Virus record (IMG/VR): IMGVR_UViG_3300029288_000118
Location: 1-64,000 of that record
From: a virus
Lineage: Duplodnaviria > Caudoviricetes
DNA: 64,000 nucleotides
Direction: 5' to 3' (one strand)
In this document: piece after piece, positions 1 to 64,000 of the stretch
How the letters are laid out: the number at the start of each line of letters is the position of its first letter
Numbering within the stretch: the first letter of the stretch is position 1
Translations under genes and position numbers: made by a program
The notes under the pieces: model-generated
Told to the model about the DNA's origin: nothing
The model's input: the letters and a program-made list of their open reading frames with translations, nothing else
Database searches by the model: none

Positions 1-1
1 C

Positions 2-106
2 CTTATAGAAATGTCAATAGAAAGAATATATTGGCATTATGGCTATATGGTGGCCTTAATGGATGCCCTTCGTCTGATGGAAAAAACTAAAATACAACAA
101 AATTAG
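2..106 (+). CDS. 3' end of a hypothetical protein (partial)
   Basis: Open frame from the window edge, ...ERIYWHYGYMVALMDALRLM..., stop TAG at 104-106. Confidence 0.5.
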   Translation, partial: LIEMSIERIYWHYGYMVALMDALRLMEKTKIQQN

Positions 107-230
107 TTTTCACATCCAGACACTGGGATAAAAAGATATGTGCAGATTGTTTGATTGATTTACAAGATCGACTTGAAGGGCACTATGTTTCTACACCAAC
201 CAATAATAATAACGTAAAGGAGAAAATGTC

Positions 231-737
231 ATGTCTACTTCTTGTTCCCGTTGTCATAGGACTTTGAAAAACCCTATTTATGTAGCAATAGGGATGGGCA
301 AGGTTTGCCTTGCAAAGTCTCAAGCTGAATCGGAAAAACAACAATCATTATATGATCCTGAGTTATTGCCGGGCAATCCTCTCAAAGTTGGAGTGATCAT
401 TAAACGGTTTCCGAACGGTAAACTGGCTACGAATATTGAACGCAGAGTAATTCAACATTCAGTCACAGGATTCGAGATCGGCTATGCTGGTAGTGGTCCC
501 GCAGACTTCGCTTTAAATATTCTGAATATATTCCTACCGATTACTAATAAAGATGATGAATCTATTTGCTACGAAGGAACGAAATGTTCTAAACGTGCAT
601 ATTCTCTTCATCAGCAATTCAAGGAACAATTTCTTGCCAGCCAAGAACAGGATAAAAAATGTCGGAACAAAAACGGATACGTAATTCCGGTGAATGTGAT
701 CAAACGATGGATTGAAAAAAATAAATGGGTAAAATAA
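231..737 (+). CDS. DUF6011-like zinc finger fused to DUF6166-like domain
   Basis: N-terminal CSRCHRTL...GMGKVC; HSVTGFEIGYAGSGPADFALNIL motif; AAGGAG RBS. Confidence 0.65.
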   Translation: MSTSCSRCHRTLKNPIYVAIGMGKVCLAKSQAESEKQQSLYDPELLPGNPLKVGVIIKRFPNGKLATNIERRVIQHSVTGFEIGYAGSGPADFALNILNIFLPITNKDDESICYEGTKCSKRAYSLHQQFKEQFLASQEQDKKCRNKNGYVIPVNVIKRWIEKNKWVK

Positions 738-1078
738 AACCATACCGAGTCCGATTAAGCCGGGAAAAAGGATGGCGAATGCCTGAGAATACTGTCAAGG
801 TTGATAGAAGTACTCACTTAGGTAATCCATTCATAGTAGGAGTGCACGGCAATATCGATGAATGTATTAAGATGTTTAAAACATTATTAACTGGTTATAT
901 ATGTTATTCAGTTGATAAAGAGTGTATAGATCGCCAGAGAAGATTTTTACAATATCTTCAACTTCATAAAGAAGAACTTAGAGGCAAAAATCTTGCCTGC
1001 TGGTGTAAGATTTGTGGTTCTAATAAAAAGCATATATCTTGCCATGCAGACATTTTGTTAAATTTTATAAATAAGTAA
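725..1078 (+). CDS. DUF4326 family protein
   Basis: VKVDRSTHLGNPF...ELRGKNLACWC...CHADILL. Confidence 0.85.
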   Translation: MGKIKPYRVRLSREKGWRMPENTVKVDRSTHLGNPFIVGVHGNIDECIKMFKTLLTGYICYSVDKECIDRQRRFLQYLQLHKEELRGKNLACWCKICGSNKKHISCHADILLNFINK

Positions 1079-1098
1079 TCAGATACATGGAGTGATAA

Positions 1099-1602
1099 TT
1101 GAAAGTATTAAAACCATACGAAAGATTAGAAGATCATACACACAGAAAATGCTCTCATTGTAAAGCGGTAAAACCATTAAAAGAATTTAGAAAATATAAA
1201 TCAAAAACGAAAAGAGGATGGGCGTACTACGTTATTTGTAAGCCTTGTGTAAAAAAATATATACATAATTATTCTATTTCTAATCGAGAAAGACGAAACA
1301 AAAGATTACGTATATGGAGGAAAAAAAATCCAGAAAGAGCAAAGTTAATGGATCATCGTCGACATTATAAAAATACTTATGGGTTGACGATAGAACAAGT
1401 TGAAAAAATGATAGCGAAATATAATGGCTGTTGTTATATATGTCGTCGTAAATTATGGAAATATTCTATAGATCATGATCATAAAACAGGAAAAGTAAGG
1501 GGTATTTTATGCTATCCATGTAATGGGTTTCTTGGCAGTATTAACGATGATATTAAAATACTCAAATACATAATTAAATACCTCAAAGGGAAAAGCGAAT
1601 GA
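1099..1602 (+). CDS. Endonuclease VII-family protein, probable homing endonuclease
   Basis: CYIC...IDHDHKTGKVRGILCYPCNGFLG; N-terminal CxxC zinc motifs; TTG start after GGAG. Confidence 0.85.
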   Translation: MKVLKPYERLEDHTHRKCSHCKAVKPLKEFRKYKSKTKRGWAYYVICKPCVKKYIHNYSISNRERRNKRLRIWRKKNPERAKLMDHRRHYKNTYGLTIEQVEKMIAKYNGCCYICRRKLWKYSIDHDHKTGKVRGILCYPCNGFLGSINDDIKILKYIIKYLKGKSE

Positions 1603-2018
1603 TTGAATATCCAGTTATAACTCTATGGCAACCCTGGACAAGCTGGATCGCGGAGGGATGGAAAACAATAGAGACAAGAACACACCGAAAATTTTCATGT
1701 CTTGTTGGACGGCGAATACTTATTCATGCAGGATCCCATTGGGACAGAAATGCTATAGATTCAGCCAGAAATTATTTAACCCCAGAACAATTAGCAAGAA
1801 CATCGGAATTTTATGGAGTATTTGGGAAAATACTATGCTCTGCTTGGGTAAACGGTCATTTGGAATGTTTTGAAGAAGACGAGAAGAAAGCATTAATAGA
1901 ATGCCGGAGTATAAGAAGATACGGTTTATGGTTATCTGATATAAAAAAGATCGAACCGCCGATATTAACAAAAGGTAAGCAAGGTATTTGGTATTACACT
2001 TCTGACAAGGAATTATAA
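1599..2018 (+). CDS. ASCH domain protein
   Basis: ITLWQPW...GWKTIETR...ILIHAG...KGKQGIW. Confidence 0.85.
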   Translation: MIEYPVITLWQPWTSWIAEGWKTIETRTHRKFSCLVGRRILIHAGSHWDRNAIDSARNYLTPEQLARTSEFYGVFGKILCSAWVNGHLECFEEDEKKALIECRSIRRYGLWLSDIKKIEPPILTKGKQGIWYYTSDKEL

Positions 2019-2359
2019 TGTCTGATAAACGAAATATATTTGAAGATGATAAAAAGCTAATGCACCTGTGTGAAGATTTTTTGCATCAATTAATTACATT
2101 GAAGAAATTAGCCGAAAAAGACCCTGAGCAATATCCAACAGCTACAAAATTAATATCCATCTTGAGATACGAAGGTGATCCAGAACCATTGACGATGGAA
2201 GAGTATTTGCAGCTCCAGGATTTTATTGGGGATCCAGAAAGCGGACGATCTGATTATGCTGATTGGAAGCTCGCGTTAATAAAAGATTCCGCTGAATCGT
2301 TTATCGACGAACACGGGATGCCAAAAAATATATTATTCGACAGTGGAATGGAGAACTGA
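2018..2359 (+). CDS. Hypothetical protein
   Basis: ORF coupled to upstream stop (TAATG). Confidence 0.7.
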   Translation: MSDKRNIFEDDKKLMHLCEDFLHQLITLKKLAEKDPEQYPTATKLISILRYEGDPEPLTMEEYLQLQDFIGDPESGRSDYADWKLALIKDSAESFIDEHGMPKNILFDSGMEN

Positions 2360-2360
2360 T

Positions 2361-2591
2361 ATGGAAATATTTATAATAATATTGATGACCATGTGTTTAC
2401 TATTGGGAATTATTTGTAGTTACGAAAGTATATTAGGAATGTTCGGCTGGTTTTTTTGTATTGTTCTATTGATAAAATATTTATTAGCAGACATTCTTAA
2501 TCATATAACCCAAAAAGAAGAAGAACAAGAAAATAATATAATCAATAAAATAAATAAGGAGCTAAAAAATGAACAAGGTAGAACTCATTAA
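2361..2591 (+). CDS. Small membrane protein (two TM segments)
   Basis: Two hydrophobic stretches; ATG at 2361 after GGAG preferred to 2343. Confidence 0.6.
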   Translation: MEIFIIILMTMCLLLGIICSYESILGMFGWFFCIVLLIKYLLADILNHITQKEEEQENNIINKINKELKNEQGRTH

Positions 2592-2886
2592 CGGATTTGT
2601 ATTAATTAGACCAGTTGATAAAGAAAGTTACAAGCCAGCGTCCGGCACTACGATTTTGGTAAAGGAGGAAAGCAAGTGGAATAACTATGTAAAAGGTGAA
2701 GTAGTCCGCGTTAGTCCATATCATTATGTAGAAGGGGTTAAACATCCGGTGGATATAAAGGTAGGTGATGTAGTATTATACAAACGAACGATCACGGTCC
2801 CGGCGAGAGACGAGGTATGGTTTGATGGTGAAACATTGGTCATAAAAGAAGTAAAGGATATAATTGGAGTTATGAGGATAGAATAG
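2569..2886 (+). CDS. GroES/Cpn10-like co-chaperonin
   Basis: VLIRP...ASG..IL...GEVVRV...VDIKVGDVVLY...DIIGVM; AAGGAG RBS. Confidence 0.8.
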   Translation: MNKVELINGFVLIRPVDKESYKPASGTTILVKEESKWNNYVKGEVVRVSPYHYVEGVKHPVDIKVGDVVLYKRTITVPARDEVWFDGETLVIKEVKDIIGVMRIE

Positions 2887-3285
2887 TTATTAGTATCTAT
2901 GTAAAAACGTGTGATTAATAAAGAAAAGATGAGCAATCGTCCGAATGTGAAGATAGACAACCAAGAAGGAATACGTGCGCGGTGTATTGACTTCCCATTC
3001 TTATTCTGTTATCCAAGTGATTTTATAGAATGCGAAGGATGTGAAAGGTTCAATAGGAATCTAATATGGAACGCTACGAAGAAACACAAGCATGGATTAA
3101 CAAATTACTCCGGGAAGGGTTGATAACCAGAGAAGAAGCGGAGGCGTATTTCAAGAATCAATTAGCACCGGAGTAATGATGAGCGATAATGATAAAAAAG
3201 CAATACTGTTTCTGTTTCTGGGTTATAATTTTACTTGATATTATATTTGATAAAGACTAACAGCACCGGAGTAAAAGAGAATGAT

Positions 3286-3429
3286 ATGGATGATAAAGAA
3301 TTAATAGAACTTATGAAGGGGCATTATCTCGGCGATTTTATAGATTGGTATGACAATTGTCTTGATGCCAAAGATGATGAATCATTGTGGAAAGCAATAA
3401 AGAAATATTTTAAAGACGTATTACTTTAA
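3286..3429 (+). CDS. Small hypothetical protein
   Basis: In-frame ATG within track ORF 3235..3429. Confidence 0.45.
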   Translation: MDDKELIELMKGHYLGDFIDWYDNCLDAKDDESLWKAIKKYFKDVLL

Positions 3430-3441
3430 AGGACTAAGACA

Positions 3442-3630
3442 ATGGACTCGGTTAAATCAGCGATAGAAACATTGAATATAGAATTATATAAACAAATAGA
3501 TACTTTCAAAAAAGTAAGACGAATTATGAGCGAAAATTGTATAGGTATTCCAACAGTAGAAGAAGAGAAAATTATTGCCGAACATCGTCTTGCAATCAAA
3601 GTGTTGGAAGAGTATGAGAAAGGAAAATAA
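3442..3630 (+). CDS. Hypothetical protein
   Basis: ORF with AAGGA RBS. Confidence 0.6.
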   Translation: MDSVKSAIETLNIELYKQIDTFKKVRRIMSENCIGIPTVEEEKIIAEHRLAIKVLEEYEKGK

Positions 3631-3631
3631 A

Positions 3632-3829
3632 ATGGACTACGAGAAGCAATACGTAGAAGAGACAGGGGATAAGAAACCGGTTCTTGATGATTATCAAGGA
3701 GCAGGTGGATTAGCAAAATATAATTTTCCATGTGCCTATTGTAAACACGAAAAAGGTGGTAATTGTCCATTTATTATGGGTGATGCAAATTGTAGAAACA
3801 GGTTTGAATTTGACAAGGATAATTCTTGA
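3632..3829 (+). CDS. Small Cys-rich hypothetical protein
   Basis: In-frame ATG 3632 just after upstream stop; CAYC...C...C. Confidence 0.55.
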   Translation: MDYEKQYVEETGDKKPVLDDYQGAGGLAKYNFPCAYCKHEKGGNCPFIMGDANCRNRFEFDKDNS

Positions 3830-3835
3830 GGAGTT

Positions 3836-4375
3836 ATGACAATGGAACTAAGAAAAGAGTTTGAGAAATTAACTGATTTGTCAGAGGGTATTATTGGTAA
3901 TTTAGAATGTGATCATGTAGTGAAAAATAGATTTAGATTGGGTGCGATTGGTGCCGACAATATTGAAAGAGCATTTAAACTTGCTATCAAACTAAGAGAC
4001 AATCTTAATACTCTTGAGCAACAACTCTCCCAGCAAGAGGAAGAAAAAATCAACTGTCGTTATTATGCGTGGTTATCCACACAGGGAGCAAATAGACAAT
4101 TATTTGATGGAGCGTTATACGCCGGAGAGGTTAAAGAGCTTCCCCTGAAATACAAACCATACTTAACAGATAATCCTGATAATAAACAATATGTAGTTTT
4201 AACTCGGCATTTTTCCCAGCAAGAGACAGAGGAGGGATTTAATAAATTTAGAGATGACAGAATATCATCACTATACTTTGAGAAGCAAGTATCAATAACT
4301 AAAAGCGCACTTGAATGGTTACTCAGGGCAGCAATGGATTCAGTCTTCTCTAACTACAAACTAATCAAAAGGTGA
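3836..4375 (+). CDS. Hypothetical protein
   Basis: GAGGAG RBS, 179 aa ORF. Confidence 0.7.
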   Translation: MTMELRKEFEKLTDLSEGIIGNLECDHVVKNRFRLGAIGADNIERAFKLAIKLRDNLNTLEQQLSQQEEEKINCRYYAWLSTQGANRQLFDGALYAGEVKELPLKYKPYLTDNPDNKQYVVLTRHFSQQETEEGFNKFRDDRISSLYFEKQVSITKSALEWLLRAAMDSVFSNYKLIKR

Positions 4376-4379
4376 TGAG

Positions 4380-4757
4380 ATGGGACGATATATTGTTTAT
4401 AATGATGATGAAGTGAGCAGTTATTCTAATTGGGACACTGCAAAAAAAGATGCCAGTGATCTGACAGATGTTAATTGTCCTTTTTATGCTGTCCGCATTC
4501 TCACCGCAGAAGAAGAGAAGGAATTAGAAGGCTGGCATAATCTTGTTGTTGGATTAGAAAAGATACTTGGATTAAAAGATACCGCCGAATCTGCTTTAAT
4601 GAGTAATTTACCCAACATTCTTAGAGACATGAAAGTTGAACTTGATTCTAAGAAGGAATTTGCTTGGAAGCAATTTATTACTGGATGGCAACAAGCGAAA
4701 CTGGGTAGTGTTAATGCTGAATCAATCTTTAAAAAACTCTGGAAGGAGCAATCATGA
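4380..4757 (+). CDS. Hypothetical protein
   Basis: ORF in tight operon. Confidence 0.7.
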   Translation: MGRYIVYNDDEVSSYSNWDTAKKDASDLTDVNCPFYAVRILTAEEEKELEGWHNLVVGLEKILGLKDTAESALMSNLPNILRDMKVELDSKKEFAWKQFITGWQQAKLGSVNAESIFKKLWKEQS

Positions 4758-5209
4758 AAACCATAATAACAATACTTTTAACCCTGTGTATGTTTGGTAG
4801 TTTGCAGGGGCAAGGTAGATTTGAAAAAATCATGGAAGAAGCTGCAAAGAAAACTGATATGGAGCTATTGGGAATAGGCAAATTGGCCGATGTGCGTGGG
4901 GTGCAAGATGCGATTGAACAACAACAAGATAATTTCGATAAAGCTGTGGGTGAAAGTTTTCTCCGCCTCTGGGACAGATATGCGGGGGAGCTTTATTCGC
5001 AAGTAGATACTATCTGGGTTCCTGTTTTCGGATATTTTCAAAACGATAGCTCTGGCGGTTGGTCAAGAAATCTTCTTGAAAAGAACACGGAAAGCCGAGT
5101 AATAAAAACTATAACCCCAACAAAAATCCGGCAAGAAGAAGGATTAATTATCTTACCACGTAAATTAGAGTTTGATATTTATTTTATCGAATGGTTAAAG
5201 AAACAATGA
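4754..5209 (+). CDS. Secreted hypothetical protein (signal peptide, Gln at +1)
   Basis: MKTIITILLTLCMFGSLQG|Q; AAGGAG RBS; ATGA overlap. Confidence 0.65.
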   Translation: MKTIITILLTLCMFGSLQGQGRFEKIMEEAAKKTDMELLGIGKLADVRGVQDAIEQQQDNFDKAVGESFLRLWDRYAGELYSQVDTIWVPVFGYFQNDSSGGWSRNLLEKNTESRVIKTITPTKIRQEEGLIILPRKLEFDIYFIEWLKKQ

Positions 5210-5211
5210 CC

Positions 5212-5305
5212 GGAGCGAGTGAATAGAATGAATGCCGTTACTTCAGCAGGGAATCCAAGATACAATACCTCGTCTGACATTCGGACTTGGCTGTTCACCC
5301 GCTCT
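5212..5305 (+). ncRNA. Candidate structured intergenic RNA
   Basis: 5212-5226 pairs with 5291-5305 (14 of 15 pairs incl. GU); inner stem 5229-5234 with 5278-5283. Confidence 0.35.
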
Positions 5306-5323
5306 TTAATTTAAGGAGTGGAA

Positions 5324-5635
5324 ATGAGAAACGACGTAGAGAAAGTTCTTTGTGCGGCGATACATTTAGATGATGGAATAAAATATACCCATCAGCCAAT
5401 AAATATTAATACTGGATTTATAGTTGCTGGATTACGACATCATAATTGTGGCTATACTGTTTATGCGCTTACTGGAGATATAAAGAAACGATTACAATAC
5501 AAACAAAAACAAGGATTCCTAACCACACATCATAGATTTTTAAATCGTAACGAGGCATATATTCTTGCCCGTTCTACTGGACAGATTAATAATTTACATG
5601 GACGAAAAGAATTGGCAAGTGAAGACCTTTATTAA
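5324..5635 (+). CDS. Conserved phage hypothetical protein
   Basis: CAAI...GLRHHNC...QGFLTTHHRFLNRNEAY...SEDLY; ATG 5324 after AAGGAG. Confidence 0.75.
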   Translation: MRNDVEKVLCAAIHLDDGIKYTHQPININTGFIVAGLRHHNCGYTVYALTGDIKKRLQYKQKQGFLTTHHRFLNRNEAYILARSTGQINNLHGRKELASEDLY

Positions 5636-5673
5636 TTTAAAGAGTGGAAAGATAAACCATAAGGAAAAATGAA

Positions 5674-5844
5674 ATGGATAACAAACAAATCAAAGCCACA
5701 ATAATTGCGACAGGCGAAACTATAGAGGTGTATAGATTATCGAACGGCAATTATTATGATGCAAATGCAATATCAAACAACAAACAACCTTCGGCAAAGA
5801 AGGCAAACAAGAAAGAGTTTGCAAAAAGCGAACTTTCATTTTAA
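5674..5844 (+). CDS. Small hypothetical protein (56 aa, below track cutoff)
   Basis: MDNKQIKATIIATGETIEVYRL...; AAGGA upstream. Confidence 0.5.
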   Translation: MDNKQIKATIIATGETIEVYRLSNGNYYDANAISNNKQPSAKKANKKEFAKSELSF

Positions 5845-5881
5845 TACAGTTTGAAAAACATCAGTCAGAAGGAGAAGTCAG

Positions 5882-6472
5882 ATGTCCAAAAATAAGCCAC
5901 CTTCCAGCAAAAGAAAGATAACGGAATTGCATAGAAAAATAGATAAAGAGAAAAAAGCAAAAAATGAAATATACACCATTGCGAGTAATGCGCTTAAAAA
6001 CTACATTCATGTATGCGACATAGCGGGGAAGATTCTCGATGATATGGAGGGAGCTTATCGAGAAGAGATTCAATCTCATATAAGATATGAATCTCAGATT
6101 CTTGAGAGATACAGGGAATTTATTAACAAAGAAAGATATTTGACAACTATCAGTTTCCGGGAATACCTGGAAAGAAGATTATCTGGCAAGTTCTTGACTA
6201 TAATCATAGCCAAATTATTCAAAAATTCTTATCAAGCGAGATTCAGCCATGAATGGGAGCTATTTGAGGGATTAGCTAAGTATTACAATGCTCACAACTT
6301 GCCTGTTAACCGACATAAAGAGATCCGGCGATTCCACATTATCCAGGACATTATATCGGATGTAAAATTAACAGAGGAAGTTATGTGCCATAAATATGAC
6401 TTGCAAAAAGCTGAATTAATGACTATAATTGAAGAAATCCGGAAAGAACTCAGGGGATTGATAATCGAATAA
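5882..6472 (+). CDS. Hypothetical protein upstream of portal
   Basis: AAGGAG RBS, 196 aa. Confidence 0.7.
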   Translation: MSKNKPPSSKRKITELHRKIDKEKKAKNEIYTIASNALKNYIHVCDIAGKILDDMEGAYREEIQSHIRYESQILERYREFINKERYLTTISFREYLERRLSGKFLTIIIAKLFKNSYQARFSHEWELFEGLAKYYNAHNLPVNRHKEIRRFHIIQDIISDVKLTEEVMCHKYDLQKAELMTIIEEIRKELRGLIIE

Positions 6473-6482
6473 GAGGTGAAAA

Positions 6483-8201
6483 ATGGAAAAAGAATCCTCT
6501 CCCATCCCGATGAACCCTATCGCTATTCTTGATACAATTGCAAAGGCGAACCAGGCTTACTTGGAATTCCACGAAAAGAATAAAGAAGTATCGGATAAAT
6601 ACAAAGAAGATTCTAAGAAGTTTGATGAAATTCAAATGTCGATAGATAATTTATTAGCTTATATCGTCGACGAAGTGCCGATGGCTAAACAAGAAATAGG
6701 GAGGGATATATTCTTACCTAATCAGCGAATACCAGCTTTCTACTTGAGACGTGCAGGTCAAACAGACGTACCGAGAATGATCAAAAACTTGCGAAGATTG
6801 CAGTTTACAAATTATGGAGTGCCGGCAAGCAGACAACAGTTTGGGAAAGAGGTGGGGTTAACATTTGTATTCAGGGATCCGACCAAGCAACCAACAAAAG
6901 AAGAGAAAAAGATATTAGTAGATTGGGAGATCAAGCTCATAGATCGATTCTTTTTTCCCGCTGGTGAAAGTGAACCATCGTTGATAAAATTTTTAGGCAA
7001 TTGTTACGAAGATTTTTTCGATTTAGACGATATAACAACGGAAACCATTCGAGACAGTTTAAATAATCCAATTGGTTTACAGATTCAAGACCCGACGATA
7101 TGGTTTCCTACAGCATCGAAAGTCAAGCAGTTACCTATGCGATATGATGATGATATGATTTTTGATGATAATTATAAAGAGTTAAAAGTAGAGGAAGCGC
7201 GATATGATTATATACAGATGTTAAACGGGAAAAAGATATTGGGAGCGAACAAGGACCGGATAAACAAAGAGCACTTCTTTACTCGATCAGACTGGTATAA
7301 CTGGAGACGCGGATACGGAATAGTTGAGCAAGCATTGAGCACGGTGGCAACGGTGATGAATGCATTTACCTACAATCAGAGTCAGTTTACGAGGAATAAA
7401 ACTCCGCATGGTTTACTTGCTTTATCTGGCGAGGGAATGAATTCTCAGGTTATAGTTGAGAAATTCAAGAGAATTCTCTGGGCATCCATGACTGGAGTAG
7501 GAGACAAATATAAAATACCAATTGTAGGATTGCCGAAAGACGGGAAAGCGGATTGGGTAAGTATCTATGGAAGCCCGAAAGAACTTGAATTTTATACTGG
7601 GATATCATTATACAATACGATTATCTATGCACTATCCGGCACGAATCCGAACGAAAGTGGTATGCCATCGTTAAAAGATGCGATGAAGAAAAGCACATTG
7701 CAGGAACCGTCGCAGGATGGAATATTTGAACAATCGAAGGATAATGGATTAAACACATTTCTTATTCATGTCCAGGAAGGCGTTCTCAACCAGACTAATG
7801 CTGAAAACAAGAATATTTGGGAAGAGATAACAGGGCTTCCAATTAAAGCACAATTCAGGGGTTTAGCTTCCGAGAATTTAGAGCGCAAGTATAAGGTGAA
7901 CAAGCAGAGATTGGAACTCACGGCAACGATGAATGAGTTGTTGACAGAAGAGGGAAAGCCTAAGCAGAAAAGTGGGATACTCGTGAATGGTAAAGATTTA
8001 TTTGATCTGCCAGGTGTAGGGAGCAATACTTTTGGACAATTTTATAAAGGACAAATCCAGCAGGACCAGCAAGAACAACAAATGCAGGAACAGCAGCAAT
8101 TAATGCAACAACAGCAAGCTGAAGGCGGGCAAGGTGAGCAAGCACCGGAATTGTCGGAAGCGGATAAAAGCCTTATTCAGCAATACGGACAACCAGAATA
8201 A
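6483..8201 (+). CDS. Portal protein (SPO1/Herelleviridae-like)
   Basis: GYGIVEQAL...YNQSQF...PHGLL...FKRILW...KIPIV; Gln-rich C-terminal tail; GAGGTG RBS. Confidence 0.85.
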   Translation: MEKESSPIPMNPIAILDTIAKANQAYLEFHEKNKEVSDKYKEDSKKFDEIQMSIDNLLAYIVDEVPMAKQEIGRDIFLPNQRIPAFYLRRAGQTDVPRMIKNLRRLQFTNYGVPASRQQFGKEVGLTFVFRDPTKQPTKEEKKILVDWEIKLIDRFFFPAGESEPSLIKFLGNCYEDFFDLDDITTETIRDSLNNPIGLQIQDPTIWFPTASKVKQLPMRYDDDMIFDDNYKELKVEEARYDYIQMLNGKKILGANKDRINKEHFFTRSDWYNWRRGYGIVEQALSTVATVMNAFTYNQSQFTRNKTPHGLLALSGEGMNSQVIVEKFKRILWASMTGVGDKYKIPIVGLPKDGKADWVSIYGSPKELEFYTGISLYNTIIYALSGTNPNESGMPSLKDAMKKSTLQEPSQDGIFEQSKDNGLNTFLIHVQEGVLNQTNAENKNIWEEITGLPIKAQFRGLASENLERKYKVNKQRLELTATMNELLTEEGKPKQKSGILVNGKDLFDLPGVGSNTFGQFYKGQIQQDQQEQQMQEQQQLMQQQQAEGGQGEQAPELSEADKSLIQQYGQPE

Positions 8202-8226
8202 TTAGAATATTACAGGGACAAATATA

Positions 8227-8532
8227 ATGCCTGAAAACGAACAGCCAGAACGTGAATGGCAGGATTTTTTGAAAGCCTGTAAATGTAAATCGGAAGAAGA
8301 GTTGAATGATAAGTTGCAGCAAACCTTCTTGATAATGGATGTTGAAAACATCATTAATCCACCGAAACCAGAAGGGCATTGTATTTTATGCGGAAGACCG
8401 ACAACAAATTATGATTACTGTTATGGATGCAAGAAGCATGTATGCCAAGAATGCACACAAAACTACGAGGATCCACGAGGGAAGCATCATTTTGAAGATC
8501 ATCAAAGAACATTGAGGAAGGATTTATTATGA
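8227..8532 (+). CDS. Zinc-finger hypothetical protein
   Basis: CILC...CYGCKKHVCQEC. Confidence 0.65.
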   Translation: MPENEQPEREWQDFLKACKCKSEEELNDKLQQTFLIMDVENIINPPKPEGHCILCGRPTTNYDYCYGCKKHVCQECTQNYEDPRGKHHFEDHQRTLRKDLL

Positions 8533-8813
8533 CATCGATCGAGAAATTAATTGAAAAGCTGGAAAAGCTGGAGATTAAAGACGGGAACGTATGTATTTTG
8601 AGGTATGAGACTCCAATAGATAAAACTATAATAAGAGATTTCCAGGTGCATTTATCCCGCGAACTAAGTAGAACAGGAACAAAGATACCCAAATGTATTT
8701 TTTTAGTATTGCCTAAGAACATGCAAGTTGAGAATCTGGATGAATTACAGATGGACAAGCTGGGCTGGTGCAGGAAGGTAAACATAGAACAAGGCAAGCA
8801 AGAATTAAAATGA
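8529..8813 (+). CDS. Hypothetical protein
   Basis: ATGA overlap with upstream ORF. Confidence 0.65.
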   Translation: MTSIEKLIEKLEKLEIKDGNVCILRYETPIDKTIIRDFQVHLSRELSRTGTKIPKCIFLVLPKNMQVENLDELQMDKLGWCRKVNIEQGKQELK

Positions 8814-8837
8814 ATAAGAAGGAAGAAAGGACTGGAT

Positions 8838-9242
8838 ATGCAGCTATCATTAAGGATATCTAAAAGAATAGCATTTATTACTGCATTGATTGAAGCAATA
8901 AAGAACCCGCGTAAGATAGTTAGCAGGACAAGATCAATCAGAGAGTATTCCCCACCGCGATATTATGGTTTAGCCAAAGTAAACCCGATGAAAGATGAAG
9001 AAGAATGGTATATAATGCCATTACATTGGTTTGTCAGGCTGGGAATGCGGGTAGATGAAGCCTGGTTTCATTTCCGGCATCAATTAAGCACACATGATCA
9101 AGATATTATCGAAGCATACCGTAAAGGTCAAGAAGACGGTAGAACTAAACAGGCGGAATCGATAAAAAGTCTGATAATGAGGAATCACGAATTACGAATG
9201 CTAATAACACATATAGAAGATCAAACGCACATTAAAATATAA
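8838..9242 (+). CDS. Hypothetical protein
   Basis: 134 aa ORF with purine-rich RBS. Confidence 0.65.
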   Translation: MQLSLRISKRIAFITALIEAIKNPRKIVSRTRSIREYSPPRYYGLAKVNPMKDEEEWYIMPLHWFVRLGMRVDEAWFHFRHQLSTHDQDIIEAYRKGQEDGRTKQAESIKSLIMRNHELRMLITHIEDQTHIKI

Positions 9243-9246
9243 TAAA

Positions 9247-9290
9247 CTGTAATATTTTATATTGTCTTATATTATAGAGTAATATTACAG
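9247..9290. promoter_or_regulatory. 10-bp perfect inverted repeat in AT-rich intergenic region
   Basis: CTGTAATATT (9247-9256) and AATATTACAG (9281-9290), 24-nt spacer. Confidence 0.4.
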
Positions 9291-9314
9291 AACAATTACA
9301 GTTTGGAGTAGAAA

Positions 9315-9566
9315 TTGATAGAAAACATCTCAGATATTAAAAATCACATTCTTATTGTATCGATAAAACTGAGCGAAGAAATATACGTTATAAGTTGTGA
9401 CAATCCGGAGCAACAAGCTGAAGTCTTTGAGACAATAAAATGCACTGGTAAATTGCCAGAGAAATATGATTCCCACCCCGTCGCAGCGGTATTCAAAGCA
9501 GTGATTGAAGATCGTTATTTAGACAGGTTGTTAATTAATCATCCATTATCAACTAACATAAATTAA
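9315..9566 (+). CDS. Hypothetical protein
   Basis: TTG start after GGAG. Confidence 0.5.
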   Translation: MIENISDIKNHILIVSIKLSEEIYVISCDNPEQQAEVFETIKCTGKLPEKYDSHPVAAVFKAVIEDRYLDRLLINHPLSTNIN

Positions 9567-9576
9567 AGGCAGGGAA

Positions 9577-9795
9577 ATGAAAACCATAAATTGTGATTTA
9601 TGCCAAAGAGAAGTAGAGTCTGTAACTCCCCTACGTCCTGAATACCAGACAGAAACAGTCAAAGAAGTATGTAGTGATTGTCTTAATGAATTAAATAAAA
9701 TATTAGCAAACATGGATATAGTATATTCTAAGATGCAAGCAAGCTGGTTTAAAAATATTATTAATTCAATCTTTAAGCAAAAGCGGGAGAAATGA
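9577..9795 (+). CDS. Small zinc-binding protein
   Basis: CDLC...VCSDC. Confidence 0.65.
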   Translation: MKTINCDLCQREVESVTPLRPEYQTETVKEVCSDCLNELNKILANMDIVYSKMQASWFKNIINSIFKQKREK

Positions 9796-9796
9796 G

Positions 9797-10624
9797 ATGA
9801 ATACGTTCATAACAATATTAGGGAAAGCGATAACCGCAGTGTGGGGAAGTAAAGCCGGGAAGATACTAATACTGATCTTGATCGGAGCGATAGTCATATA
9901 CGCGGGAAGCAAGGCATGGCTGGATAATCATGATGCTGAGTTGATTGCTGAGAATGATGCAAAATGGATAAAGAAGATAGCGGAGAGTAAAAAAACAACC
10001 GTGATCGATACTGCATATAAAATTCAGGAGGATCCGCCAACACATCAGGAGACACAAGCCAGTAACTTGCTAACCCCCGCGCAATCAAATGATTATAATT
10101 TAGGAATAGCAAGGTTATTGAACGATTCCCTGATAATTCTATTATTTGAACCCATACAAGCAAAATTTGAAGATAGTTCGAGTATTGATACAGTTAAATA
10201 CTTTCCGTATGAAAACGGGAGGCTGAGTAGGAGAATAACTCTCGATAAATATCCTAAACCGCAAAGAATTCCGGTTATAACCGTGACAGAAACGAGTATG
10301 ATATTGAGAGACCCTGAGCCGTATAAAAGGTTTGATTGGTTTAATCCAAAGATTCACGCGGATCTATATCCATTTACGAGCGATGGAATATTAGGTGGAT
10401 TCTCAGCGTCATTATGCAACTATGGATTGAGCGCGGAAACAAAGGATATGATTTTTTATCTGCCCATGATTGGATTAGCGACAGACACAAAAAACATGCT
10501 CACTGGAACGCTGGGAGCGCGGTGGAATATTGCGCACTATACAGGACTATTCCAGGACACTCACTTAATGATCGTGTTTACGACAAAGAAGCAAGTACTA
10601 ATTGGGATAGGAACTACGTTATAA
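9797..10624 (+). CDS. Membrane-anchored protein with beta-rich C-terminus (spanin-like candidate)
   Basis: N-terminal TM helix, helical linker, amphipathic beta strands ending VLIGIGTTL. Confidence 0.55.
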   Translation: MNTFITILGKAITAVWGSKAGKILILILIGAIVIYAGSKAWLDNHDAELIAENDAKWIKKIAESKKTTVIDTAYKIQEDPPTHQETQASNLLTPAQSNDYNLGIARLLNDSLIILLFEPIQAKFEDSSSIDTVKYFPYENGRLSRRITLDKYPKPQRIPVITVTETSMILRDPEPYKRFDWFNPKIHADLYPFTSDGILGGFSASLCNYGLSAETKDMIFYLPMIGLATDTKNMLTGTLGARWNIAHYTGLFQDTHLMIVFTTKKQVLIGIGTTL

Positions 10625-10857
10625 TGCCAGACGAAAAGAAAATAAAGAAGTGCTGTGCAACTTGTAAGCACTGGGATCGAAACCACAAAGAACGAACAAA
10701 CACGTTAGGCAGTTGGGCGGACTGTTTGTATCCTATCCCGCCGTTACCAGCCTCAACTGGATGTTTCGATAAACTTAATATGCAATCTAAACAGGGGACT
10801 CATTGTAGTGTTTGGGAAGAATATATAAAACCAACACTTGAAGGAGCACGTCTATAA
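10624..10857 (+). CDS. Small Cys-rich hypothetical protein
   Basis: TAATG-coupled ATG 10624 in frame of track ORF 10414; CCATCKHW...C...C. Confidence 0.6.
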   Translation: MPDEKKIKKCCATCKHWDRNHKERTNTLGSWADCLYPIPPLPASTGCFDKLNMQSKQGTHCSVWEEYIKPTLEGARL

Positions 10858-10999
10858 AAACTATGATAGGGAAGGGAATCATATTAATAATTGTTTTCTT
10901 ATTTATTTACTGGATGGTTAAAAGAGTAGTAAAAAGAATCCAGAAAGAGAATGCGATGAGCCGGGAAGTAGAGAATCATATTAACTTAGAGGACGATAT

Positions 11000-11248
11000 A
11001 TGAGCAATGAGCTATTTATAAAGATAATGTTTACGATAATAGCTGTAATGATAACAGCCGGGACATTGATAATATATGTAACTGACATACTTAACGAAAA
11101 GTGGAGAGCCGAGCAAGATAAAGTATGGGAAAAGTACTTGAGTGATACTACCGCAATATACACAGAACCCATATTAGCGGATACGGTTGCCAGATATGTA
11201 GACATAACTATCGGCGGTAGAGTATACAAGGTATTGATTACACCGTGA
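11000..11248 (+). CDS. Small membrane protein
   Basis: N-terminal TM; GAGGA RBS. Confidence 0.6.
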   Translation: MSNELFIKIMFTIIAVMITAGTLIIYVTDILNEKWRAEQDKVWEKYLSDTTAIYTEPILADTVARYVDITIGGRVYKVLITP

Positions 11249-11340
11249 AATTTTTATTCATCATAGGATGCACAGCATTGTTTTTATTTATTCTGTTATT
11301 TGATAGTATGAGACCGGGAAAATAAGAGGAGAATAGAGTC

Positions 11341-11862
11341 TTGGATACAACGACACATAAGGAATTAGTTCAAGTAGCTGTTAGCTGGTTGAGGAATATC
11401 ATGAGGTGCGGAGTGGTATTCAAAGAATTTAAGACAGCTATTTCAGAGATACCGGACGCGTTTGGGCTGAAAAGCGATTATAGTATACTCATTGAGTGCA
11501 AAGCATCTCGTGCAGATTTTTTGTCAGACAGAAGTAAGGTATTCAGACAGTTACCAGATCGTGGAGTGGGAGACTTTAGGCTATACCTATGCAACACGGG
11601 GATAATAAAACCAGAAGACTTGCCGGACAAGTGGGGATTATTGTATTATGATCAAATAAGAAATAAAGTAGATCGTATAAAAACGCCGAAAGGAAATGCC
11701 TGGTTACATTCGGGGGAACTATTCAGATTTGATAAGAACAAGAGAGCTGAGTACCGATATATGTATAGTGCTCTGAGAAGGATCGTGATACACGGAGACC
11801 TGGACTTAATTTACGAACCAATAGATATCAGGAAGGTATACGAAGCAAATGGTAGAGTATAA
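11341..11862 (+). CDS. PD-(D/E)XK nuclease-like protein (MmcB-like)
   Basis: EIPDAFG...LIECKASRADFLSD...GDFRLYL...DLPDKWGLL. Confidence 0.75.
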   Translation: MDTTTHKELVQVAVSWLRNIMRCGVVFKEFKTAISEIPDAFGLKSDYSILIECKASRADFLSDRSKVFRQLPDRGVGDFRLYLCNTGIIKPEDLPDKWGLLYYDQIRNKVDRIKTPKGNAWLHSGELFRFDKNKRAEYRYMYSALRRIVIHGDLDLIYEPIDIRKVYEANGRV

Positions 11863-12979
11863 AGATGTGATATTTCTGGGACCTGAATCATTTGAAAAAT
11901 CGATTGCTCATTTAGCTGGGGAGCAACATCACTTTATTGAATTGCAAAAGCTGGAGACTCTGCTTTATTCGGAATTCGATTTAAAGACAATGTATGAAGA
12001 GCTGATTAAATATGTGAACAAGGAATTCCCGGAAAAGACGGCTAAGAGTATCTCACTGAAGGAACTTCAAAAGATAGACGAGTTTGTAAAGAGCCTTACC
12101 CTGAACAAGATCACAAAAATTGAACAGTATATTGTTCGGGCTTTTGTGGTAGGCAACATAATTGAAGAACGACAGGGAAGTATAACGAGTATCATCAAAC
12201 CGATAGAAATGAATCTCAATCGATTGCCGGAAACAATTAAGAACGCTGTAAAGGAATACAGGTTGACACCGAGACAGATAGAGGCAGTGAATGTCAGCCT
12301 GAGCCACAGCGGTCAGCATTTAACATCCGCAACAAACGCAACTATCAATCGAGTGCAGAGTTTAACTACCGATAATATAATAAAAGGCGGTACGAGGAAA
12401 GAACTGGCTAATCTTCTGAGAGAGGAATTCACCAGCAAGGATAAAGAGATTAACCGGAATTGGAATCGTGTAGCAATCAATGAAATATCGTATGCGTATA
12501 ATAACGGATATCTGGCAACAATGAAACCCGGTCAATGGGTGATCGGAGTATCCATGCCGGATAGATGTGATTCTTGCGGAGCACTGATAGACGGTAAAGT
12601 ATATTATTTCTCAAATGTAACCAACCAGGATATGAAGCATGATGATCTGGATCCTCAGAGTAAGGAATATTCACGCAGGGCATGGTTATCAGAAAATACA
12701 GTATGGTTGTATAAAGACAATTATGGGCGGAGCGCAGCAAAGCGGAAGCGGACTGAAGAAGGGCTGAAAGATCGAGAGAGGCATGAAATGAATGTGCCAG
12801 CTTGCCCGTTGCATGTGCATTGCCGATGTGTTTGGTCCCGCTTTAATCCCGATTATCAATATGTCGAAAAAGGCGGGATAGTTAAAATGAAAGCGATGAA
12901 TGAAAAGGAGTGGAAGAAGTTTTATGATACGAAGATCCAACCAATGAAAGAAAAACTAAAAGAATATGGAATAATATAA
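11849..12979 (+). CDS. Head morphogenesis protein (MuF/SPP1 gp7-like)
   Basis: RNWNRVAINE...CDSC...CPLHVHCRCVW. Confidence 0.8.
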   Translation: MVEYKDVIFLGPESFEKSIAHLAGEQHHFIELQKLETLLYSEFDLKTMYEELIKYVNKEFPEKTAKSISLKELQKIDEFVKSLTLNKITKIEQYIVRAFVVGNIIEERQGSITSIIKPIEMNLNRLPETIKNAVKEYRLTPRQIEAVNVSLSHSGQHLTSATNATINRVQSLTTDNIIKGGTRKELANLLREEFTSKDKEINRNWNRVAINEISYAYNNGYLATMKPGQWVIGVSMPDRCDSCGALIDGKVYYFSNVTNQDMKHDDLDPQSKEYSRRAWLSENTVWLYKDNYGRSAAKRKRTEEGLKDRERHEMNVPACPLHVHCRCVWSRFNPDYQYVEKGGIVKMKAMNEKEWKKFYDTKIQPMKEKLKEYGII

Positions 12980-12991
12980 AAGGAGAAAGCC

Positions 12992-13717
12992 ATGCCAACA
13001 CCAGACGAAACGAACATCCCTTATAAACCTTCAATTGAAGAAATTGAAAAACTAAAAGATGCTGGGTATCTACTGGAGATCAAGCCAGATGGATCAGTAA
13101 TGATAAGCGGAGCTACTGTATTAACAAAAGAAACCAAAGACCGTTTATTAAAAATGTCAGCAGATTTAGCAACTGCCTGTTTCAATGCAAAAAATTATAA
13201 CAAGCAGTTTTCTGCCGAATGGGCAAAGTATGAAATTCCAGATGATACGCCATTTGTGCATCGATGTGATTTTCTCAGGGCGGTGATATTAGAAGTTGGC
13301 AAAGATGTTTTATCATTAAAAAAGCATAAAGATATTGATATTGACTCTCCGGAAAAAGTGGAACCTCTTGGAGAGATAATGGCCAACATCATGCTTGCCT
13401 ACCGTCACCTGGAAGATGCAAGAATGAGAATAGGCAAAGTAATTCAAGCCTATGAAGGCGGGACATCTAAATATGATCGATTTGAATATTGCAATATATG
13501 GGTAAACAATATTCCTATTCAATGGACCGCGAAAGAAATATCCTATGAAGAAATCATACGGCTGGCGGGATTAGAATCTGACGGGAATCTCGAAGTGAAA
13601 TATACTCATGGAGCATTCTTTGATAAAGCGGGAGAAATACCTAAAGAGTATGGAGAAAAGAAAAAGGTACACTTAGTAGACGGTATGGTATTTACAGTGC
13701 AACCTAAAAATAAATAA
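12992..13717 (+). CDS. Fusion of helical hairpin (Acb2/Tad1-like?) and C-terminal multi-ubiquitin-like domain
   Basis: LAYRHLEDARMRIGKVI; C-terminal IWVNN..IQWTAKEISYEEIIRLAG...VKYTHG...VHLVDGMVFTV. Confidence 0.6.
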   Translation: MPTPDETNIPYKPSIEEIEKLKDAGYLLEIKPDGSVMISGATVLTKETKDRLLKMSADLATACFNAKNYNKQFSAEWAKYEIPDDTPFVHRCDFLRAVILEVGKDVLSLKKHKDIDIDSPEKVEPLGEIMANIMLAYRHLEDARMRIGKVIQAYEGGTSKYDRFEYCNIWVNNIPIQWTAKEISYEEIIRLAGLESDGNLEVKYTHGAFFDKAGEIPKEYGEKKKVHLVDGMVFTVQPKNK

Positions 13718-13831
13718 AATGAAATTGCTTATAAAAATATTAGGTTATATCGGAATGATTATAGGGGGTATTAATTTTATAGCATTGATGATAATTGACG
13801 AATTAAACGACGAGATCAAGAAAGACTAATA

Positions 13832-14176
13832 ATGAGAACAAGATTGCTTATAGCTTTTGAGTGGTGGAAAAAGAACAAATTCATATTTGAACGCTGGAGA
13901 AGCAACGTGGGAATAGGTCAGTTTATAATGACGGTCTTCATTGCGGTTGCAAACGGATTTCCGATATGGTTGCTCATAATATTTATTGTTTTGTCGATTC
14001 TTTATACAATCAAGTATGATATACCCAGAATATACCCACAAGAAACATCGGATGGATTTGCGAATAATCCTTTAAACATGGAAATGTTAAACATATTACG
14101 GGAATGGAAAAATGAAAAAGACAAAGCTGGACTACAAAACTCGAAAGCGGATGAAATCAATAATTCACCATTTTAA
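13832..14176 (+). CDS. Membrane protein (two TM segments)
   Basis: Two hydrophobic segments. Confidence 0.6.
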   Translation: MRTRLLIAFEWWKKNKFIFERWRSNVGIGQFIMTVFIAVANGFPIWLLIIFIVLSILYTIKYDIPRIYPQETSDGFANNPLNMEMLNILREWKNEKDKAGLQNSKADEINNSPF

Positions 14177-14312
14177 ACAGCACTTGTTTTCTATAAGGGA
14201 GCGCGACATTAGCACCACCATTAGAATGGTACGAAGATATGCCAGTATGGGCACGGAAGTTCTTATACAATTCACAATTTTCATTACATACTAATAGCAA
14301 CAAAGGATACCA

Positions 14313-15257
14313 GTGATGTCAAAAGTAATTAGATTCTTGGAAAGAATGAACGCGCAATTACTTTGTTTGCGCAGTAAGATACAGCCTAAAAATCTGGCGA
14401 ACAATCCCATGCTGATATTTGCGGATTTGGGATTGGGTGATTTGCTGATGTTTTTACCGACAATAAAAGCAATATACGAGCGCGGTGCATGGGATACGAT
14501 ATATTTCAGGACAGAAAGAGCAGAAGCAATCGAGGTCTTAAAAGGGATATTTCCAAGAGCGCGGTTTATAACTCCATACGAGAATAAAAACGGGAATGCA
14601 AGATTTATCGGCTATGAGAGAGCATTGCTCCAATATAAGTTTGGAATCGCGGTTGTAAACTTTCATCAGGCGTATAAATCGAATATCTTACCAATGGTAA
14701 AATTGAGAATTCCGATCACAATTGGACATTCCTGGCCAGAGAATAAATACCATTCAATCTGGACGGATCCAGTGGAATACAATAAGGAGTATTATCAGGT
14801 AGCAGAGAATTTAAAATTGCTAATTCCATTAGGATTATATGAGAAGCACAAAGAGAGCAAGATGTTTTTTCACACTCAACCTTTTAAAATTCCGTATGAG
14901 AAATATGTTCTTATCCAACCAGCATCGAGCACCGTGCGGGAAAAGAATTGCTGGGATGTTGAGGCGTATGTAAGAAACATAAATGGACCTATCATCTTTA
15001 CCGGCAATGCTGAGGAAGCCCGTATTGCAACTAATATCATGTGCAACAATCCTCATTCGACTATTTTTAATTATTGTGGTAAGTTAAACATTTTTCAAAC
15101 AGCCTATTTGATAAAGAAAAGCAGTCAATTCCTGTGCAACGAAGGTGGACTTGCTCATTTGGCATCGGCTTTAAACGTGAGAGCAGATGTGTTTGTTAAC
15201 ACGAAAATAAAGCGAGAGCAAATATATCACAAGAATTTAAACTATATCTTTGTGTAA
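14313..15257 (+). CDS. Glycosyltransferase family 9 (heptosyltransferase-like)
   Basis: GLGDLLMFLPTIKAI...YVLIQP...NYCGKLNIFQTAYLIKKS...CNEGGLAHLASAL. Confidence 0.85.
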   Translation: MMSKVIRFLERMNAQLLCLRSKIQPKNLANNPMLIFADLGLGDLLMFLPTIKAIYERGAWDTIYFRTERAEAIEVLKGIFPRARFITPYENKNGNARFIGYERALLQYKFGIAVVNFHQAYKSNILPMVKLRIPITIGHSWPENKYHSIWTDPVEYNKEYYQVAENLKLLIPLGLYEKHKESKMFFHTQPFKIPYEKYVLIQPASSTVREKNCWDVEAYVRNINGPIIFTGNAEEARIATNIMCNNPHSTIFNYCGKLNIFQTAYLIKKSSQFLCNEGGLAHLASALNVRADVFVNTKIKREQIYHKNLNYIFV

Positions 15258-15274
15258 AAGGAGTATAGTATAAT

Positions 15275-15487
15275 ATGGAAATAAAATGTAATGACACATC
15301 TTGCAGTCAGCGTAATTCTTGTCAGAGATTTACAGAGCCAGCGGTAAAGAAACAGAAATATTTTCCTAAAAGCCCAAGATGGAATAATGAATGCAATTAT
15401 TATATACCTAACGTAAGGGATTTAACGGCGGAACGTGAAGCCTTGAACGAAGAAGCTCAGGAGCTTGCGCGATCTATGAGATATTAA
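15275..15487 (+). CDS. Small Cys-rich hypothetical protein
   Basis: KCNDTSCSQRNSCQRF...CNYY; AAGGAG RBS. Confidence 0.6.
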   Translation: MEIKCNDTSCSQRNSCQRFTEPAVKKQKYFPKSPRWNNECNYYIPNVRDLTAEREALNEEAQELARSMRY

Positions 15488-15548
15488 AACAATTAAGACA
15501 GCCAGACAATGAAAAGGATAAAGCCATGAAAACTTAAATATTAAAAAA

Positions 15549-18500
15549 ATGAATACACTATATTTTGCCAAGTCCACGAGTGGAATGATTCACAGGGGAA
15601 GCGTTCTCACTCCCGAACCAACTGCCAGCAATCAAACACCAGTTATAGCCAAAGATTTTGAGACTTTCCAGCATGGAGAAGATTTATATCTTCTTGCGGA
15701 TAAGGAACCGCTGGAATTTATTGGATCTCTCCAAACGTCGACCGGCCAGGAATATTATTTCCAAAAGTCAAATATCACATATCGATATAACTCCAATTTT
15801 GAGCTGATAGAACTGAGTCCTAATTGGCTTAAAAAGGGAATAGCAACAAACAAAGGGATAGTAATTGAACTCGGTGACGATCTGGCGATCTGCAAAAACG
15901 GTGAAGGTGAAAAGCTATATTTTAAAAAATCATTACTCCCGATAGAAACCAACCTGGAGTTAGCACTGCAAGAGAATGAAGCAATAATCTACAGAGCAAG
16001 ACTCCATAAGTCTTTAACAGCAACGACACCGGAGATAAAGCAAGGAGCACCTAAATTCAGGGTATCGTTTGCCAGCCCGAAAGCCCAGATAGTACCTACG
16101 CAGGAACACACCGAAGGTGAAACGCGACAGTTTGGTCCTAATGATCTCCGGCAACTATCGAGAGGTAAAGCCGGACAATTAAGATGGCTCAGTATTGACG
16201 AAAAGGCGAAACTCCAGCAAGCCAAACAGAAAGCACAGGCAGAAGAAAGTAAGCAAAAAGAAAGGACAAAATATGCTGAAGGTATTAATACTGGTGGACG
16301 GATCGGAACACTTAGCAAGCTATTTAGAATCGGTAAAGAAATATTTGTCGGCGGAAGAAAAGCAGAAGTCATTGACTATGGAGACGATGTTATTGCGGTT
16401 AGAAAGGATGATGGAACAACTACCACTGTTAGAGCCAGTGAATATAATCCCGAACGACAGCAACCGGAAAAAGTTGTTCCAAAGAAGACAACAGAGACTC
16501 CAGAAGAACTTGCCAAAAAAGAACGGGAGACCAGAGAGGCAAAGACAAGACTTGAGACTGATATTCATTCACAGACACCGAGAAATAAATATTACGATGA
16601 GCAACAAGCGATTATCAAAGAACAAGAACAATTGCCGGAATATCAGACATTCCAGTCCGAGAACGAAAAAGAGGGATGGACGAAAGATATAGCGACACCA
16701 TTCAGATTTGTAAAGGACATTTCATTTGTATCCTCAATGGGAAACCTCCGCAGCGGGACTGCCGAGAAAGTGTGGAGACCGGAAAAGAAGGATTATGATT
16801 ATTACTTTGAGGGCGAAGGCTTTAATGTCACCTATCAGGGCAAAGATTATCGAATAGTAGGGATGGATCAAGACAAGATAGATATCAAGGATCAATTTGG
16901 AAACAAACAGACGATAAAAAACAACGAACTTGATCAATACAGGGGTCAGATAATCCTGGACGCTGAAGGCAATGCGAGAATCAAGAATATACAGGGTGAA
17001 GAATTTTCACTCGAACTTGTTGAGGGACTTAACCAGGAAGATTTATTTAAAGAAGGGATAGTCAAGATTATCAAGGATGAAGTTTGGAAATCGATCAAGA
17101 CAGGCGAAGGCGCAGTAGTTGACGATGTAAAGCTCGGTAGAATCCGGAGAGGGGTTACATTCTACAAACATGGTAACGAGGCGGGTATTATCGATGAAAA
17201 CAAACATGCGCACCAGGTAGCGAAGAACGACGTAAAGAGAGACCTACCCGAACCGGACGAAAAAATAAAAGCAATTCAAATTGAGGTAAAGAAGGAACAT
17301 CAGAAACTTGACAAACAAAATCTTGAACGACAAGACCTTGAAATTGTAAAAGCTCGAGTACTGCACGGGAATCAAAACGTGCCGTATGCACAAAAAGGCA
17401 AAGACCTTGAGCCGGAAAAATACAGAGACGTATTCGACAACTGGCTGAAAGATGGAGGAGAGGGAATAGATGAGCAGATAGCGGGAAGCTATACGAACCC
17501 TGAAGAATGGAAAGCCAACGTCTTATCACTGGCCGAAAGAATGAGAGCAGAGGATATAAAGAGAGCAAGCGAAGTTCAGGCAATGAACGATTTTGCGAAA
17601 TCCGGAGTAGTGATAGAAGCACCGAAACCCAAAGAGATTGAAGCGTATATCGAAACGGCAAAAGATATTTTGATGTCCAGGCGCAAAGACTTCTTACGGT
17701 CAAAGCAAGTAGAGAAAGACGAGGGTGCTAAATTCCAATGGGACGATCTTGCAGAGTTACCAGCAACGGAAAGCGGATCCCTTGTATCGGATAACGTAAA
17801 AGTGATAAGGGATAGCCGGAATGAATCTTACCAGGTGCAATATGCTTTTGTGCCTAAACAGAATATAGTGACATCGAACGACATTTCAGGCAAAACGAAT
17901 CCTGAGCATCCAAGTGAATTACAAGCGAGAGAACGCAGTCAGGATGAAGCCAGTACCTTACAGATGAAAAAAATAGCTGAGAATCCGAACGAAGAGCTGG
18001 TAGAGGATAATAAGGATGCAACGAGAGGTGCACCAGTAGGCTTTACGAAGGACGGGAAGGTTTATATCGTGCAGGGCAATGGCCGTACTGGAGCTGTATT
18101 GGGTATGGAAGGAGCTGGCAAGGAAAAATATTTTGGAATGATGTTGCAGAAAGCTCAAGAACTTGGAATTCCAACCGATAAGGTCACAGATGATATGATG
18201 CTGGTTAGAACTTTATCTCCGGTCCATACATACGAGGATGCCCGTAAGCTCGGTGCATTCGGTCAGAAGTCTTCAGCATTGCCCATGACAGAGGTAGAGG
18301 AAGCCCGCAGTTTTCAGAATGCGCAGCGGTTAAAATTTGGATTGAACCTGAATCTTACGGGAATCGGTCGACGGTCAATAAACGAAAAGAATGTAGGAAC
18401 ATTTATTCGTAACAATCCGCAGGTATATCAGAAGATACTCAAACTCAGTGGTTACGATCCGATAGCGGTTCAATACCGGCCAGCGGAACAAGCAAAGGTA

Positions 18501-21500
18501 GTCAATACTGCATTACTTGCTCAATTGGATAAAGATTTTATACGCACGGTGAGTAAAAAGGGAGAAGACACACACGAACTCGTGAAAGTGACCGCACCGA
18601 TCATAGCAGATAATCAAAAAGATATCGCAGAAGGCAGTGTGCCACCTAATGGTGATATCCAGAAATTTTTAAAGAATGCCATTGATCATTATGGTACGTT
18701 GAATAGCACGGTAAAGAACTCTTTGAAAGTAGACAAGAACGGCAATATACCATTCCTGGAGACCGGAGAGCAAGGGCGCAAGAATCCGGATAGCCTTATA
18801 TCTCGGATGAGACAAGAAACAATCGAATTCGGGGACAAGAAAAGCGGTAACATATTCCGGAATCCAGTGAACGTTATTGGAATGATTGCTTATCATCAGG
18901 CAATGACTCCCAGAGATCCAGAGAAAAAAGATCAAGCGCGGGAATTATTCGCGCTGAAGATGAAGCGATTCGCGGACGCGATGAAGACACTTAAAGAGAA
19001 GGCGCAACAAGGCGGGGATATATTTGCAGCCCAGTTGAGCGAAGAAGAGCAAACGCGACAACAGCAGGAAGATATCATTAAAATAGCAGAGAGAGTATTC
19101 CTGGAGAATAAGCCTTACCGGGAAGAAAACCCAGAGGAAATGACAGCAGAAGAAAAAGAAGCTGGCAAAGAGACGTATAATGCATTTAATGTCTACAAAC
19201 GGATGAGAGATGTATCACAGGAATTTCAGTTTGAATTAGAACACCACAAACTCAAAAAATCGTTGTTAGGATACTTCTTTAAGTCTATTATCCAAAAGCA
19301 ACACGGTGAATTAAAGCAGTTCAAAACGGATCAGATGAATCTATTTGGAGCACCGGAGGAAAAGCATAATATAGGGGACATAAAGATAGAGAACGGAATT
19401 AAATATACTCTGCTTGAGACTACGATAGGAAAGCCCAGATGGCATACTGAAGCCGAGATAGAGGCGATGAAGAAACAGAAACAAATTCAACCGAAGCCAG
19501 AAGAACATAAACCCGAAACAAAGCCAGTCTCTAAAATTCCATTCACCAAACTGAAACCTGAAGTAAAACAGGAACCGCAGCAATCCAAAAGAGCAAAAGG
19601 GGAATTCTATAAAGTAGATGATGATATTGTAGGTGAAATTCATAAGATGGAAGGATTTAACGATACTCACGGTATTAATGCAAACGTATTCGCAGAGAGA
19701 GTTGAAGTAATCAAAGGATTCTCAAAAGAGAAAAGATATTTCCCGCAGATAAAAGACTATGAGAATGAAGAGACAATCACAATAGGCGATACAAGGAAAG
19801 GCTATAAATCTCTTTCAGAAGCAAAAAAGGCATTGAAAGAAGAACTTGCAACCTATCTTAAAAACAATGCTGAGAATATTAAAAAGCATTATGGAAGCGA
19901 GTATGTTGAAATCAAGTCAGAAGATAAAGAGGAAAAACCAACGTCAAAACCGATTCGCACTGAAGCATATCGGAAGAGACAACAAGATATTGACAATATG
20001 AAAAAAGGGGTTGAAATAACGAAAGATCATATTGAATCACTTACCGATGCCGTAGAAAATCCAGCATGGGAAGCATCGAGGAAAGAATATCCTGAGAGGG
20101 CAGAAGATTTTATTAAGCAGTTAAAGGAAGCGAAAAAAACACTTGCAAAAGAGGAAAAGGAATTAGCAGAGATAGAGAAGGTTCATGCGAGAGAAACCGA
20201 AATAGAAAACAGGCAGGAACCACTATTTGCAGAAAAGCAAAAAGCGGAAGCGCAGGCAAAGAATAAAAAATTATCAGGCGAGTTATTATCTGAATTCAAA
20301 GACGGTAAATATTCAGGGGTAGAGTTTAAAGCACTTGGGATTGCTAAAGATATTAAAGAATATAAATGCTCAATGATTATCGGAAAGAAGCTGGACGCGA
20401 AAAATAATAGCGAAAAACTAAAACAGCTTGCAGCACTCTCGCAGATATACCGGGATCCAAGATTTGAGACATTCAGAATAATATATACAAAGGGAGATAA
20501 GATAGTTGGACACACGGGGATTACTTTAAGACTTCCAGGTTCGACCTTGATAGTCCCGCCAAATATAAAAGGCAAAGATGTCTATAAACACTATCAAATA
20601 GAGATGGAGAATCTGAAAGCCGATGGAATGTACTTTGTGCATAATCATCCTTCTGGTCATGTCACACCGTCTATACATGATATTACGGCAACAAAAGAAA
20701 TAGCAAAGAACTTAGGAGATAAATTCAAAGGGCATGTAGTAATAGATTCCAATATTTACTCAACGATTGATAAGGACGGATATGTTGACGAGGAATTAGC
20801 TATACCCACCGAAGAAGAAAAAGAAGATGTGCTGACAACGCCAAGCATTCCGCACGATATTTTAGGGGAAAAGATTTTTGATCCCGCTGGGATAGCGACA
20901 ATAATGAGAAAACACAAATTGGACATAGAAGATGGAAAAAGCAAAATAGTAATAGCATTGGATGCGTATAATAAGATTAGAGGAATAATAGTGGTAGATA
21001 AATATCTACTGCTTGATAAAGAGAAAGCGAAAGACATATTAAGGAGAATATCAGTCCAGTCTGGATGTCAATCTCTGTTTATCGCGGGTATTGAAGATCA
21101 GTATAACAAAGAAGAAGATTTTACTTCCAGTAATGCCAATATCAGAGATTTATATAAAGAGAATTTTATACTCGATGTTGTTTCAAAAAGAGGGAATTCA
21201 TTAATGATGGGGACGGGAATTATGAGGAATCCCGACAGTGATCCATTCGGAGTTAAAGAGGAATCAAGGCAACTTGTGAAGTCAATCTTCCGATTCTTTA
21301 AGTCTCAAATGGATATGTTTGGAGCACCGAAGCAACCGACACAGCCAAAACCTGAAGGTGGAATATCCTGGAAAGCGTTAGGACAAGAAAAACCAGGACA
21401 TAAATACATACGCAGGGAAAGAGGCAAGACTGGAGAATGGGTATACTACTACAAGGACGCACAAGGCAGGGAATTCAAGGGAGACGCGAAGGGCAAAGAG

Positions 21501-22964
21501 CTTTCGAAACATCATGACTGGAATAAAGGTGATGTAGTTATACACGACGGCAGAAAGTATGAGCTTGGTAAATTCGGCGATACAATGGCAACCATTGTTA
21601 GTCAAAAAGGAGAAGTCAAAGCTGTGAGGATAGCCGAACTCACGCACGAAGCCGAACACCAAAAGAAATTAGTGACCGAACACGAAACCAAATGGGATAG
21701 ATTAGTATCAGCATTGGAAGCGGATGTAGCACAATTTGACAAAACTGGAAAATCTATAAACTTCCCAGAAGACAAGAAATTTGAATTGCAACGAAAGTTA
21801 AAATATGCAAAAGAAGAAAGAGATAAGAGAAAAGTTAACAAACAGAATTCCCCCAACGTCGCTTCCGACGACGTTATCCCCAGCGAACCTGGTTTGGTCC
21901 CTGCAACCAAGCCAGGTTCTTCCTCTAAGAAAGTAGATCAGACCGAAACGCCAGAATTCAAGAAGTGGTTTGGAGATAGTAAAGTAGTTGATAAAGAGGG
22001 AAAGCCGAAAGTAGTATATCATGCCTCTACTGAGAACTTTAAGGAATTTGATACAAGTGCAGAGGGAGCACATTTCGGGACTGAAGAACAAGCGTTAAAT
22101 CTTAAAAAAGCCGGAAAGAAAAAACCAAAGGCATTCTATCTTTCTATAAATAATCCCTTACGCATGGATGATGTTGGAATATGGAATGATTTTAATGGAA
22201 TCCATGCCAGACTCGCGAACGAAGATAAAATAACAGCAAAAGAAGCAGATGAAATATGGGATGAATGGCAAAAAACCGATGAGAAAGGATGGAGTAAACT
22301 TAAAGAAGTTTTGAAAAGAAAAGGTTATGATGGATTCGTTTATGCAAATGAGCAAGAAGGTGAAGGCGATTCTTATGTAGCCTTCTCTCCAGAACAAATT
22401 AAATCAATTGAGAATAAAGGAACATTTGATCCCAACACTGGAGACATAACGAAATCCGTTTCAACCTTTTTTAAGCAACTTACCAAAGCCCGTAAAGAGA
22501 CCGATACCGAACCTACTGAAGCACAGAAAGAAGCCGGAAATTATGCAAAAGGCAAATTAGAACTTTATGGGTTAACTATCAGTATAGAAAATCCGAAGGG
22601 AAGTATTCGTAGAGGAAAAGATAAAAATGGCACTCCCTGGAAATGCAAACTTAGAAATGATTACGGATATATACTCGGTACGGTAGGAAAAGACAAGGAT
22701 CATCTCGATGTATTTTTAGGTAAAGATATTAATGCTAAGAATGTCTATATCGTGAATCAACAAGACCCAGAGACAAAGGCATTCGATGAACACAAAATAA
22801 TTCTATTAATGCCAAACAAAAGAAAAGCCATCAAGGCATATAAATCAAATTATGCAGACGATGCAAGCAAAAGGATAGATAGTGTTACTGAAATGACCAT
22901 TGAAGAATTTAAAAAATGGATTGAGAACGGAAATCATAAAGAGAAAGCAATAGTCCAGTGTTAA
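15549..22964 (+). CDS. Giant polyvalent protein: ddrB-like ParB, JAB/RadC-like, ART-PolyVal and inorganic pyrophosphatase-like domains
   Basis: ParB: HPSELQARERS...GAPV...QGNGRT (~17830-18300); JAB: E...HNHPSGHVTPSIHD (~20420-20790); ART: TPEFKKWFGDSKVVD...VYH...GYDG...QIKS (~21940-22450); InPase: PTEAQKEAGNY...IENPKGS...YGYI...DHLDVF...FDEHK (~22490-22960). Confidence 0.85.
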   Translation: MNTLYFAKSTSGMIHRGSVLTPEPTASNQTPVIAKDFETFQHGEDLYLLADKEPLEFIGSLQTSTGQEYYFQKSNITYRYNSNFELIELSPNWLKKGIATNKGIVIELGDDLAICKNGEGEKLYFKKSLLPIETNLELALQENEAIIYRARLHKSLTATTPEIKQGAPKFRVSFASPKAQIVPTQEHTEGETRQFGPNDLRQLSRGKAGQLRWLSIDEKAKLQQAKQKAQAEESKQKERTKYAEGINTGGRIGTLSKLFRIGKEIFVGGRKAEVIDYGDDVIAVRKDDGTTTTVRASEYNPERQQPEKVVPKKTTETPEELAKKERETREAKTRLETDIHSQTPRNKYYDEQQAIIKEQEQLPEYQTFQSENEKEGWTKDIATPFRFVKDISFVSSMGNLRSGTAEKVWRPEKKDYDYYFEGEGFNVTYQGKDYRIVGMDQDKIDIKDQFGNKQTIKNNELDQYRGQIILDAEGNARIKNIQGEEFSLELVEGLNQEDLFKEGIVKIIKDEVWKSIKTGEGAVVDDVKLGRIRRGVTFYKHGNEAGIIDENKHAHQVAKNDVKRDLPEPDEKIKAIQIEVKKEHQKLDKQNLERQDLEIVKARVLHGNQNVPYAQKGKDLEPEKYRDVFDNWLKDGGEGIDEQIAGSYTNPEEWKANVLSLAERMRAEDIKRASEVQAMNDFAKSGVVIEAPKPKEIEAYIETAKDILMSRRKDFLRSKQVEKDEGAKFQWDDLAELPATESGSLVSDNVKVIRDSRNESYQVQYAFVPKQNIVTSNDISGKTNPEHPSELQARERSQDEASTLQMKKIAENPNEELVEDNKDATRGAPVGFTKDGKVYIVQGNGRTGAVLGMEGAGKEKYFGMMLQKAQELGIPTDKVTDDMMLVRTLSPVHTYEDARKLGAFGQKSSALPMTEVEEARSFQNAQRLKFGLNLNLTGIGRRSINEKNVGTFIRNNPQVYQKILKLSGYDPIAVQYRPAEQAKVVNTALLAQLDKDFIRTVSKKGEDTHELVKVTAPIIADNQKDIAEGSVPPNGDIQKFLKNAIDHYGTLNSTVKNSLKVDKNGNIPFLETGEQGRKNPDSLISRMRQETIEFGDKKSGNIFRNPVNVIGMIAYHQAMTPRDPEKKDQARELFALKMKRFADAMKTLKEKAQQGGDIFAAQLSEEEQTRQQQEDIIKIAERVFLENKPYREENPEEMTAEEKEAGKETYNAFNVYKRMRDVSQEFQFELEHHKLKKSLLGYFFKSIIQKQHGELKQFKTDQMNLFGAPEEKHNIGDIKIENGIKYTLLETTIGKPRWHTEAEIEAMKKQKQIQPKPEEHKPETKPVSKIPFTKLKPEVKQEPQQSKRAKGEFYKVDDDIVGEIHKMEGFNDTHGINANVFAERVEVIKGFSKEKRYFPQIKDYENEETITIGDTRKGYKSLSEAKKALKEELATYLKNNAENIKKHYGSEYVEIKSEDKEEKPTSKPIRTEAYRKRQQDIDNMKKGVEITKDHIESLTDAVENPAWEASRKEYPERAEDFIKQLKEAKKTLAKEEKELAEIEKVHARETEIENRQEPLFAEKQKAEAQAKNKKLSGELLSEFKDGKYSGVEFKALGIAKDIKEYKCSMIIGKKLDAKNNSEKLKQLAALSQIYRDPRFETFRIIYTKGDKIVGHTGITLRLPGSTLIVPPNIKGKDVYKHYQIEMENLKADGMYFVHNHPSGHVTPSIHDITATKEIAKNLGDKFKGHVVIDSNIYSTIDKDGYVDEELAIPTEEEKEDVLTTPSIPHDILGEKIFDPAGIATIMRKHKLDIEDGKSKIVIALDAYNKIRGIIVVDKYLLLDKEKAKDILRRISVQSGCQSLFIAGIEDQYNKEEDFTSSNANIRDLYKENFILDVVSKRGNSLMMGTGIMRNPDSDPFGVKEESRQLVKSIFRFFKSQMDMFGAPKQPTQPKPEGGISWKALGQEKPGHKYIRRERGKTGEWVYYYKDAQGREFKGDAKGKELSKHHDWNKGDVVIHDGRKYELGKFGDTMATIVSQKGEVKAVRIAELTHEAEHQKKLVTEHETKWDRLVSALEADVAQFDKTGKSINFPEDKKFELQRKLKYAKEERDKRKVNKQNSPNVASDDVIPSEPGLVPATKPGSSSKKVDQTETPEFKKWFGDSKVVDKEGKPKVVYHASTENFKEFDTSAEGAHFGTEEQALNLKKAGKKKPKAFYLSINNPLRMDDVGIWNDFNGIHARLANEDKITAKEADEIWDEWQKTDEKGWSKLKEVLKRKGYDGFVYANEQEGEGDSYVAFSPEQIKSIENKGTFDPNTGDITKSVSTFFKQLTKARKETDTEPTEAQKEAGNYAKGKLELYGLTISIENPKGSIRRGKDKNGTPWKCKLRNDYGYILGTVGKDKDHLDVFLGKDINAKNVYIVNQQDPETKAFDEHKIILLMPNKRKAIKAYKSNYADDASKRIDSVTEMTIEEFKKWIENGNHKEKAIVQC

Positions 22965-23497
22965 TTTTTATATCCATTCTTAATAAGATATTGACGTATA
23001 GTTGGAGGAGAGACATTACATCTTCTCGCAATACGATTCATAGGGATTTGTTTCTCGAACAAATCTATACACAATTTGACATTCCATTTAGGATTCCCCC
23101 ATCTTGGATTATTTGTCCCCAATCCTTTTCTTTTAAATACCCTTTGAATAGATCCACCAGTAACATTAAAAATCTTGCCTATTTTCTCAAAAGAATAACC
23201 CATCTTTCTAAGTTTTACAGCTTTCTCAAGAGACCATTTTCTTCTCTCACCATCGTGTATATAAGACATATGATAAGATTGGTTTGTTATTTCAAGATTA
23301 TCAATAGAATTATTCAATCCATTTTCATCTTTGTGGTGAACTATTTCTGTTCTCAAAAGAGGACGGCCAAGATATTTTTCCATAATCAATCGATGCTCAA
23401 AACGTTGTCTTCGTATGCCATCAATATAAACGCTAACCAATCGATAGGATGTTTTATGATTAGGAAATTTTCTAATATGATTAATTTTTCGAGGCAT
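22961..23497 (-). CDS. HNH homing endonuclease with C-terminal HTH repeats
   Basis: EHRLIMEKYLGRPL...EIVHHKDENGLNNSIDNLEI; two HTH-like segments. Confidence 0.85.
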   Translation of the reverse strand: MPRKINHIRKFPNHKTSYRLVSVYIDGIRRQRFEHRLIMEKYLGRPLLRTEIVHHKDENGLNNSIDNLEITNQSYHMSYIHDGERRKWSLEKAVKLRKMGYSFEKIGKIFNVTGGSIQRVFKRKGLGTNNPRWGNPKWNVKLCIDLFEKQIPMNRIARRCNVSPPTIRQYLIKNGYKN

Positions 23498-23562
23498 AAT
23501 ATTCTCTCTTTGTTTGATGAATCCAATGTAATGATAAGTTTTTTAAACTGCAAAAGACCACA

Positions 23563-23868
23563 ATGAAACCAATTAGTTCATATCCGAAGCAAGAACATCA
23601 GCCAGGATTCGTAGTGTGGGAGCTGGATCATCAGGACGGTCAGCGTAGACTCGAATTCTTTTGTGAAGCCTGTGGCTATAATCATTTTTTTGATGAACGC
23701 TGGATGTGGAATGGTGATTATGTGAAACCGACGTTTTATCCAAGCCTATTGGTCAACGGTCATACTCCGAGCATGAAATGTCATAGTTTTGTGACCGACG
23801 GCGAAATTCATTACCTGGCTGATTGTTTTCACGGTTTTAAAAATCAGCGTATACCGCTAAAACCATAA
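23563..23868 (+). CDS. DUF6527 family protein
   Basis: FFCEACG..H...WNGD..KPTFYPSLL...CHSFVTDGEI..LADC.H. Confidence 0.75.
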   Translation: MKPISSYPKQEHQPGFVVWELDHQDGQRRLEFFCEACGYNHFFDERWMWNGDYVKPTFYPSLLVNGHTPSMKCHSFVTDGEIHYLADCFHGFKNQRIPLKP

Positions 23869-23873
23869 TACAA

Positions 23874-24059
23874 ATGAAGAAAGTAAACAACATACCTAAG
23901 CAAGCAACGGAGACAAAAACATGTGTATGTAAACAACCAGAATTTGCATTCAAAACACCGTCGATGAAAACAGACGGAACTTATTTCCAATATTGTAAGA
24001 AGTGTCAGAAATTTAGAGATGTGCCAAAACCCAAGCAAGGTAGAGAATTAATATTTTAG
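23874..24059 (+). CDS. Small zinc-ribbon protein
   Basis: CVC...YCKKCQK. Confidence 0.5.
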   Translation: MKKVNNIPKQATETKTCVCKQPEFAFKTPSMKTDGTYFQYCKKCQKFRDVPKPKQGRELIF

Positions 24060-24070
24060 AGGATATCACC

Positions 24071-27000
24071 ATGAGTAATATTCCATTTAATTATTTAAAA
24101 GTATCACAAACACAGTATGAGATGCCAGAGCCAAATAATATATGGAGATTTTTAAAAAGCCAATTAGGCTTATTTGCTGGATCTCCGCAAAAGCAAGCTC
24201 CGATGCCGGCCAAACCTAAAAATATTCCATTTGCATCTCAAAAGCCGAAAGAAAGTCCTAATATCGGAGACGTGAAAGTTGAAGGTGATCATAAATATAT
24301 ATTTTTGGAAACGACTATTGGCAAACCGAGATGGCATACTCATGAAGAACTTCTCCAGATGGTAAAAGAGGGCAAACAGGTACCCGAGATAGCAAAAAAG
24401 AAAATGCCAATGCTTCAAACGCGGGAAGAAAGCAAGAAACCCGTTTCGATCACGGGCGAAGAAATCAAAGTAGGAGATTATATCTATTATGGGAGAGATC
24501 CACGAGAACAAGGATTCAGCGAAAAGCAAATAAAACCGCATGAACTAAAAAAGGTAACGGGGTTTAAAGATATCGGTGGAGGGATACATCCTACCTGGAA
24601 GCCGGATAAAAAAGTTAATAAATATGATAAAGGCTATAATTTTTCCGCAAAAGAATACAGCATCATTAAGGACGCAGAAAAATTTATAAATCCAGATAAA
24701 TCGAAAAAAGAAGACGAGACTAAACAAGCGATGGAATTAGGCAAGAAAGCATTTCAAGCTGGAGGCATACGCACTCCCAGCCTTGACAAAGAATTAATGA
24801 AGATGCTTGAAGGTGCGCAGGTAGGTGAAAAAACTCATGTGCTGGAAGCCTGGAATAAGGGTTGGGATCAGGAAAATCTCAAAAAGCCAGAAGAAGAACC
24901 GAAGCAAACTGAAATCCCATCTGAGAAACTAAGCAAACCGAAATTATCCGCTGAAGAACAATATGTCCAAGATCAAATTAAAAAGGGAGACCTGGAAACG
25001 GCTATTAAACGACAACAGGGAATGAGAAAAACTGAATATACTGAAGACCAGCAAGCTAAAATAAATGATCTCAATAAGTTGATGCAACGTAGAGCGCAAC
25101 TCCAAAGAGAGATAGATGCACCGTTGACAGCAGTTAAAGACGTAGAAAAAGGTGGTCAGAAATTTGAGGTTGACACCAAAAAATATGCAAAGAGGGAAAT
25201 GAAGTATCTTGACAAGCGTATAGGTGCATTAAAGCAGGAACTTGGAAAACTGGGAGAAAACTTATTTGAGACTCAGGAAGACATATTCTCACAGGCAACT
25301 CCAGAGCCGAAAGATCAATTATCAGAGAATATCAATAAGCAAGTAGAAGAACAAAAGAAAAAGGAAGCACCGTCTTTAAAAACCCTAATGGCTACACAAT
25401 CGGAAGTATTAAAACTTGCAGCAATACCAGAAGAAGATATACCGATGTACGCGTTAAACTCTATGGCCGATGGAGCAAAATTACGATCGTACTCTACTGA
25501 AGTTATCAAGGGAGAAATCACGATTCAACAGGCAGCGGACAAGGTGAAGAATGACTATACAAAGATGAAAGAGGGGGAGAAGCCAACAAATGTTGCTCCG
25601 TTACCGTCGACGGAGAAAAAAGAAATATGGCAAATGACGAAAAACGAATATGCAAACAGTAAAGAAAACTTAGACGAGTACACTGACGCAATAAAAAATC
25701 CACCATTAGCAGGCGAAGGCACTATGGAAAGAAGTGCTGGAATTTTAGGAGCAAGTAAAGAAGAGGCAATTAAGAGCGGTGAACGTATGCACAAGATGGA
25801 AGTAAAAAATGCACTTAAAGAAGGGAAAGAAGTTCCATCTGAAGTTCTTAAAGATTATCCAGAACTTGAAAAAGAATATAAAGATACTCTCCCTCTCCGG
25901 CCAGAGGATAAGGATTCCAAAGAAGGGGATATCAAGACTATCAATGGAATTCAGTATCAATTGAAGCGCGGTGAAAGCGGTGAACTCCGGTGGCATAGGG
26001 TAACAGGAAAAGAGGAAAAAGAAGCATGGCAGACAGGAAGGGACGAATATGCTATTTCCAAAAATTCTCCAAAACCTGAAATAGAAATAGGAGACATTTC
26101 TTTCCATCAGTTAAGTAAGATGTCAGAAAGAGCTAAAGCAGAAACGACGAAAAAGCGAGTAGCCGAACGAAAAATAGCAAAAGAAAAATACGATAATGCA
26201 ACTAAAGAGTGGGAGGACAAGATATGGGATGCTTATCGGCAAGGAAAATTTTCGGCAAACGATGTTTATGATACAGACGCATTTTATGTATTAAATGAAA
26301 GATTAACAAAAGAAGGTATAGACATTGACTCTCCATTCAAGATAAGCCAGAAAAACGAAGATGAAAGATCAAAATATTTGTCAGGGATTGACAATACTGC
26401 AAAAGGTAAATTTACAGAAAAGCAATCCGAACCCGTTGTAATCCCGCGTCAAGAAGCCATCGAAGAGCATGAGCATTTAATGGAAGTACTCGAGAATGGA
26501 ACTGAAGAAGAACGTAAAGCAGAGGCCGAAAAGCAAGCAAAAGAACTCAAAGAGTATAAGGGCGAATCGCTGAAGGAAAAAGTAGAAGAACGATTGAGTG
26601 AGAAACAAGCTGGGAAAAAATTCAAAGACGTAGGTACTCGAGTAGGCGGAAGCCGGAAAGAGATTGCCGCAATTCGAGTATTGACCGCAGGTGATCTGGA
26701 TAAACTTGATAATGCTACAGCTTACAGAGTAGTAACGAAAGAAAGAATATTACCAGATATTAATCCTCAAGCAGAGAAGGATAATGGAGTAGAGAGTGGA
26801 GCTGCATACATGAAGAAGAAACTCCGTGAATCTGTAAATGCCAAACCGCCTAATACCCCAGAAGACCGAAAGAAATTTGTTGAACTGACTCCAAAGATAT
26901 TTGAGAAAATCGATGCAGCAAAAACAATTGAAGATATTCGTACGATCGGCAACGAAGACTTTGAGACATTTATGGACTGGGGAAGCCGTAAGCGTGTAAC

Positions 27001-28627
27001 TTTTTATAAGCATGAAGATTATAAAAGCGATGTAAGCCGATTACTTGGCAAAGAGTTTTTAAACCTTATTGGTCGCAATAGTGATTCAGCAAAAAAGCAC
27101 TGGAGCGATGCGGTGTTAATGAATTCTTTTAACGAAGAGACGGCGAAAGAACAGTATAAAAAGTATGCTGAAGGAAGAAAAAATGTTGTTGAGATGAATA
27201 AAAAACGGATGGATGAATATACAGCGGAACAGTGGGAGCGTTATTTTAAGACGGATCCGATGACAACGATGTCATTTACGAGGAAGCAACTTACAAGTGA
27301 AAAACAAAACAATCCTGAGAAGTACCAACAAGCTATCGAAGATTATAAGGCAAGAGAATATAAATCGAATGAACGGCGAAACGAACCAATTACTTATGAA
27401 GAGTGGTTGGATAAGAGACCACAATATAAACCGAGAGAAGCTGACTGGAGCTGGGCGGAGGCTAAAGATAAAAAAGTTATTGAAAGACGTAAAGCGGAAT
27501 TAAAGATACATGATAATCCGCCTTTGGCGTTTATCAAGCGCACAAATGGAAGACAAGTGCTTAATTCAGATATCACGGTAGAAGCGATAAAAGATAAATA
27601 TGGATTTAAGAGCGTTCAATTTGGCCACTATGTTAAAGATGTTGAAGCTCAGGAGCATGTGAGACACTTTATTGAGAGCATGAATGATCTGGAAGATGCA
27701 CTGGGAATTGATATAAAAAAAATGAATCAACTTTCAGGACTGAGTATAGCGTTTGGTGCACGGGGTTCCGCAGGAGCACTTGCTCATTATGAACCGATGG
27801 CCAAGATAATAAATATCACTAAGACCAGAGGTGATGGAACGATATGCCATGAACTATTCCACAACATTGATCATCTATTAGGCGGGATGGAAGAAGGCAC
27901 AAGAAAAGAGAAAATTTATCTCTCTCAACAAGGAATTGGGGGTTACGAACGAACAAAAGAGAACGACATACTAAACAAGCGCAAACTCCGAGTAGCAATG
28001 AACGATGTAATGAATGCTATTAAAAAGGGAACAAACGAAAAGAAACTTAATTTTGAACCAGGCGGGAATAAATATACATACGGGAGTATAAGAAATAAGT
28101 TTGAAACCGAAGGATATGAGGCAACGAGAGAATACCTAATGAAATATGCGAAGGATCCAGATGAGCTTGGAAGAGCTGAAGACTATTTTAAATATCTTTC
28201 GACATTGGCAAATAAACCAATTGAAGTAATAATACCTACCGGACGAACAAAATATTATGATTCAGCAATGCAGTTTAACAGTAAATACTGGCAAAGGGAT
28301 CAAGAACTATTCGCGAGAGCAGCGGAGGCGTACGTGCAAGATAAATTAATAGGGAGCAGGATGTATAATAACTACCTGGTAGCTGGTAACAATATTCAAC
28401 AACCGGACAAAAAATGGGAATCTGGATCACTGGAAATCACTTATCCGCAGGGAGAGGAAAGAGTGATTATCAATGAAGCGTTTGACAAGCTCCTGGAAAC
28501 AGCGAAAAGCGAACTGAATATTGGATTAGAAAAGAAAAGGGAAGGTAAAAGAGTATCGAGCGAAGTACAGATGCAAAAGAGTTTATATAATCCAAACATT
28601 TTTAAATCACTCTTCAGGAGAATATAA
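24071..28627 (+). CDS. Large polyvalent protein: LPD5-like, zincin metallopeptidase and LPD1-like domains
   Basis: FKDVGTRVGGSRKE; YGFKSVQFG...LSIAFGARG...AHYEP...HELFH; YW...ELFARAAEAYV...YPQGEER. Confidence 0.8.
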   Translation: MSNIPFNYLKVSQTQYEMPEPNNIWRFLKSQLGLFAGSPQKQAPMPAKPKNIPFASQKPKESPNIGDVKVEGDHKYIFLETTIGKPRWHTHEELLQMVKEGKQVPEIAKKKMPMLQTREESKKPVSITGEEIKVGDYIYYGRDPREQGFSEKQIKPHELKKVTGFKDIGGGIHPTWKPDKKVNKYDKGYNFSAKEYSIIKDAEKFINPDKSKKEDETKQAMELGKKAFQAGGIRTPSLDKELMKMLEGAQVGEKTHVLEAWNKGWDQENLKKPEEEPKQTEIPSEKLSKPKLSAEEQYVQDQIKKGDLETAIKRQQGMRKTEYTEDQQAKINDLNKLMQRRAQLQREIDAPLTAVKDVEKGGQKFEVDTKKYAKREMKYLDKRIGALKQELGKLGENLFETQEDIFSQATPEPKDQLSENINKQVEEQKKKEAPSLKTLMATQSEVLKLAAIPEEDIPMYALNSMADGAKLRSYSTEVIKGEITIQQAADKVKNDYTKMKEGEKPTNVAPLPSTEKKEIWQMTKNEYANSKENLDEYTDAIKNPPLAGEGTMERSAGILGASKEEAIKSGERMHKMEVKNALKEGKEVPSEVLKDYPELEKEYKDTLPLRPEDKDSKEGDIKTINGIQYQLKRGESGELRWHRVTGKEEKEAWQTGRDEYAISKNSPKPEIEIGDISFHQLSKMSERAKAETTKKRVAERKIAKEKYDNATKEWEDKIWDAYRQGKFSANDVYDTDAFYVLNERLTKEGIDIDSPFKISQKNEDERSKYLSGIDNTAKGKFTEKQSEPVVIPRQEAIEEHEHLMEVLENGTEEERKAEAEKQAKELKEYKGESLKEKVEERLSEKQAGKKFKDVGTRVGGSRKEIAAIRVLTAGDLDKLDNATAYRVVTKERILPDINPQAEKDNGVESGAAYMKKKLRESVNAKPPNTPEDRKKFVELTPKIFEKIDAAKTIEDIRTIGNEDFETFMDWGSRKRVTFYKHEDYKSDVSRLLGKEFLNLIGRNSDSAKKHWSDAVLMNSFNEETAKEQYKKYAEGRKNVVEMNKKRMDEYTAEQWERYFKTDPMTTMSFTRKQLTSEKQNNPEKYQQAIEDYKAREYKSNERRNEPITYEEWLDKRPQYKPREADWSWAEAKDKKVIERRKAELKIHDNPPLAFIKRTNGRQVLNSDITVEAIKDKYGFKSVQFGHYVKDVEAQEHVRHFIESMNDLEDALGIDIKKMNQLSGLSIAFGARGSAGALAHYEPMAKIINITKTRGDGTICHELFHNIDHLLGGMEEGTRKEKIYLSQQGIGGYERTKENDILNKRKLRVAMNDVMNAIKKGTNEKKLNFEPGGNKYTYGSIRNKFETEGYEATREYLMKYAKDPDELGRAEDYFKYLSTLANKPIEVIIPTGRTKYYDSAMQFNSKYWQRDQELFARAAEAYVQDKLIGSRMYNNYLVAGNNIQQPDKKWESGSLEITYPQGEERVIINEAFDKLLETAKSELNIGLEKKREGKRVSSEVQMQKSLYNPNIFKSLFRRI

Positions 28628-28628
28628 A

Positions 28629-29285
28629 ATGGATATCAAAGATTTTAAACCATTGCCGGGCGACATGATAGCTGGATGTGGAAAAGGTTTTACCGCATGG
28701 TTACAAAAAATAAACGGCAGGGCTAACGACGGAAGATATTGGACTCACGGCGCGGAGGTCACTTATCCTACAGGATCATCAGGTCAAATAGACATAGTAG
28801 CCTCAGCGGAGTTAAATGGGAATGTTCACATGCGATGGAATGAAGTTATAGAGGATCCAAGTTATGATATTATCGTTGTTCGTATAAAGGGAGTTACTAA
28901 AGCAGAGACCGAAAACGCACTTGACTATGGAGATGCTACATTTTTAAACGATAGTTATGGATGGAAGTCATGGCCGTGGTTTGGATGGAAAGCCCTTTGG
29001 GATAGAGTTATAAACCCGATATGGATAAAGGTATTCGGCAGTAAACTACATGATGTAGATTTAGAAGATAACTGGTGGACCGCCGGGACATTCTGCACAG
29101 AAAGGATATGGTGGCATCTTAAAAAAGTGATTCATGTTAATCCAAAGCGTTGGAATCGATTACAAGAAGCAATACAAAAGTACTTCCCAAATACATTCCA
29201 GCCAATTCAGTGGAGAAATTTAATGATGTCAGAAGACTTTGAAATAGTAATGCAACGATTAGACGGTATTGTAACCATTTTTTAA
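28629..29285 (+). CDS. Permuted papain-like amidase (YaeF/YiiX-like)
   Basis: PGDMI...WTHG...Y...FCTE, His before Cys. Confidence 0.6.
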   Translation: MDIKDFKPLPGDMIAGCGKGFTAWLQKINGRANDGRYWTHGAEVTYPTGSSGQIDIVASAELNGNVHMRWNEVIEDPSYDIIVVRIKGVTKAETENALDYGDATFLNDSYGWKSWPWFGWKALWDRVINPIWIKVFGSKLHDVDLEDNWWTAGTFCTERIWWHLKKVIHVNPKRWNRLQEAIQKYFPNTFQPIQWRNLMMSEDFEIVMQRLDGIVTIF

Positions 29286-29300
29286 AGAAAGGATACTACA

Positions 29301-29885
29301 ATGATAATCTACTGGTATATAGAATTTGTATTTCTTTTAATAAGCCTGTTAGACTTGAGGCTTATGTCATTTTATGAATTGAAATACTGGGCAATGCTCA
29401 TGATATTCGGAGAGAAGCATCCAGAGTTATTGGCTCAGGCGAAAAAGTTGAAAGATGAAGCATCGGACGCTGTATCGATAGCGCAATTTGCTTTTTGGTA
29501 TTCCATGATCGGATTGTCGCTTGCATTTATAGCCGATGATGGGATTCAATTTGTTTTGAATCTTATTGCAATCATATTTTTCCACTGGGCGGGTAAAGAA
29601 GATTTGCAATATTTTATTCTCGACGTGATATTGAAATGGTTGCCGGAAAGCTGGTGGAGTACTCGAGAACAAATTAAAATTACCCAGACACGAAAATTAC
29701 CGAAGTATATAGCCTGGATGATAGTAGCAAAAAAGATTGGTCCAGTGAAAATACCGATGCTCTGGGTGAGAATGTTTGCCGGCGACGGCGGTCAAGATGG
29801 GCAGGATGTAAAATTTTGGAGATTTGCAACGGGAGTGATCATAGCTCAAGCATTAGTCATTATAGTCAACGAAATCATGTTCTAA
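29301..29885 (+). CDS. Multi-pass membrane protein
   Basis: Several hydrophobic segments; AAGGA RBS. Confidence 0.65.
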   Translation: MIIYWYIEFVFLLISLLDLRLMSFYELKYWAMLMIFGEKHPELLAQAKKLKDEASDAVSIAQFAFWYSMIGLSLAFIADDGIQFVLNLIAIIFFHWAGKEDLQYFILDVILKWLPESWWSTREQIKITQTRKLPKYIAWMIVAKKIGPVKIPMLWVRMFAGDGGQDGQDVKFWRFATGVIIAQALVIIVNEIMF

Positions 29886-29907
29886 CAATAAACAAACGTG
29901 GAATACT

Positions 29908-30237
29908 ATGCCAACAGTCAATCCTGATACAATAGAATCTATAGAAATTACTGAGGATATAGTAAAAGAATATATTCCGGATCCCCTGAAACAGTTCTGG
30001 TTTTTTAGGGCATTACAAAAAAGCCTACATTTTGATGAAAACGGCAGAGTGCATGGGTTTAATCAGCATATAATACATTATAGGCGTAAATACGTCATTG
30101 ATATGTATAATTCCGGGAAAAATTATGAGGAAATAGCGAAGTCTTTAAAGGTCTCTGTTTCCCTCATAAGGCATGATATTGACTGGTACACCGAGAATAA
30201 GCGGAACAAAAAAATTCCGCTATCTACCACAAGGTGA
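29908..30237 (+). CDS. HTH DNA-binding protein, candidate late regulator
   Basis: VIDMYNSGKNYEEIAKSLKVSVSLIRHDI. Confidence 0.65.
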   Translation: MPTVNPDTIESIEITEDIVKEYIPDPLKQFWFFRALQKSLHFDENGRVHGFNQHIIHYRRKYVIDMYNSGKNYEEIAKSLKVSVSLIRHDIDWYTENKRNKKIPLSTTR

Positions 30238-30264
30238 AAACCATAATTTGTAGTTTTGTATAGA
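30215..30264 (+). promoter_or_regulatory. Putative late promoter, copy 1 (head operon)
   Basis: TTCCGCTATCTACCACAAGGTGAAA-N15-TTTGTATAGA, same boxes and spacing as 42742-42791. Confidence 0.7.
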
Positions 30265-30293
30265 CTTAAATGTAAACAATTAGCTTTTACTCT

Positions 30294-31802
30294 ATGGACG
30301 AACAAAATAAATACTTCAGAATTTTTGGCTTTTTAGACAAACTTGAAAAATCCATTCCCGCTTCATCCTCAATCGATAAAGAAGGAGTTATAATCGAAGG
30401 TAGATTCATGAACGCCGTCCACGACATCTCTGGAGAGAGGCCGATTATACCGGAGATGATCTGGGATATTCTGAAGAAATCAGGGAATATCAAATACGAA
30501 CATGATCCGTTATCAGTCAAGAAAATGTCGGACGGGACATTGATGGCAGTAGCTCAGGCAAATCCAGGAAATATTATCGGAGTTCCACTTAATATAAAAA
30601 CAAGTGCTGATGGCAAACAAGCATTTTTTAAAGCAACTCTATTCCCGGAAAACGATCTCGTAAAATCATTGATAAAAAAAGCGAAAGAATTTGACGAACA
30701 TAATAAACGCTATCCGAACAATCAAAGACATTTTCAATTATCGGTTGAGGGCAAATATTACAAGAGAGACAAACTGACAAAAACTTACGCAGGTATTGCT
30801 GAGAATATAGTTATATCCCCGCAAGCTCAGGATGAAAGCACATATTTTCATTTTGTAAACGCGGAAAATCTTGCAATGGCAAAATCTCTTGCAGCGGGCA
30901 CGGAAACAAATATAACAAACATGAAAAATGGTGATTCATTACGTCAAGAAAGTTTAGAAGGCAATAATAAATCAAATTCAAGGAGAAAAAAAATGAACAA
31001 GCTTGGAAAAAATCGTGACGAAGTATTCTCGCACTTCCGAAAATCATGCGGGACACAAAAAGAAGCACAGGAAAAAACCGACGAATATATGAGAGAGCTG
31101 GAAACGGAACGAAATAATTCCGGCACTTCATTTGCGAAGAGTCTGAATGATGGAATTGATAAAATTAAAAAATCCATCACTGATTTTGCCGGGATTGAAA
31201 CCATAATTGCGGCCAAACAGGCGGATGTTGTAAAGATAGACACGGAGATGAAGAAATCTATCAACACACTCAGAGAGGATCCGGAGAAATTCAGCGGTGA
31301 ACAATTTATGCAACAACAGACCGCTGCAACAGTTGCGTTCGGCACAAGCCTAAACGAAGTTCAATCTCAGTTAGTAAAATCGTTGGCGACACTGGCTGAA
31401 GGTCTTGCAGATGTTCTTCCATTGCTGAAAGATATTCATTCAATGACATCCGATGCCGTTGAACAAGCGGCAGACGCGAATGAGGCAGTAAGGTATATTG
31501 CGCGTGGGCTGAAAAAATCACATCAAGGCTTTACCCGTTCAATCGATGCACTTGAACCGATGAACGGCGGAGACAAGCCCAATGCAGAAAAGATTTTGAA
31601 ATCGATCAACACAAAAGCCGTTGAGCGTTACCTGGTAGATAAATTTGTTGCCAACCAGGCATCACCAGCGATTGCCCAGCAGTACGATGAGGCATATAAC
31701 CAGCTCAACCGTATGGGTCGTGATGCGTTCGGAGCGATGAACAAATCCATTGTCTCGGAAATTGTACAGGTATTTGAAGCGCAATTTACCGATGTTCAGT
31801 AG
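30294..31802 (+). CDS. Prohead protease fused to scaffold
   Basis: DISGE...IKYEH...IIG...QLSVEG; helical C-terminal half; directly upstream of capsid gene. Confidence 0.8.
   Translation: MDEQNKYFRIFGFLDKLEKSIPASSSIDKEGVIIEGRFMNAVHDISGERPIIPEMIWDILKKSGNIKYEHDPLSVKKMSDGTLMAVAQANPGNIIGVPLNIKTSADGKQAFFKATLFPENDLVKSLIKKAKEFDEHNKRYPNNQRHFQLSVEGKYYKRDKLTKTYAGIAENIVISPQAQDESTYFHFVNAENLAMAKSLAAGTETNITNMKNGDSLRQESLEGNNKSNSRRKKMNKLGKNRDEVFSHFRKSCGTQKEAQEKTDEYMRELETERNNSGTSFAKSLNDGIDKIKKSITDFAGIETIIAAKQADVVKIDTEMKKSINTLREDPEKFSGEQFMQQQTAATVAFGTSLNEVQSQLVKSLATLAEGLADVLPLLKDIHSMTSDAVEQAADANEAVRYIARGLKKSHQGFTRSIDALEPMNGGDKPNAEKILKSINTKAVERYLVDKFVANQASPAIAQQYDEAYNQLNRMGRDAFGAMNKSIVSEIVQVFEAQFTDVQ
30993..31802 (+). 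CDS. Nested in-frame scaffold protein
   Basis: AGGAG at 30981-30985 followed by in-frame ATG at 30993. Confidence 0.55.
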   Translation: MNKLGKNRDEVFSHFRKSCGTQKEAQEKTDEYMRELETERNNSGTSFAKSLNDGIDKIKKSITDFAGIETIIAAKQADVVKIDTEMKKSINTLREDPEKFSGEQFMQQQTAATVAFGTSLNEVQSQLVKSLATLAEGLADVLPLLKDIHSMTSDAVEQAADANEAVRYIARGLKKSHQGFTRSIDALEPMNGGDKPNAEKILKSINTKAVERYLVDKFVANQASPAIAQQYDEAYNQLNRMGRDAFGAMNKSIVSEIVQVFEAQFTDVQ

Positions 31803-31866
31803 TCAGAATATTTAGTGAAAGAAAGGTTTTTAGAAAAATAATTCTCATTTACAATAGGAGTCTAAA

Positions 31867-33354
31867 ATGAATAATGAGTTCAGTTATCCCGATGCGTTGG
31901 ATCTGGGCGTATCTTCAGGCGGAGGATTCTCTGGAATTCCTGCCGATAATTACGGTTCCCTTTTCCGAAGCAAAAGTCCTATGAGAGCGATACAAGAAGC
32001 TCTCGAAAAATCGCTTACCGCAGGTTATGAAACGAATCTACCGTCAATGTCCGGCGGTGGTGCGATGCGTATTGAATCGCTTGAGCCGAATCTCACGAAA
32101 CTGATTTATGACGACAAATCGACAGCACTCTTTAACGATCTGCTTGCTACAAAGCAGAAAGCGAAATCCACGATTGAACAATATACGACATGGGATTATG
32201 TAGGTGAAGCTGCTACATTTGAAGAAGGCGGAGCACCGTCTTATGAAGATGATGGCTATACCAGACATGTTATGCCCGTGAAGTATGTCGGTGCAATCGG
32301 GAGAGTTACAAATCCGATGCGGGAAGTGGAAGCGATTGTTGAGCCAGAGGCTCAGGAAACAAAAGCGAAGATGCTGGCAATCAAACGTAAAGCAAATCAG
32401 GTATGTTACTTCGGTGATGCGACAGCGGTACCGACAGAATTTACCGGATTATTTCCCGCAGTGAGAGACGGCGCGTATGCGACAACGAACATCATTGATC
32501 TGCAAGGTAAACGATTAACCCTTGAAAACGTAAACGCAGGTATTGCAGCACTTGAGGATCAGAAAGGATATTGCACGAGTCCACGAATGTATATTTCTCC
32601 GCAGGCGCGGATGAATTACAAGAATGAACTCTTGAAAAACAAGTACTACATCGTAAACGGCGTTCAATCGACGAGAGAAGATATTGAAAATGCATTACAA
32701 GGGCTGGGTAAAAACCAGATCGCTTATGACGGCGGTGAAATTCCATATCGGAAAGACATCTTCTTGAATCCCCGTAAATATCCACGTAGAAATACAGCGG
32801 GTAATGCCTTTATTGCAACCGGATCCACTCCGCCAGCAACACCGACGATCACGAGCGCAACGCCAACAGTAGATGCGACATCCTCGATTCCGGCCGGAGA
32901 TTACAATTATGCAGTTGTAGCAGTTAACAAATACGGTCAAAAATCAGCACCAGCAGAATCCGGGAAAGTAGTAGTAGCAGACGGTGAGAGCGTTGTGTTC
33001 GTGTTGGCAGATGGTGGAAGCACATCTGGTCTTGAAGCAACCGCATGGGAAATTTACCGTCGAGCTGATGGTGGTGGAGCAACGGATTATCGGTATTTAT
33101 TTACCGTAGCAGTTGCCAGCACACCGATAACGGATAAAAATGCATACATGCCGGATACTTCGATCATTCCGTTAGTTGATTTTGATCTGGACGAAGTGTT
33201 GATTTACAAACAATTGCTTGATGCTGCCAAATTCCCGCTTGCGACAACAGTGGATGCGATTCAATGGCTTCAGAGGTTGTATGGAGTGCTGATCATAAAG
33301 AATACACGGCGTATCGTGATATTCATTAACGCAGGTTCAACCGCAGCCTCTTAA
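31867..33354 (+). CDS. Major capsid protein (SPO1/A511-like)
   Basis: KSLTAGY...AMRIESLE...FGD...EFTGL...IIDLQG...LYGVLII. Confidence 0.9.
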   Translation: MNNEFSYPDALDLGVSSGGGFSGIPADNYGSLFRSKSPMRAIQEALEKSLTAGYETNLPSMSGGGAMRIESLEPNLTKLIYDDKSTALFNDLLATKQKAKSTIEQYTTWDYVGEAATFEEGGAPSYEDDGYTRHVMPVKYVGAIGRVTNPMREVEAIVEPEAQETKAKMLAIKRKANQVCYFGDATAVPTEFTGLFPAVRDGAYATTNIIDLQGKRLTLENVNAGIAALEDQKGYCTSPRMYISPQARMNYKNELLKNKYYIVNGVQSTREDIENALQGLGKNQIAYDGGEIPYRKDIFLNPRKYPRRNTAGNAFIATGSTPPATPTITSATPTVDATSSIPAGDYNYAVVAVNKYGQKSAPAESGKVVVADGESVVFVLADGGSTSGLEATAWEIYRRADGGGATDYRYLFTVAVASTPITDKNAYMPDTSIIPLVDFDLDEVLIYKQLLDAAKFPLATTVDAIQWLQRLYGVLIIKNTRRIVIFINAGSTAAS

Positions 33355-33371
33355 CAAATGAAATTTAAGTG

Positions 33372-33404
33372 AGTCCCTTGCCAGTTAGGGAGGGACTTAA
33401 TTTT
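33372..33404 (+). terminator. Stem-loop after capsid gene, probable terminator
   Basis: AGTCCCT (33372-78) and AGGGACT (33391-97) followed by TAATTTT. Confidence 0.55.
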
Positions 33405-33429
33405 AAAACATTTTCCTGGAGCAAAAGCA

Positions 33430-33978
33430 ATGAAAACACTTCTTTTTATAATTCCAATACTTCTCTTATTGATTGGTCCGGTGGCAAATTGCCAGACAAC
33501 GATAACGGGAAGCACAATGCTGGATCAAAGCCTGTCAGTTAATTCCTACATGGCTAAAGATACCACAATTACCGGAACAAAATACTCGGATATTCTGGTG
33601 CTTAATTCAAAGAGTATAACTCAAGAAGATCGGTATGTGAATTATTCCGCAGGCGCACATATTCTCGTACTCGCGAGACAAACTAATGACAGTGTGAACT
33701 CAATAGTTTACTTGCAGGTAGGTCAAAATTTATCTGGTACCGAAGGAACCGACTATGGTACTATTTACATAGATACCCTATTGAGCACGAGAAAACTAAT
33801 AAATATTGATCTTACGCCTTATCTCGATTACAAACAAGTGAGATTAAAAGTTGTTGCAATCACCGGAGTAGGCGTATCTGCACATGCATCGTTCTTGCCC
33901 AAATGGAGCGCAATCTTAGGCGGAAAAGGTTATCTGGGAAAGATAACCGCGCCTGGAAAAGCACCTACTTTACAGTAG
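33430..33978 (+). CDS. Beta-rich protein with Sec signal peptide, next to capsid gene
   Basis: MKTLLFIIPILLLLIGPVANC|Q; GGAG RBS. Confidence 0.7.
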   Translation: MKTLLFIIPILLLLIGPVANCQTTITGSTMLDQSLSVNSYMAKDTTITGTKYSDILVLNSKSITQEDRYVNYSAGAHILVLARQTNDSVNSIVYLQVGQNLSGTEGTDYGTIYIDTLLSTRKLINIDLTPYLDYKQVRLKVVAITGVGVSAHASFLPKWSAILGGKGYLGKITAPGKAPTLQ

Positions 33979-34007
33979 CTATAATATCAATGTATGGTAA
34001 AAAAGAG

Positions 34008-34039
34008 GGCGAGAACTGAAAAAGCTCTCGCCTTTTTTT
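34008..34039 (+). terminator. Rho-independent terminator
   Basis: GGCGAGA / TCTCGCC stem followed by T7; A-tract upstream. Confidence 0.75.
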
Positions 34040-34081
34040 ATAAACACTTATCACATAACATAAAAATAAAGGATTACGATC

Positions 34082-34648
34082 ATGGAAAATCAGAAAGTGA
34101 AATTTTATCATCCGTCCGGCAAAGGCGGAAAATTTATGACCTCAAAAGGAGAGATAGTCCTGGAGTCTAACGGGACGGCAATGGTTTCGCAAGAGATGTA
34201 TGATCATCTTATGCGGATACCCAAGAATAAAGAATATCAAGATAAATTGAAGGAACTTGCGAACGAAGACAAAAAAGGCAAACAGACTACGGAATCAAAA
34301 AAACAAGATTCACCAACTCAGCCGCCAGCATTGGATCCAACTGTAGTACCCACGCTTGAAGAATATGTAAAAGCCGGATACAAGGCAGATACGTATGAAA
34401 AGAGATTCTTTGGACTCAAAGCAGGAGATACTTACGATGGCGAAAAGGTCAAAGAGAATCTTGAACAGGCAGAGAAGGAAAATAAAACCAATTCTCCGGA
34501 TCTGAAAGAAGAAGATTTGAAAATTCTTGGAATTAAAGAATTAAAAGCTATGGCCGGAAAACGTGAGATAAAATTTGACAAAGACGCGACTAAAGATGAG
34601 CTTATTAAATTTATTCTTGATTCTCAGGCTAAAAATTCTCAGCAATAG
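34082..34648 (+). CDS. Protein with C-terminal Rho-N/HeH-like motif
   Basis: LGIKELKAMAGKREI...ATKDELIKFIL. Confidence 0.65.
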   Translation: MENQKVKFYHPSGKGGKFMTSKGEIVLESNGTAMVSQEMYDHLMRIPKNKEYQDKLKELANEDKKGKQTTESKKQDSPTQPPALDPTVVPTLEEYVKAGYKADTYEKRFFGLKAGDTYDGEKVKENLEQAEKENKTNSPDLKEEDLKILGIKELKAMAGKREIKFDKDATKDELIKFILDSQAKNSQQ

Positions 34649-34695
34649 TCTATACATTAAGCAACTTCAGCGGATTACAGGAAGGAACTTGAGTT

Positions 34696-35109
34696 ATGGG
34701 AGAGAGGAAAAAGTGCAGTGCTAATGTAAGTGCTCGTGATTGCTTTTATAAAAAAGACATGGGAACTATAAAAAAACGGTTTACGCAAATTGATGAAAAA
34801 TTGCATGAAATAGCGTTTGTAAAGCTCAATGGTGCCGGGCAAGAGACACATATACAGACGGTGATGAAAGATATATGGATTGCCACTCGATCACAGAGAG
34901 CAACAAAAGGTTTATCTGAACGATATGCAATCTGGAAACGTGATACGGCAATCGGCAGGTTTATCGGTACTCGAGGCGGAAGAATATTGTCCTGGTTTGT
35001 CTGGGCGTGGGTAATTATTGGTTCAACCAATACTCTGGGATTGACCGATATAAAATTGAATCAAATGTTAGAAGCATTTATAAGGTACGTTTTTAGATCA
35101 GGAGGTTAA
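34696..35109 (+). CDS. Membrane protein (holin/antiholin candidate)
   Basis: Soluble N-terminus, C-terminal TM segment. Confidence 0.5.
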   Translation: MGERKKCSANVSARDCFYKKDMGTIKKRFTQIDEKLHEIAFVKLNGAGQETHIQTVMKDIWIATRSQRATKGLSERYAIWKRDTAIGRFIGTRGGRILSWFVWAWVIIGSTNTLGLTDIKLNQMLEAFIRYVFRSGG

Positions 35110-35111
35110 CA

Positions 35112-35462
35112 ATGGAAGAACTTCTTTATAATCCATATATAAGAATTGCAGCGGCAATCGTAGCATCGTCGTTGGCATTATCGATCATTAATTTATTTCC
35201 CAAAATTCGAGATGGTGAGAGATGGTATCACAATAATAAGTTCCTCATTCTTATTATTGCGACGATATTTACCCTTCTTTTGACCGATCTTGAAACATTT
35301 TTATCCGACTGGCAACTTGCATCCTTCAAGGTCTTATTCATCATAATGATTTCATTTCTTGTTGCTGTAACAAAAGGGCAAAAAATTGTGGATTCCCTTG
35401 TGAATAAGATAGCCAACAAAATAAAAGACAAGGCAGATAGCGGTATTGATAAAAGCATGTAA
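35112..35462 (+). CDS. Holin-like protein (three TM segments)
   Basis: Three TM segments, charged C-terminus; GGAGG RBS. Confidence 0.55.
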   Translation: MEELLYNPYIRIAAAIVASSLALSIINLFPKIRDGERWYHNNKFLILIIATIFTLLLTDLETFLSDWQLASFKVLFIIMISFLVAVTKGQKIVDSLVNKIANKIKDKADSGIDKSM

Positions 35463-36580
35463 TGAAAAAGCTATACCTCAATACCGACAATATCCTTACG
35501 CTGGATTCGAGTTCAGCGCAGGTGGAAACTTACAAAGTAAGACTATCTCTTGTTGGCGAAGATGGCACGCTTCTCAAGGATAACAATGATCAGGATTTAA
35601 TTCTATTGAGCACAGGTACAGAGCCAAAGATTACTTTTGATTCCACACTCAGTAAATTTAAAGCGACAATCCATCTTGCAGACGATACAGCAAAACAATA
35701 TGTCAGAGCCTTCTGGATAGTAACAAACGAGAACGATATTCCGGTGGAGATATCAGGTTATTATCCAGAAGAGATATCGGTTGAAAATTCGCCAACCGAT
35801 TCAACACAAGTTTTTGACCCGCTGATAGTTCCAGCTCAATATTTCATCGATTCGTTTTTAGGTGCGGATCCGAGTATAAGTGAAGAACTCGTAAACGCGA
35901 TTGCGGCCATAAACGAGAAAAACCCGGATATAATTAAGAACGAATTACTTGCTTCCCAAGACTTACTCGAAGGAGACATCAGAACAAAATTTTTCAAAAC
36001 TCAATTTAATCTTGATCGAGACTGGAACGATGAAATATTTTATGCAAATTACTGGTTCCAACAAGTAGATTGGCTACCGTTGGTAAGTGTGGATAGCTAC
36101 AAATTGATATACGGCAATCAAAACATTGAGTTATCTAATGATCTTGCAAGCAGTATGAAAGTAGATAAAACTCAGGGTACTATAGAATGGTTGCCTACAA
36201 TTGTTTCAGGGAATTTATTCACGATCATCATTTCGACGGTTAGTGCTCTGGCTATTTCTATGGTTGCGATGGGTGAAAGATCACGTATTCCAGGATTGTT
36301 TAGAATAGTTTACACGGCGGGCATGGATTTTCCCAATCTGCCTGTACAGAAAAAGGAAAGAATCCGGAGGCTCATTTCACGTCATTGTTTTTGTCAGATA
36401 ATGCCGAGAATAGATCAGTTAATAAGAGAAACGAGTTTGAGCCAGTCTATTGATGGTGCAAGTTTGAGTAGATCCAGCGGAGTGCCGGACATAATCAAAC
36501 AATTCAAAGAAGACGAGTTAAGAGATATAGCCTTATTCCAAAAAGAACTGGGAACAAACATAGCGATCGCGGTGAGTTAG
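35462..36580 (+). CDS. Head-tail adaptor / neck protein
   Basis: RIPGLFRIVYTAG...SQSIDGAS motifs; position after capsid gene. Confidence 0.65.
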   Translation: MKKLYLNTDNILTLDSSSAQVETYKVRLSLVGEDGTLLKDNNDQDLILLSTGTEPKITFDSTLSKFKATIHLADDTAKQYVRAFWIVTNENDIPVEISGYYPEEISVENSPTDSTQVFDPLIVPAQYFIDSFLGADPSISEELVNAIAAINEKNPDIIKNELLASQDLLEGDIRTKFFKTQFNLDRDWNDEIFYANYWFQQVDWLPLVSVDSYKLIYGNQNIELSNDLASSMKVDKTQGTIEWLPTIVSGNLFTIIISTVSALAISMVAMGERSRIPGLFRIVYTAGMDFPNLPVQKKERIRRLISRHCFCQIMPRIDQLIRETSLSQSIDGASLSRSSGVPDIIKQFKEDELRDIALFQKELGTNIAIAVS

Positions 36581-36582
36581 AA

Positions 36583-37452
36583 ATGAATAGTATTATTTGG
36601 CGTAATGTCGACGTAAACAGAATGTTCAAAACTTTTGGCGTTCAATGCTATTATTATGAAGCCAGGATAGCACCGGATCAGCGATATGGACAAACAAAAC
36701 TCGAAAGCGATGCTATACACGGTTTTAGATATAACGATCCGGTTGAAGAGCGATTAATGCGGACATCAATCAGCCAGCGAATAATTCTCAGTGAGCACGG
36801 CAGAATGTATCAAGGAGGTGCACGATTTACAATCCCGCCGGTTAAACTCGTAAATGGGATATATCAAGCTGTGTCCATGCATGAACGGGCTTTTCTCGGA
36901 GATGTTATAGTAATGAAAACAAAATCCATGAGAGATTTTGATATTTTAAAAAAGGGTTATAGAGATCAAATATTTGCATTCGATATAAAAAAGATTTTAA
37001 GTGTTTCATCGGTTGACAATCAAGGGGAAGAACATATATATACCTATGATACGGATTACACTATAACTATTAACGGTAAAAGTGTTTCTCTCTCCGATGG
37101 AGGAACTCCGATAGGAGAAGGGGAATTTGGAGTGGTGTTATTCGGTGGAAGCGACGTGGTTGAGATAGTGACCGCACACAACAATAATATTGTGAATACG
37201 ATAATGATTGTCTGGAAGGAAAACGGCAATCATCCGGCTGAAGGTGAAAATTATACCGTTGAATTTTTATGTAGTCCGAATTATATCATATTTGACTATA
37301 GTGACAAAATAAGGTCTACCGAAGAGAATAATTTACCGAGAACTGTTATGTGTGTAAAAAGAGCGTATTTTAATCCTGTAAAACCTAAAATGGATGAAGT
37401 TGAACTCCGTCAGCCAATTATGGATACGCAGTCAGAGGTATATGATTCTTAA
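36583..37452 (+). CDS. Neck / head closure protein
   Basis: Position; DYTI...IVWK...PAEGENYTVEF..PNY. Confidence 0.55.
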   Translation: MNSIIWRNVDVNRMFKTFGVQCYYYEARIAPDQRYGQTKLESDAIHGFRYNDPVEERLMRTSISQRIILSEHGRMYQGGARFTIPPVKLVNGIYQAVSMHERAFLGDVIVMKTKSMRDFDILKKGYRDQIFAFDIKKILSVSSVDNQGEEHIYTYDTDYTITINGKSVSLSDGGTPIGEGEFGVVLFGGSDVVEIVTAHNNNIVNTIMIVWKENGNHPAEGENYTVEFLCSPNYIIFDYSDKIRSTEENNLPRTVMCVKRAYFNPVKPKMDEVELRQPIMDTQSEVYDS

Positions 37453-37472
37453 ATATTTAGGAGAATATTAAA

Positions 37473-37925
37473 ATGCCAATCCCATTACCCCCGTCTGGTG
37501 AAATAATGGTTGATCAAGAACATTATAATCCAGTAGTAGCATATTATGATGCGGATACAAACACGATTATAAATGTGACTCCAGACACACCGTTGCCTGT
37601 GAGTGCAAGTGTTACACTTGAATCTGAAACATTAAAAATTATCGAAGAAGTAGAAGTCACGGTCACAACCGCAGGCACGCCAGTGGCATTGCCGTCGAAC
37701 ACGAGCGCGAAGGCCGTGATTGTCTATAATAACAATACTAATGGAGTGAAAGTGTGTGTCGGGCTTCAGGCTACAGTTGATGCGACAGTGGATCCAATTG
37801 TAGGCATACCTTTAGCGTTAGCCTATTCTAATTCCGGGCAAATAAATGTGAATGAAAATTCTAATGAGATATATGTAGATGCGAGCATAAACGGTACAAA
37901 AGTTACATGCCATATTTTAGGATAA
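37473..37925 (+). CDS. Virion-associated protein, paralogue of 58478..58972
   Basis: Shared AGTPVALPSNTSAKAVIVYN and NEIYVDASINGTK. Confidence 0.7.
   Translation: MPIPLPPSGEIMVDQEHYNPVVAYYDADTNTIINVTPDTPLPVSASVTLESETLKIIEEVEVTVTTAGTPVALPSNTSAKAVIVYNNNTNGVKVCVGLQATVDATVDPIVGIPLALAYSNSGQINVNENSNEIYVDASINGTKVTCHILG
37671..37730 (+). repeat. 60-bp repeat, copy 1
   Basis: 58/60 identical to 58721-58780. Confidence 0.9.
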
Positions 37926-37930
37926 AAACT

Positions 37931-40900
37931 ATGAAAAAGTTATTATCAATTATATTCCTATTATTTATCACAATCCAGATAGGCTTCAGTCAAGGTAGCT
38001 ATTGGAATCTGGTGATGAACAAACTTGTGCCAATAAATTCGAGCTGGAAGCTGGCAGATTCTTTAATCACTGGGACCCGATTCTTACTCGCGAGCGATTC
38101 AACGGGTGATAACGGATATACGAAGAACTGGAAACTGGGAGGGTATCAACCTATAAGTAATAATCTTACAATCTATGCAGGTATTACTCCAAGTGCTGAT
38201 GCTCAGACATTACTTAGTAGAACATTTGCTCAAATGCGGGCTGATATAGGTGCATCAGATTCGACTATTTCAAGAGACACCACTTATTCTGAAAGTGTCA
38301 GTCAAATAACTGAAGGAGATAATATAACTGTTGAGAAGCATGGTAAAGGATATAAAATCAATTCTACTGGTGGTTCAGACTTTAATGTCTGCGATTCAAC
38401 ATTAGTGTTCAATATAAACAGTTTTCCCGGTGTGGACGCAACGGGGGCAGACACATGCCAAACATCTATACGATCTGCAATAGATTACGTTACCTCGCTT
38501 GGTGGGAAGATTTATTTCCCGCCAACAGGAATTTATTTAGTTCGAGGCAGGTGTCTTAATTATCAGAGTAAAGCCGCTCTTAACGTTGAAACAGTAATTG
38601 AAGCTGGTATTAATCTGCCAAGCAATGCACATTTAATTCTTGACGGTACAATACAAGTCATGACCGATACACTTGCGATTAACTGTCCTATTCTGATTTC
38701 TAATGGAGTTAAAAATGTAACAATCGAAGGCAGAGGGAAAATCAGAGGAGATAGAACTACTCACGATTTTACAAAAGATCAAGAGATTAGTACTACGCAT
38801 GAGTTTGGACACTTAATAGTAATGGGAAACTGCGATAGCATTGTTATCAGAGATATAAACCTTGTTGGGGCTACGGGTGATGGCATATGCATATATAGGC
38901 AAGGTCAAGTGTATTTGGAATATTTCAATTATACAAGAAATTTCCCGACCAACGTATTAATTGATAATGTGCAAATAGATTCTTGCCGCAGAGTTGGGAT
39001 AAATAACTGCTTTGGCGAATATATAACTATACGTAATTGCAAATTTAATTATATCGGTATAGACGATGGCTATGAAGATGGTGTCGCACCTCGTGCAGCG
39101 ATTAATCATGAATCTGGTCTTGGTAAAAAAGCAGAGCACATAAAGATTGAAGGTGGCTTTAGTGTTGGCTGTAGGGGTGGGGTTAATTTATTCGACGCCA
39201 ATTACATAGTCTGTCAGGGTTTCATTACCGATGCTGTAATAGCAATGGGCTACGCTTGCAATGGTTCTATCACTGGTTGTGTGGCAAAGTCAATAAGCAG
39301 TATAGGTGCAAGACCTAACAGTCATGGTGAGTTCACCTATGCTGGCGATTCTTTGTCAATCACAACCGATGCAAATCATGGTTACTCGGTAGGCGATTCT
39401 GTATCTATGGATATTTTAGTTTCAACAACAAAATACAAAATTGCAGGTGGGACATTTGTTATTACTTCTTCTGCCGCCGCAGATGAGTTTGTAGTGCATA
39501 AAACATCGCTTGGCGCAACGTCTGGATATGTTAGACTATTGGGTAGATATACTGTAACCGATGATGTTGTACACGTAGAATTTCCATACACGCACGACTT
39601 GGGGCCGGGAGAACCAATACATGTAACCTACCGACACTCTAATGGTATTGTGCAATACAATGGAGACGGAGATCCGGAAATGGGGAATTTCATTATCACG
39701 TCTATTGACTCGCCAACGAATGCTTCAAAAGGTTATTCGTATATAGACGCAGATGTAACTACGTCAGCAGGAGCGTTGTATGACCGATTCATCGAAAATA
39801 ATTTTGAAATTGCAAATAATACTATAACAAACGGTGGCATAGTTTTAGCGGGGCATAACGTAAATTGTCATCACAACATTATACAAAATGCGGAGAATGG
39901 TATTTATGCAACTGCTTTTTTCAACGGTAAAATATCAAATAATATTATCAGCAACGTAAACAAAGGTATATATGCCTCTATTGTTCAAACTGAAATTTCT
40001 GAAAATAAAATTTATAGTTCGGGTTCAACCGGAATACAATTAACCGGGGGAAGAGATATTACGTTGTCGGGTAATAAAATTTATGACAGTTATAGGGGGA
40101 TATATATTACAGGTTGTAGTGCGCCTCGTATTATTGATAATACAATAGACGTTACTGGATTTACAAAAACATCAGCCAACGACGGTATATATATATCTGC
40201 ATCTGATTCGGCGAGAATACTTTTGCAGGGCAATAAGTTAATAAATTATTCGGGTTCGCAAGGATTTGATATTGATGCAAAGGCAGATATTATAAATAAC
40301 TATATTATTGACTTTAAAGGCACAACAGCAATAGACCTTTCAGTATCGGGAGCGACAAGACAAAGAAATAATATAATGGATAACTACATTTCATTCACAC
40401 GTGGCTCCGCAGGTGGAACGGGAATCCTGACTTCAGGTGATTCATTGGCAATAATTAAGGGTAATACTATCTGGACTACAAATAGTAATGCGGTAACAAC
40501 AGGTATCAATACATCTGGTAGTGTATATAGTGCAATCAAACTTAATGTCTTACGCTCTGGTGCTATGACTCATCACGCAAGCGATACACTGCAACTTAAT
40601 CTTGTAGGTGACACTTTTGATCCGCCGCTGCCGGGATTGTATAAACATTTCTACGCCTTGATAGATACGCCCTTGTATAGATACACTCAGGATTCTATTA
40701 TTGCTCTGACATACAAAACAACGGAGGCAATTACTATCGCAGGTATTCAGATTTCCTGCGATGCCGATCCAACCACAGAAATTGCAGGTAATCTTGTTTA
40801 TGCTGATGATTTAATTACAAGAGCAAATCCGGTTATAATCAATTCAGTCAATACGGCAACTGGTGTGTTAACTGATGTTTCAATCACGAGTGCAAGTGTG

Positions 40901-40999
40901 GCAGCAGGTAAAGCGATATACTTACGTTTAACTGCTGAACCTGATGCGGCAACCAAATGGGTGTGTGTGGATGTGGTTTATAAAGCAGCCGGATACTAA
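37931..40999 (+). CDS. Right-handed beta-helix (pectate lyase-like) spike/depolymerase with Sec signal peptide
   Basis: GVDATGAD...AID...KIYFPPTGIY; many Asn-ladder repeats; N-terminus MKKLLSIIFLLFITIQIGFS|Q at ATG 37931. Confidence 0.8.
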   Translation: MKKLLSIIFLLFITIQIGFSQGSYWNLVMNKLVPINSSWKLADSLITGTRFLLASDSTGDNGYTKNWKLGGYQPISNNLTIYAGITPSADAQTLLSRTFAQMRADIGASDSTISRDTTYSESVSQITEGDNITVEKHGKGYKINSTGGSDFNVCDSTLVFNINSFPGVDATGADTCQTSIRSAIDYVTSLGGKIYFPPTGIYLVRGRCLNYQSKAALNVETVIEAGINLPSNAHLILDGTIQVMTDTLAINCPILISNGVKNVTIEGRGKIRGDRTTHDFTKDQEISTTHEFGHLIVMGNCDSIVIRDINLVGATGDGICIYRQGQVYLEYFNYTRNFPTNVLIDNVQIDSCRRVGINNCFGEYITIRNCKFNYIGIDDGYEDGVAPRAAINHESGLGKKAEHIKIEGGFSVGCRGGVNLFDANYIVCQGFITDAVIAMGYACNGSITGCVAKSISSIGARPNSHGEFTYAGDSLSITTDANHGYSVGDSVSMDILVSTTKYKIAGGTFVITSSAAADEFVVHKTSLGATSGYVRLLGRYTVTDDVVHVEFPYTHDLGPGEPIHVTYRHSNGIVQYNGDGDPEMGNFIITSIDSPTNASKGYSYIDADVTTSAGALYDRFIENNFEIANNTITNGGIVLAGHNVNCHHNIIQNAENGIYATAFFNGKISNNIISNVNKGIYASIVQTEISENKIYSSGSTGIQLTGGRDITLSGNKIYDSYRGIYITGCSAPRIIDNTIDVTGFTKTSANDGIYISASDSARILLQGNKLINYSGSQGFDIDAKADIINNYIIDFKGTTAIDLSVSGATRQRNNIMDNYISFTRGSAGGTGILTSGDSLAIIKGNTIWTTNSNAVTTGINTSGSVYSAIKLNVLRSGAMTHHASDTLQLNLVGDTFDPPLPGLYKHFYALIDTPLYRYTQDSIIALTYKTTEAITIAGIQISCDADPTTEIAGNLVYADDLITRANPVIINSVNTATGVLTDVSITSASVAAGKAIYLRLTAEPDAATKWVCVDVVYKAAGY

Positions 41000-41070
41000 A
41001 ATGAGCACAGATCTCTACGTCCGGCTTATTTTTAAGACTGAGATATTAATAAATTTCAAAGGAGTATCAA

Positions 41071-41787
41071 ATGCCAAACGATAGCAAAAAATCATTGAAA
41101 CCACCGAAGGAGTGGTGGGATAAAAAATATGCAGAGATCAAAAAGGGAAATCCGGATTATACAGACGAGCAAATTCGGTCAACCGTTGGAGCGATCTGGT
41201 ATAAAGAAATGTCTAAACACCAGCGAAGCGAAAAACGCGAAGCCGAAGGAAAAACTTATGGCAAAGCTCCGGAGGCGGGAATAAAAAAGTCTATTCCGAT
41301 GTTTTCTTTCATGCGGAAAAGTCAAAGTCATAGTCTCAAAGCAGAATTAGAAATGAATAAAGAAGAGTCTTCAATTCCGGCAATCGTATGTGAATATTAT
41401 GGGAAGAATGGGAGTTTTGAAGAACTGCGTGTAGTCACCGCGATGGAGGTCTTGGAAAGTCCTGATAAATACGACAGCCGGACCTTTGCGCTTCTAATTC
41501 GGAATCTTGGTCGAAAGCTCGTATACGAATATAGTTCAGATGGTCAAGTAAAATGTATACAAGTTATAATTGATCTGGCTGAAGAACTTGAAGAACGACT
41601 AAAAGAAGAAAAGAAGGCCAAAGAAAAAATACGAGAAGAGACAAAATCGGAACCCGTAATGCAAAGTAACTGGCAGAAGAAAGAAGAGTATTTTATGGGT
41701 AAAAGTATCATGGAGCTTCCAGTAGATGTTGATTGTATAGAAGACTATCTCAGCGATGCGCCTGAATTGGAACGCGATGGAGAGTAA
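41071..41787 (+). CDS. KS-motif protein, probable internal head protein
   Basis: KKSL, KKSIPMFSFMRKS, MGKS; AAGGAG RBS. Confidence 0.55.
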   Translation: MPNDSKKSLKPPKEWWDKKYAEIKKGNPDYTDEQIRSTVGAIWYKEMSKHQRSEKREAEGKTYGKAPEAGIKKSIPMFSFMRKSQSHSLKAELEMNKEESSIPAIVCEYYGKNGSFEELRVVTAMEVLESPDKYDSRTFALLIRNLGRKLVYEYSSDGQVKCIQVIIDLAEELEERLKEEKKAKEKIREETKSEPVMQSNWQKKEEYFMGKSIMELPVDVDCIEDYLSDAPELERDGE

Positions 41788-42677
41788 TGGCATACGAACT
41801 TACATATAATGATCCATTGATTATATCTTTTGATCTACCAGATAGATTGTTGGCATTTGTAGACCAATTCAAAGGAGACTTACAGAATTCTATCCCAGAG
41901 ATTATTTCTGTAACCGTAGATCAGCTTGAATTAATGTGGAAACAAGAGGCAAGTAATTCATTAAAAGATGCAAGCGGGTATAACACATCTTTTTCTCGTG
42001 AGGATATCTCTCCATTTCATGTAAGACTTGAAAACAACCATAAAGCTGTATGGTTTTTGGAATTAGGTACAAGCCCATTTGATATGAAGAGGATGCTCGA
42101 TACTGGAAGCAAAGTAAAAATGTCGCAAAAAGGGAATCGATATATCCGGATTCCATTTGAGGGTAAAGTCAAAGACTATATAGCCGGAGGGGTATCTCAG
42201 AAAGATATCCAGCGGATGAAAGGGTCAAGATTTTCGATAGATGATCAAGGGCGGAGAATAACTTTATACGGTGATAGATTGCATACGAATGTTGGAATAA
42301 AGAGAAAATATTTTACAGTCCTCAACGCGCCGAGAAGTAAATTTCCGAACAAAACAAATTCTCCGAACATGGGCTTTGCTCCGTATACAGAATACAAGTC
42401 AGCAACAACAATTGACTATACCTGGAAGTCTTCTCCGTATGAAGGTGCAATTAAGATGGTAGATTTTCAAGGAAAAACAATAGGAATGCAGACATTCAGG
42501 ACTATATCTGATAACAGTGATCCCGAAAGCTGGATCCATCCGGGAATCAGAGCATCACACATTGCTGAAAAAGCTGTAAATGCAGTTAAACCCCAGTTTG
42601 ATGCCGAGATAAGTAGGGTATTACAACCTATATTTGACAATTTTGAACAATCATTTAAAAATGCTGGTTTCGATTAG
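41787..42677 (+). CDS. Neck / tail completion protein
   Basis: LELGTSPFDMK...YIRIPF...FRTISDNSDPESWIHPG. Confidence 0.7.
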   Translation: MAYELTYNDPLIISFDLPDRLLAFVDQFKGDLQNSIPEIISVTVDQLELMWKQEASNSLKDASGYNTSFSREDISPFHVRLENNHKAVWFLELGTSPFDMKRMLDTGSKVKMSQKGNRYIRIPFEGKVKDYIAGGVSQKDIQRMKGSRFSIDDQGRRITLYGDRLHTNVGIKRKYFTVLNAPRSKFPNKTNSPNMGFAPYTEYKSATTIDYTWKSSPYEGAIKMVDFQGKTIGMQTFRTISDNSDPESWIHPGIRASHIAEKAVNAVKPQFDAEISRVLQPIFDNFEQSFKNAGFD

Positions 42678-42711
42678 CCGGTTTCTCCCCTGCCTAAGCT
42701 ATTCGTGCCAG

Positions 42712-42743
42712 AAAGCCCTATTAGATAGGGCTTTTTTGTTTTT
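42712..42743 (+). terminator. Rho-independent terminator
   Basis: AAAGCCCTAT-TAG-ATAGGGCTTT followed by TTTGTTTTT. Confidence 0.85.
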
Positions 42744-42791
42744 CCGCTATCTACCACAAGGTGAAATGTGTAAAAACTATATTTGTATAGA
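42742..42791 (+). promoter_or_regulatory. Putative late promoter, copy 2 (tail operon)
   Basis: TTCCGCTATCTACCACAAGGTGAAA-N15-TTTGTATAGA directly after the terminator. Confidence 0.7.
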
Positions 42792-42832
42792 ACTTTTGAT
42801 TTACTTTGCTTCATTTAACAACAAAATAAATA

Positions 42833-43756
42833 ATGGCAACTGAACCATTAACATCATTCACCGTGATCAATGATGCAAGAGGATACGGTGGAATTCTTTT
42901 CCTCAACTGGATCTATCCCGATAATTTACCAACAAGTTGGAAACTCTATATTTTTAAAAAGCAAGGTTCGTATGTAACAACCGAACAAATAAACGACTAC
43001 TTCAGTGGTTCACTTGATAGCACAGAACTCGACAAACTTGGAATTTATGTCTATAACAATTTGCCGATGAAAACAGGTTTTCTCGGATTAAAAGACTTTG
43101 TTGTAGAAAATTCAAAAGAATACTTTTACAAAGCCTTAATACGAGATACGGCACTGAACGTCAACTCAGAGATACTTTCTGCAAGCTGTAAGCCTGAGAG
43201 CAATATTTATATACGAGTGTTCGATTCAAAGGATATAGTTGCAAAAGCTGTGGAGAAAACATTGCAGGCTGTAAAAACCGTAAGTGGATTCCATCCGCAA
43301 ATAGAGAGAGATATTAGAGTTTTTAAATCTCATAACGAGAGACAGAACGAAGACAATTTTTTCGTCGTAAGCCGTGTAAGCGGACAGAATATTAATCGTA
43401 CACTATCGAATATTATTGCTGAATTAGAAGATGCAAAATTATTAGGTCAAATAGATTACGATGTTTTACAGGTCGAATGGATATGTATTGGTGTAGGCGA
43501 ACGAAGGGACAAATATAGCCTGATCATGAAAGTTATGAGACCTATATTTGAGCATTTCGCAATTCAATTAGGGGACGGTGCGGTAGGTAAGGTAGAAACA
43601 ATTATGCTCGGCGATAGTGACATTCGATATGGTGGAGACACTGGAGCACCAGCACTTCGCGGAGTAATGAATGTAGTGATTCAATTGGAGCAACTGGTTC
43701 AAATTGGCAGGTCAGACGTGGGAAGCTGGGAAGAAATTCAAAATACTTATTCTTAG
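42833..43756 (+). CDS. Probable tail terminator protein
   Basis: Position before sheath; FN3-like N-terminal half. Confidence 0.5.
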   Translation: MATEPLTSFTVINDARGYGGILFLNWIYPDNLPTSWKLYIFKKQGSYVTTEQINDYFSGSLDSTELDKLGIYVYNNLPMKTGFLGLKDFVVENSKEYFYKALIRDTALNVNSEILSASCKPESNIYIRVFDSKDIVAKAVEKTLQAVKTVSGFHPQIERDIRVFKSHNERQNEDNFFVVSRVSGQNINRTLSNIIAELEDAKLLGQIDYDVLQVEWICIGVGERRDKYSLIMKVMRPIFEHFAIQLGDGAVGKVETIMLGDSDIRYGGDTGAPALRGVMNVVIQLEQLVQIGRSDVGSWEEIQNTYS

Positions 43757-43765
43757 GAGAGTATC

Positions 43766-43978
43766 ATGAGTAAAACAAATCGTTCTCGACAATCACAATC
43801 GCAATTGCAAAGCAACAATGTTGACAGAATTGATCTTCATACATTTATTAATATTAAAGGTTATTCTGTAGCAATTGAAAACAGGATTAAGATATTCTTG
43901 GGTAATAAATTATCCGAGAGAACAACTGAAGAATGGGAAAACGTCTATTCACAGGCAATGAATCGAATAACAAAGTAA
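43766..43978 (+). CDS. Small protein preceding sheath
   Basis: AGGAG RBS; position. Confidence 0.6.
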   Translation: MSKTNRSRQSQSQLQSNNVDRIDLHTFINIKGYSVAIENRIKIFLGNKLSERTTEEWENVYSQAMNRITK

Positions 43979-44004
43979 TTAAAAATTTCTAAGGAGATAA
44001 AACA

Positions 44005-45945
44005 ATGTTAATATTAGGCAGTCAAACTATTCTCGTGCCAGGTGTCTGGGCGATAACAAAAATTATCCAAGAAGGCGGAAACGCGCTTCCGATCTTCAAT
44101 GTTGGAGTTATAATTGGAGAAGGGGTGAGAGGTGTGCCGTATACGCCAGGACATGGTGCAAGCCCGACAATGACGGCAGATGAATTTATTCTCCCGTTTA
44201 CGAACACTACTGATTTAATTAACCAAGCAGGATTCGAGGGAGATGCTAACGCAGTGACCTTCATGCGTTATGCAAAAAAGAAAGGTGCTGGCAAGGTTTA
44301 TTTTCTAAATGTCCGGCCTTTAACAGGGATGAGGGGTGGCGTGGTGCAAAATGCGGTTACAGGTGCGGTATTGACAGTATCTATTGGTGCGGGTGGAACA
44401 GGATATCGAGTAGCTGATATTCTGACAATTACTGGAGGTGGAGGAAATTGTACTCTGAGAGTAGCAACGATTGATACAGGCGGTGTGGTCTTAACCGTGA
44501 CAATTGTCTTTGCGGGTTCCGGTTATAGCACGGGCGATGGAAATGCAACCACAGCGGATCCAGCGGGTGGAAGCGGGTGTACAATAGATATTGACTCGGT
44601 TGATACCGGCCAGAACTGCTTGACATTTGCATCCAGAGATTATGGTGCATTTGTCAACGACACATCGTTGACGATTGCAACATCCATACACACGATCATT
44701 CCGCCAAAGAACTGCACTCTTTTAACAGCGAATAGCGGTACCGGAAAGACGATAGAAGTTGGTGACGTAGGAGCTTTTAAGGTTGGAGAAACAGTATACC
44801 TCACGAGTAATGCCTATGCAGCTCCAGTAGCAGAAGTTATAGAGGCAATTAATTACGATACGAATGAAATAACATTCGAGGATGCTATATCAGTATCGGC
44901 ATTGACCTCTGATTATGCACGTATCTTCCAGGAAGACACGGACAACGAAGAGGTGAGTGATGCCCTCACTACCAAACAATTGGTAGAAGAATTTTATGCA
45001 ACATCAAAATATTTATCCGTCGAAGTATCAGCGGGTATCACGGTAATGCCTGTAACAAAATCGAAGACTTATATTCAAAACCTTACGAGTGCAACAAAAG
45101 CAACGACTCCAGCGACACAAGCAAGCGACTGGCAAAATGTGGCAGATGATTTCAACCGATGGAACAATGAATTCGCGCTTGTCAATAAAGTATATTTAAG
45201 AGTGCTCGGTTTGACAACAACAGACAGTGCAAATCATGCAGCATTCTCGGCGTTAGCTATTGCTCAACGTGCTCTCAACAAGCCGATTGCAGTAGTAGCA
45301 GGATGTGAATTAGGTGATTATGCACTGGCAACTTCAAATGCTGATTCATCGATTGCTCGTGCCAGAGCATTAAACGATGAGAATTTTCAACTGGCAGAAG
45401 TTGGACTCGACGGATATTCGGCTGGGCTTTCTTTGGCCGGTGAGTTATTCGGAATGCGATTAGCTAACAGTGTTAATCATAATCAAACATGGGACGAAGT
45501 AGTTGCATCGTCAGTTGAAAAATTTTATTTCCAGGATGATGCGGATTATGAAACGCGGATAATTTCCGGAGTTGTGACAATACTTGCGACAAAAGACGGA
45601 TTCAAAATATCGCAAGGCGTTAATACTTATCAGGATCAATCCACGACATTTAATGAAAACACGAAGAAAACATATCTTATCCAGAATAGGGATGTAGCTG
45701 ATTTTGATTTAAGAGCTATGATTGAACTATTAGAAACAGCGAACGGTCAGGACGGATTGACAAAAGAATCGCTTGCTAACCTGGTAGTTAAACAAAGCGA
45801 TATCCTTGTATCGGGCGGGATAATAACTTCATACTCGATAACCGACATCACAAAATCAGGTAACGCTTGGACCGTGAAACGTCAGGCAAGTGTTGATAGT
45901 CCGACAGACTTTATAGGTCTTGAAAATACAATTTTGGTAAACTAA
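44005..45945 (+). CDS. Tail sheath protein
   Basis: VPGVW...IIGE..RGVP...SRDYG...ISQGVNTY...PTDFI. Confidence 0.85.
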   Translation: MLILGSQTILVPGVWAITKIIQEGGNALPIFNVGVIIGEGVRGVPYTPGHGASPTMTADEFILPFTNTTDLINQAGFEGDANAVTFMRYAKKKGAGKVYFLNVRPLTGMRGGVVQNAVTGAVLTVSIGAGGTGYRVADILTITGGGGNCTLRVATIDTGGVVLTVTIVFAGSGYSTGDGNATTADPAGGSGCTIDIDSVDTGQNCLTFASRDYGAFVNDTSLTIATSIHTIIPPKNCTLLTANSGTGKTIEVGDVGAFKVGETVYLTSNAYAAPVAEVIEAINYDTNEITFEDAISVSALTSDYARIFQEDTDNEEVSDALTTKQLVEEFYATSKYLSVEVSAGITVMPVTKSKTYIQNLTSATKATTPATQASDWQNVADDFNRWNNEFALVNKVYLRVLGLTTTDSANHAAFSALAIAQRALNKPIAVVAGCELGDYALATSNADSSIARARALNDENFQLAEVGLDGYSAGLSLAGELFGMRLANSVNHNQTWDEVVASSVEKFYFQDDADYETRIISGVVTILATKDGFKISQGVNTYQDQSTTFNENTKKTYLIQNRDVADFDLRAMIELLETANGQDGLTKESLANLVVKQSDILVSGGIITSYSITDITKSGNAWTVKRQASVDSPTDFIGLENTILVN

Positions 45946-45960
45946 TGAGGAGATAAAATT

Positions 45961-46491
45961 ATGTCACAGGTAAAAATTGCCAATCCTACAGTAGATTATG
46001 ACCGTGCATCGAATGGGTCAGCTCAAGCCGGGCTACTCGTGAGAGGTGATCCAACTAAACCGGACAATATCATTGCTCGATGTTCAAATATAACCTGGAG
46101 GGTAGGATTTAATATTTCCGATATACCGGAAATCAATACACGAATCTCAAAAGAGACTGCATACGGTAGGCAGGATTTAGTAACTGGTCAAATAGGACTT
46201 GTTATGACGTTGAGAAATAACGATCTCCTACCGACTTCCCGGACGTTAAAAGATGATGATGATGAAATGACTCTTTACCTTATGAGTGGTGATGATCATA
46301 AACTCACTACTCAGGACGGAAAAGTTATCAGTGATGTATTTGTCGGAGTTAAAATCAGCGATAAAGCAGGCGGAGCAGCGGTCAATCAATTACGCATGAC
46401 AAATGTAGGTTGGATTGCCAGAGATCACATGACTGGCGGTGAATGGAAATTAAAGAATCCCGCAACTCCGTATCCAGCAACAGTATCATAA
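45961..46491 (+). CDS. Tail tube protein
   Basis: 176 aa beta-rich ORF directly after sheath; GAGGAG RBS. Confidence 0.7.
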   Translation: MSQVKIANPTVDYDRASNGSAQAGLLVRGDPTKPDNIIARCSNITWRVGFNISDIPEINTRISKETAYGRQDLVTGQIGLVMTLRNNDLLPTSRTLKDDDDEMTLYLMSGDDHKLTTQDGKVISDVFVGVKISDKAGGAAVNQLRMTNVGWIARDHMTGGEWKLKNPATPYPATVS

Positions 46492-46495
46492 CCAC

Positions 46496-46531
46496 ATAGC
46501 TGGGTAATGTAGAAATATATTACCCAGCTAT
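46496..46531 (+). other. Strong intergenic hairpin without U-tract
   Basis: ATAGCTGGGTAATGTA-GAAA-TATATTACCCAGCTAT. Confidence 0.7.
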
Positions 46532-46557
46532 AAAACTAAAAGAGGAGAAAACAGACT

Positions 46558-47001
46558 ATGGAAACGAAGACATTTGAGGTTGAAGGAATAGGAAAGTTTG
46601 AATTTTTACCGGAACTTCCCCATACTATATTTTTCATGGACAAACGCAAAAGAATGATATCTTTTGTGGGCGGAATACGGAATTTACTTACCCTCGAAAC
46701 CATGATGAACGATGGACTTGATTATGATGAAAAATCAAGAATGTATAAAGCGAAAGAATCGGCAGATGAAATGACTCAAAAACTTGGTTTTGCAGCCCTG
46801 TTTGAGTATAATCGCGCTGGATCTATGGTTGAGATGCAAGACCATATAGTAAAGTACCCTGAAGGTAAAACACTTGAACGACTTTTGCCGGAGGAATTCG
46901 CAAAAGTAGAAGAGGAGTTTAGTAAACAGTTATCTTCCTTTCGCGATAAGGGTAAAGAAAAAACAGAATCTTCTTCTTCACCTTCTCAATCTCAAGGATG
47001 A
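46558..47001 (+). CDS. Tail assembly chaperone (G-like)
   Basis: Between tube and tape measure; GAGGAG RBS. Confidence 0.7.
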   Translation: METKTFEVEGIGKFEFLPELPHTIFFMDKRKRMISFVGGIRNLLTLETMMNDGLDYDEKSRMYKAKESADEMTQKLGFAALFEYNRAGSMVEMQDHIVKYPEGKTLERLLPEEFAKVEEEFSKQLSSFRDKGKEKTESSSSPSQSQG

Positions 47002-47302
47002 TAAGCAAAAAATACTTTCAATAACATTTCAGGAGCAAGTAGATAAGTATAAAAGAGTAGTTAGTATTTGGAAGCGGAAATATAATTTGACATCTAATGA
47101 TCCAAGATACTTAACGGCAACATATACAAATATACTGACAGATGTTCTGGAAGAGGTTGTAGGTAATTTTGTTGAAAACTTTGAGATGTGGGATGATGAA
47201 ACCAATAAAAAACTTAGAGAGCAAATAATTAATCCGAACTTTGCTGAGGAGGAACGGGAACGTCTTGCTCAGGAAATTCAGAATTTGTTTGGAAAACAAT
47301 AA
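46943..47302 (+). CDS. Tail chaperone extension (T-like), probably reached by +1 frameshift
   Basis: +1 frame open 46910-47302; WKRKYNLTSNDPRY begins upstream of the track's TTG start at 47087. Confidence 0.6.
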   Translation, partial: AIRVKKKQNLLLHLLNLKDDKQKILSITFQEQVDKYKRVVSIWKRKYNLTSNDPRYLTATYTNILTDVLEEVVGNFVENFEMWDDETNKKLREQIINPNFAEEERERLAQEIQNLFGKQ

Positions 47303-49608
47303 TGGCCGATGATTTCTCAAAAAAATTAGGTATTGATGTAAAAGCCAATCTGGATCCCTCTGGTTTTGAGAGAGGAAGCGATAGGATTATAGCAAGCGCG
47401 GAACATCAAAGAACGGCGTTAGAGGCACTGAGAAAATCTTCGCAAGAACTTCAACAGTTACAACAAGTATATTTAAAGACTCCGGAACTCTATGCTCAAC
47501 AAAGAGCGCAGTATACTGGAAGAGGAGCTTCAATATTTTCGCCTGAAGCGGAAAAGTTAAGACTTGCATCACTTGAACATCAAATTAGATTAGCCGGAGG
47601 CACAGCTCCGACAATAGCTGGTGGTGGCACAATTGAAGAGTTAGAGCAAAGGGATATTACAACCAGGCGGTTGAGGGGATTGGTTGAAGAAAAATTTTCT
47701 CAGTTCGGTGGTATGTCAAGAACTCAAAGAAAAGCCTTAATGGGTGACGTACAACCGCACATTCAAGAACTTCAAAGACGATATGGAGCGACACAATCCT
47801 ATTATTCTGGCAGAGTGAGAGAGGCTACTGCGGAATTTGAGGCAATGTCTGGAGAGGATCAGTTAAAGAATCTTGATGCATTCAATCACAAGATTCAGGT
47901 TTACGAGGATAATGCCAGAAAAGCACGGGTAGCATCCGACGAATTAGCTAAATCGACTAAGAAATTCACGGAAGAGGCGGGATTAGCGTCAAAATCGATT
48001 CCAGCTTACGCTGCAAGCGTCGTTAATATGGGAATAACCATTGGACAAGGGATAGCTCAAATATCTCGTGCAGGTGCGCTTGCGTTCGATTACAGCAGTC
48101 CTTATGCAATGTATTCAGCTCAACAACAGTTTGAGATCCAGCGGAGCAAGACTTTATGGAATACAGGAGGTTCCATAATAGGTCAAATTGGCGGTGCAGC
48201 GGTAGGAGCTATGACAGGAATAAATCCTTTTGCTGCAAGCTATATAGGTGGAATGCTCGGTGGGGGAGCTGGAGATATTATTTCTACGTTCTTAAATATC
48301 GAACCTGAAAGACAATTGAAATACATGGGACAGATGTATGGTAAATCGAGTCAAGCTGTGGATATGTTTACAGGAATTCAAGGTCAGGAATACGGTATTT
48401 CTCGGCGGACCGCAGCAACTCCAGCGCAAATTGCAGCAGTGCTCAGGAGATACGGTAACTTAGGTATTGATCAAGCACAAGCAGCTCAAATAGCAAATCA
48501 GTATGTGAATGCTACAGGCAGTATGAGTGTTGCTGGTTTAGACGAATGGATTAATATGTATGTCCGGACGGGAATAATGCCTCATGGGTTATTAGAAAAA
48601 ATTTCCGGCGGAAGTTCGGTTAACATGCTTGCAAACGCAGGATTAGCAATGGGATTACCGAGAGCGAGATATGCTGATCTGAGTCAATTTATGCAACAAG
48701 CTACAAGTGTTGCTGGTAGGTTGTTTACCAATCCTATGGATATAGAACGCGCAACATCAATGACGATGATGTTACCATATACACTGTATGGTGAAGGCGT
48801 GGGATCAAATAGGTGGGCAACATCCTTTGAAGGTATGCAACAAATAAGTCAAGGTTTCCAAGCATTGGGACAATCAAAGAATACTGGGGAGCAAGCATTT
48901 CTTTTTAACGCACTTAATCAAAGCGGTCAAAGTTGGCGAGAGACACTATTAAGAATGCAAGAAGGAATTTACGGTAAAGGAAATTTAAGGGACATATTGC
49001 AGTATACCCGTCGAGCATACGGTGGACGCGGTGGAGATGCATTGTTTTCGATGTTGTCAGAAAAAGGAGTTAACCCAGACATCGTAAGAAAACTTGTTGG
49101 AGAATTTGAAGGAAATTATAGCGGGTTAATTGCACGTATCGGCGAAGGTGCGGTCACAGAAAAAGACCTTTATAAAAAACTTGGTATGACAGAAGTATCT
49201 CCATTAGCGAGAATTAAAGCAGGAGAATCGATAGCCGTGACTGAATCGGCAAGAGGCATGGCTGAAGCCTTTGCTACCGGACTTGCTCAATTCAATGTTC
49301 AGGTAGCAAGATTAGCTACTGGAGCTGATACACAGAGAAAAATTCAAGATATGCTGGGTAATGTTATACGTTCGGTTGAAGAAGCATTTCAATCGCCAAA
49401 GCCAGCAAAACCGTTAAATCAAAACGATTTTTCGCCAGAAGAATGGGAGAGAATTCAACGTGTAAGAAAATCAATGCAGTCTCTTGTATTGCCAGACGGA
49501 AAGAAAATTAACTTCACTGTAGAAACAACCACAACCGTGAATCTTGATTCGATTTTAAGTACAGTGCCAAGATCACAATATAGAACTACATTTCCTTCTC
49601 ATCCATAA
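47302..49608 (+). CDS. Tape measure protein
   Basis: Helical Ala/Gly/Gln-rich protein after the chaperones. Confidence 0.75.
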   Translation: MADDFSKKLGIDVKANLDPSGFERGSDRIIASAEHQRTALEALRKSSQELQQLQQVYLKTPELYAQQRAQYTGRGASIFSPEAEKLRLASLEHQIRLAGGTAPTIAGGGTIEELEQRDITTRRLRGLVEEKFSQFGGMSRTQRKALMGDVQPHIQELQRRYGATQSYYSGRVREATAEFEAMSGEDQLKNLDAFNHKIQVYEDNARKARVASDELAKSTKKFTEEAGLASKSIPAYAASVVNMGITIGQGIAQISRAGALAFDYSSPYAMYSAQQQFEIQRSKTLWNTGGSIIGQIGGAAVGAMTGINPFAASYIGGMLGGGAGDIISTFLNIEPERQLKYMGQMYGKSSQAVDMFTGIQGQEYGISRRTAATPAQIAAVLRRYGNLGIDQAQAAQIANQYVNATGSMSVAGLDEWINMYVRTGIMPHGLLEKISGGSSVNMLANAGLAMGLPRARYADLSQFMQQATSVAGRLFTNPMDIERATSMTMMLPYTLYGEGVGSNRWATSFEGMQQISQGFQALGQSKNTGEQAFLFNALNQSGQSWRETLLRMQEGIYGKGNLRDILQYTRRAYGGRGGDALFSMLSEKGVNPDIVRKLVGEFEGNYSGLIARIGEGAVTEKDLYKKLGMTEVSPLARIKAGESIAVTESARGMAEAFATGLAQFNVQVARLATGADTQRKIQDMLGNVIRSVEEAFQSPKPAKPLNQNDFSPEEWERIQRVRKSMQSLVLPDGKKINFTVETTTTVNLDSILSTVPRSQYRTTFPSHP

Positions 49609-51437
49609 TGATAAATAATCCAGACATAAGACGGCCAAAGCCAATATTTTTAAATCTTTCACCAACAATAGAGGGAATGGATGATCTATCAGATTATGCA
49701 ATGATGATCCATACAAAAAAGAATTTGTCTACAAACGCCGGGACATGGGAAGCAACATTAGTGCCCTCACCTTATGCTCAAGAGAGGATAAGCAGAGCAG
49801 ATTTTCAGAATATTGTTTATCAAAGTATACGACCAATGGATTGTGTTATACTCGGTCAGTGGGGAAAAGGATTCGACGATGATGACGAATATTCACCTCA
49901 GCATTTCATGTTTGGTTTTGTAGATAATGTATATCGATCATTTTCAAGGGTAAACGGCAGAATAGAACGAAGCGTTAATGTAAGAGGACGGGACGCGACT
50001 AAGTTGTTTCTTGTAGATAATATTGCGAATGCTCCAGAGCTTGCGACTAATCCTGATCTTATGGATGCGTTCGTTAATAAAAAGGTTTTAGAATTTTTAC
50101 AGTATTTGCGCGGGACCTTTAATGGCAAAAGTATTTTTATAAATAGCTGGCTTCCGCAAGTAATATACTGGTTGCTATCAAACGCACCATCAATGAGAAT
50201 AGGATTAGATTATTTACAAGGAAAAGAATCTAACAAGGGAGATCCGAATGATTTATTGAGTCCTGCTGATTTATTCCAAACGTATTTAATGGCAAGGGCT
50301 GATGAAAAGGTATACAACATACCGATGTCTATTTACTCAGGCAGTCTGTTAAATTATTTCACGAGCGTGATTGATCCAGCTTTCTACGAATTATGGATTG
50401 ATACTATGCCATATAATTCTCCGGCTAATTCATCTGGAATGACAAGACCATGTTTGATCATGAGACCCAAGCCTTATGATTATGAATGGGAAAAAACGAA
50501 TTCAAAAGGTGAAGATTTGTTAAATGTGTTTTGTGAATTAAGTAGTAGTAATCCCCTATCATCGATAAATAAATGGAACGAAACAAATAATAAAAATTAT
50601 AATTGGCAAAAATTTATCCATCCAATAACAGCTTGCAGTTTTACGATAAAAGATGAAGACGTAATGCAATGCAATCTTGGCATTTCAGATGAAGAGATAT
50701 TCACCTTGTTTCGTGTGAGTGGAAAAGGTGATATTATTGGGACTGGATCATTGGCTACGTTTGGATTGAATTTTCCACTTATTGACGCTATGATGATGAA
50801 GTCTTATGGATTGAGAGAATTATCGCTTGAAAGTGGTTTAATACCGCCTTCGGTTGACGATCTATCTCAGAGATTTAATACTAAACTTGGAAATATCGTA
50901 CAGAGAGAAGAAAGAGAAGAATATGCTGAAGCATGGGGGAGCAACATATTGACTACATTGGGAGTGTTTAAGAAAGAAGATATTCCTAATTATGTGGAAG
51001 ACTGGGATAGGCAATTAAAAAACAATGCTCTGCTTAGACTAATCACTACAGAAAAAAGAGATAGATTATGGAGAATGAATAGATACAATCACTTGCTTGA
51101 AAGTGGAACTCTGACAATCAAGGGCGGCAATGTTTTTGTTGGGCAGAAAATATTATCTTCTTTGGATTCAGGTATATTTTGGACACGAGGATTATTTGAT
51201 CCACAAACAAGGCAAAGAAATTCTAAGAGTGGAATGGAGTTTTATTGTGTAGGCGTAGAGCAACATGCTGGCTGGGGACAGACCTGGAAGACGGGATTGT
51301 CTTTAACACGAGGTGCAAATATGAGTGAACTACAATCATATTATACTAATCGTCACTTAGACAAAGCTAATGGTAGTCAAAACCAGGTCTTCGCAAGAAA
51401 TACAGAAGGCGAATCAAGCGCAAAGGAGTTATCGTAA
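49608..51437 (+). CDS. Baseplate hub protein
   Basis: FMFGFVDNV...VRGRDATK...DPAFYELWID...LSLTRG. Confidence 0.65.
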   Translation: MINNPDIRRPKPIFLNLSPTIEGMDDLSDYAMMIHTKKNLSTNAGTWEATLVPSPYAQERISRADFQNIVYQSIRPMDCVILGQWGKGFDDDDEYSPQHFMFGFVDNVYRSFSRVNGRIERSVNVRGRDATKLFLVDNIANAPELATNPDLMDAFVNKKVLEFLQYLRGTFNGKSIFINSWLPQVIYWLLSNAPSMRIGLDYLQGKESNKGDPNDLLSPADLFQTYLMARADEKVYNIPMSIYSGSLLNYFTSVIDPAFYELWIDTMPYNSPANSSGMTRPCLIMRPKPYDYEWEKTNSKGEDLLNVFCELSSSNPLSSINKWNETNNKNYNWQKFIHPITACSFTIKDEDVMQCNLGISDEEIFTLFRVSGKGDIIGTGSLATFGLNFPLIDAMMMKSYGLRELSLESGLIPPSVDDLSQRFNTKLGNIVQREEREEYAEAWGSNILTTLGVFKKEDIPNYVEDWDRQLKNNALLRLITTEKRDRLWRMNRYNHLLESGTLTIKGGNVFVGQKILSSLDSGIFWTRGLFDPQTRQRNSKSGMEFYCVGVEQHAGWGQTWKTGLSLTRGANMSELQSYYTNRHLDKANGSQNQVFARNTEGESSAKELS

Positions 51438-51439
51438 AA

Positions 51440-52327
51440 ATGTCAGGTTGTTATAGAATAGAGCAGGATGGATTTGTCAGTGAATACGAATATGAGCAGT
51501 TAAGAAACAATGACCAGCGTATATTTTATCCGGTCACTGGGCACTTTGTGAGGCTGAAAAATAATCCTCAAGCGTTATTTTTATTTGATGATTCAGCAAG
51601 GTTATTTCATTCAATTGATAAAGTAAGTTTTCTGCACAAAGTTAGTAATCCAATTGAAGGCCATAAAATATATCCGCGACCATTTATAATTGATCAAACT
51701 CCGGATGAAAAGAGGATAAAAGGATATCAATTTGGATCTATAATAATCAGCACTGGAGACAAAGTTCTTATATCGTATGTTAATGGTAGCATTTTCAATC
51801 CGTTAGTTATAGGCTCTATAGAACCATTTGGCAGTTTTTACCAGAATAAATTTTTATTGACCAAGCCCGATGAATGGGAACAAGAAAAAAAGAGATTAGA
51901 AAACGATGATTATATTCTCGAGTACAAGGACGATGCGAAAGGTGAGCTGGTACTTAATTTAATTGCTAAGTCTGCGGGTACCGGGAATATTACACTGAAT
52001 TTAACCGGCACAGAAGGCAATGGCAAGGTGACTTTAAACCTTAACGGAAATGTTGGTATAAACCAGGTAGACGGAGATGGGAAGGTAAAACAATCAATTA
52101 CTATGAATTATGGTAATGGTGGGATAAAAATTAAGGGTAAAACAGACGGAAAAGAAGAATATACTCTTTATGGTGAGACGGTAAAAGATAAGCTGGAAAA
52201 AATTATTGCCGCAATAAAAGCGTTAGTATTTATGACCAATACGGGAACCACAACTGGATTAATACCAGCATCGATACAGGAACTCGATGATATCAATCAA
52301 TCACTTAATGAAATACTGGTGGATTAA
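51440..52327 (+). CDS. Baseplate central spike (gpV/gp5-like)
   Basis: GDKVLISYVNG...PLVIG OB-fold motif followed by beta repeats. Confidence 0.7.
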   Translation: MSGCYRIEQDGFVSEYEYEQLRNNDQRIFYPVTGHFVRLKNNPQALFLFDDSARLFHSIDKVSFLHKVSNPIEGHKIYPRPFIIDQTPDEKRIKGYQFGSIIISTGDKVLISYVNGSIFNPLVIGSIEPFGSFYQNKFLLTKPDEWEQEKKRLENDDYILEYKDDAKGELVLNLIAKSAGTGNITLNLTGTEGNGKVTLNLNGNVGINQVDGDGKVKQSITMNYGNGGIKIKGKTDGKEEYTLYGETVKDKLEKIIAAIKALVFMTNTGTTTGLIPASIQELDDINQSLNEILVD

Positions 52328-52584
52328 TGGCTATTAATTATGATAAAGGGAGTTTAAAGAACTCTATAAAAGCCGTGTTAGATGCAGCATCCGAAAGAAC
52401 ATCTGACCCTGCACAGAGTAGAGATGATATTGCTGGAGCAATTGCGGACGCGGTTGATACCTATGTGAAAAAAGTGATTCAAACAGCGAGAGTAAACCAT
52501 GCTTCAGGAACAGTTAATGGTGTAGCACCATCCGGAGGTGGACCTATAACGGCTGGAACGGCGAGCGAAGGAGTGATATCCTAA
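52327..52584 (+). CDS. Small baseplate-region protein
   Basis: IAGAIADAVDTYVK; TAATG coupling after spike gene. Confidence 0.6.
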   Translation: MAINYDKGSLKNSIKAVLDAASERTSDPAQSRDDIAGAIADAVDTYVKKVIQTARVNHASGTVNGVAPSGGGPITAGTASEGVIS

Positions 52585-53432
52585 TGGGTGCGATAAATTT
52601 GAAAAAAAGTGATGCAATAGTATTCCAGCTCTTGAGAAAAAACCTTGCCGGGATAGATGAACCAGCGAGAATCTGGAAGGAAATTAAAGTTGTGACACTG
52701 GCAGTTAAACCATCGTTCATAGATTATAATTATAGGAATCGATCACAAATAAATCAGACTCAGGAAAGAAGTGGTTTTGTTGACAAATATGGTATGCTGT
52801 TTACTCAGGTGAACATGGGTGGATCCTTTGGTATACAACCAAGACGTGTAGGATTATCATTAAAAGACGGGTATACACGATTGATGGAGTTTAGAGATGA
52901 AATAGTCAAAAAATCGAATAGAGTGAACGATGAACTTGATCAAAAAGAAGGAACAAGCCAGATTTTCGGTGGGAACAATCTGGGAAGCGATGCAAATGCA
53001 AAATATGTTTATGCTGTGAACTTTTATGATTTTATCAATAATGAAATGTTTGCTATCGACATAACTACATTCAGCATTCGCTTGGATTCAGCTTTTAATA
53101 CCGTGATGCCAACGTATAAGTTAGGTTTTCAAGAAATTGGCGATGTCATAAAAGTAAATACGATGGATGGAGTACTGAGAGCGTTATTGGCCGTCTCTTC
53201 GGTTATGGATACAATTGAAAACGAGATTAATTATGCATCAGATTATATAACAAGTTCACCTATATTCCAAGCAGTTGAATTCGGGGTAACGATGGTCGAA
53301 GACATTATAAACCAGGCAAATAATCTCAGCGACACAATCATTTTATACGCCGCTGCGACATCCGGGATAGCAACATCGATCAAGAATAGACAAATAAACA
53401 CAGCTTTACAGTTTTCATCCGTAAAGGGTTAA
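52584..53432 (+). CDS. Baseplate protein (tube initiator-like)
   Basis: Position; tube-like beta N-terminus. Confidence 0.5.
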   Translation: MGAINLKKSDAIVFQLLRKNLAGIDEPARIWKEIKVVTLAVKPSFIDYNYRNRSQINQTQERSGFVDKYGMLFTQVNMGGSFGIQPRRVGLSLKDGYTRLMEFRDEIVKKSNRVNDELDQKEGTSQIFGGNNLGSDANAKYVYAVNFYDFINNEMFAIDITTFSIRLDSAFNTVMPTYKLGFQEIGDVIKVNTMDGVLRALLAVSSVMDTIENEINYASDYITSSPIFQAVEFGVTMVEDIINQANNLSDTIILYAAATSGIATSIKNRQINTALQFSSVKG

Positions 53433-53434
53433 TC

Positions 53435-54268
53435 GTGGCAGAAAAGTTATCACAATATTATAAAGAAGTGGAGAAAGCACTTTATCTATTTGAGACCACT
53501 TTGAACACATTGGAAAACAAGATATTAAATCTTCCAGATGAAGACGTGGATTTGGTAGAGAACGATTATTCTGGTGCGGTCTATGCGGTTCAGAATGCGG
53601 TAAACAAATTAATGATTCTCGATAATATTCATAAATTTGAAAAGATAACAAAAAGCCAGATGCAATATTTATTTAGCTCCTATGATTCCGGGAATGGAAT
53701 AAATAAGATAGTTACAGACATTGAATACATAGTAGCAACTTATGACACGATTAGAACTATAGAGCAGAAATTCAATGTACCGTGGCTTAAAATTCAAGAT
53801 TATAATAACATTTTACCAAGCGAGGTTGTCACGGGATTAGCTATACGGATACCGATAGAAACTCCAGTAGATCAGAATACAATTCGAGACATACCTACGA
53901 TTGGTGATCAGCAAGGGAATAACATACTGGGCGTAGATTTTACAAATGATCTGAAAGAAGGTGAAGACGGAGATTTTAAGACGTTAACACCAGAAGAATC
54001 GTTCAAACAATCGGTTGACAACAGACTTACATTGATGCCAGGTTCAGTCCCGTACTATGAAGAAATAGGCTTTGACCCTAAAATTCCAGAAGGTTATAAC
54101 AATGAAGAAATCGAAAGCATATTGCAATTAAGAATCATAAACGCACTTTCGGACGATAAAAGGATTAAAAATATATCTATTTCAGACCAGACAAAAAATA
54201 AAACTTCTCGACAGTTCAGTACTAATATTCAAACAATCAGTGGACAGCAAATTGAACTCCCTATTTAA
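53435..54268 (+). CDS. LysM plus gp25-like baseplate wedge protein
   Basis: YIV...DTIRTI..KF...W..I..YN...IRIP; RLTLMPGSVPYY...DDKRIKNI. Confidence 0.7.
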   Translation: MAEKLSQYYKEVEKALYLFETTLNTLENKILNLPDEDVDLVENDYSGAVYAVQNAVNKLMILDNIHKFEKITKSQMQYLFSSYDSGNGINKIVTDIEYIVATYDTIRTIEQKFNVPWLKIQDYNNILPSEVVTGLAIRIPIETPVDQNTIRDIPTIGDQQGNNILGVDFTNDLKEGEDGDFKTLTPEESFKQSVDNRLTLMPGSVPYYEEIGFDPKIPEGYNNEEIESILQLRIINALSDDKRIKNISISDQTKNKTSRQFSTNIQTISGQQIELPI

Positions 54269-54278
54269 TGGATAGCCC

Positions 54279-55679
54279 ATGAGAACTCAAAAGCAAATAG
54301 AAACAGGTATTTCGCAACTATTTTTTTCCTGGCAAAGCAAAATAACAACCTATGCAAAAGGAAGTTCTGTACGTGCGCTTATAGTTGCGGTCTCCGCTTT
54401 CATTTTTGATTTATGGAACGAAGTTACACAAATAAAAAGAAAACTATTCCCCAGCACAGCAATTGGCACGGATCTCGACGATCTATTAAGTGAGCACGGG
54501 ACAAAAAGGCTTGAACAGGTAAGTTTATCAACTATACTTGTATTTGGCAGTAATGAGATTGTAAAAAGTAATAGTACTAGCGTTGGGTTAAATTATTTGA
54601 CAGACACGACACAATACTGGGATATTAATGAGCATACTGGTAAAATATTATACGATTCCAGCACAAATGAATATACAATAGTATCAAACACGAGTAATAC
54701 TCTGGTTATATCCGGCACTCCAGCAAGTGGATTATATTATATCTTCCCAGTTGTGCCAGTAGGGACGGCAATATTGTCTAATATATCCGGCGTAAAATAT
54801 CTTACCACTTCAGAGGTTATAGTAGGTAAGTCAAACCCTGTTTTATTGGCAAGAACAAATTCAATTGCATTAGGAAATAGAACTATTGCAACTTGTGAAC
54901 AAGCGGGAGACGAAGGAAGAGTGCAAGCGAATGAACTTACTGTATTTGATACCGAGATTTCAGGTGTCAATTCCGTAACGAATCCATTGCCGTCACAACC
55001 GAGAAGCAGTGTAGACAGTGAAAGTGACGATGCTTTTAGACAAAGAACGGCGATGCTCATATCTTCTTATGACATAGGTACTCAAGCATTTTTTGAAAGT
55101 CTGGCAGTAAGAGGAAACAATAAAGTTTTGAGATCAATAGCAAAGAAGAATATACTTACAGATGGAGTGCAAATTCATATTGCTACACGAAGCGGAGAAG
55201 AATTATCAGCGGGAGAATTAACTACGCTTGCGACTTATATTTATGATAGAAGCCGTGCTTTCGATGCGGTAGATTGTGTTAATATGGTAATGACTGATAT
55301 ATTTGTTGATTTAGAATGCGCGTTACCACCGGACGTTACTCTCGAAGATTATTATAACCAGGTAGCAAATGCGTTGGCCGATTATTTTGATTATTCAAAG
55401 TGGGATACCGATGATTCAATCATTGACGATGATTTACTCGTGATTATAAAAGCTATTGATACAGATGTTGACATTGATCTCAGCACGTTTATGGTAGAGG
55501 CATCTAAAGATAGCGTATTTTTTGACAGCAAAAGAATAGAGTTAATAGATTCGTTGCCGAGATTTGCAAGACTGAGAATTAAGGATACTATTTTAAACGA
55601 AACATTGGATTATGTTTTGAATTCGTATCCAATATCACAACAAAATGATCCCTTATTAAATCCATACGCATTCCAATAA
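54279..55679 (+). CDS. Baseplate J-like wedge protein
   Basis: GSSVRALI...TAIGTDLD...ATCEQAG...VTNP...DSESDDAFRQR. Confidence 0.85.
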   Translation: MRTQKQIETGISQLFFSWQSKITTYAKGSSVRALIVAVSAFIFDLWNEVTQIKRKLFPSTAIGTDLDDLLSEHGTKRLEQVSLSTILVFGSNEIVKSNSTSVGLNYLTDTTQYWDINEHTGKILYDSSTNEYTIVSNTSNTLVISGTPASGLYYIFPVVPVGTAILSNISGVKYLTTSEVIVGKSNPVLLARTNSIALGNRTIATCEQAGDEGRVQANELTVFDTEISGVNSVTNPLPSQPRSSVDSESDDAFRQRTAMLISSYDIGTQAFFESLAVRGNNKVLRSIAKKNILTDGVQIHIATRSGEELSAGELTTLATYIYDRSRAFDAVDCVNMVMTDIFVDLECALPPDVTLEDYYNQVANALADYFDYSKWDTDDSIIDDDLLVIIKAIDTDVDIDLSTFMVEASKDSVFFDSKRIELIDSLPRFARLRIKDTILNETLDYVLNSYPISQQNDPLLNPYAFQ

Positions 55680-55691
55680 AGAGGTAATAAT

Positions 55692-56066
55692 ATGTCAGTC
55701 ACAGTCAAGTTTTTTCGTGGGTTAGAAGCCGAACTTCCAACATTGGAGGACGGGCAACCAGGTTGGACGACCGATACCCACAAATTGTTTGTAGGTTCTG
55801 AAGCTGGCAACATTGAGCTTAGTGGTGGTGGAGGTGGTAGTAGTGGAATAATTTCTGGGAATGCTACGCTGGGCGCAGATGGAACAGTAACCGTGCTTAA
55901 TGCGAGTGTAACTACAAAAGAAAAAGTGTTCCTCAACCGCAATTCAGGCAATAGCAATGAAGCTATTTACGTGAGTGCAGCAGTTTCCGGAGTATCTTTT
56001 ACTATCACATCAACAGCAGGTTCTATTGATACAGGACTCGTTATAGGATATATTATTGTATTATAA
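55692..56066 (+). CDS. Short fibre-associated protein with Mtd-N-like motif
   Basis: FFRG...LEDGQPGWTTDTHKLFVG. Confidence 0.65.
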   Translation: MSVTVKFFRGLEAELPTLEDGQPGWTTDTHKLFVGSEAGNIELSGGGGGSSGIISGNATLGADGTVTVLNASVTTKEKVFLNRNSGNSNEAIYVSAAVSGVSFTITSTAGSIDTGLVIGYIIVL

Positions 56067-56088
56067 TTGTATTTTAAAAGGAGAAACC

Positions 56089-58143
56089 ATGAAAAAACTT
56101 ATTTTAATCTTAGCGGTATTATTGTTCACCTTGCCGGCATATTCGCAATGGGTGAGAAAGAATTCGGGAGGCACGGTTTCAACAACTGGTACTCGGATAA
56201 ATCTACAGCGGAGCACCGATACATTACAATTAAACCTTACTAATACTATATTGAGTGGACAGGTTCCAGGAGATTTAATACCGAGATATACAGATACATA
56301 TAGTCTCGGTTCGTCCACAAACTTGTGGTTGAAAGGATGGCTTTCAGAAATAGAAGCTGTATTATTTGCTGAAAATACTATCACGGTATTCGGCGGATAT
56401 TCCTATATAACAAAAGATGCTGGTACGATTCAAACTGATGTTGAATCAGGAACTACTACGATTGATTTTGGTAGGACAATGACTCCCAATGATTTTGTTG
56501 TATTAAGAAATTCTGGAGAGGTTGAATACATACAGGTAGGTTCGTTAGTATCGGGCACAGCCTACAATGTAACTCGTGATCTTGATGGGACAGGTGCTAA
56601 TAGTTGGGCGCAAGGGACTCCATTTGCTGTTTTAGGATATAATGGGACTGGTCGAATAGAAATGAAGTCCGGTTCAAGCGCAGGTGATACAAGAATAAGT
56701 TTATTTACACAGGGAACTACTTATAATGATCAAATAGAAAGACTGAGACTCGGTGATTTAAACCAATTGGCGGGTTATTCTACAACACATTATGGAATGT
56801 GGGGAGGAGCTGGGACAAAAACATATTTTTATATTGCAGATGATTCTACGGCGCAAATAGCTGGATATAACTTTAATGATACATCAATGTACTCTGGAGT
56901 TGGAGAGTATGGCAATTCAAATACTCCGTTTTTTCAAAGTTCTTCAGGCAGATTTTCTTTAGGGGACAAATTGACATGGGATGGTACGACTCTCGGTTTA
57001 ACGGGAGAAATAGTTGTTTCAGGCACATATAGCTGGGACTCATTAGCAGATAAACCTACAACGCTTGGAGAGATCAGTCCGACAGAAGCATCGAAGTTGG
57101 CTGGGATTGCCAGTGGAGCGACTGTGGGGGCTACATGGGGAACGGATCTTTCTGGAATACCAAGTCATTTAGCAACAACTGCACCGGACAACTCTCTCTC
57201 TATAACGTCTACATTTATGGGTTTTCATGCAACTGGAACTAATTGGCCAATAAAGATTGCGAACGACGGTGGCGTAGGGAAGTTTTATGCAGGTGATGGA
57301 TCCAGCAAATTCATCGATTGGAATGGAAGTGATTTAACGGTTCAAGGTAATATATATACTTCTTCGGGTGCAAAGAGAACGATATTAAGTAGTTCAACTA
57401 ATGAATTGTCTTTTTATGAATCTTCGGCAGAAAAAGTCCGTATTGGTTCTGGAGTATTCGGATCAAATTCGGGTGTTCTTGTCAATAACGGTGTGGTATA
57501 TTCTTTAACAACACTTGCAGATGAACCAGCAATATATGCATCAGCAAATAATGCATCTTGGGCAACCGGAGGAAGATTCGGCGCGACTGGAGCTGGCAAT
57601 AATAAAGCTATAACATCAAGTGCAACTGGTGGAGCTTATAATTATTCTTTTTATGGATATTCAGGTGATATATATAATGCTGGAAATATAAACATAGGTT
57701 CAGGTTATAATTATAAGATTAATGGCACAAATTTATCCGCTGCAAACGTAGGAGCTATTGCTTTAGGAGGGGCATATACTGATTTAGATGGATACAGTAA
57801 AATAGGCACGGGTTCGACTCAAGTTGCAAGAGGTAATCATACTCATACTGGGGTTTATGAGCCTGCTTTTAGTGTATTGTCCTGGTCAAAAGGTGGTACT
57901 GGTAATAATTCATTTACATCTGGTCAAATAATAATAGCAGATAATTATGGAGACGGATATTTTACATCATCTGGTTATTATCCTACCAGTTTTGCGCCAG
58001 CAACACAGGGAGCAACCTTCGGGACCCATGATTATGCTGGATACTATGTTGCATTATCCAGCGGTGGTTCTGTAACAAAGCAATTAGAATATGTAGCAGT
58101 CACAATAAACGGAGTAACATATAATTTCTTAATAAAAAATTAA
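56089..58143 (+). CDS. Tail fibre-like protein with Sec signal peptide
   Basis: ATG 56089 after AAGGAG; MKKLILILAVLLFTLPAYS|Q; Gly/Ser/Thr-rich; KLAGIASGATVGATWG; GNHTH. Confidence 0.75.
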   Translation: MKKLILILAVLLFTLPAYSQWVRKNSGGTVSTTGTRINLQRSTDTLQLNLTNTILSGQVPGDLIPRYTDTYSLGSSTNLWLKGWLSEIEAVLFAENTITVFGGYSYITKDAGTIQTDVESGTTTIDFGRTMTPNDFVVLRNSGEVEYIQVGSLVSGTAYNVTRDLDGTGANSWAQGTPFAVLGYNGTGRIEMKSGSSAGDTRISLFTQGTTYNDQIERLRLGDLNQLAGYSTTHYGMWGGAGTKTYFYIADDSTAQIAGYNFNDTSMYSGVGEYGNSNTPFFQSSSGRFSLGDKLTWDGTTLGLTGEIVVSGTYSWDSLADKPTTLGEISPTEASKLAGIASGATVGATWGTDLSGIPSHLATTAPDNSLSITSTFMGFHATGTNWPIKIANDGGVGKFYAGDGSSKFIDWNGSDLTVQGNIYTSSGAKRTILSSSTNELSFYESSAEKVRIGSGVFGSNSGVLVNNGVVYSLTTLADEPAIYASANNASWATGGRFGATGAGNNKAITSSATGGAYNYSFYGYSGDIYNAGNINIGSGYNYKINGTNLSAANVGAIALGGAYTDLDGYSKIGTGSTQVARGNHTHTGVYEPAFSVLSWSKGGTGNNSFTSGQIIIADNYGDGYFTSSGYYPTSFAPATQGATFGTHDYAGYYVALSSGGSVTKQLEYVAVTINGVTYNFLIKN

Positions 58144-58158
58144 AAGAGGAGAAACATC

Positions 58159-58470
58159 ATGAAAAAGATTATCGGTCTACAAATATTATTAATTATTGCC
58201 GGCACGATCTTGTTTGCGCAAGACAAGCAAAATATCAGTATTGCGAAAAAAGATACGTCGGTTTGGGTTAAAAAATCAATTCAAGAGAATTTTGTTCAAT
58301 CGAAACTTAAAGAGCTTAATCAAATGCAGGTACAATTAGACGCGAGGAAGAAAGCTGTCGACGCAGATCAAAAAGCTATTGATGGAGCTATAAAGTATTA
58401 TGAAGGTCAAATGGATCTGATTAATTTATTGTCGGATTCAGTGCTGGTAGACAAGAGGAAATTAGAGTAA
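58159..58470 (+). CDS. Coiled-coil protein with signal peptide (fibre chaperone candidate)
   Basis: MKKIIGLQILLIIAGTILFA|Q; heptad-like segment; follows fibre gene. Confidence 0.6.
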   Translation: MKKIIGLQILLIIAGTILFAQDKQNISIAKKDTSVWVKKSIQENFVQSKLKELNQMQVQLDARKKAVDADQKAIDGAIKYYEGQMDLINLLSDSVLVDKRKLE

Positions 58471-58477
58471 TAATAAA

Positions 58478-58972
58478 ATGTCTGAGCAAATTTATAGACG
58501 TGCGAATATATTAAAGTCTTTTCAGACTCTTTTGAAGTATGATGCTTTTTCAAAGCATGATAACGACAGATTCCCCCTTCCTCTTGTCGCTTATTATGAT
58601 CCAGACATCGAAGAAGTTACCTATGTCACAGAGGCAAACAAACTGCCTATTACGGCAACCGTAAACCTGCTTGCGAACGAATTGAAGATCATTGCTCAGG
58701 GTACAGTCACGATTGCAGAAGCAGGCACGCCAGTGGCATTGCCGTCAAACACGAGCGCGAAAGCCGTGATTGTCTATAATGGAAACTCAACTGGAGTAAT
58801 AATTGTCGTGGGTAAAGCTACAATAGATGCTGTTTCGGAACCGCCTGTAGGACTACCGCTTGTTTTTCCATACTCTAACAGCGGTGTATTGAGAGTAATG
58901 GCTAATAGCAATGAGATATATGTAGATGCAAGCATAAACGGTACAAAATTAACTTACAGCATATTAGGTTAA
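58478..58972 (+). CDS. Virion-associated protein, paralogue of 37473..37925
   Basis: Shared motifs and near-identical DNA patches. Confidence 0.7.
   Translation: MSEQIYRRANILKSFQTLLKYDAFSKHDNDRFPLPLVAYYDPDIEEVTYVTEANKLPITATVNLLANELKIIAQGTVTIAEAGTPVALPSNTSAKAVIVYNGNSTGVIIVVGKATIDAVSEPPVGLPLVFPYSNSGVLRVMANSNEIYVDASINGTKLTYSILG
58721..58780 (+). repeat. 60-bp repeat, copy 2
   Basis: 58/60 identical to 37671-37730. Confidence 0.9.
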
Positions 58973-59931
58973 TGATGAATACGAGAGATACATTATTATA
59001 CAGTATAGCTACGGAATTGCAATTATTGCGAGACTATATAAACAGGCTTCCAAAGGTTAAAGAAAGTAGCATAGGTGGACAACTATGGACAGATTTTTTA
59101 AAAATATTTCTCAGTAGAAGAGAAGAAAAAACAAATTATGCTTTTCCCAGCAAAACCACAGCATTGTTACACAATCTTTTTGGCGATTGTGATACCGATG
59201 AAATAGGAGATCCAATAAGTATTTTAGATTTTGAAAAAGCGACCTATGCTATCCATAAAGCACGAGGGACAGAAAATGGGATATTAGCCGATATTAAAAG
59301 AATCTGTAACAGTGTCAACGTAGAAGTAAGAGGATATCCACAAAGTCAATGTGGTTGGATAGGGGATGTTACAAGCCCGGAATTTGCGTGGAAAATTCTG
59401 GACGATACAGGAGGGAAGATCACGTTTGATTTGCCAGCAGATGGAGGTGAATTCGGGGATACTCCATCCGAGACTGTTGATGGTGGTTCCTTCGGTATAC
59501 CAATAACTGAACCCGGAATAATAGAATTTATATTCACAGAGAATGCAACAACGATATTAGCGTTACTCGGTATAACAGAAAACTGGGAAGATTTAGACGG
59601 TATAACGGAAATAATGGTCACAACGGAACAAGCGAGCAGTGTTTTATTCTCTGGATTGGGCACATTATCAATGTTCGGCAAAACACTGGAACAGATAGAA
59701 GATTATTTTTCAGCCGATATGTATATAAACGCAAAGGCATTGATCAGTGTAAATGCGCTTATTTATGATCCTGACAACTCATTGTGTTATATGGATTTAG
59801 ACAACATGGTTCTTATTGATGCAGAGAATAATGGTGGAAGATCATCTTTAGAGATAGAAAATATTATAAGACATGATTTTGTGCCCATAAAGTATAATAT
59901 AAAAACAAACATTGAAAGAGTGCCAGTATGA
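58972..59931 (+). CDS. Baseplate wedge protein (P2 gpI-like)
   Basis: IHKARGTENGI motif; C-terminal IIRHDFVPI. Confidence 0.5.
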   Translation: MMNTRDTLLYSIATELQLLRDYINRLPKVKESSIGGQLWTDFLKIFLSRREEKTNYAFPSKTTALLHNLFGDCDTDEIGDPISILDFEKATYAIHKARGTENGILADIKRICNSVNVEVRGYPQSQCGWIGDVTSPEFAWKILDDTGGKITFDLPADGGEFGDTPSETVDGGSFGIPITEPGIIEFIFTENATTILALLGITENWEDLDGITEIMVTTEQASSVLFSGLGTLSMFGKTLEQIEDYFSADMYINAKALISVNALIYDPDNSLCYMDLDNMVLIDAENNGGRSSLEIENIIRHDFVPIKYNIKTNIERVPV

Positions 59932-60317
59932 AAAAGTTATTTTTATTATTTGTGACAATGATTGTCTGCACAATAGATGCATCTGGACAATCTAATGTAG
60001 AGTATACCCCTAATTTCAAATTCAGAACTATCAAAAAAGGATATACAGGGGATTGGGCTGGATCCCAGAGGGACACAACGGCAAACAGCGGATTAAACTA
60101 CAATGCATTAATGAATGAAATATTGTGGAGTATGATATTTACATCGACTTATTCAGTGAATCAAACACTGAAAGACTCGGTATTAAACGGTGGTCGATTA
60201 CAGCTTCATACGATAGTAGCTGGAGATAGTGTGTTTGGCAGGATATTCGTGCGAGATACCGATACAACTCTCGTGTTTTGGAATGGAGGATGGAAAGTGA
60301 TTAAAGATTTAAGGTAG
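59928..60317 (+). CDS. Tail-region protein with signal peptide
   Basis: MKKLFLLFVTMIVCTIDASG|Q; YTPNFKF; GRIFVRDTD.TLVFWNGGW. Confidence 0.65.
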   Translation: MKKLFLLFVTMIVCTIDASGQSNVEYTPNFKFRTIKKGYTGDWAGSQRDTTANSGLNYNALMNEILWSMIFTSTYSVNQTLKDSVLNGGRLQLHTIVAGDSVFGRIFVRDTDTTLVFWNGGWKVIKDLR

Positions 60318-60356
60318 CTTAATTAATTATTCAACAACTAATTTAAAGGTGTTATC

Positions 60357-61013
60357 ATGAAAAAGATAGCAATTACTTTATTATTCCTTATCGGAATAAT
60401 TTCACTATCAGCTTCTCAGAACTTGCTGATAAAAACGAATGAGGGATGGAAAGCTCTTGACGGTACATTCAATTATGATAATAATAATATTTCCATACCT
60501 CAGCCAGTTACAGAGGGAGTGATATTGCCTTCGGCAAGTACTCATATTTGGGCTGCTGGTGGCTCAGTGATCGCTGATACGCTGGGGACGGACGTTTCTT
60601 GCTCTAATGGAGCACGATATTGGGTAGAACTCATGATCCCTTATAATGTGACATTGACAGGCTTGTCTTATTTAGTAGGCTCAGTGGGCGGGACTGATTC
60701 TGTGGTAGTTCAGTTATGTAGTTCAACAGGAGTTGAGGTTGCGACTTCACGAGCACCTGGTTCTGCTGCCGTAATAGTAGGAACCGCAAAACAATTTCAG
60801 AGCGTTCCGTTTACTACGCCTTATGTGGCTAAAGCAGGTCTGTATTATGCAACAGTACAATTTAATGGCACGACAGCAAAATTCAGGACATATTCAGTGC
60901 CAGGAAGCAAGTTTATAGGTGCTTCAGCGGCCGGGACCTGGCAAACGAAAGCCAACATTACGCCAGGAACGACGTTCACGGTGGATAAAGCACCTATCAT
61001 AATAACGTATTAA
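60357..61013 (+). CDS. Tail-region beta-sandwich protein with signal peptide
   Basis: MKKIAITLLFLIGIISLSAS|Q; beta-rich. Confidence 0.65.
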   Translation: MKKIAITLLFLIGIISLSASQNLLIKTNEGWKALDGTFNYDNNNISIPQPVTEGVILPSASTHIWAAGGSVIADTLGTDVSCSNGARYWVELMIPYNVTLTGLSYLVGSVGGTDSVVVQLCSSTGVEVATSRAPGSAAVIVGTAKQFQSVPFTTPYVAKAGLYYATVQFNGTTAKFRTYSVPGSKFIGASAAGTWQTKANITPGTTFTVDKAPIIITY

Positions 61014-61043
61014 ATATTTAACGAGAAAGAAAAAGGTGAGCTT

Positions 61044-62702
61044 ATGCAAGGCGGATTATTCAATAAATCGGGGTTATTTATAACCCTTAAAATGCTTGAT
61101 ACTGCATTTAATCTAAGAAGCGAGGCATTGAGTGCTATGTTTGAAAAAATGTCTTCTCAATACGGAATTATTCTTCAGAGAAGTCAATCCGCCTTGCTGA
61201 GAACAAATATCTTAACAGGAAACAATACAAATTTTGCTGCTGGTCTAGGTGACTGGAGTGGTTCAGGTACAACTTGGGATAGTGTTGGTAACAGGATGAA
61301 GATTACAAGTGGTATAGCAACCATCTATTTAAACTTATTGGCGTACGGTTATGGGACATACAGGATATCTTTCACGATGGCAACTGGATCAGTCCATTAC
61401 GTGAGATTGAACGGAGAGCTTGTTACTTTTTCTTCTGGCAGCTCCATATCTTGGACTGGACTCATTACTATCACATCTGGGAATCTGGCTAATATGTCAT
61501 TAAGTATTGAAGCGGATACTGGAGCGATACTATATGTAGATAATATTGTATTCGAGGCATTAAATACTTTTGTGAACTCAGATGATGGCTTCTGTTCTAT
61601 CGATGGCACAGACGTGGAAATAAAAGCGTTTGATGCGATAGTTAAAGACACGGATGGCATGATGAAATCAATAATCGTTCCCAGTGATGATAGTATTGAT
61701 TTTAATGGAACGCATGCAGATGGAACATGGAAAGTTCTTGCGCAGGTTAAGAAGGTTTATAATGAAGAGGGGACTATAGCATTTACTAACGGGAGCAAGA
61801 ATGTAACAGGGACGGGCACGGAATTCACGAAACGTCTCGGCAGGAGAATGAAACTCGTTATAGTAGATAGCACTTTAGGTAACGATGGTGTGTATGAGAT
61901 ATCAACAATAACGGATGATACCCATCTCGTATTAAAAAATACATACACAGGTACATCAGAAAGTGATTTACCTTTTTCTTCAGGCGCAGTATTTCCGGAT
62001 GTGAGTTTCCTACCAGCTACATATTCAGAGTACAGAGCTTATGAAATGGAATCTTATGAATTCGTAGTAACTCAGGATGCCGTAGGTTCACATCAAATAT
62101 ATTTATGCGATGTTGTAATAGCCGGAGGCGTACCAGTTTCAGTAGAAGACAAGAGAACGGCTTTTACATTGTCTCCTCATGCACATTATTTGTCGGACAT
62201 AACAGATTTTATGGTTAAAGCTGGAAAAATCTTAGGAGAAGGAACGGGCAAAGCGGTTGACGGTGCTACAGTAGTAGTGAATGAAGCTGGCGAATTAGCT
62301 GTGGACTCAGACGGGCTGGTTGACGATGATACGATAGAGGTTGACGACGATGGAAAACTTGCATTAAAAAGTTTAGGCTATCAAATATATTGGGCAAAAA
62401 TTACACAATCCGGCACTGCTGATCCAAGTTTAATAGTAGTTAAAAACGATCTCGATGGAGCTGCACCAGCGTTTACCCGTCACACGAATGGAGAATATTA
62501 TGCGGACTTTGAAGGCGGTGCGGACGTTAATAAAGTGTTTGCCAGAATAAACCAAGCGAGGGGAGCACAAAAAGTATTGCAAAGTGACGTTGTATATTAT
62601 TCCGGGAAGATGAGAGTTTGGATATACTCACTTAATTCAAGTTTTGTAGTTGCCGACAGTTTGTTGACTGGTGACTTGTTAGAGATTGTTGTTATGCCCT
62701 AA
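61044..62702 (+). CDS. Baseplate-anchored tail fibre protein
   Basis: Carbohydrate-binding-like segment; GTIAFTNGSKNVTGTGTEFT; HAH; VDDDTI repeats; C-terminal tip domain. Confidence 0.7.
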   Translation: MQGGLFNKSGLFITLKMLDTAFNLRSEALSAMFEKMSSQYGIILQRSQSALLRTNILTGNNTNFAAGLGDWSGSGTTWDSVGNRMKITSGIATIYLNLLAYGYGTYRISFTMATGSVHYVRLNGELVTFSSGSSISWTGLITITSGNLANMSLSIEADTGAILYVDNIVFEALNTFVNSDDGFCSIDGTDVEIKAFDAIVKDTDGMMKSIIVPSDDSIDFNGTHADGTWKVLAQVKKVYNEEGTIAFTNGSKNVTGTGTEFTKRLGRRMKLVIVDSTLGNDGVYEISTITDDTHLVLKNTYTGTSESDLPFSSGAVFPDVSFLPATYSEYRAYEMESYEFVVTQDAVGSHQIYLCDVVIAGGVPVSVEDKRTAFTLSPHAHYLSDITDFMVKAGKILGEGTGKAVDGATVVVNEAGELAVDSDGLVDDDTIEVDDDGKLALKSLGYQIYWAKITQSGTADPSLIVVKNDLDGAAPAFTRHTNGEYYADFEGGADVNKVFARINQARGAQKVLQSDVVYYSGKMRVWIYSLNSSFVVADSLLTGDLLEIVVMP

Positions 62703-62790
62703 AGATAATAATTAGAGCACGAATCAGGTCTCTATTGGGTTACATATTATATTATAGTACATTATATTACAGTACATAACAAAGATTACT

Positions 62791-63204
62791 ATGGCTGATA
62801 TTAATTTATCGTTCAAGAAAACATTTAAAAACGAGGGTGGTTATACTCATAACTCTCATGACACAGGGAAAGAAACATATAAAGGCATCAGTATCGTATT
62901 TAATCCTGACTGGCCGGGTTGGAAGATAATACACAAAACAATTAAATCTCTGGGAATCAATAACACACTCGATTGTTCATTATCAACGAGAACAAAAATT
63001 GATAATGCTCTTGAGAATCTACCTGAATTACAAGAGCAGGTTATAAAACTCTACAAAGTTAAATACTGGGATCCACTTAATCTCGATAACGAGCCAAATC
63101 AGATTATTGCTGATTCAGTATTTGATAGCGCGGTATTGATAGGAGTTATGCGAGAAAAAAAATCTATAGAAGATGCAAGGAAGAAAGCCGATGAAATCAT
63201 TTAA
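62791..63204 (+). CDS. Endolysin, glycoside hydrolase family 108 (catalytic domain only)
   Basis: NEGGY...DTGKETYKGIS...YKVKYW...VFDSAV..G. Confidence 0.85.
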   Translation: MADINLSFKKTFKNEGGYTHNSHDTGKETYKGISIVFNPDWPGWKIIHKTIKSLGINNTLDCSLSTRTKIDNALENLPELQEQVIKLYKVKYWDPLNLDNEPNQIIADSVFDSAVLIGVMREKKSIEDARKKADEII

Positions 63205-63517
63205 TATATGCATACTTATAATTACTGCTTTATTCACAGGTTGTTTTCAGAAAAGTAATAATACCTATCCTCAGAGCAGAGAACTCAAAATGATTGATAG
63301 TCTGAAAACAGTGATAGCTCAAAAAGACTCCGCTTATAATGAATTAAAAAACGATTATAAAGCCTGGATTACTCTAACATTTGACACAGAAAATCATTGC
63401 CTTGTATTTGCCGAATCTGTTAAAAAAAACCCAAAAAACACTGTATTTATAGTAGGTTGGACAAAAAGGACATTCAACTGGGCGCACGAGTGGAAAAAAA
63501 ATAAAAAAATAACTTGA
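63191..63517 (+). CDS. Lipoprotein overlapping endolysin end (spanin candidate)
   Basis: In-frame ATG 63191: MKSFNICILIITALFTG|C; coiled coil. Confidence 0.6.
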   Translation: MKSFNICILIITALFTGCFQKSNNTYPQSRELKMIDSLKTVIAQKDSAYNELKNDYKAWITLTFDTENHCLVFAESVKKNPKNTVFIVGWTKRTFNWAHEWKKNKKIT

Positions 63518-63541
63518 CAATAAAAAGATATCTTTTATATT
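63514..63541 (+). promoter_or_regulatory. Sigma70-like promoter with palindromic spacer
   Basis: TTGACA 63514-19, TATATT 63536-41; perfect palindrome AAAAGATATCTTTT 63523-36. Confidence 0.6.
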
Positions 63542-63578
63542 ACTTGTTGTTAATAACAAGTAAGTAAAGGATAAAACG

Positions 63579-63767
63579 ATGTCAAGAACCATTAACCCCT
63601 CCAAATTTAAAAAACTGAGAAAGAAACTTGGATTATCAATTCAGGCTGTCGCGCTGGAGATGATGAATCAAGTATCGTTCAGCACACTTTACAACTTCGA
63701 GCACGGAATGCCTGTTAGCGATAAAACAAAAGAAGAAATAAATAAATGGATAACAACAAAAAATTAA
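63579..63767 (+). CDS. XRE/Cro-like HTH protein
   Basis: FKKLRKKLGLSIQAVA...VSFSTLYNFEHG. Confidence 0.8.
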   Translation: MSRTINPSKFKKLRKKLGLSIQAVALEMMNQVSFSTLYNFEHGMPVSDKTKEEINKWITTKN

Positions 63768-63792
63768 CCATACAACGTAAAGGAGAAAAACG

Positions 63793-64000
63793 ATGAAAAC
63801 ACTGATCTATATACTTGCCGTAATAGCACTACTGTCGTTTACATCATGTGAAAAAGAATATCCGGTATACATCCAAAAAGAACCCGAATATAAAATGTGC
63901 ACGGGTTTTATTTCTCAATACGGCACAGACGATCCGATAGTAACAACCACGTATAATACTCTTCCCGGCGAAATAAGATGGAAAAGGTTCGCTGTAGGCA
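63793..64000 (+). CDS. Lipoprotein with tail-fibre-tip-like domain (partial)
   Basis: AAGGAG RBS; MKTLIYILAVIALLSFTS|CEKE...YKMCTGFISQYGTDDP; open to window end. Confidence 0.7.
   Translation, partial: MKTLIYILAVIALLSFTSCEKEYPVYIQKEPEYKMCTGFISQYGTDDPIVTTTYNTLPGEIRWKRFAVG

Follow-up and report, generated by a model that had tools for sequence, protein, structure and literature searches.

Bub operons of bacteria have been described in two types (PMC11601596; bioRxiv 10.1101/2024.11.21.623966) and have been suggested to act in immunity or stress responses; no phage has been found to be restricted by Bub, the attempt of its discoverers having failed (PMC11601596). In the host genomes that we sampled (401 from the phylum of one Bacteroidota MAG, 19 of them with Multi_ubiq above the cut-off), Type I operons combine Multi_ubiq and Prok-E2_E with Prok-JAB and ThiF, and Type II operons encode BubA, a 391-aa BubBD consisting of DUF6791 and ThiF, and the DUF6527 protein BubE. 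BubA of E. coli ZDHYS365 is conjugated by BubBD in vitro, and a Ser-His pair has been reported for BubE (PMC11601596). [quoted passage not shown] A second point of comparison comes from phages themselves: Acb2 (T4 Vs.4, PaMx33 p26) and Tad1 are small phage proteins built on a two-helix hairpin, similar in size to the hairpin family to which the central part of our protein belongs.

The DNA analyzed here (the window) comprises positions 1 to 64,000 of the virus record IMGVR_UViG_3300029288_000118 (Caudoviricetes), which is 93,986 bp long and complete by CheckV. Within the window, a single gene joins a phage-specific helical hairpin to a beta-grasp domain of the BubA type, and a homologue of BubE is encoded about 10 kb away.

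Layout of the gene and its genomic neighborhood

The open reading frame at 12992..13717 on the + strand encodes a protein of 241 aa (P0001), exactly as the first-pass annotation had given it, and ends without Gly (...MVFTVQPKNK). An AAGGAG motif lies 7 nt upstream of its ATG, and the start is located 12 nt past the stop of a MuF-like head morphogenesis gene (11849..12979, +; Phage_Mu_F E 0.002, phrog_595 E 1.2e-5), which is directly upstream. A scan for promoters and terminators around the reading frame gave results no better than those for shuffled sequence. Further downstream, a gene at 15549..22964 (+) encodes a polyvalent protein of 2,471 aa with Pfam matches to ddrB-ParB, RadC-JAB, ART-PolyVal and InPase. 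It belongs to a described protein class (PMC5512222) and likely represents head-packaged effectors. The BubE homologue (23563..23868, +) is flanked by this polyvalent-protein gene directly before it and by the gene for a 1,518-aa LPD1 protein directly after it.

AlphaFold2 modeling with 27 homologues (mean pLDDT 78) divides the 241-aa protein into four parts. The first two make up the N-terminal region (residues 1-85; 12992..13246, +), namely a small alpha/beta unit (residues 15-39) and a long, poorly predicted helix (residues 46-80), with pLDDT values of 46-84; this region is poorly conserved and has a counterpart in the sister phage L001 but not in other homologues. It is followed by the conserved two-helix hairpin (residues 86-162; 13247..13477, +), whose helices at 88-111 and 120-154 were predicted with pLDDT 84-96 and lead into a conserved GG-x-S-x-Y-D tail. 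The last part is the beta-grasp (modeled at residues 165-238).

A beta-grasp of the BubA type at the C-terminus

Residues 163-241 (13478..13714, +) were confirmed as a single bacterial multi-ubiquitin beta-grasp of the BubA type by profile, fold and alignment comparisons. The Multi_ubiq profile PF14452 matched the whole 241-aa protein with an E-value of 6.7e-5 and 23.4 bits at a cut-off of 24.5, and the translated stretch with 25.0 bits, which is above this cut-off; the homologue P0012, containing two beta-grasp domains, reached 37.6 bits. In a Foldseek search of the PDB, ranks 1-3 were occupied by 9cd2 and 8u38 (probability 1.00, best E 5.2e-4), with 28% identity to 9cd2 over 76 columns, and the BubA structures 9d5b and 9d5a appeared further down the list. 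With VIA-align, 9d5b was matched at Z 9.3 (rmsd 2.4, 69 residues aligned), 9cd2 at Z 9.1 (rmsd 2.3-2.4 and 69-70 residues for these two) and BubA(155-229) in 9eav at Z 8.1. Thus, the proposal that the C-terminal part is a multi-ubiquitin beta-grasp holds up: the PF14452 score lies around the threshold, the AlphaFold2 model has the expected fold, and the top structural matches, 9cd2 and 8u38 in the case of Foldseek, are BubA.

The closest comparison is with Type II operons. Aligned over its full length, the phage domain shows 25-32% identity to the last beta-grasp of nine host BubA proteins and shares with them the elements IxVNG, LA, Y, G and GMxF; all nine are encoded in Type II operons in the order Multi_ubiq, DUF6791+ThiF and then DUF6527. 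Fold and pattern (IxVNG...LA...Y...G...GMxF) therefore resemble Type II BubA (PF14452; PDB 9cd2, 9d5b, 8u38), at approximately 30% identity to its last domain. However, the phage protein differs from BubA in being encoded by a phage with no adjoining BubBD, in having a member of a phage-specific hairpin family as its N-terminal partner, and in its tail, which, one residue shorter, has Lys at the end where BubA has ...TDKS. The first-pass annotation had named Bil as the relevant conjugation system; the system that matches is instead Bub Type II, with BubA, BubBD and BubE.

Sequence searches with the beta-grasp alone were less productive. Against PDB sequences, phmmer gave no BubA match, and a word-based search retrieved nothing beyond the sister phage and the cluster to which the protein itself belongs. 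Neither the phage beta-grasp nor a host BubA found a match by tblastn among 50,697 GenBank phages, and a pattern scan of IMG/VR for more BubA-like domains produced no confirmed case.

The tail differs from BubA in length and last residue

In the Bacteroidota operons, 9 of 9 Type II BubA proteins end in ...GM[IV]FN[VA]TxT[DN][KQR]S, placing a terminal Ser eight residues past the conserved Phe (F+8). The E. coli ZDHYS365 BubA (PDB 9cd2), which ends in ...GMIFYVTQTDKS, i.e. ...TDKS, likewise has a terminal Ser. Since this Ser-ended BubA is conjugated, we take a terminal Ser at F+8 to be the native Type II reactive end. The claim that a protein lacking a terminal Gly must be non-conjugatable consequently fails, as Type II BubA ends in Ser and the E. 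coli representative is conjugated (PMC11601596). This also matters for screens that select conjugatable ubiquitin-like proteins (Ubls) by a terminal Gly.

Among the phage proteins, two kinds of tail were found. The homologues P0004-P0006 end in ...FNVADTSNA, and the two domains of P0012 in ...FTVVDERKA and ...FNAGFTGNA; all of these retain F+8 and have Ala as the last residue. The 241-aa protein and its sister end in ...FTVQPKNK, which corresponds to F+7 with a terminal Lys and places a Pro at position -4. Neither BubA-type tail, i.e. the Type II F+8 ending ...T[DN][KQR]S or the terminal Gly of Type I, was found in the 241-aa protein. Judging from the sequence, what is odd about this tail is its length and last residue, not a missing Gly. 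With F+7, Pro and Lys, the 241-aa protein looks unfit for activation, an assessment drawn from tail length and residue type that perhaps does not extend to its Ala-ended relatives. As P0004-P0006 and P0012 keep a tail of BubA length with a small last residue, they may act as substrates instead of dead-end decoys.

A phage BubE homologue without accompanying E1 or E2

The complete 93,986-bp phage contains one Multi_ubiq and one DUF6527 protein, and an E1/E2 search of it revealed no ThiF and no DUF6791. The DUF6527 protein, P0288 (101 aa), scored 32.1 bits with PF20137 (cut-off 23.6) and matched phrog_3362 with E 8e-23. Its identity to host BubE is 16-25%, and in an alignment with six host BubE proteins, P60, S61 and H74 are invariant. 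The Ser-His pair is present (PS at 60-61, CHS at 73-75), together with four Cys; P0288 thus keeps the PS and [CS]H pair and the Cys ligands of the BubE proteins in Bub operons. In contrast to these, it is a stand-alone protein encoded beside polyvalent-protein genes and without the N-terminal FVEFIP segment of the host proteins. Binding of P0288 to a beta-grasp of the BubA type is predicted, and P0288 is likely the functional partner of the hairpin-Ubl protein.

A model of the complex between the beta-grasp and P0288 supports such binding, though it does not demonstrate it. The model scored 0.62, with the best of 3 controls at 0.19; of 80 solved complexes, 58 attained 0.62, as did 2 of 110 mismatched pairs, counts that are rough, the author's own alignments having been used. 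At least 83% of contacts were shared between runs, and the partner was predicted with pLDDT of at least 79. The region around Ser61 and His74 of P0288 lies inside the modeled interface. On the Ubl side, the confident contacts involve the segment 163-168 before the beta-grasp and residues 229-231, and not the C-terminal tail. The placement of 163-168 may be an artefact of the free end of the cut fragment.

Of 50,697 GenBank phages, 286 have genes similar to P0288; their hosts are mainly Salmonella, Klebsiella and Escherichia but also include Pseudomonas, and tblastn identified a BubA-like gene in none of these 286 phages. Among phages, Ackermannviridae are natural carriers of DUF6527. Thus, the protease is widespread in phages, whereas the modifier copy is rare, and DUF6527 and BubA-like genes need not cooperate, since many phages have the former without the latter.

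Conservation among related phages

The sister phage L001 is 92-98% identical to the studied phage at the DNA level. Between the two, the beta-grasp has accumulated 0 non-synonymous and 3 synonymous substitutions, the hairpin 5 and 6, and the N-terminal 85 residues 28 (plus indels) and 15, so that any evidence for selection rests on very few substitutions. In a further phage, L117, the MuF gene is 70% identical and again precedes a hairpin-Ubl gene, but the beta-grasp is only 26% identical. The gene therefore appears to stay in place while the putative mimic domain turns over fast, a divergence relative to MuF that is as expected for a mimic that tracks its host. The distant phage L002 encodes P0012, a homologue with 36% identity that combines the hairpin with two beta-grasps. 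There, the polyvalent-protein arrangement adjoins P0012, as in the studied phage, and one DUF6527 gene exceeds the Pfam cut-off, with another at 22.1 bits compared to a cut-off of 23.6.

A large hairpin family at the edge of Acb2/Tad1

The hairpin belongs to a family of 1,052 representative clusters (E<=0.001), most of which are stand-alone proteins 80-130 aa long. The motif LAYRHLEDARMRIGKVI at residues 135-151 is the core of a highly conserved helix (consensus ANIMLAYRHLEDARMRLGK), and the near-invariant stretch across the family reads ANIMLAYRHLEDARMRLGKVxQAxDGGxSxYD. Stand-alone members end at what corresponds to the junction between hairpin and beta-grasp (...GGxSxYDK), and one of them was predicted with a pLDDT of 91.7. 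The family occurs in at least 80 IMG/VR contigs and in 15 MAG contigs of Bacteroidota, the Planctomycetes-Verrucomicrobia group, Fibrobacter and others. A tblastn search of 50,697 GenBank phages with the hairpin gave no match, and neither the 241-aa protein nor 40 stand-alone relatives matched PHROGs. No beta-grasp was found in the 80 IMG/VR hairpin loci (0/80), tblastn detected no P0288-like gene within approximately 10 kb of them, and no hairpin fused to a Ubl was found among the bacterial species genomes searched. In one family member, the hairpin is fused to a RyR domain instead.

The resemblance to nucleotide sponges that the first-pass annotation had noticed can be traced to a specific helix. 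Among Pfam families, only PF24729 (Acb2_Tad1_hairpin) turned up repeatedly: of 130 hairpin-family members, 71 matched it at E<1 (best E 9.1e-5), and the next commonest Pfam family matched 3-4. Hairpin helix 2 aligns to PF24729 positions 33-56, which correspond to the T4 Vs.4 helix ...IAKTKLKEASMWACRAV, and the pattern [LI]AxxxL[EK][ED]AxM is common to Acb2 and the hairpin family. The LAxxxLExAxM-type helix pattern named in the first-pass annotation is therefore genuine.

However, all PF24729 matches fall below the 27-bit cut-off (the best listed has 21.3 bits), and there was none for the 241-aa protein itself. For comparison, T4 Vs.4 scores 71.4 bits, its residues 7-83 covering profile positions 1-58. 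Members of the hairpin family align to positions ~12-56 only, leaving the N-terminal part unmatched, which in T4 Vs.4 includes a GY segment that we take to contact the ligand. A conserved GGxSxYD tail at the C-terminus further distinguishes the family from Acb2/Tad1. When the family alignments were used as profiles against the PDB, neither an Acb2 nor a Tad1 chain came up at E<=10, and hhalign of the family against T4 Vs.4 or the Vs.4 family returned a probability of ~1%, with helix 2 placed on Vs.4 helix 1. Foldseek (PDB, BFVD) and VIA-align with the confident stand-alone model listed generic hairpins only (Z 8-9, none outstanding), and Acb2 and Tad1 were absent from the top 50 fold matches; searches of this type do not discriminate between hairpins. 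A two-helix hairpin is present as in Acb2/Tad1, but this fold is generic and carries little weight. Some clusters among the ESM Atlas neighbors of the hairpin are partly annotated with PF24729. Overall, the resemblance holds in part: it recurs, stays sub-threshold and is not significant in profile-profile and profile-PDB comparisons. We consider the odds of homology to Acb2/Tad1 to be roughly even, and a sponge activity, judged by the profile matches, to be unlikely, though still a lead. These small hairpin proteins form more than 1,000 clusters, are confined to uncultured phages and border on the Acb2/Tad1 family.

Three other assignments of the hairpin motif were considered and rejected by eye: a MazG-like protein (ExxE...ExxD absent), a HEPN domain (Rx4-6H absent) and an encapsulated ferritin (ExxH absent).

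Possible functions of the hairpin-Ubl protein

The 241-aa protein probably interferes with a bacterial ubiquitin-like pathway. More specifically, we propose, at a probability of about 0.4, that it is a hairpin-fused phage mimic of BubA that is used against the host Bub pathway. According to this proposal, the beta-grasp would occupy the BubA site of the dimeric host BubBD during infection, and the short, Pro-bearing and Lys-ended tail would permit neither adenylation nor transfer, so that conjugation of host BubA would be blocked. The hairpin might oligomerise, as Acb2/Tad1 hairpins do, which would add avidity, and it may have its own ligand as well. Any BubA that phage proteins had already received could be stripped off by the BubE homologue of the phage. 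The location beside the MuF and polyvalent-protein genes suggests that the protein is made together with injected proteins that act early, and that it is perhaps packaged among them. The earlier idea of a decoy for conjugation enzymes is thereby kept in part: interference with a Ubl pathway is the most coherent reading, and the phage lacks E1 and E2, but the reasoning from the terminal Gly has to be given up.

The tails themselves raise a different prospect, namely that host BubBD activates and conjugates the phage Ubl, which would use up the enzyme, mark targets with a harmless tag or attach the hairpin to proteins of the host or the phage. P0004-P0006 and both P0012 domains, which keep F+8 and end in Ala where BubA has Ser, are in line with such a hijacked substrate, as is the conjugation of Ser-ended E. 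coli BubA by BubBD (PMC11601596); the tail of the 241-aa protein, being shorter, Lys-ended and with Pro at -4, is unlike that of any sampled host BubA, and we regard this outcome as quite unlikely. The hairpin could also be the main actor, serving as an Acb2/Tad1-like oligomeric nucleotide sponge, with the beta-grasp providing a second function or a targeting module. The recurrence of PF24729 as the sole repeated Pfam match, the partly annotated ESM Atlas neighbors and the alignment of helix 2 with Acb2 helix 2 all point in this direction, and a phage-only protein of 80-100 aa whose charged residues (R, E, D, R, K, Q) hardly vary would fit a ligand pocket. Considering that every one of these matches remains below 27 bits and none involves P0001, that the hhalign probability is 1% and no Acb2/Tad1 PDB chain was found at E<=10, that the N-terminal profile part with the GY segment of Vs.4 is unmatched, and that fold searches are uninformative for something as generic as a two-helix hairpin, such a two-in-one protein seems unlikely.

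Two further explanations do without the host Bub pathway. The phage BubE might act on the phage's own hairpin-Ubl, e.g. by cutting at the junction and releasing two products. The complex model (0.62 compared to 0.19) sets the junction 163-168 against BubE strand 60-66 with Ser61 and His74 nearby, and the stand-alone hairpin proteins end at this very junction. Yet the artificial free N-terminus of the fragment may explain the placement, no cleavage-site similarity was seen, and BubE is reported to act at the C-terminus of the Ubl (PMC11601596), which makes a self-contained phage module of this kind highly improbable. Alternatively, the beta-grasp could be a protein-binding module in head assembly that has nothing to do with host Ubl systems. 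Beta-grasp domains are common adaptors, and the gene starts 12 nt after the MuF-like gene in an order that is kept in L117. An ordinary assembly accessory is nevertheless very unlikely, as the best matches are specifically BubA, including the GMxFxV tail motif, and not generic beta-grasps, as the gene is accompanied by one for a BubE homologue in two phage lineages, and as the beta-grasp diverges far faster than the neighboring MuF gene.

Returning to the mimic of BubA, its most far-reaching form would be a two-part anti-Bub kit in uncultured phages, comprising a non-transferable, BubBD-jamming BubA mimic, made oligomeric by a hairpin that represents a new branch of the Acb2/Tad1 sponge fold, and a BubE that strips BubA from phage proteins; as a whole, we judge this combination to be improbable. 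If true, it would be the first counter-defense against a bacterial ubiquitin-like pathway; it would moreover prove indirectly that Bub acts against phages and indicate which of them it restricts. A modifier copy and a deconjugating protease without a ligase are the type of evidence that exposed other immune systems through their counter-measures. Eukaryotic viruses encode ubiquitin-like proteins and deubiquitinases, likewise using a modifier copy and/or a deconjugating protease to subvert host conjugation. The difference lies in the bacterial host, in a Bub pathway with oxyester chemistry, and in the fusion of the modifier to a phage hairpin. The literature that we searched does not mention DUF6527 or BubA in phages. 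Further work can draw on concrete reagents: the 241-aa protein, those relatives of it that end in Ala, and the BubE homologues of phages, which are present in 286 cultured phages.

Furthermore, two minor observations concern the phage as such. Its capsid protein is 26% identical to those of Bacteroides and SPO1-like phages, and a Shine-Dalgarno-like motif precedes 38 of 59 phage genes, compared to a background of 19%.

Architecture of hairpin-family proteins and BubA tails

Divergence between the window phage and its near-identical sister phage L001 is locally concentrated in the N-terminal 85 residues of the hairpin-Ubl protein P0001 (window 12992-13246). This region shares 55% identity with its L001 counterpart (L001 10001-10192) and carries indels relative to it, namely one 12-residue deletion and two shorter ones; elsewhere, DNA identity between the two phages is 92-98%. 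In one hairpin-family member, P0105, a RyR domain (PF02026, E 1.3e-12) takes the place of the beta-grasp as fusion partner, and other long members of the family (P0087, P0111, and P0127) have N-terminal extensions without annotation.

Among BubA proteins from the Bacteroidota genome loci L104-L114 and the Escherichia coli structure PDB 9cd2, those of Type II end in Ser, not Gly, with the conserved tail ...FN[VA]TxT[DN][KQR]S, while the Type I examples from the Bacteroidota loci are either Gly-terminated (L111) or fused to an E2.

Genomic neighborhood and host

A stand-alone DUF6527/BubE homolog of 101 aa with an intact Ser-His pair is encoded at 23563-23868 (+), between the genes for two giant proteins: a 2,471-aa polyvalent protein (15549-22964, +; ddrB-ParB, RadC-like JAB, ART-PolyVal, and InPase domains) and a 1,518-aa protein with an LPD1 domain (24071-28627, +). 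The same trio was found in the distant phage contig L002. Relatives of the DUF6527/BubE homolog form the family phrog_3362 and occur in 286 GenBank phage records, where they are labeled hypothetical or misnamed (e.g., "anaerobic dehydrogenase"); the hosts of these phages are mostly Salmonella, Klebsiella, Escherichia, Shigella, and Pseudomonas. Across the whole window, a Shine-Dalgarno-like motif precedes 38 of the 59 plus-strand genes, compared to a background of 19%, and the GC content is 38.5%; this fits poorly with a Bacteroidota host.

Between the polyvalent-protein and hairpin-Ubl genes lies a gene for a heptosyltransferase-like family 9 glycosyltransferase (14313-15257, +; E 2.2e-12), and L001 carries this gene as well. 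Furthermore, a 173-aa phrog_631 protein without assigned function (11341-11862, +; E 1.5e-51), which additionally yields weak matches to a "DNA repair protein" PHROG, is encoded with a MuF-like gene directly 3' of it.

Follow-up and report, generated by a model that had tools for sequence, protein, structure and literature searches.

Lysine-serine cassettes at the module borders of giant polyvalent proteins as candidate cleavage sites of the prohead protease in an uncultured myovirus-like phage

Two giant proteins encoded among the head genes of an uncultured phage carry, between their enzymatic modules or near their ends, a hydrophobic-x-Lys-Ser context that recurs in the scaffold and capsid proteins of the same phage. 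In the best reading, which we regard as probable, the prohead protease cleaves both proteins at the module borders inside the capsid. This reading is preferred because the motif is enriched over composition, occurs throughout the protease-scaffold family, is conserved at the junctions, is retained where the modules are split into separate genes, and recurs in a deeply branching relative.

Genome context and head gene layout

The window analyzed here (the whole stretch of 64,000 nt) covers the head and tail module of an uncultured myovirus-like phage, which has a genome of 93,986 bp (~94 kb) with a CheckV completeness of 100%. The record is that of a virus, and both giant genes lie between the portal and MuF genes and the protease and capsid genes on one strand. 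Synteny comparison indicated that their order among the head genes is kept in relatives. The genes concerned are as follows.

6483 to 8201, plus strand: portal protein, first gene of the head module (PHROG portal families, E = 1.7e-12)
11849 to 12979, plus strand: MuF-like minor head protein (weak Pfam Phage_Mu_F and phrog_595 matches)
15549 to 22964, plus strand: giant protein 1, 2471 aa (Pfam matches; homologues P0004 to P0008)
24071 to 28627, plus strand: giant protein 2, 1518 aa (Pfam LPD1; NCBIfam CLCA_X)
30294 to 31802, plus strand: ORF 30294, predicted prohead protease fused to a helical scaffold (structural match to T4 gp21)
31867 to 33354, plus strand: major capsid protein (phrog_752, E = 1.2e-58)

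Giant proteins 1 and 2 both qualify as polyvalent proteins as defined by Iyer et al. (2017).

Protease-scaffold and capsid protein

ORF 30294, directly upstream of the major capsid gene, is predicted to comprise a protease (approximately residues 1 to 197) and a helical scaffold (approximately residues 198 to 502), with long helices in the C-terminal 300 residues of the predicted structure. The best structural match of residues 3 to 177 was T4 gp21 (5jbl_A; VIA Z of 9.5, rmsd of 4.1, 135 residues aligned), followed by herpesvirus assemblins (Z of 4.3 to 4.8), and the top three Foldseek matches of the protease domain were all 5jbl chains. According to this comparison, which used a predicted model with a domain pLDDT of ~65 to 80, the N-terminal domain has the T4 gp21 prohead protease (assemblin-like) fold. 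The Peptidase_S78, Peptidase_S77, and ClpP models had no match anywhere in the CheckV-complete genome (S77 and S78 at E values up to 1), and ORF 30294 was therefore assigned by fold and gene position, not by Pfam membership. The candidate catalytic residues H70 and S150 do not vary in alignment A1 and are also kept in the deep-branch relative L004, the protease of which is 30% identical to ORF 30294.

Twelve of the 13 K-S dipeptides in ORF 30294 have the form h-x-K-S, where h is hydrophobic, and one K/S (the slash marks the predicted cut) follows K197 (nt 30882 to 30887). Nine of the dipeptides are invariant across 10 homologues, down to 32% identity, and their flanks diverge (alignment A1). 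An unbiased scan of 106 full-length family representatives, sharing at most 50% mutual identity, ranked h-x-K-S as the most enriched h-x-XY pattern in 98; K-G or K-A ranked first in six of the remaining eight. In the L004 scaffold, h-x-K-S was observed 13 times against 1.1 expected. These sequence comparisons suggest that K/S is very probably the cut site of the prohead protease and a hallmark of the scaffold moiety throughout the family.

The predicted maturation site of the capsid protein is LEK/SLTAGYETN, with the cut between K48 and S49 (nt 32008 to 32013). It corresponds to NK/SMVAGYETN in L002 and RK/ALEAGYGT in L001, so that P1' varies between S and A. K/S marks the border of the capsid N-arm, and the predicted capsid site obeys the scaffold rule.

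Cassettes in the giant proteins

Giant protein 1 has four Pfam domains, all above cut-offs: ddrB-ParB (residues 757 to 888), RadC/JAB (1689 to 1739), ART-PolyVal (2148 to 2290), and InPase (2324 to 2459). Giant protein 2 consists of a long N-terminal part without family matches, a putative zincin-like peptidase, and LPD1 (Pfam; residues 1403 to 1481). The sites in these proteins, together with a similar one in ORF 41071, are listed below.

15549 to 16013, plus strand: N-terminal leader region of giant protein 1, with four h-x-K/S sites
19254 to 19286, plus strand: junction cassette 1, LKK/SLLGYFFK/S, at the ParB-JAB border (KKSLLGYFFKS, residues 1236 to 1246)
21279 to 21305, plus strand: junction cassette 2, LVK/SIFRFFK/S, at the JAB-ART border (KSIFRFFKS, residues 1911 to 1919; followed by QMDMFGAP)
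22452 to 22478, plus strand: junction cassette 3, ITK/SVSTFFKQ, at the ART-InPase border (KSVSTFFKQ, residues 2302 to 2310)
24155 to 24160, plus strand: N-proximal site WRFLK/S (K29) of giant protein 2, followed by QLGLFAG
27848 to 27862, plus strand: HELFH (HEXXH) metal-binding motif of the putative giant protein 2 zincin domain, residues 1260 to 1264
28577 to 28609, plus strand: C-terminal cassette MQK/SLYNPNIFK/S of giant protein 2, 6 residues before the stop
41287 to 41322, plus strand: cassette-like doublet IKK/SIPMFSFMRK/S in ORF 41071 (238 aa, no family match)

The initial annotation had described doubled motifs at each enzymatic boundary of giant protein 1, and all of them are present where it placed them. 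Given the positions of the Pfam domains, the three cassettes lie between domains; cassette 3 lies 12 residues past the end of ART and 22 ahead of the start of InPase. The general form of the doublet is K/S-x(5-9)-ΦΦK/S with an aromatic spacer. Cassette 3 ends in K-Q rather than K-S, which counts against the cleavage reading. The four sites that had been noted near the N terminus were likewise found, as FAKS (K8), FQKS (K73), FKKS (K127), and LHKS (K154), and the protein starts with MNTLYFAK/S, the same context as that of the scaffold and capsid sites. The bracketing of giant protein 2 by WRFLKS and KSLYNPNIFKS was also as described. The motifs claimed for capsid K48-S49, the MuF-like protein, and ORF 41071 were located; the MuF-like protein contains FEK/S at K17 (nt 11897 to 11902) and FVK/S at K81 (nt 12089 to 12094), and its L004 counterpart contains FEK/SIV at K20.

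Motif frequency relative to composition

Observed counts of the loose form (h-x-K-S) and the strict form (hydrophobic-x-K-S-[ILVM]) were compared with composition-corrected expectations and with 20,000 shuffles. In the protease-scaffold, the loose form occurred 12 times against 1.0 expected, a count reached in 0 of 20,000 shuffles, and the strict form nine times against 0.22. Giant protein 1 had 11 loose sites (4.0 expected; 44 of 20,000 shuffles), seven strict sites (0.79 expected), and six F-x-K-S sites (0.54 expected). These two were the most enriched ORFs of the genome, and the genome background was not enriched: the remaining ORFs, taken together over the 93,986-bp genome, were at expectation (8 versus 9.9). 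The strict form was found twice each in the MuF-like protein (0.18 expected) and ORF 41071 (0.16 expected). Giant protein 2 showed no overall enrichment of h-x-K-S (3 versus 2.7 expected), its sites being terminal only, and the portal protein, with a single MKK/S at K403, was at chance (1 versus 0.8 expected). Several of the single sites cited in the initial annotation were likewise at chance level.

Conservation of the cassettes in relatives

The cassettes are kept at module borders and, where the modules are split, at gene ends. K1237-S of cassette 1 is invariant in seven sequences down to 42% identity. K73 of the leader is invariant in relatives at 42% identity, and a K-S at or adjoining K127 is kept there. 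Other sites are less stable: K154 and K514 are replaced by K-R in L001 and L005, in which K8 is absent, and K514/S was found only in close relatives. The cassettes persist in P0005 to P0008 despite missing or replaced JAB or ART matches; in P0007 and P0008, which have no JAB match, the equivalent of cassette 2 stands ahead of other modules. A K/S site is always located 21 to 26 residues ahead of InPase. In the split form of L001, the ParB protein ends with LKK/SIRQLIRFFK/S plus 9 residues, and the next gene starts with MFRK/S. In giant protein 2, the N-proximal site corresponds to HFFK/SQMGLFGG in the L003 homologue, and L003 and L005 both retain the first site of the C-terminal cassette but have lost the second.

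L004 encodes two polyvalent proteins with a different domain set, which have K/SVRFIFK/S-type cassettes between Pfam domains and the leaders MKFIFK/S and M..VRFIFK/S. In the distant P0017, DITK/S follows an ART domain as it does at cassette 3. P0017 excepted, the ~110 further polyvalent proteins that were retrieved had the cassette at close to the shuffle level; its occurrence therefore follows this protease family and is not a property of polyvalent proteins generally.

Proposed processing and alternative readings

Under prohead protease cleavage, the ORF 30294 protease most likely cuts after Lys in hydrophobic-x-K/S (or A or G in place of S), with I, L, or V as the usual next residue. Cuts at about ten positions would reduce the scaffold to small peptides, one at K197/S would release the protease domain, and one at K48/S49 would trim the capsid protein. 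The giant proteins would be coassembled into the prohead core. During maturation, cleavage of giant protein 1 would separate the ParB-like, JAB, ART, and pyrophosphatase parts from one another, and giant protein 2 would be trimmed at both ends; the products would then exit together with the DNA at a later stage. Protease specificity, cleavage of the giant proteins, packaging, the role of the spacer as a tag, and ejection are steps that we infer. The motif had originally been read as a packaging tag and cleavage site by which one gene delivers four ejected effectors. The conservation of K/S at the junctions, in the scaffold, and at the capsid border agrees with the cleavage part, and the tag and the four ejected effectors belong to the inferred steps. 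The sites predict a different count, namely, a multiply cut leader (residues 1 to 154), possibly a cut at K514, and then ParB, JAB, ART, and InPase pieces. Whether tailed phages of this protease-scaffold family have a true capsid-cargo polyprotein strategy, with swappable modules and a portable cassette that is both a cut site and an aromatic-spacer loading tag, is a broader claim, which we advance tentatively and rate at slightly under an even chance.

The cassettes are part of a larger repeated unit, in which the cassette is followed by Q.D[LM]FG and then by a small module, G..KY..ETTIGKPRWH; some of the conservation could therefore reflect duplication of the unit. They could instead be uncleaved adaptor or docking elements. 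As short aromatic helices of amphipathic character, they would connect modules or attach to the scaffold, the capsid interior, or the portal; K-S would be kept as part of a linker that was duplicated as a unit, and both giant proteins would stay intact like N4 vRNAP. The cassettes are predicted to be helical in a weak AlphaFold model (that of giant protein 1 residues 1881 to 2471 is too poor to judge cassette exposure), and N4 vRNAP, ArdC, and TraC1 are transferred unprocessed (PMC5512222). However, this reading does not account for the use, in a linker, of the dipeptide context of an unrelated scaffold and of the capsid N-arm border, or for the retention of this context in L004, in which another unit (HVK.H.R..GK) comes after it. 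Docking elements also leave unexplained the cassettes located 6 to 9 residues from the C terminus in two proteins and MFRK/S and MKFIFK/S at gene starts. We consider intact, docked giant proteins unlikely.

Somewhat less likely still is processing of the polyvalent proteins by the zincin metallopeptidase of giant protein 2, in the head or after injection, with the prohead protease acting only on scaffold and capsid. The HELFH motif, which the initial annotation did not mention, is intact in a region (residues 1164 to 1272) that matches NCBIfam CLCA_X with an E value of 3.7e-27, below the whole-protein cut-off; the Pfam MPTase model had no match in giant protein 2. The L003, L005, and L004 homologues all retain HEXXH, and an intact putative zincin is conserved beside cassettes in four relatives. 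Since embedded metallopeptidases have been proposed to process polyvalent proteins in general (Iyer et al. 2017, PMC5512222), this domain is of the published candidate type, which keeps the rival to the prohead protease alive. However, the junction motif is identical to that of the scaffold and capsid, so that two unrelated proteases with the same specificity would be needed, and cassettes are present without an LPD1 or zincin gene within the region examined around L001.

An origin of the pattern in selective reading and a Lys-rich composition would account for the chance-level counts in giant protein 2, the portal protein, and several cited single sites and for an N-proximal h-x-K-S in 18 of 116 ORFs, but it is at odds with the composition-corrected and shuffle tests, with the first rank of h-x-K-S family-wide in the unbiased scan, and with the invariant K-S positions in relatives, and it is a negligible prospect overall and very unlikely for the scaffold and giant protein 1.

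Should the head protease cut the junctions, polyvalent proteins would strictly be polyproteins, processed by the maturation protease instead of the embedded metallopeptidase proposed in 2017, and the sequence itself would show where each injected effector starts and ends. The cassette would allow searches for capsid cargo that is not yet annotated and would possibly serve as a portable tag for loading foreign proteins into capsids. Such processing could readily have escaped notice, since standard proteomics does not distinguish a cut after Lys from one made by trypsin. Under the broader polyprotein strategy, a single late gene would supply several enzymes that act independently, and the exchange of modules, or their separation into individual genes, would leave delivery intact. 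The scaffold hallmark h-x-K-[S/A/G] also gives a simple, testable prediction of protease specificity for at least 225 protein clusters.

Comparison with known systems

The giant proteins share with the published polyvalent proteins (PMC5512222) the repertoire of ddrB-ParB, RadC/JAB, ART-PolyVal, InPase, LPD1, and putative zincin peptidase domains, as well as giant size, multidomain architecture, location next to virion genes, and predicted packaging and injection. Iyer, Burroughs, Anand, de Souza, and Aravind (2017) drew an analogy to viral polyproteins and ascribed domain release to embedded metallopeptidases, whereas neither a junction motif nor a link to the prohead protease was part of that account (PMC5512222); here, the doublet cassette matches the scaffold and capsid sites of the protease.

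In T4, gp21 processes its scaffold into numerous fragments and trims short N- and C-terminal propeptides, which end in the cleavage motif, off the packaged ART enzyme Alt (PMC9026906). T4 and the system described here have the protease fold in common; a scaffold processed at repeated three-residue motifs and an ADP-ribosyltransferase cargo, as in the case of the T4 internal proteins and Alt, are predicted here, and the candidate terminal cargo sites (MNTLYFAK/S in giant protein 1; RFLK/S and the C-terminal cassette in giant protein 2) share the scaffold and capsid context. However, the T4 motif is L/I-x-E and not h-x-K/S, and the T4 cargo consists of single units that lose propeptides and not of multienzyme chains with internal sites and a candidate spacer tag.

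HK97 gp5 matures through a cut between Lys103 and Ser104. One distant relative of ORF 30294 (P0233) has a weak match to Peptidase_S78, the HK97-type family. Unlike HK97, which has no separate scaffold or packaged cargo, ORF 30294 is fused to a long scaffold.

Phages phiKZ (gp175) and SPN3US (gp245) have a gp21-like protease and a short motif common to the capsid protein, the protease, and many head-internal proteins, and the long propeptides of these phages have several cut sites, resembling residues 1 to 154 of giant protein 1 (PMC10052503). The cuts there remove N-terminal propeptides, whereas the sites described here lie between enzymatic modules. In SPN3US, the best-studied giant phage, this applies to all identified cuts except the C-terminal self-cleavage of the protease (PMC10052503). 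None of the identified SPN3US cuts yields more than one functional product from the same protein, an observation that counts against the cleavage reading here.

Phage P1 DarB, DdrB, and DarA are large head-packaged proteins that counter defence, as is predicted for the giant proteins, and a ddrB-type ParB domain is found among them as well. Both DdrB and DarA undergo proteolytic processing; in contrast to the present case, the P1 processing enzyme and sites are not tied to a junction cassette, and the architecture and head module differ. A polyvalent protein has also been detected in phi24B virions by mass spectrometry.

Gene order and domain content of the giant proteins

The virus record is 93,986 bp long and complete by CheckV, with the window covering its first 64 kb, and nearly all genes of the window lie on the plus strand. 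The head module is arranged as follows:

6483 (+), portal, the start of the head module
11849 (+), MuF-like protein
15549-22964 (+), giant protein 1, 2471 aa
24071-28627 (+), giant protein 2, 1518 aa
29908-30237, small HTH gene, just 5' of the protease gene
30294 (+), ORF 30294, 502 aa, between the HTH and capsid genes
31867 (+), major capsid protein, followed by the tail genes

No match was obtained in a blastn search of phage DNA with the head module or in a scan of viral contigs using the capsid alone.

Pfam domains were identified in both giant proteins:

giant 1, residues 757-888, ddrB-ParB
giant 1, residues 1689-1739, RadC/JAB
giant 1, residues 2148-2290, ART-PolyVal
giant 1, residues 2324-2459, InPase
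giant 2, residues 1403-1481, LPD1

Giant 2 also has the sequence HELFH at residues 1260-1264, within a region matching NCBIfam CLCA_X (E 3.7e-27), suggestive of a zincin-type peptidase; a sequence relative of giant 2 was sought in the PDB, and none was found. Both giants fit the definition of "polyvalent proteins" given by Iyer et al. 2017 (PMC5512222). A Multi_ubiq-domain protein (E 6.7e-5) and a family-9 glycosyltransferase are encoded between MuF and giant 1, and relatives carry a BubE-family gene 3' of giant 1 (loci concerned in the window, 12992-13717, 14313-15257, and 23563-23868). Together with the JAB domain, the Multi_ubiq and BubE genes are parts of ubiquitin-like systems adjoining the cargo genes.

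ORF 30294 and its predicted cleavage specificity

The predicted structure of ORF 30294 has a beta-rich N-terminal domain followed by long helices. The best match of the N-domain (residues 3-177) was T4 gp21 (VIA Z 9.5, 135 residues aligned; likewise the Foldseek top three), and herpesvirus assemblins were the next structural matches. Because of the gp21-like N-domain and the long helices, and since no further prohead-protease family was detectable in the genome, ORF 30294 is, on its modeled structure, a protease fused to a scaffold.

Nine K-S dipeptides (K19, K197, K282, K293, K321, K362, K408, K436, and K484) are conserved without exception across ten aligned homologues (down to 32% identity), and the surrounding helical sequence drifts. 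A profile search over 1.8 billion cluster representatives yielded 225 members of the family, and all 400 h-x-XY patterns (h, hydrophobic) were scanned, with no prior choice, in the 106 full-length members. The pattern h-x-K-S was the most enriched in 98 of these, typically with ~10 occurrences observed versus 1 expected, and the top pattern was K-G or K-A in six of the remaining eight. T4 gp21 cleaves scaffold gp22 into many pieces at the site L/I-x-E (PMC9026906). By this analogy, the simplest reading is that the ORF 30294 protease would cleave on the C-terminal side of Lys where a small residue follows and P3 is hydrophobic.

The capsid N-terminal site fits the predicted rule: its variants are LEK↓SLTAGYETN in the window (↓, predicted cut), NK↓SMVAGYETN in the L002 relative, and RK↓ALEAGYGT in the L001 relative. 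The initial annotation cited Lys-Ser maturation of A511-type capsid proteins as a precedent; confirmation of this, and of an HK97 cut at K103↓S104, was sought and not found in the literature searched. In L016, the scaffold has mostly K↓G, and the large proteins mix K↓S, K↓G, and K↓A doublets (e.g., FLK↓S..IRK↓G); this covariation at the residue after the cut between scaffold and large proteins hints weakly at a shared site. An 11-residue weight matrix built from homologous scaffold sites was over-fitted to the flanks and gives a loose ranking only.

A paralogous copy of the mature capsid N-arm was noted within the protease-scaffold, where K197↓SLAAGTETNITNMKNGDSLRQESLEG (30882-30965) resembles K48↓SLTAGYETNLPSMSGGGAMRIESLEP of the capsid (32008-32090). 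The copy is retained in all aligned protease-scaffold homologues, and phrog_1028 matches protease-scaffold and capsid alike. It could be a mimic of the capsid arm or the trace of an old protease-capsid fusion. In addition, the relative L006 has a 1378-aa ORF 3' of the protease (5315-9451). Its N terminus is that of a capsid protein (ILK↓SNNPLGELRK↓ALAAG), and it extends far at the C-terminal end in a sequence like the C terminus of the SNF2 protein of L001; this ORF may represent a fusion of capsid and cargo or an artefact of assembly.

Distribution of the motif in the genome

The initial annotation had listed K-S motifs at the domain boundaries and ends of the giants and in other head proteins. 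All of them are present where it placed them, and Pfam boundaries confirm that the three internal doublets of giant 1 lie between domains. These doublets, here called cassettes, consist of K↓S, an aromatic spacer of 5 to 9 residues ending in Φ-Φ-K, and a second ↓S, replaced by Gln in cassette 3 (cassettes 1 to 3, 19254-19286, 21279-21305, and 22452-22478). Motif counts were compared, in the 116 ORFs of the whole genome, with expectations corrected for Lys, Ser, and hydrophobic content (20,000 shuffles).

Observed/expected motif counts (h-x-K-S; strict h-x-K-S-[ILVM])
ORF 30294: 12/1.0 (reached in 0/20,000 shuffles); strict, 9/0.22
Giant 1: 11/4.0 (44/20,000 shuffles); strict, 7/0.79
Giant 2: 3/2.7; strict, 2/0.51
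Portal: 1/0.8; strict, 0/0.18
Remaining genome: strict, 8/9.9

ORF 30294 and giant 1 ranked first and second of the 116 ORFs. After composition correction, the pattern is thus real in these two proteins; in giant 2, in the portal, and at certain isolated sites it is at most anecdotal. Head genes showed no convincing surplus of N-proximal sites, since 18 of the 116 ORFs carry one. Third in the genome-wide list is the HTH gene at 29908-30237, with two strict sites (ALQK↓SLH and IAK↓SLK; 2 observed versus 0.05 expected). ORF 41071-41787 (238 aa, no family match), flanked by tail-spike-like and tail genes, contains a doublet resembling a cassette, IKK↓SIPMFSFMRK↓S, and may encode another processed virion protein.

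Conservation of the cassettes in relatives

The cassettes are kept at domain junctions in homologues with other domain content. In their first 1300 residues, which are collinear, four homologues (P0005 to P0008) share 74 to 78% identity with giant 1, and all four keep the cassettes. P0006 has no JAB match, P0007 and P0008 have neither a JAB nor an ART match, with other modules in place, and in each of the four a K↓S site precedes the InPase start at 21 to 26 residues. In the more distant ParB proteins of L001 and L005 (42% identity), the K73-S and K1237-S dipeptides are unchanged, and at K127 or adjacent to it a K-S is retained (one column off in the alignment); invariant dipeptides overall make up only 12% of this alignment.

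L001 represents a split form, with the modules as separate genes. In its ParB protein, LKK↓SIRQLIRFFK↓S is followed by only the nine C-terminal residues; the following gene, for a zeta-toxin-like kinase, starts with MFRK↓S..MFGP, and EFK↓SFFK↓S is present ahead of the last domain of the SNF2 protein. Because of these split genes, the cassette is regarded as portable, belonging to the ends of modules and not to any single fusion.

The deep-branching L004 has a protease and a capsid 30% and 23% identical, respectively, to those of the window, and its scaffold has 13 h-x-K-S motifs versus 1.1 expected. Its two polyvalent proteins differ from the giants in domain set: one contains topoisomerase I, ParB_N, SAM lyase, and LPD1 domains, and the other contains InPase, four ART stretches, DarA_C, and SNF2. 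The cassettes K↓SVRFIFK↓S, K↓SIRLLFK↓S, K↓SFELFK↓S, and K↓SIRYIIK↓S are located between Pfam domains of these two proteins, whose N termini read MKFIFK↓S and M..VRFIFK↓S. Among ~110 other polyvalent proteins collected, the cassette is near the shuffle level (9 observed, against a shuffle mean of 3.2 and a maximum of 7), and P0017, the L004 protein, accounts for two of the nine. The cassette therefore tracks this head-module lineage, as expected of a protease site.

Cassettes as recombination boxes were ruled out, as there is no DNA-level repeat among them. An AlphaFold model of giant 1 residues 1881 to 2471, based on 7 sequences, had a mean pLDDT of 47.5 and placed the cassettes in helices of low confidence, whose exposure is not readable.

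Predicted processing of the giant proteins

The initial annotation had interpreted the giants as polyproteins cut by the prohead protease. This is borne out in part, by comparative sequence signs, with cleavage itself deduced from sequence, and we consider it fairly probable that the prohead protease cleaves the junctions. Giants 1 and 2 would be built into the prohead core and cut on maturation. Giant 1 would lose a leader (residues 1-154) cut at K8, K73, K127, and K154 and give pieces 155-514 and 515-1237 (ParB), K514 being followed by Ser in close relatives only, and then 1246-1911 (JAB), 1919-2302 (ART), and 2303-2471 (InPase), with aromatic spacers of 7 to 8 residues freed between doublet sites. 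By analogy with the T4 capsid targeting sequence, the spacer may be a putative loading tag. Giant 2 would be trimmed of 29 N-terminal and 6 to 15 C-terminal residues.

That the cassettes are instead uncleaved docking or linker helices in a duplicated adaptor unit seems rather unlikely. Unlikelier still is the giant 2 zincin domain as the cutter, a role that Iyer et al. suggested for such domains across polyvalent proteins. An intact HEXXH is present in giant 2 and in its L003, L004, and L005 homologues, but two unrelated proteases would need one common specificity. The patterns in the scaffold and giant 1 are not due to chance.

Polyvalent proteins are already known, as is head-cargo processing by gp21-like proteases in T4, phiKZ, and SPN3US. 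Iyer et al. proposed that embedded peptidases free the domains, with prohead proteases named in a reference only (PMC5512222). In SPN3US, every identified cut removes an N-terminal propeptide, save the protease's own C-terminal self-cleavage (PMC10052503); the four-site giant 1 leader resembles the multi-cut propeptides of SPN3US cargo. T4 Alt loses propeptides at both ends (PMC9026906), like the predicted trimming of giant 2. A link between polyvalent proteins and prohead protease processing was not found in the literature searched, a search that is incomplete and no proof of absence; in that literature, the combination with gp21-like processing is not described.

Motifs beside the cassettes

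The motif Q.(D/N/G)[LM]FG[AS]P directly follows the second cut site in cassette 2 (21306-21329) and in giant 2 (24161-24181) and occurs at a 16-residue distance after cassette 1 (19332-19355). Q.D[LMI]F[GAS], which resembles the beta-clamp motif QL[SD]LF, is common in distant polyvalent proteins without the K-S cassette, frequently in the form FTLTGS..AD..GQ.DLFG. A KY.L.ETTIGKPRWHT module is found downstream of cassette 1 in giant 1 (19400-19448) and of the N-terminal site in giant 2 (24292-24340), with 73% DNA identity across 49 nt between the two, and L005 has a similar ..IGDKM..PKWH downstream of its cassette.

In L004 (4418-18475 and 2297-3328), a tag of ~20 residues, HVK.H.R.(3-4)GK..V..Y, stands after each cassette, with at least 8 copies in two polyvalent proteins and a single copy in a protein of 343 aa. 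This element may serve to tag cargo separately from the cut site. The structural module of the L001 contig has an inserted gene for an IS605 OrfB/Cas12f-like TnpB (18586-19725, minus strand).

Follow-up and report, generated by a model that had tools for sequence, protein, structure and literature searches.

A two-part peptide tag on the giant polyvalent proteins of an uncultured phage, with a sliding-clamp-like second half

The Polyvalent Genes and Their Neighborhood

The window analyzed here is the whole stretch of 64,000 nucleotides from IMG/VR record IMGVR_UViG_3300029288_000118, a 94-kb uncultured phage (G000) that had no match among 50,697 phage records. It was compared with a related phage (G001) and with an Ignavibacteriota genome containing a prophage (G002). 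The genes for two giant polyvalent proteins, P0001 and P0002 (PV2), lie between the portal and capsid genes (Table 1), and both proteins are probably injected into the host. P0001 had PHROG matches described as DarB-like and minor head protein. The major capsid protein was 27% identical to SPO1-like and Bacteroides DAC phage capsid proteins.

Table 1. Features of the window. Residue numbers (aa) refer to the protein named.
Feature	Position	Strand	Description and basis
Portal protein	6483..8201	+	phrog_11117 and phrog_15361
MuF-like gene	11849-12979		Upstream of the polyvalent genes; weak Pfam match
P0001, polyvalent protein 1 (PV1)	15549..22964	+	2471 aa; Pfam: ddrB-ParB aa 757-888, RadC-JAB aa 1689-1739, ART-PolyVal aa 2148-2290, InPase aa 2324-2459
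N-terminal leader of P0001	15549..15575	+	MNTLYFAKS; aromatic-x-K-S without a Q motif behind it
Junction tag 1 (P0001)	19257..19355	+	KSLLGYFFKS, 11 residues, FKTD-QMNLF-GAP; Q motif 19332-19346, aa 1262
GKPRWH mini-domain, copy 1	19371..19469	+	IGDxKxENGxxYxxLETTIGKPRWH plus helix; alignments
Junction tag 2 (P0001)	21279..21329	+	KS-IFRFFKS-QMDMF-GAP; Q motif 21306-21320, aa 1920
P0002, polyvalent protein 2 (PV2)	24071..28627	+	1518 aa; LPD1 aa 1403-1481 (Pfam)
N-terminal tag 3 (P0002)	24134..24187	+	NNIWRFLKS-QLGLF-AGSP; Q motif 24161-24175, aa 31
GKPRWH mini-domain, copy 2	24263..24361	+	AF2: three strands and a helix, pLDDT ~90
Divergent mini-domain, copy 3	25922..26002	+	EGDIKTINGIQYQLKRGESGELRWHRV; without a preceding Q motif
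HExxHxxD zincin motif of P0002	27848-27871	+	Sequence motif
Aromatic-basic C-terminus of PV2	28595..28624	+	NIFKSLFRRI; similar to the tag leader
Prohead protease fused to coiled-coil scaffold, probable	30294..31802	+	Protease in the N-terminal ~180 aa; phrog_1028, E 1.4e-4
Major capsid protein	31867..33354	+	phrog_752, E 1e-58

In their domain content (ddrB-ParB, RadC, ART-PolyVal, InPase and LPD1 by Pfam, plus the zincin) and their location in the head module, the two proteins resemble the polyvalent proteins described by Iyer, Burroughs, Anand, de Souza and Aravind in 2017 (PMC5512222). In contrast to what is seen here, text searches of that paper found no sliding clamp, linker, spacer or conserved peptide. 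Pfam has no model for the tag described below or for the GKPRWH mini-domain.

Architecture and Conservation of the Tag

The full unit of the tag consists of an aromatic leader ending in K-S, the motif Q-φ-x-φ-F-G, a Pro/Lys-rich tether of 8–55 residues and, usually, a small β mini-domain with the sequence GKPRWH. A search with a tag HMM placed it only in the two polyvalent proteins, in G000 as well as in G001. In junction tag 1, QMNLF lies 15 residues past FFKS (aa 1243–1246); homologues read FK[ST/VA]x-Q[MGQ]x[LM]FG at this site, and G001 has AKGK-QLGLF. Junction tag 2, the top match of the HMM (23.1 bits), leads into a tether rich in Pro, Lys and Gln and then a GHKYIRRE domain, and is kept in P0015, P0022, P0074 and P0079, as is the MNxLYFAKS leader, which is not found in G001. 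Tag 3 is kept in P0004–P0011 and in PV2 of G001; AF2 modeled it as a helix (aa 21–29) followed by coil with a pLDDT of ~55–62, a low confidence that does not amount to proof of disorder. The second mini-domain had only weak fold matches, the best being chromodomain-like (Z 2.0–2.4), and the divergent third copy is kept in P0005–P0008.

An earlier note on this DNA had picked out five clamp-like peptides, all of which are in frame: the three of Table 1 and the weaker QEPLF (20214) and QEDIF (25274). Conservation, on which that note had staked its proposal, held for the three strong motifs, which are kept in every homologue found. The weak ones do not look like clamp motifs across homologues: QEDIF aligns with HEDMF, EEDMF, KSSLF and DDDLF, so that the Gln is not conserved, while the sole counterpart of QEPLF is QDPLF, also with an acidic residue at position 2.

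From relatives, including the prophage in the Ignavibacteriota genome, 37–38 distinct copies of the tag were gathered. The Q-x-x-[LMIV]-F peptide occurs in every homologue found, but the copies were picked by this same pattern, which deprives the invariance of Q and F of evidential value and leaves the constraint at Q, position 4 and F dependent on the picking. Position 2 is Leu or Met in 26 of the 38 copies, and position 3 is variable, small or acidic (G17, D9, S5, N3). A Gly at +5 is present in 26/38, and conservation extends to F at −4, K at −2 and S at −1. Linker length and the sequence around the motif vary freely while the motif stays, and no other part of the tag is as well conserved as the Q motif. 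The K-S site is looser. The earlier note held that the motifs directly follow predicted cleavage sites and would thus form new N-termini; such a placement is seen in FFKS-QMDMF and FLKS-QLGLF, but a new N-terminus would not be the general rule, since the Ser is substituted or the spacing altered in roughly one third of the copies. The Q half also occurs behind RKG, RKN, KGA, RKD, KTD or KVA instead of K-S, and in some copies 2–7 residues are inserted between leader and Q half.

Eight copies begin no further than residue 23 of their protein, and in 20 of 37 a second [KR]-S stands ahead of the aromatic leader, so that 28/37 leaders (20 + 8 N-terminal) are bracketed as an excisable peptide. The cargo behind the tag comprises LPD1/peptidase, 2H phosphoesterase, SNF2 helicase, LPD5, InPase, zeta-toxin kinase, ART and RadC, which makes the tag, in its N-terminal copies, a short leader common to otherwise unrelated proteins of packaged type. 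The presence of every kind of cargo behind it points to a shared fate rather than a shared target. In G001, exactly the inter-tag block of P0001 (aa 1269–1925) is missing, indicating that the tags mark cassette joints. The tag thus exists as a conserved element, restricted to polyvalent proteins and placed at N-termini and cassette joints. Among 1.84 billion proteins, only ~23 representative clusters contained the complete module, and these seem to belong to a single phage lineage.

The Probable Protease–Scaffold and Its K-S Sites

A Foldseek search with a mediocre model of the protease–scaffold protein (pLDDT 62) returned T4 gp21 (5JBL) as its top three matches, with an E-value of 3.8e-4 compared to 0.044 for the next and TM-scores of 0.3–0.47; a sequence-profile search of the PDB with the same protein returned nothing. 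Homologues are present in G001 and in the Ignavibacteriota prophage, at only 32–39% identity. The protein is rich in φ-x-K-S, with 13 K-S dipeptides against 3.6 expected (3.6-fold, P < 0.001), and several of these sites align across the three phages. This enrichment, within the protease–scaffold itself, is what suggests cleavage after K-S; the FRSKS of the capsid protein is not kept in G001. The residue following K-S in the scaffold is L, I, F, H or V and never begins a Q-φ-x-φ-F, which implies that the Q half is dispensable to the protease.

A Possible Capsid Loading and Processing Tag

The explanation that we favor, with a probability of roughly 40%, is that the motifs make up one half, the one that is retained, of a two-part tag for capsid loading and processing rather than sites of clamp docking. 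One lineage of contractile-tailed phages would use the tag to load large effector proteins into the head and process them there. An aromatic, amphipathic leader (φ-F-x-x-φ-F-K-K-S) would start each cargo module, holding it on the scaffold core in the manner of a T4 capsid-targeting sequence, and would end in the predicted cut site of the gp21-like prohead protease, after K-S. The Q-φ-x-φ-F-G that follows, in an extended Gly-rich stretch ahead of the Pro/Lys-rich tether and the usual β mini-domain, may then serve as a docking or recognition peptide inside the prohead, read by the primed side of the protease, the scaffold, the portal or a MuF-like protein. Its likeness to sliding-clamp motifs would have arisen by convergence, as that of any generic hydrophobic peptide in extended form. 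In this scheme packaging and cutting are inferred, as is the partner that reads the peptide.

As in T4-type systems, a short N-terminal leader is common to unrelated, presumably packaged proteins, and the gene for the probable gp21-like protease lies just downstream of the polyvalent genes. The capsid-targeting signals of T4 and of P1 DarB are also N-terminal (PMC9024508), and the tagged proteins include a DarB-like methylase-helicase, P0011. Unlike the T4-type leader, the tag is repeated within polyproteins, at their cassette joints, the presumed cut precedes the part that is best conserved, and the presumed cut motif is φ-x-K-S rather than L/I-x-E. The conserved Gly at +5 and the residues at −4, −2 and −1 lie outside the definition of a clamp motif, in favor of a loading tag. 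Against it, the K-S sites of the scaffold lack a Q half, in the tag the K-S site is less well conserved than the Q half, and Q-L/M-x-L/M-F is constant across phages whose protease–scaffolds are only 32–39% identical, which exceeds what would be expected of a co-evolving phage–phage contact. Furthermore, the PV1 leader MNTLYFAKS has no Q half; if PV1 is loaded through this leader only, loading does not require a Q half.

Knowledge of how large injected proteins of phages are loaded, cut and then aimed comes largely from T4 and P1. As a short and portable handle defined by its sequence, the tag marks cargo modules and the points where they are swapped, and could help to locate injected effectors in uncultured phages and to set their limits. 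Reading of the Q half inside the prohead, if it takes place, would make it a new capsid-addressing code usable for protein delivery.

Resemblance to Sliding-Clamp Motifs

Proteins that bind the bacterial sliding clamp carry short peptides whose consensus, attributed to Dalrymple, is reportedly QL[SD]LF; the motif of Pol IV is QLVLGL, and plasmid RK2 TrfA-33 and Hda carry theirs at the extreme N-terminus, the TrfA motif being exposed via an internal start. TrfA-33 and Hda, of which the latter's motif is also mentioned in PMC11139829, provide a precedent for QLSLF/QLSLPL-type motifs that work at or near an N-terminus, but they are replication regulators made in the cell and not delivered by virions. 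The earlier note's identification of QLGLF as the E. coli Pol II motif was correct (PMC5731819).

We consider it possible, though not probable, that Q-φ-x-φ-F is a true β-sliding-clamp motif that docks injected cargo modules on host DnaN via the tether. This would bring effectors to replication forks or to DNA that carries the clamp, or set them in competition with host polymerases, and the upstream aromatic leader would serve capsid loading and then be cut off. All three window motifs and 27 of the 38 family copies (including QLxLxL/F forms) fit the definition in a 2024 review, Q-φ-x-[LM]-[FL] or Q-φ-x-[LM]-x-[FL] (PMC11139829). Orthologous sites show the natural range of clamp motifs (QLSLF, QLDLF, QAGLF and QMALF, and the six-residue QLGLAL and QLGLDF), and the variable position 3 and predominance of L/M at position 2 are as that review describes (PMC11139829). 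Like clamp-binding motifs, which often sit close to a terminus, the Q half may have a flexible setting: a Gly/Pro-rich segment, modeled as coil at low pLDDT, with the tether behind it. It also survives loss or shift of the K-S site.

The host side is compatible with clamp docking as well. No DnaN domain was found in the 94-kb phage, and no DNA polymerase was detected among its screened ORFs, only a DnaD/O-like initiator; the phage therefore probably relies on the host replisome. A related prophage is on the same 1.19-Mb contig as a host dnaE, whose sole match to Q-x-x-[LMIV]-[FL] is QSSLF (aa 919), at the position equivalent to 920–924 of the E. coli α subunit, where QADMF is the clamp motif (PMC5731819).

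Other comparisons count against it. The phage motif is fused to an aromatic-basic leader and followed by a conserved Gly, and its virion cargo spans every kind of enzyme, including some without a DNA link (zeta toxin, InPase, 2H phosphoesterase). The definition is broken at position 2 or 4 in 11 of 38 copies (QGNLF, QQTLF, QPSLF, QMDIF), and ~30% have Q, G or P at position 2. In favor of docking, Q-x-x-[LM]-F was enriched among 114 unrelated polyvalent proteins (90 vs. 52.9 expected, z-score 5.2), within flanks that are less hydrophobic. Most of this excess, however, consists of Q-G/R/A-x-L-F in a small number of homologous, conserved blocks, so that the z-score overstates independence. The strict form, with an aliphatic position 2, was not enriched outside this clade (18 vs. 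16.5), and the complete module is apparently confined to the single lineage. Moreover, a free N-terminal Gln tends to cyclize over time to pyroglutamate, losing the amide used in clamp binding.

The clamp interpretation of the earlier note is thus partly supported by sequence; its idea that the host replisome is jammed is pure conjecture. With the tag on every type of cargo beside a probable T4-like prohead protease, capsid loading and processing fits at least as well. The fuller proposal, that capsid maturation unmasks clamp-binding peptides at the heads of injected effector modules and tethers an enzyme kit (ADP-ribosyltransferase, RadC/JAB, pyrophosphatase, peptidase, methylase-helicase) to the host clamp, seems to us doubtful. 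Should DnaN indeed be bound by the Q half, incoming effectors would have the clamp as their landing pad, in a new kind of host takeover, the phage cargo would be a new class of clamp client with a general address system for injected proteins, and the tags would be a natural source of tight clamp-binding peptides.

Other Explanations

An unlikely alternative is that the Q half is a capsid-exit signal, a leading-end peptide that the portal, tail channel or MuF-like protein recognizes at ejection, or that it meets some other host partner. It would stay on the mature cargo, at or near an N-terminus and on a flexible tether, and the portal and MuF-like genes are upstream, but specific support is lacking, and we know of no such ejection signal in any phage.

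Slightly less likely still is a cut site for the PV2 zincin metallopeptidase, with cleavage inside Q-φ-x|φ-F; the upstream basic residues and hydrophobic P2 and P1′ give it a lethal-factor-type resemblance, and zincins favor a hydrophobic P1′. The motif occurs at module joints, and P0002 has, beside LPD1, the HExxHxxD signature of phage-type polyvalent peptidases. HExxH plus Asp is the signature of the phage-type MPTases, which Iyer et al. predicted to process polyvalent proteins (PMC5512222). However, G002 has three tagged modules and no match to the PV2 peptidase–LPD1 region (E ≤ 0.01); there was no Pfam LPD1 (PF18796) match in G002 compared to LPD1 matches in G000 and G001, a comparison confined to LPD1 and the PV2 type of peptidase. 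In addition, cutting at tags located at residues 11–30 would merely trim a short leader.

Chance, or shared ancestry of a folded segment without a separate function, is very improbable: short hydrophobic peptides are common, but the ~19,400 aa of window ORFs contain three instances of Q[LM]x[LM]F, all in P0001/P0002, where shuffling of the two proteins gives 0.04 expected and none of 5000 shuffles reached three, and the motif stays constant while the linker varies and recurs ahead of unrelated cargo domains.

The leader-like C-terminus of PV2 has counterparts in its homologues, which end in FFETYFRRLR, FFDKFFQRIK or VFEAFFRRLR.

Genome Setting of the Two Polyvalent Proteins

The virus record from which the window takes its first 64 kb is 93,986 bp long, with a CheckV completeness of 100%, and all genes in the window are in the + orientation. 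Polyvalent proteins 1 and 2 (P0001 and P0002) are encoded between the portal and capsid genes, and belong to the phage-type "polyvalent proteins" described by Iyer et al. 2017 (PMC5512222), who predicted that such proteins are packed into the head and injected. Text searches of that paper found no mention of a clamp, linkers, spacers or conserved peptides. The capsid protein is ~27% identical to those of SPO1-like and Bacteroides DAC phages. A weak match to Multi_ubiq (PF14452) was seen in a 241-aa ORF (12992-13717) between the MuF-like gene (11849-12979) and the P0001 gene.

Features in and around the tag region
Feature	Coordinates	Strand	Remarks
Portal gene	6483-8201	+	Brackets the tag region on one side
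P0001	15549-22964	+	2471 aa; ddrB-ParB, RadC-JAB, ART-PolyVal and InPase domains
Small ORF	23563-23868	+	
P0002	24071-28627	+	1518 aa; HExxHxxD zincin signature, LPD1
Candidate protease-scaffold fusion	30294-31802	+	ORF directly before the capsid gene; weak phrog_1028 head-maturation-protease match, E 1.4e-4
Major capsid gene	31867-33354	+	phrog_752 match; brackets the tag region on the other side

The larger ORFs of the remaining part of the genome (64–94 kb, loci L002 and L003) were screened with Pfam or PHROG. These gave neither a DNA polymerase nor a clamp, but include a DnaD/O-like replication initiator (76156-76959) as well as SbcC-like, calcineurin-like phosphoesterase and PAPS-reductase-like proteins, an SNF2 helicase and DNA methylases (N6/N4 and C5). 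The replication initiator and the other replication proteins of the phage showed no clamp-type motif.

A Two-Part Cargo Tag

The five clamp-like peptides reported in the earlier note, QMNLF (19332-19346), QMDMF (21306-21320), QLGLF (24161-24175), QEPLF (20214) and QEDIF (25274), were all confirmed. Among the ~19,400 residues of the window ORFs, three peptides fit Q[LM]x[LM]F, all of them in P0001 or P0002; 0.04 were expected from shuffling these two proteins, and none of 5000 shuffles reached three. The last two peptides, proposed as weaker clamp-like motifs, did not hold up: the Q of QEDIF is not conserved, since homologues align HEDMF, EEDMF, KSSLF and DDDLF there, and QEPLF has an acidic residue at position 2 and QDPLF as its sole homologue match. 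The underlying observation is real, and extends to a defined two-part cargo tag.

Homologues came from an index of 5.8 billion proteins, a set of 1.84 billion representatives searched with a profile (only 23 hits), a second complete phage genome with terminal repeats (G001; 94,259 bp), metagenome contigs scanned with alignment A1, and an Ignavibacteriota MAG (G002) in which a 1.19-Mb contig carries a prophage. Common to all was an aromatic amphipathic leader (phi-F-x-x-phi-F-K-K-S), followed by a Q half (Q-phi-x-phi-F-G) and a Pro/Lys-rich linker of 8–55 residues, with a small mini-domain ("IGDxKxEdGxxYIFLETTIGKPRWH") usually next. The 38 distinct copies were chosen as Q-x-x-[LMIV]-F with hydrophobic and basic residues before it, so that motif positions 1, 4 and 5 are fixed by selection. 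Position 2 was L in 14 copies, M in 12, Q, G or P in three each, and I or F in one each; position 3 was variable (G17, D9, S5, N3, A2, E1, T1). Gly followed at +5 in 26 of the 38, and the leader had F at −4 in 26, K at −2 in 29 and S at −1 in 23.

A tag HMM run on the two complete phage genomes matched only their polyvalent proteins. Eight copies are N-terminal and the remainder lie at the joints of cargo modules, which include LPD1/peptidase, 2H phosphoesterase, SNF2/DarB-like helicase, LPD5, InPase, zeta toxin, ART and RadC. In G001, precisely the block separating the two P0001 tags (aa 1269-1925) is missing, so the tags mark cassette boundaries. Between ART and InPase, P0001 also has STFFKQLTK (22461-22487; aa 2305-2313), an FFK leader followed by QL, with neither the Ser nor the LF anchor, which looks like a decayed tag. 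The C-terminus of P0002, NIFKSLFRRI (28595-28624), is an aromatic-basic peptide resembling the tag leader (homologues end in FFETYFRRLR or FFDKFFQRIK) and may be a C-terminal docking helix. A second linker peptide is conserved among P0002 homologues, [ED][ED]-[IML]-F-S-Q and then KPKDxLSExxNKK (25240-25330; aa 390-420), with the variants EEDMFSQ, HEDMFSQ and DDDLFSAS.

No relatives were found among 50,697 cultured phage records by DNA or tag-region protein search, nor among 72,556 plasmids, where a hit would have spoken against a role in the capsid. An IMG/VR single-protein scan gave no match, and a degenerate DNA pattern search matched one viral contig, G001 only. A match in Eggerthellaceae (L011) was spurious. 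The complete module is rare and appears to be tied to one phage lineage with one type of protease-scaffold. The prophage in G002 (L010; contig C13, 13.5-29.8 kb; 60% GC) lies near the end of its contig, which also carries dnaE, and its polyvalent genes are apparently split by frameshifts, whether through decay or through faulty assembly. For P0013, a fragment 98% identical to P0001, the NCBI label is Candidatus Omnitrophica, and host assignment by binning is therefore inconsistent.

Predicted Structure of the Tag

An AlphaFold2 model of P0002 residues 1-110, made from a 10-sequence alignment, has a short helix in the leader (aa 21-29), coil for QLGLF and the linker (pLDDT 55-62), and three strands and a helix in the mini-domain (pLDDT ~90). 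One continuous amphipathic helix running through the Q half is unlikely, given this predicted coil and up to three Gly per seven residues. The ~45-residue mini-domain has three copies in P0001 and P0002 (19371-19469, 24263-24361 and 25922-26002); the best fold matches to its model were chromodomain-like and weak (Z 2.0-2.4), and neither the tag nor the mini-domain matched a Pfam family, even with a cutoff of E<=5. A Sec signal peptide was rejected (no hydrophobic core or A-x-A site, as judged by eye), as was a ubiquitin-like cut of the LRGG type after F-G-G, since the second Gly varies (FGA, FAG, FGE, FTA).

Candidate Protease-Scaffold and K-S Sites

The N-terminal 222 residues of the candidate protease-scaffold gave a mediocre AlphaFold2 model (pLDDT 62), for which the top three Foldseek matches were T4 gp21 (5JBL; E 3.8e-4), the next match having an E of 0.044. 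The remainder is scaffold-like and has a C-terminal coiled coil. The protein contains 13 K-S dipeptides vs. 3.6 expected (P<0.001); the enrichment extends to the homologues in G001 and G002, with several sites in alignment. The dipeptides are candidates for self-cleavage, and their specificity would be unusual, because the cuts made by T4 gp21 follow Glu.

In P0001, hydrophobic-(x)-K-S is twofold enriched (15 vs. 7.5 expected, P=0.005); P0002 had no such enrichment. A second [KR]-S is found upstream of the aromatic leader in 20 of the 37 tags that passed the filter of this count, which together with the eight N-terminal tags makes 28/37 leaders bracketed like excised peptides. A cut after K-S is plausible, as we infer from these sequences. 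An FRSKS in the capsid protein was not conserved in G001.

Possible Functions of the Q Half

The most likely role of the leader half is that of a capsid-targeting sequence like those of T4, with a protease site at its end. For the Q half, we favor a purely capsid-internal role, with a probability of roughly 0.4. N-terminal leaders that load unrelated proteins into the capsid are established for the T4 internal proteins and P1 DarB (PMC9024508), and one tagged homologue (P0011) is itself DarB-like. This precedent weighs against the alternative that the Q half docks cargo on the host's beta sliding clamp, DnaN, as does the presence of the tag on all cargo types.

Docking on DnaN is a possible function, somewhat less likely than the capsid-internal role. 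A 2024 review gives two forms for natural clamp motifs, Q-phi-x-[LM]-[FL] and Q-phi-x-[LM]-x-[FL]; QLxLF/QLxLxF bind tightest, and binding is dominated by the Q and the final LF pair, leaving position 3 free (PMC11139829). All three window motifs and 27/38 tag copies fit this definition, but 11/38 break it, and neither the Gly at +5 nor the aromatic leader is a clamp-motif feature. In E. coli, Pol II has the motif QLGLF and the alpha subunit QADMF (PMC5731819). Divergent orthologues span the variation of natural motifs (QLSLF, QLDLF, QAGLF, QMALF and the six-residue QLGLAL and QLGLDF). The only match to Q-x-x-[LMIV]-[FL] in the host dnaE, encoded on the contig of the related prophage, is QSSLF at residue 919, in a position equivalent to alpha QADMF 920–924.

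The Q half is kept where K-S is replaced by RKG, RKN, KGA, RKD, KTD or KVA, and where an insertion of 2–7 residues separates the halves, so it does more than serve as the primed side of a cut. This persistence favors docking, as does the finding that the protease-scaffold's own K-S sites are never followed by a Q-half peptide. Also in its favor, no DnaN domain was found in the phage genome (PF00712, PF02767 and PF02768), and no DNA polymerase among the ORFs screened. Nor did this genome or G001, the latter searched with PF02767 and PF02768, contain a DnaN-like pocket of the phage's own that might read the Q half.

A further point for docking is that Q-x-x-[LM]-F was enriched in 114 polyvalent proteins of other lineages (90 vs. 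52.9, z 5.2), with less hydrophobic flanks. Against it, most of this excess is Q-G/R/A-x-L-F contributed by a small number of homologous blocks, which makes the counts non-independent, and the strict form, with an aliphatic residue at position 2, was not enriched outside the tag clade (18 vs. 16.5). The restricted distribution of the complete module also counts against docking. A free N-terminal Gln tends to cyclise, which was counted against it as well.

The remaining odds are split among an ejection signal, chance, and a site cut by the P0002 zincin peptidase; the last is weakened by G002, which has tags but no match to the P0002 peptidase region or LPD1, whereas both complete phage genomes match.

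The 114 unrelated polyvalent proteins (P0014-P0131) have recurrent linker peptides of the form Q-G-x-L-F-[SDE], e.g., ...AAAGQGGLF[DE]AP..., and QG[TM][LM]FS occurs ~10 residues upstream of the ART-domain start TPEF[KR]RWFG. An extra LF sometimes precedes these peptides by a few residues, and GQADMFG is present in P0067.

What the first reader, a model, noticed from the sequence alone, without database searches (positions are those of the whole stretch)
33430..61013. Structural-region proteins with Sec signal peptides: possible periplasmic route for virion parts
Seen: six genes in the morphogenesis operons start with MK + hydrophobic core + small residues + Gln: 33430 (ANC|Q), 37931 beta-helix spike (GFS|Q), 56089 fibre (AYS|Q), 58159 (LFA|Q), 59928 (ASG|Q), 60357 (SAS|Q). 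Core parts (capsid, sheath, tube, baseplate J, fibre 61044) lack them. Known: tailed phages assemble in the cytoplasm and fibres normally have no signal peptide. Inference: these are exported, fold in the periplasm (the fibre with its own exported chaperone) and join particles at lysis, which would also hide them from cytoplasmic defences; alternatively they are secreted enzymes or receptor blockers.
Basis: partly seen in the sequence, partly recalled or inferred. Interest (0 to 1): 0.82.

Follow-up and report, generated by a model that had tools for sequence, protein, structure and literature searches.

The report
Exported phage fibre and spike proteins
A 94-kb tailed phage puts ordinary bacterial secretion signals on its tail fibre, tailspike, a lectin-like knob protein and a small protein encoded next to the capsid gene. 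These outer parts therefore probably mature in the periplasm, not in the cytoplasm where the particle is built; how or whether they then join the particle is untested and undescribed in print.

Summary
All six ORFs start with a canonical Sec/SPI signal peptide followed by Gln at +1. A seventh lies at 4754, and two lipoproteins at 63191 and 63793. Capsid, sheath, tube, baseplate, fibre 61044 and the endolysin have none.

The signals look functional:
- Shine-Dalgarno sites fit the MK starts.
- Every homologue of 33430 keeps the signal, and so do the sister-phage orthologues of all six.
- None has a lipobox or a T9SS C-terminal domain.

The proteins look like outer virion parts rather than captured host enzymes:
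- Against a sister phage (neighbours 95-99.7% identical), the spike keeps only residues 1-81 and has a swapped body.
- Fibre 56089 and 60357 are the next fastest-evolving proteins.
- The 60357 domain folds like cyanophage A4 cement protein gp25 and usually lies beside the capsid gene in other phages.
- In cultured Cellulophaga phages phi10:1 and phi18:3, similar signal-bearing proteins are annotated as found in virions by MS/MS.

Export is likely (about 0.85). Docking onto particles at lysis is plausible but unproven (about 0.35-0.4). The main rival is an envelope role off the particle.

This scan has already reported the same phenomenon on many other genomes, and later checks priced the bold reading near 10%.

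The parts
33430..33978 (+). 182-aa protein with a signal peptide (ANC|Q) and a jelly-roll body, encoded directly after the major capsid gene
   Evidence: for the signal. All 14 homologues carry MK + hydrophobic core + xA|Q. It sits directly after the ~500-aa MCP gene in two more distant syntenic relatives and is 98.9% identical in the sister phage. The AF2 model has pLDDT 66 and is all-beta; fold matches are non-specific jelly-rolls at Z about 8.
37931..40999 (+). 1022-aa beta-helix tailspike-like protein with a signal peptide (GFS|Q)
   Evidence: Pfam Beta_helix 2.7e-26 and phrog_2234 tail spike 2.7e-23. The sister-phage spike is 22.7% identical overall, and only residues 1-81 are conserved (80%). 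The cassette 37473 + spike is absent from more distant relatives. It has 13 D-S/T-x sequons against 4.8 expected. No T9SS C-terminal domain was matched.
37473..37925 (+). 150-aa leaderless protein upstream of the spike; paralogue of 58478
   Evidence: 60% identity over 131 aa with 58478. It belongs to a widespread viral family of 130-150-aa proteins; a PRD1 P5 spike-N hit is a lead only. Its role as an adaptor is a guess.
55692..56066 (+). 124-aa leaderless mini-fibre (Mtd_N-like N-terminus + K1-lyase_C domain) directly before fibre 56089
   Evidence: Pfam K1-lyase_C 3.5e-10; Mtd_N 5e-4, below its cut-off. 95% identical in the sister phage.
56089..58143 (+). 684-aa tail fibre with a signal peptide (AYS|Q), following the baseplate J-like gene
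   Evidence: Orthologues P0001 and P0002 keep the signal. Residues ~60-240 are 45-65% identical to about 45 metagenomic fibre-like proteins. In several leaderless ones this domain is at the very N-terminus, and 9 also carry A|Q signals. It is mosaic and 76% identical to the sister phage, against 94-98% for its neighbours.
58159..58470 (+). 103-aa protein with a signal peptide or N-terminal anchor (LFA|Q) and an ~80-residue K/Q/E-rich stretch that looks helical by eye
   Evidence: 98% identical in the sister phage. A similar small SP-Q protein follows the signal-bearing fibre in locus L086. Whether it is a chaperone or an i-spanin-like protein is undecided.
58478..58972 (+). 164-aa leaderless paralogue of 37473
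59928..60317 (+). 129-aa protein with a signal peptide (ASG|Q); the mature N-terminus resembles fibre N-terminal motifs
   Evidence: The sister orthologue is 94.6% identical, with hydrophobicity-preserving changes in the leader. It has 4 sequons against 0.5 expected. Atlas leads are below 0.9 and weak.
60357..61013 (+). 218-aa protein: signal peptide (SAS|Q), short N-terminal hairpin, lectin/CBM-like beta-sandwich knob
   Evidence: AF2 pLDDT 87. The Foldseek top PDB hit is 9jwb_Z, a 201-residue chain of the cyanophage A4 capsid asymmetric unit (E 2.7e-6); I read it as gp25 from the size and the paper's description, not from a chain table. Viral hits include minor-tail-protein tips and an A-4L protein. 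Of 120 homologues, 76 have hydrophobic N-termini. 84% identical in the sister phage, with the N-terminus conserved.
4754..5209 (+). Seventh SPI-type protein with Q at +1 (LQG|Q), in the early region and outside the finding
   Evidence: No family match.
31867..33354 (+). Major capsid protein, no signal
   Evidence: phrog_752 1.2e-58.
62791..63204 (+). Endolysin without a signal peptide or SAR domain
   Evidence: phrog_315 2.1e-12. The sister-phage orthologue carries Pfam Glyco_hydro_108. N-terminus.
63191..63517 (+). 108-aa lipoprotein (FTG|C) overlapping the end of the endolysin gene; o-spanin candidate
63793..64000 (+). 136-aa lipoprotein (FTS|C); the gene runs to 64203 of the genome, past the window edge

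Best explanation
These are real Sec/SPI substrates of a phage whose host follows the Bacteroidota-type Q-rule.

Proposed route:
1. Late in infection the fibre (56089), spike (37931), knob protein (60357), 59928 and the capsid-adjacent 33430 are translocated by the host Sec system.
2. Signal peptidase I cuts them before Gln.
3. Host glutaminyl cyclase probably caps them as pyroglutamate, and at least the spike is probably O-glycosylated.
4. They fold in the periplasm.
5. They are outer host-recognition or decoration-type parts. Their short conserved mature N-termini are docking segments.
6. They meet the cytoplasmically built particle only when holin and the leaderless endolysin merge the two compartments at lysis.

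Shown: the signals, their conservation, and the modular RBP-like evolution.
Inferred: export, cleavage, modification and docking.

The set is probably not uniform. 58159 may be lysis- or chaperone-related, and 4754 is an early gene.
For: The signals:
- Canonical architecture on 7 ORFs, all with Q at +1.
- SD sites fit the starts.
- The leader is kept in 14/14 homologues of 33430 and in the sister orthologues of all six.
- No lipobox and no T9SS CTD.

RBP-like evolution against a sister phage whose other proteins are 94-99.7% identical:
- The spike keeps only residues 1-81 and swaps its body.
- Fibre 56089 is 76% identical and mosaic; 60357 is 84% identical with a conserved N-terminus.

Phage-specific families in structural positions:
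- The 60357 domain was found in only 1 of about 185,000 species genomes but in 126 IMG/VR stretches.
- Its upstream neighbour is a major head protein in at least 10 of 16 signal-bearing loci.
- It folds like a chain of the cyanophage A4 capsid that I read as cement protein gp25 and like minor-tail tips.
- Signal-bearing fibre homologues lie after a tape-measure-like protein plus one further gene, and before the lysis genes, in three siphovirus-like contigs.

Cultured precedent:
- Cellulophaga phage phi10:1 gp091-094 and phi18:3 gp085-087 all start with a signal peptide plus Q, and GenBank marks them structural 'based on experimental MS/MS proteomics'.

O-glycosylation sequon D-S/T-(A/I/L/V/M/T):
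- 27 observed against 10.4 expected in the seven proteins, with five control motifs flat.
- Among spike relatives the enrichment is 2.2-fold in SP-Q proteins and 1.05-fold in leaderless ones.

Lysis:
- The endolysin has no signal, which fits hole-forming lysis that would let the compartments mix.
Against: - No tailed phage is known to add parts outside the cytoplasm, and I found no paper describing it.
- Nothing here shows that the virion-bound molecules passed through Sec. MS detection in Cellulophaga virions does not say whether the leader was removed.
- Docking would have to happen in the short interval of lysis or in the diluted lysate.
- The sequon signal is partly confounded. In the 60357 family it is as strong in leaderless members because of a conserved GTDSV motif, and it is absent in the fibre family.
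- This phage also has a leaderless fibre (61044) that could suffice for adsorption.
- Heavy Shine-Dalgarno use (53% of genes) is, from my own knowledge, atypical for classic Bacteroidia, so the host and its glycosylation system are not pinned down.
- Later checks of sister findings in this scan priced the export-and-dock reading near 10%.
Confidence: 0.4

Rival explanations
1. The proteins are exported but never join the particle. They act in the envelope of the infected cell, for example as a receptor-destroying depolymerase (spike) and receptor- or glycan-binding proteins (fibre, knob). These would mask or remove receptors, so blocking superinfection and stopping progeny from sticking to debris. 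Alternatively they act as lysis accessories.
For: - Export is the best-supported step.
- Phages are known to export exclusion proteins such as T4 Sp/Imm, T5 Llp and Cor (my own knowledge).
- This phage also exports an early protein (4754) and two lipoproteins.
- A leaderless fibre, 61044, is available for adsorption.
- P. gingivalis prophages carry Q-rule proteins that were read as host-envelope modifiers (PMC10367356).
- Fast evolution fits any protein that contacts the receptor.
Against: - Without a T9SS CTD or lipid anchor the proteins would stay in the periplasm, on the wrong side of the outer membrane for surface receptors.
- Late expression inside structural operons is poor timing for exclusion.
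- The conserved ~60-residue mature N-terminus on a body-swapped spike looks like a particle-docking segment.
- The same domain families occupy canonical head and tail positions in many phages.
- Analogous Cellulophaga proteins were detected in virions.
Confidence: 0.3
2. The virion copies are never exported. The hydrophobic N-terminus is ignored, or only partly used, late in infection. A cytoplasmic pool with the leader intact (or removed by a phage protease) assembles in the normal way, and any exported pool is a by-product or serves a second function.
For: - This keeps the classical cytoplasmic assembly pathway.
- It explains virion detection in Cellulophaga phages without a new route.
- Matrishin et al. 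suggested that phage proteases remove predicted leaders from capsid proteins.
Against: - The leaders are textbook Sec signals with host-specific Q at +1. They are conserved for hydrophobicity and cleavage site across distant homologues, which implies selection for export and SPI cleavage rather than tolerance.
- A 20-residue hydrophobic N-terminus on a cytoplasmic trimeric fibre would tend to aggregate or to target the membrane.
- Sequon enrichment in SP-Q relatives of the spike argues for periplasmic exposure.
Confidence: 0.12
3. The six are a mixed bag with no common logic. Some are morons or captured host secreted enzymes inserted into the late operon, such as the spike cassette. 58159 is an i-spanin-like lysis protein. 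Only chance places them among structural genes.
For: - The spike + 37473 cassette is missing from more distant relatives.
- The mature part of 58159 looks like a periplasmic coiled coil by eye, and the o-spanin candidate 63191 lacks an adjacent partner.
- 4754 is early.
Against: - The 60357 family is virtually absent from bacterial genomes, and the 33430 family is known here only from phage-like metagenomic contigs.
- The fibre has a conserved phage-fibre N-terminal domain.
- The spike body is exchanged behind a fixed N-terminus, like a tailspike.
- The same pattern recurs in unrelated phage lineages and in many other genomes of this scan.
Confidence: 0.12

Closest known systems
Signal-bearing 'structural proteins' of cultured Cellulophaga baltica phages: phi10:1 gp091-gp094 (NC_021802) and phi18:3 gp085-gp087 (NC_021794)
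   Same: They are consecutive fibre-like or pectate-lyase-like proteins at the end of the tail module, just before the lysis genes. Each starts with MK + hydrophobic core + small residue | Q. GenBank marks them structural from MS/MS proteomics.
   Different: There is no detectable sequence similarity to the proteins here, and they belong to different phage families (a siphovirus and a podovirus, against a 94-kb contractile-tail phage). As far as I could find, the leaders were never remarked on in print. No capsid-adjacent signal-bearing protein was seen in those two records.
Q-rule signal-peptide proteins of Porphyromonas gingivalis prophages (Matrishin et al. 2023, PMC10367356)
   Same: Phage-encoded proteins with Sec signals that expose Gln at +1, read as adaptation to the host's secretion system.
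   Different: There they are five genes of unknown function in temperate phages, interpreted as host-envelope modifiers. Tail fibres, spikes and decoration-like proteins are not mentioned.
Cyanophage A4 auxiliary cement protein gp25 (PDB 9jwb, PMC12002296)
   Same: Best structural match of 60357 is a 201-residue chain of this capsid entry that I read as gp25: an N-terminal anchor plus a CBM-like beta-sandwich (E 2.7e-6, TM 0.52/0.55). Relatives of 60357 usually lie next to the capsid gene.
   Different: Identity is 15%. The A4 paper describes gp25 as an N-terminal capsid anchor plus CBM and mentions no export signal. In this phage 60357 lies in the fibre module, not beside the capsid gene. Capsid binding was not tested.
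Modular tailspikes and depolymerases with a conserved N-terminal particle-binding domain (P22/Sf6-type, K1-5/CBA120-type; my own knowledge)
   Same: A right-handed beta-helix body. The N-terminal segment is conserved while the body is exchanged between sister phages.
   Different: Those spikes have no signal peptide and attach in the cytoplasm. Here the conserved N-terminal module begins with a cleavable leader.
Exported phage exclusion proteins (T4 Sp and Imm, T5 Llp, T1/phi80 Cor; my own knowledge)
   Same: Phage-encoded proteins sent through Sec or Lol into the envelope of the infected cell.
   Different: They are small, expressed early or from a prophage, not fibre- or spike-like, and not encoded inside structural modules.

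Membership tests
Sec/SPI signal peptide, Bacteroidota Q-rule type | Positively charged n-region, 10-15-residue uncharged hydrophobic h-region, small residues at -3/-1 | tested here: met
   A rule-based scan of all 108 ORFs flags the six, plus 4754, two lipoproteins and a few small membrane proteins. No trained predictor was available.
Sec/SPI signal peptide, Bacteroidota Q-rule type | Gln at +1 of the cleavage site | tested here: met
   7 of 7 SPI-type candidates. All 14 members of the 33430 family show A|Q or C|Q by eye. Q-rule as described in PMC5837995.
Sec/SPI signal peptide, Bacteroidota Q-rule type | Actual translocation, cleavage and pyroglutamate formation | not testable with these tools
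   Needs N-terminal MS or fractionation.
SPII lipoprotein | Lipobox [LVI][ASTVI][GAS]C at the end of the h-region | tested here: not met
   None of the six has one. In 33430 the Cys of ANC|Q is preceded by Asn and is replaced by Ala in homologues. 63191 and 63793 do have lipoboxes.
T9SS cargo | C-terminal sorting domain (TIGR04183 / Por_Secre_tail) | tested here: not met
   No NCBIfam or Pfam match in any of the six.
Phage tailspike / depolymerase | Right-handed parallel beta-helix body | tested here: met
   Pfam Beta_helix 2.7e-26 and phrog_2234 2.7e-23 for 37931.
Phage tailspike / depolymerase | Conserved N-terminal particle-binding module with an exchangeable body | tested here: met
   Residues 1-81 are 80% identical and the remainder unrelated, in a sister phage that is otherwise 95-99.7% identical.
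Phage tailspike / depolymerase | Presence on the virion | not testable with these tools
   Only an analogy to the Cellulophaga phage proteomes.
Phage tail fibre | Position after the baseplate genes; conserved N-terminal domain, mosaic distal part | tested here: met
   56089 follows the J-like gene 54279 (phrog_6) and 55692. Its domain 60-240 is shared with about 45 fibre-like proteins. Its identity profile is mosaic.
Capsid cement/decoration protein (A4 gp25-like) | N-anchor + CBM-like beta-sandwich fold | tested here: inconclusive
   60357 against 9jwb_Z: E 2.7e-6, TM about 0.5, 15% identity. The same fold also occurs at minor-tail-fibre tips.
Capsid cement/decoration protein (A4 gp25-like) | Gene next to the major capsid gene | tested here: inconclusive
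   Met for relatives of 60357 in at least 10 of 16 signal-bearing and 8 of 40 leaderless IMG/VR loci, and for 33430 in this phage group. Not met for 60357 itself.
i-spanin (for 58159 only) | N-terminal membrane anchor, periplasmic coiled coil, gene adjacent to or overlapping the o-spanin | tested here: inconclusive
   An anchor or leader and an apparently helical K/Q/E-rich body are present. The gene lies 4.7 kb from the lipoprotein 63191, so adjacency is not met.

The most novel reading that the evidence does not exclude
Tailed phages of Q-rule (Bacteroidota-type) hosts finish their particles outside the cytoplasm. Fibres, tailspikes and even capsid-decoration-type lectins would be Sec-exported, pyroglutamate-capped and O-glycosylated by host enzymes. 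They would snap onto cytoplasmically built particles through short N-terminal docking segments when lysis merges the compartments. This would be a second, periplasmic branch of the Caudoviricetes assembly pathway.
Probability: 0.3. Interest if true: 0.9.

Novelty: new variant of a known kind. Interest (0 to 1): 0.6.

Why it matters
If the exported proteins do end up on particles, the textbook rule that tailed phages assemble wholly in the cytoplasm would have an exception. That exception would be a large, uncultured group of phages of Bacteroidota-type hosts.

It would also mean that host periplasmic chemistry (pyroglutamate capping, O-glycans, disulfides) shapes the parts that decide host range. 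This bears on phage therapy and engineering in gut and environmental Bacteroidota: heterologous expression of such fibres in the E. coli cytoplasm would give immature protein.

If they do not join particles, they are a widespread and unstudied class of late, fibre-derived envelope effectors.

Either way, annotation pipelines that discard 'signal peptide' calls on phage structural genes, or that pick downstream starts as happened for P0075, are hiding the pattern.

Tried and rejected
- **Complex prediction.** 37473 with spike residues 21-110 gave no verdict (score 0.00, controls not run). It is not evidence either way.
- **A supposed leaderless full-length orthologue.** P0075 seemed to align from exactly the cleavage site. 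This was retracted: the contig has an in-frame ATG 17 codons upstream that encodes MKK + hydrophobic core, so the gene call was truncated.
- **Close relatives.** There is no DNA match and no protein match for 60357 or the fibre domain among 50,697 deposited phages. Single-protein scans of IMG/VR with the MCP and the J-like protein found nothing. The sister-phage record is not held for whole-record search.
- **PDB sequence search.** Spike and fibre gave no hits.
- **Fold of 33430.** Only generic jelly-roll matches at Z about 8 (XepA, YomS, KHP40 and BPP-1 cement proteins, plant-virus coats), and nothing specific in the viral library. No assignment was made.
- **Bacteroidota promoter motif.** TTTG...TAnnTTTG occurs 4 times against 2.1 expected, so there is no signal. 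No tRNAs. The host could not be pinned.
- **Sequon enrichment as proof of glycosylation.** It holds for this phage's set and for SP-Q relatives of the spike. In the 60357 family it is equally strong in leaderless members, and it is absent in the fibre family. I count it as supportive, not decisive.
The claim that it copies the tip of fibre 61044 was not supported: BLAST gives only 37% over 27 residues, E 0.97.
- **ESM Atlas for 59928.** All scores were below 0.9; leads only.
- **Dual-start idea.** Internal Met residues just after the cleavage sites of the spike and of 33430 are not conserved.

Full report
**Setting.** The window is the first 64 kb of a single 93,986-bp contig. Almost all of its genes are on the + strand.
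- PHROG and Pfam scans give a tailed-phage late region: major capsid protein 31867-33354 (phrog_752, 1.2e-58), a sheath-like 646-aa protein at 44005, baseplate proteins at 53435 and 54279 (phrog_975, phrog_6), fibre 61044 and endolysin 62791.
- Nothing among 50,697 deposited phage genomes resembles it at the DNA level.
- A sister phage exists as a 95-kb metagenome-assembled contig (loci L001, L003, L090).

- All six ORFs begin MK(K/T), then a 12-16-residue uncharged hydrophobic core, small residues at -3/-1 and Gln at +1.
- A rule-based scan of all 108 ORFs adds a seventh such protein in the early region (4754, LQG|Q). It also finds two lipoproteins (63191, 63793) and, beyond that, only small membrane proteins.
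- Capsid, sheath, tube, baseplate, fibre 61044 and the endolysin are negative.
- Seven of seven SPI-type sites with Gln at +1 is the Bacteroidetes Q-rule. The mean Q-value is 71% in that phylum and mostly below 9% in Chlorobi, but 77% in Ignavibacterium (PMC5837995).
- Shine-Dalgarno motifs precede 53% of genes against 15% at random positions, and they fit the MK starts of 4754, 33430, 56089, 58159 and 63793.
- The short upstream extensions of the 37931 and 56089 ORFs are not used in orthologue gene calls.
- There is no conserved internal start that could yield leaderless isoforms.

**The leaders are under selection.**
- All 14 homologues of 33430 carry MK + hydrophobic core + xA|Q. Two of them appear as longer gene calls with the same internal MK start.
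- Sister-phage orthologues of all six keep the leader, and their substitutions preserve hydrophobicity.
- Of 120 homologues of 60357, 76 have hydrophobic N-termini.
- Nine of about 45 distant relatives of the fibre have A|Q leaders.
- Of the 150 best representatives matching the spike, 57 have leaders.
- None of the six has a lipobox or a T9SS C-terminal domain. If exported, they would therefore be periplasmic or outer-membrane associated.

**What the proteins are.**

*Spike (37931).*
- It is a beta-helix protein (Pfam 2.7e-26; phrog tail spike).
- In the sister phage every neighbour is 95-99.7% identical, but the spike is 22.7% identical overall. Only residues 1-81 (leader plus about 60 mature residues) are conserved, at 80%.
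- That is the classic pattern of a tailspike with a fixed particle-binding N-terminus and an exchangeable receptor-cleaving body.
- The cassette 37473 + spike is absent from more distant relatives.

*Fibre (56089).*
- It follows the J-like baseplate gene and a 124-aa Mtd_N/K1-lyase_C mini-protein.
- Residues 60-240 form a domain shared at 45-65% identity with many fibre-like proteins. In several leaderless ones this domain sits at the extreme N-terminus.
- The remainder is mosaic. The protein is the most divergent one in the fibre module (76%).

*Knob protein (60357).*
- It is the next most divergent (84%), and its first 40 residues are conserved.
- Its confident AF2 model (pLDDT 87) is a short hairpin plus a beta-sandwich.
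- The best PDB match is a 201-residue chain of the cyanophage A4 capsid (E 2.7e-6). From its size and the paper's description I read it as the auxiliary cement protein gp25, an N-anchor plus carbohydrate-binding module (PMC12002296).
- The same fold caps the minor tail proteins of actinophages.

*Capsid-adjacent protein (33430).*
- It is a jelly-roll of no specific family.
- It lies directly after the capsid gene in every relative examined.

**These are phage families, not captured host genes.**
- The 60357 domain was found once in one genome for each of about 185,000 bacterial and archaeal species, but in 126 IMG/VR stretches.
- In those loci the leader-bearing forms are concentrated in low-GC contigs (0.33-0.44), and leaderless forms are mostly in high-GC contigs.
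- The gene immediately upstream is a major head protein in at least 10 of 16 leader-bearing loci and in 8 of 40 leaderless ones.
- Leader-bearing relatives of the fibre sit after a tape-measure-like protein and one further gene, just before the lysis genes, in three siphovirus-like contigs. Those contigs also hold further small SP-Q proteins.
- So the pattern covers head-module as well as tail-module proteins and recurs in unrelated phage lineages.

**Cultured precedent, checked here.**
- In Cellulophaga phage phi10:1 (NC_021802), gp091-gp094 each start with a leader plus Gln. They include a 'pectate lyase' and a 'tail fiber protein', and are annotated structural 'based on experimental MS/MS proteomics analysis'.
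- The same holds for gp085-gp087 of the podovirus phi18:3 (NC_021794).
- This shows that such proteins can be particle-associated. It does not show whether the particle-bound molecules were exported.

**Glycosylation motif.**
- The Bacteroidota O-glycosylation sequon D-(S/T)-(A/I/L/V/M/T) (PMC8550257) occurs 27 times in the seven mature proteins against 10.4 expected from composition-preserving shuffles (0 of 1000).
- Five control motifs and the leaderless structural proteins (29 against 30) are flat.
- Among distant relatives of the spike, the excess is 2.2-fold in SP-Q proteins, 1.3-fold in other leader-bearing ones and 1.05-fold in leaderless ones.
- In the 60357 family, however, the excess is as strong in leaderless members because of a conserved GTDSV motif, and the fibre family shows none.
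- I therefore count the motif as supportive of periplasmic exposure for the spike, 59928 and 33430, not as proof.

**Mechanism.**
- *Most likely.* The proteins are exported by Sec, cut by SPI, probably pGlu-capped and partly glycosylated, and fold in the periplasm.
- *Leaning.* The modular evolution, the structural gene positions and the Cellulophaga proteomes lead me to think that at least the fibre, spike and knob proteins are particle parts. They would dock through their conserved mature N-termini once the holin and the leaderless endolysin join the compartments.
- *Odds.* About 0.85 for export and 0.35-0.4 for the whole export-and-dock route.
- *Main rival (0.3).* The exported proteins act off the particle, by receptor masking or destruction, exclusion or lysis help.
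- *Smaller rival (0.12).* The virion copies never leave the cytoplasm.
- *Heterogeneity.* The set is probably mixed. 58159 has a K/Q/E-rich body that looks helical by eye and may be spanin-like or a chaperone, and 4754 is early.
- *Untested partner.* A complex prediction for 37473 with the spike N-terminus gave no verdict.

**Relation to what is known.**
- I found no paper describing signal peptides on tail fibres, spikes or decoration proteins of tailed phages.
- The nearest is the remark on Q-rule proteins of unknown function in P. gingivalis prophages (PMC10367356).
- This scan has already reported the same phenomenon on many other genomes, and later checks there priced the bold reading at about 10%.
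- This window adds three things: the capsid-adjacent leader-bearing family, the head-module location of the 60357 family, and the clean body-swap behind a conserved leader-plus-anchor in the spike.

Noticed in passing
window 15549-22964 and 24071-28627: Two giant proteins (2471 and 1518 aa) lie just upstream of the head genes. In a syntenic relative the precomputed Pfam hits are ddrB-ParB, RadC, ART-PolyVal and InPase for the first and LPD1 for the second. This is the architecture of 'polyvalent proteins' of phages and conjugative elements. phrog_18947 scores 2e-101 for the second.
   Followed up: no
whole genome (G000:C1): 53% of genes have a GGAG/GAGG/AGGA motif 5-20 nt upstream, against 15% at random positions. 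From my own knowledge, classic Bacteroidia and Flavobacteriia rarely use Shine-Dalgarno sites, yet every SPI site here obeys the Q-rule. The host may be a Q-rule lineage that uses SD sites (Ignavibacterium has a Q-value of 77%).
   Followed up: partly
window 37473-37925 and 58478-58972: A leaderless paralogue pair (60% identity over 131 aa), each lying beside exported genes. They belong to a large viral family of 130-150-aa proteins of unknown function (Atlas score 0.96).
   Followed up: partly
window 63793-64000 (gene runs to 64203): A lipoprotein that earlier notes said mimics the tip of fibre 61044. BLAST finds only 37% identity over 27 residues, E 0.97, so the resemblance is not supported at the sequence level.
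   Followed up: partly
L085:398-1594: The database gene call for P0075 starts at an internal ATG. An in-frame ATG 17 codons upstream adds a full signal peptide. Truncated calls like this will make leader-bearing phage proteins look leaderless in protein databases.
   Followed up: yes
L086:18504-21259: A siphovirus-like contig that carries a leader-bearing fibre homologue also encodes RAMP, Csf3 and PAPS-reductase-like proteins downstream of its lysis genes. This may be a phage-borne type IV CRISPR-Cas-like module.
   Followed up: no
window 62791-63517: The lysis region holds a GH108-type endolysin without a signal, overlapped at its end by a 108-aa lipoprotein (o-spanin candidate). No adjacent i-spanin or holin was identified.
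   Followed up: no
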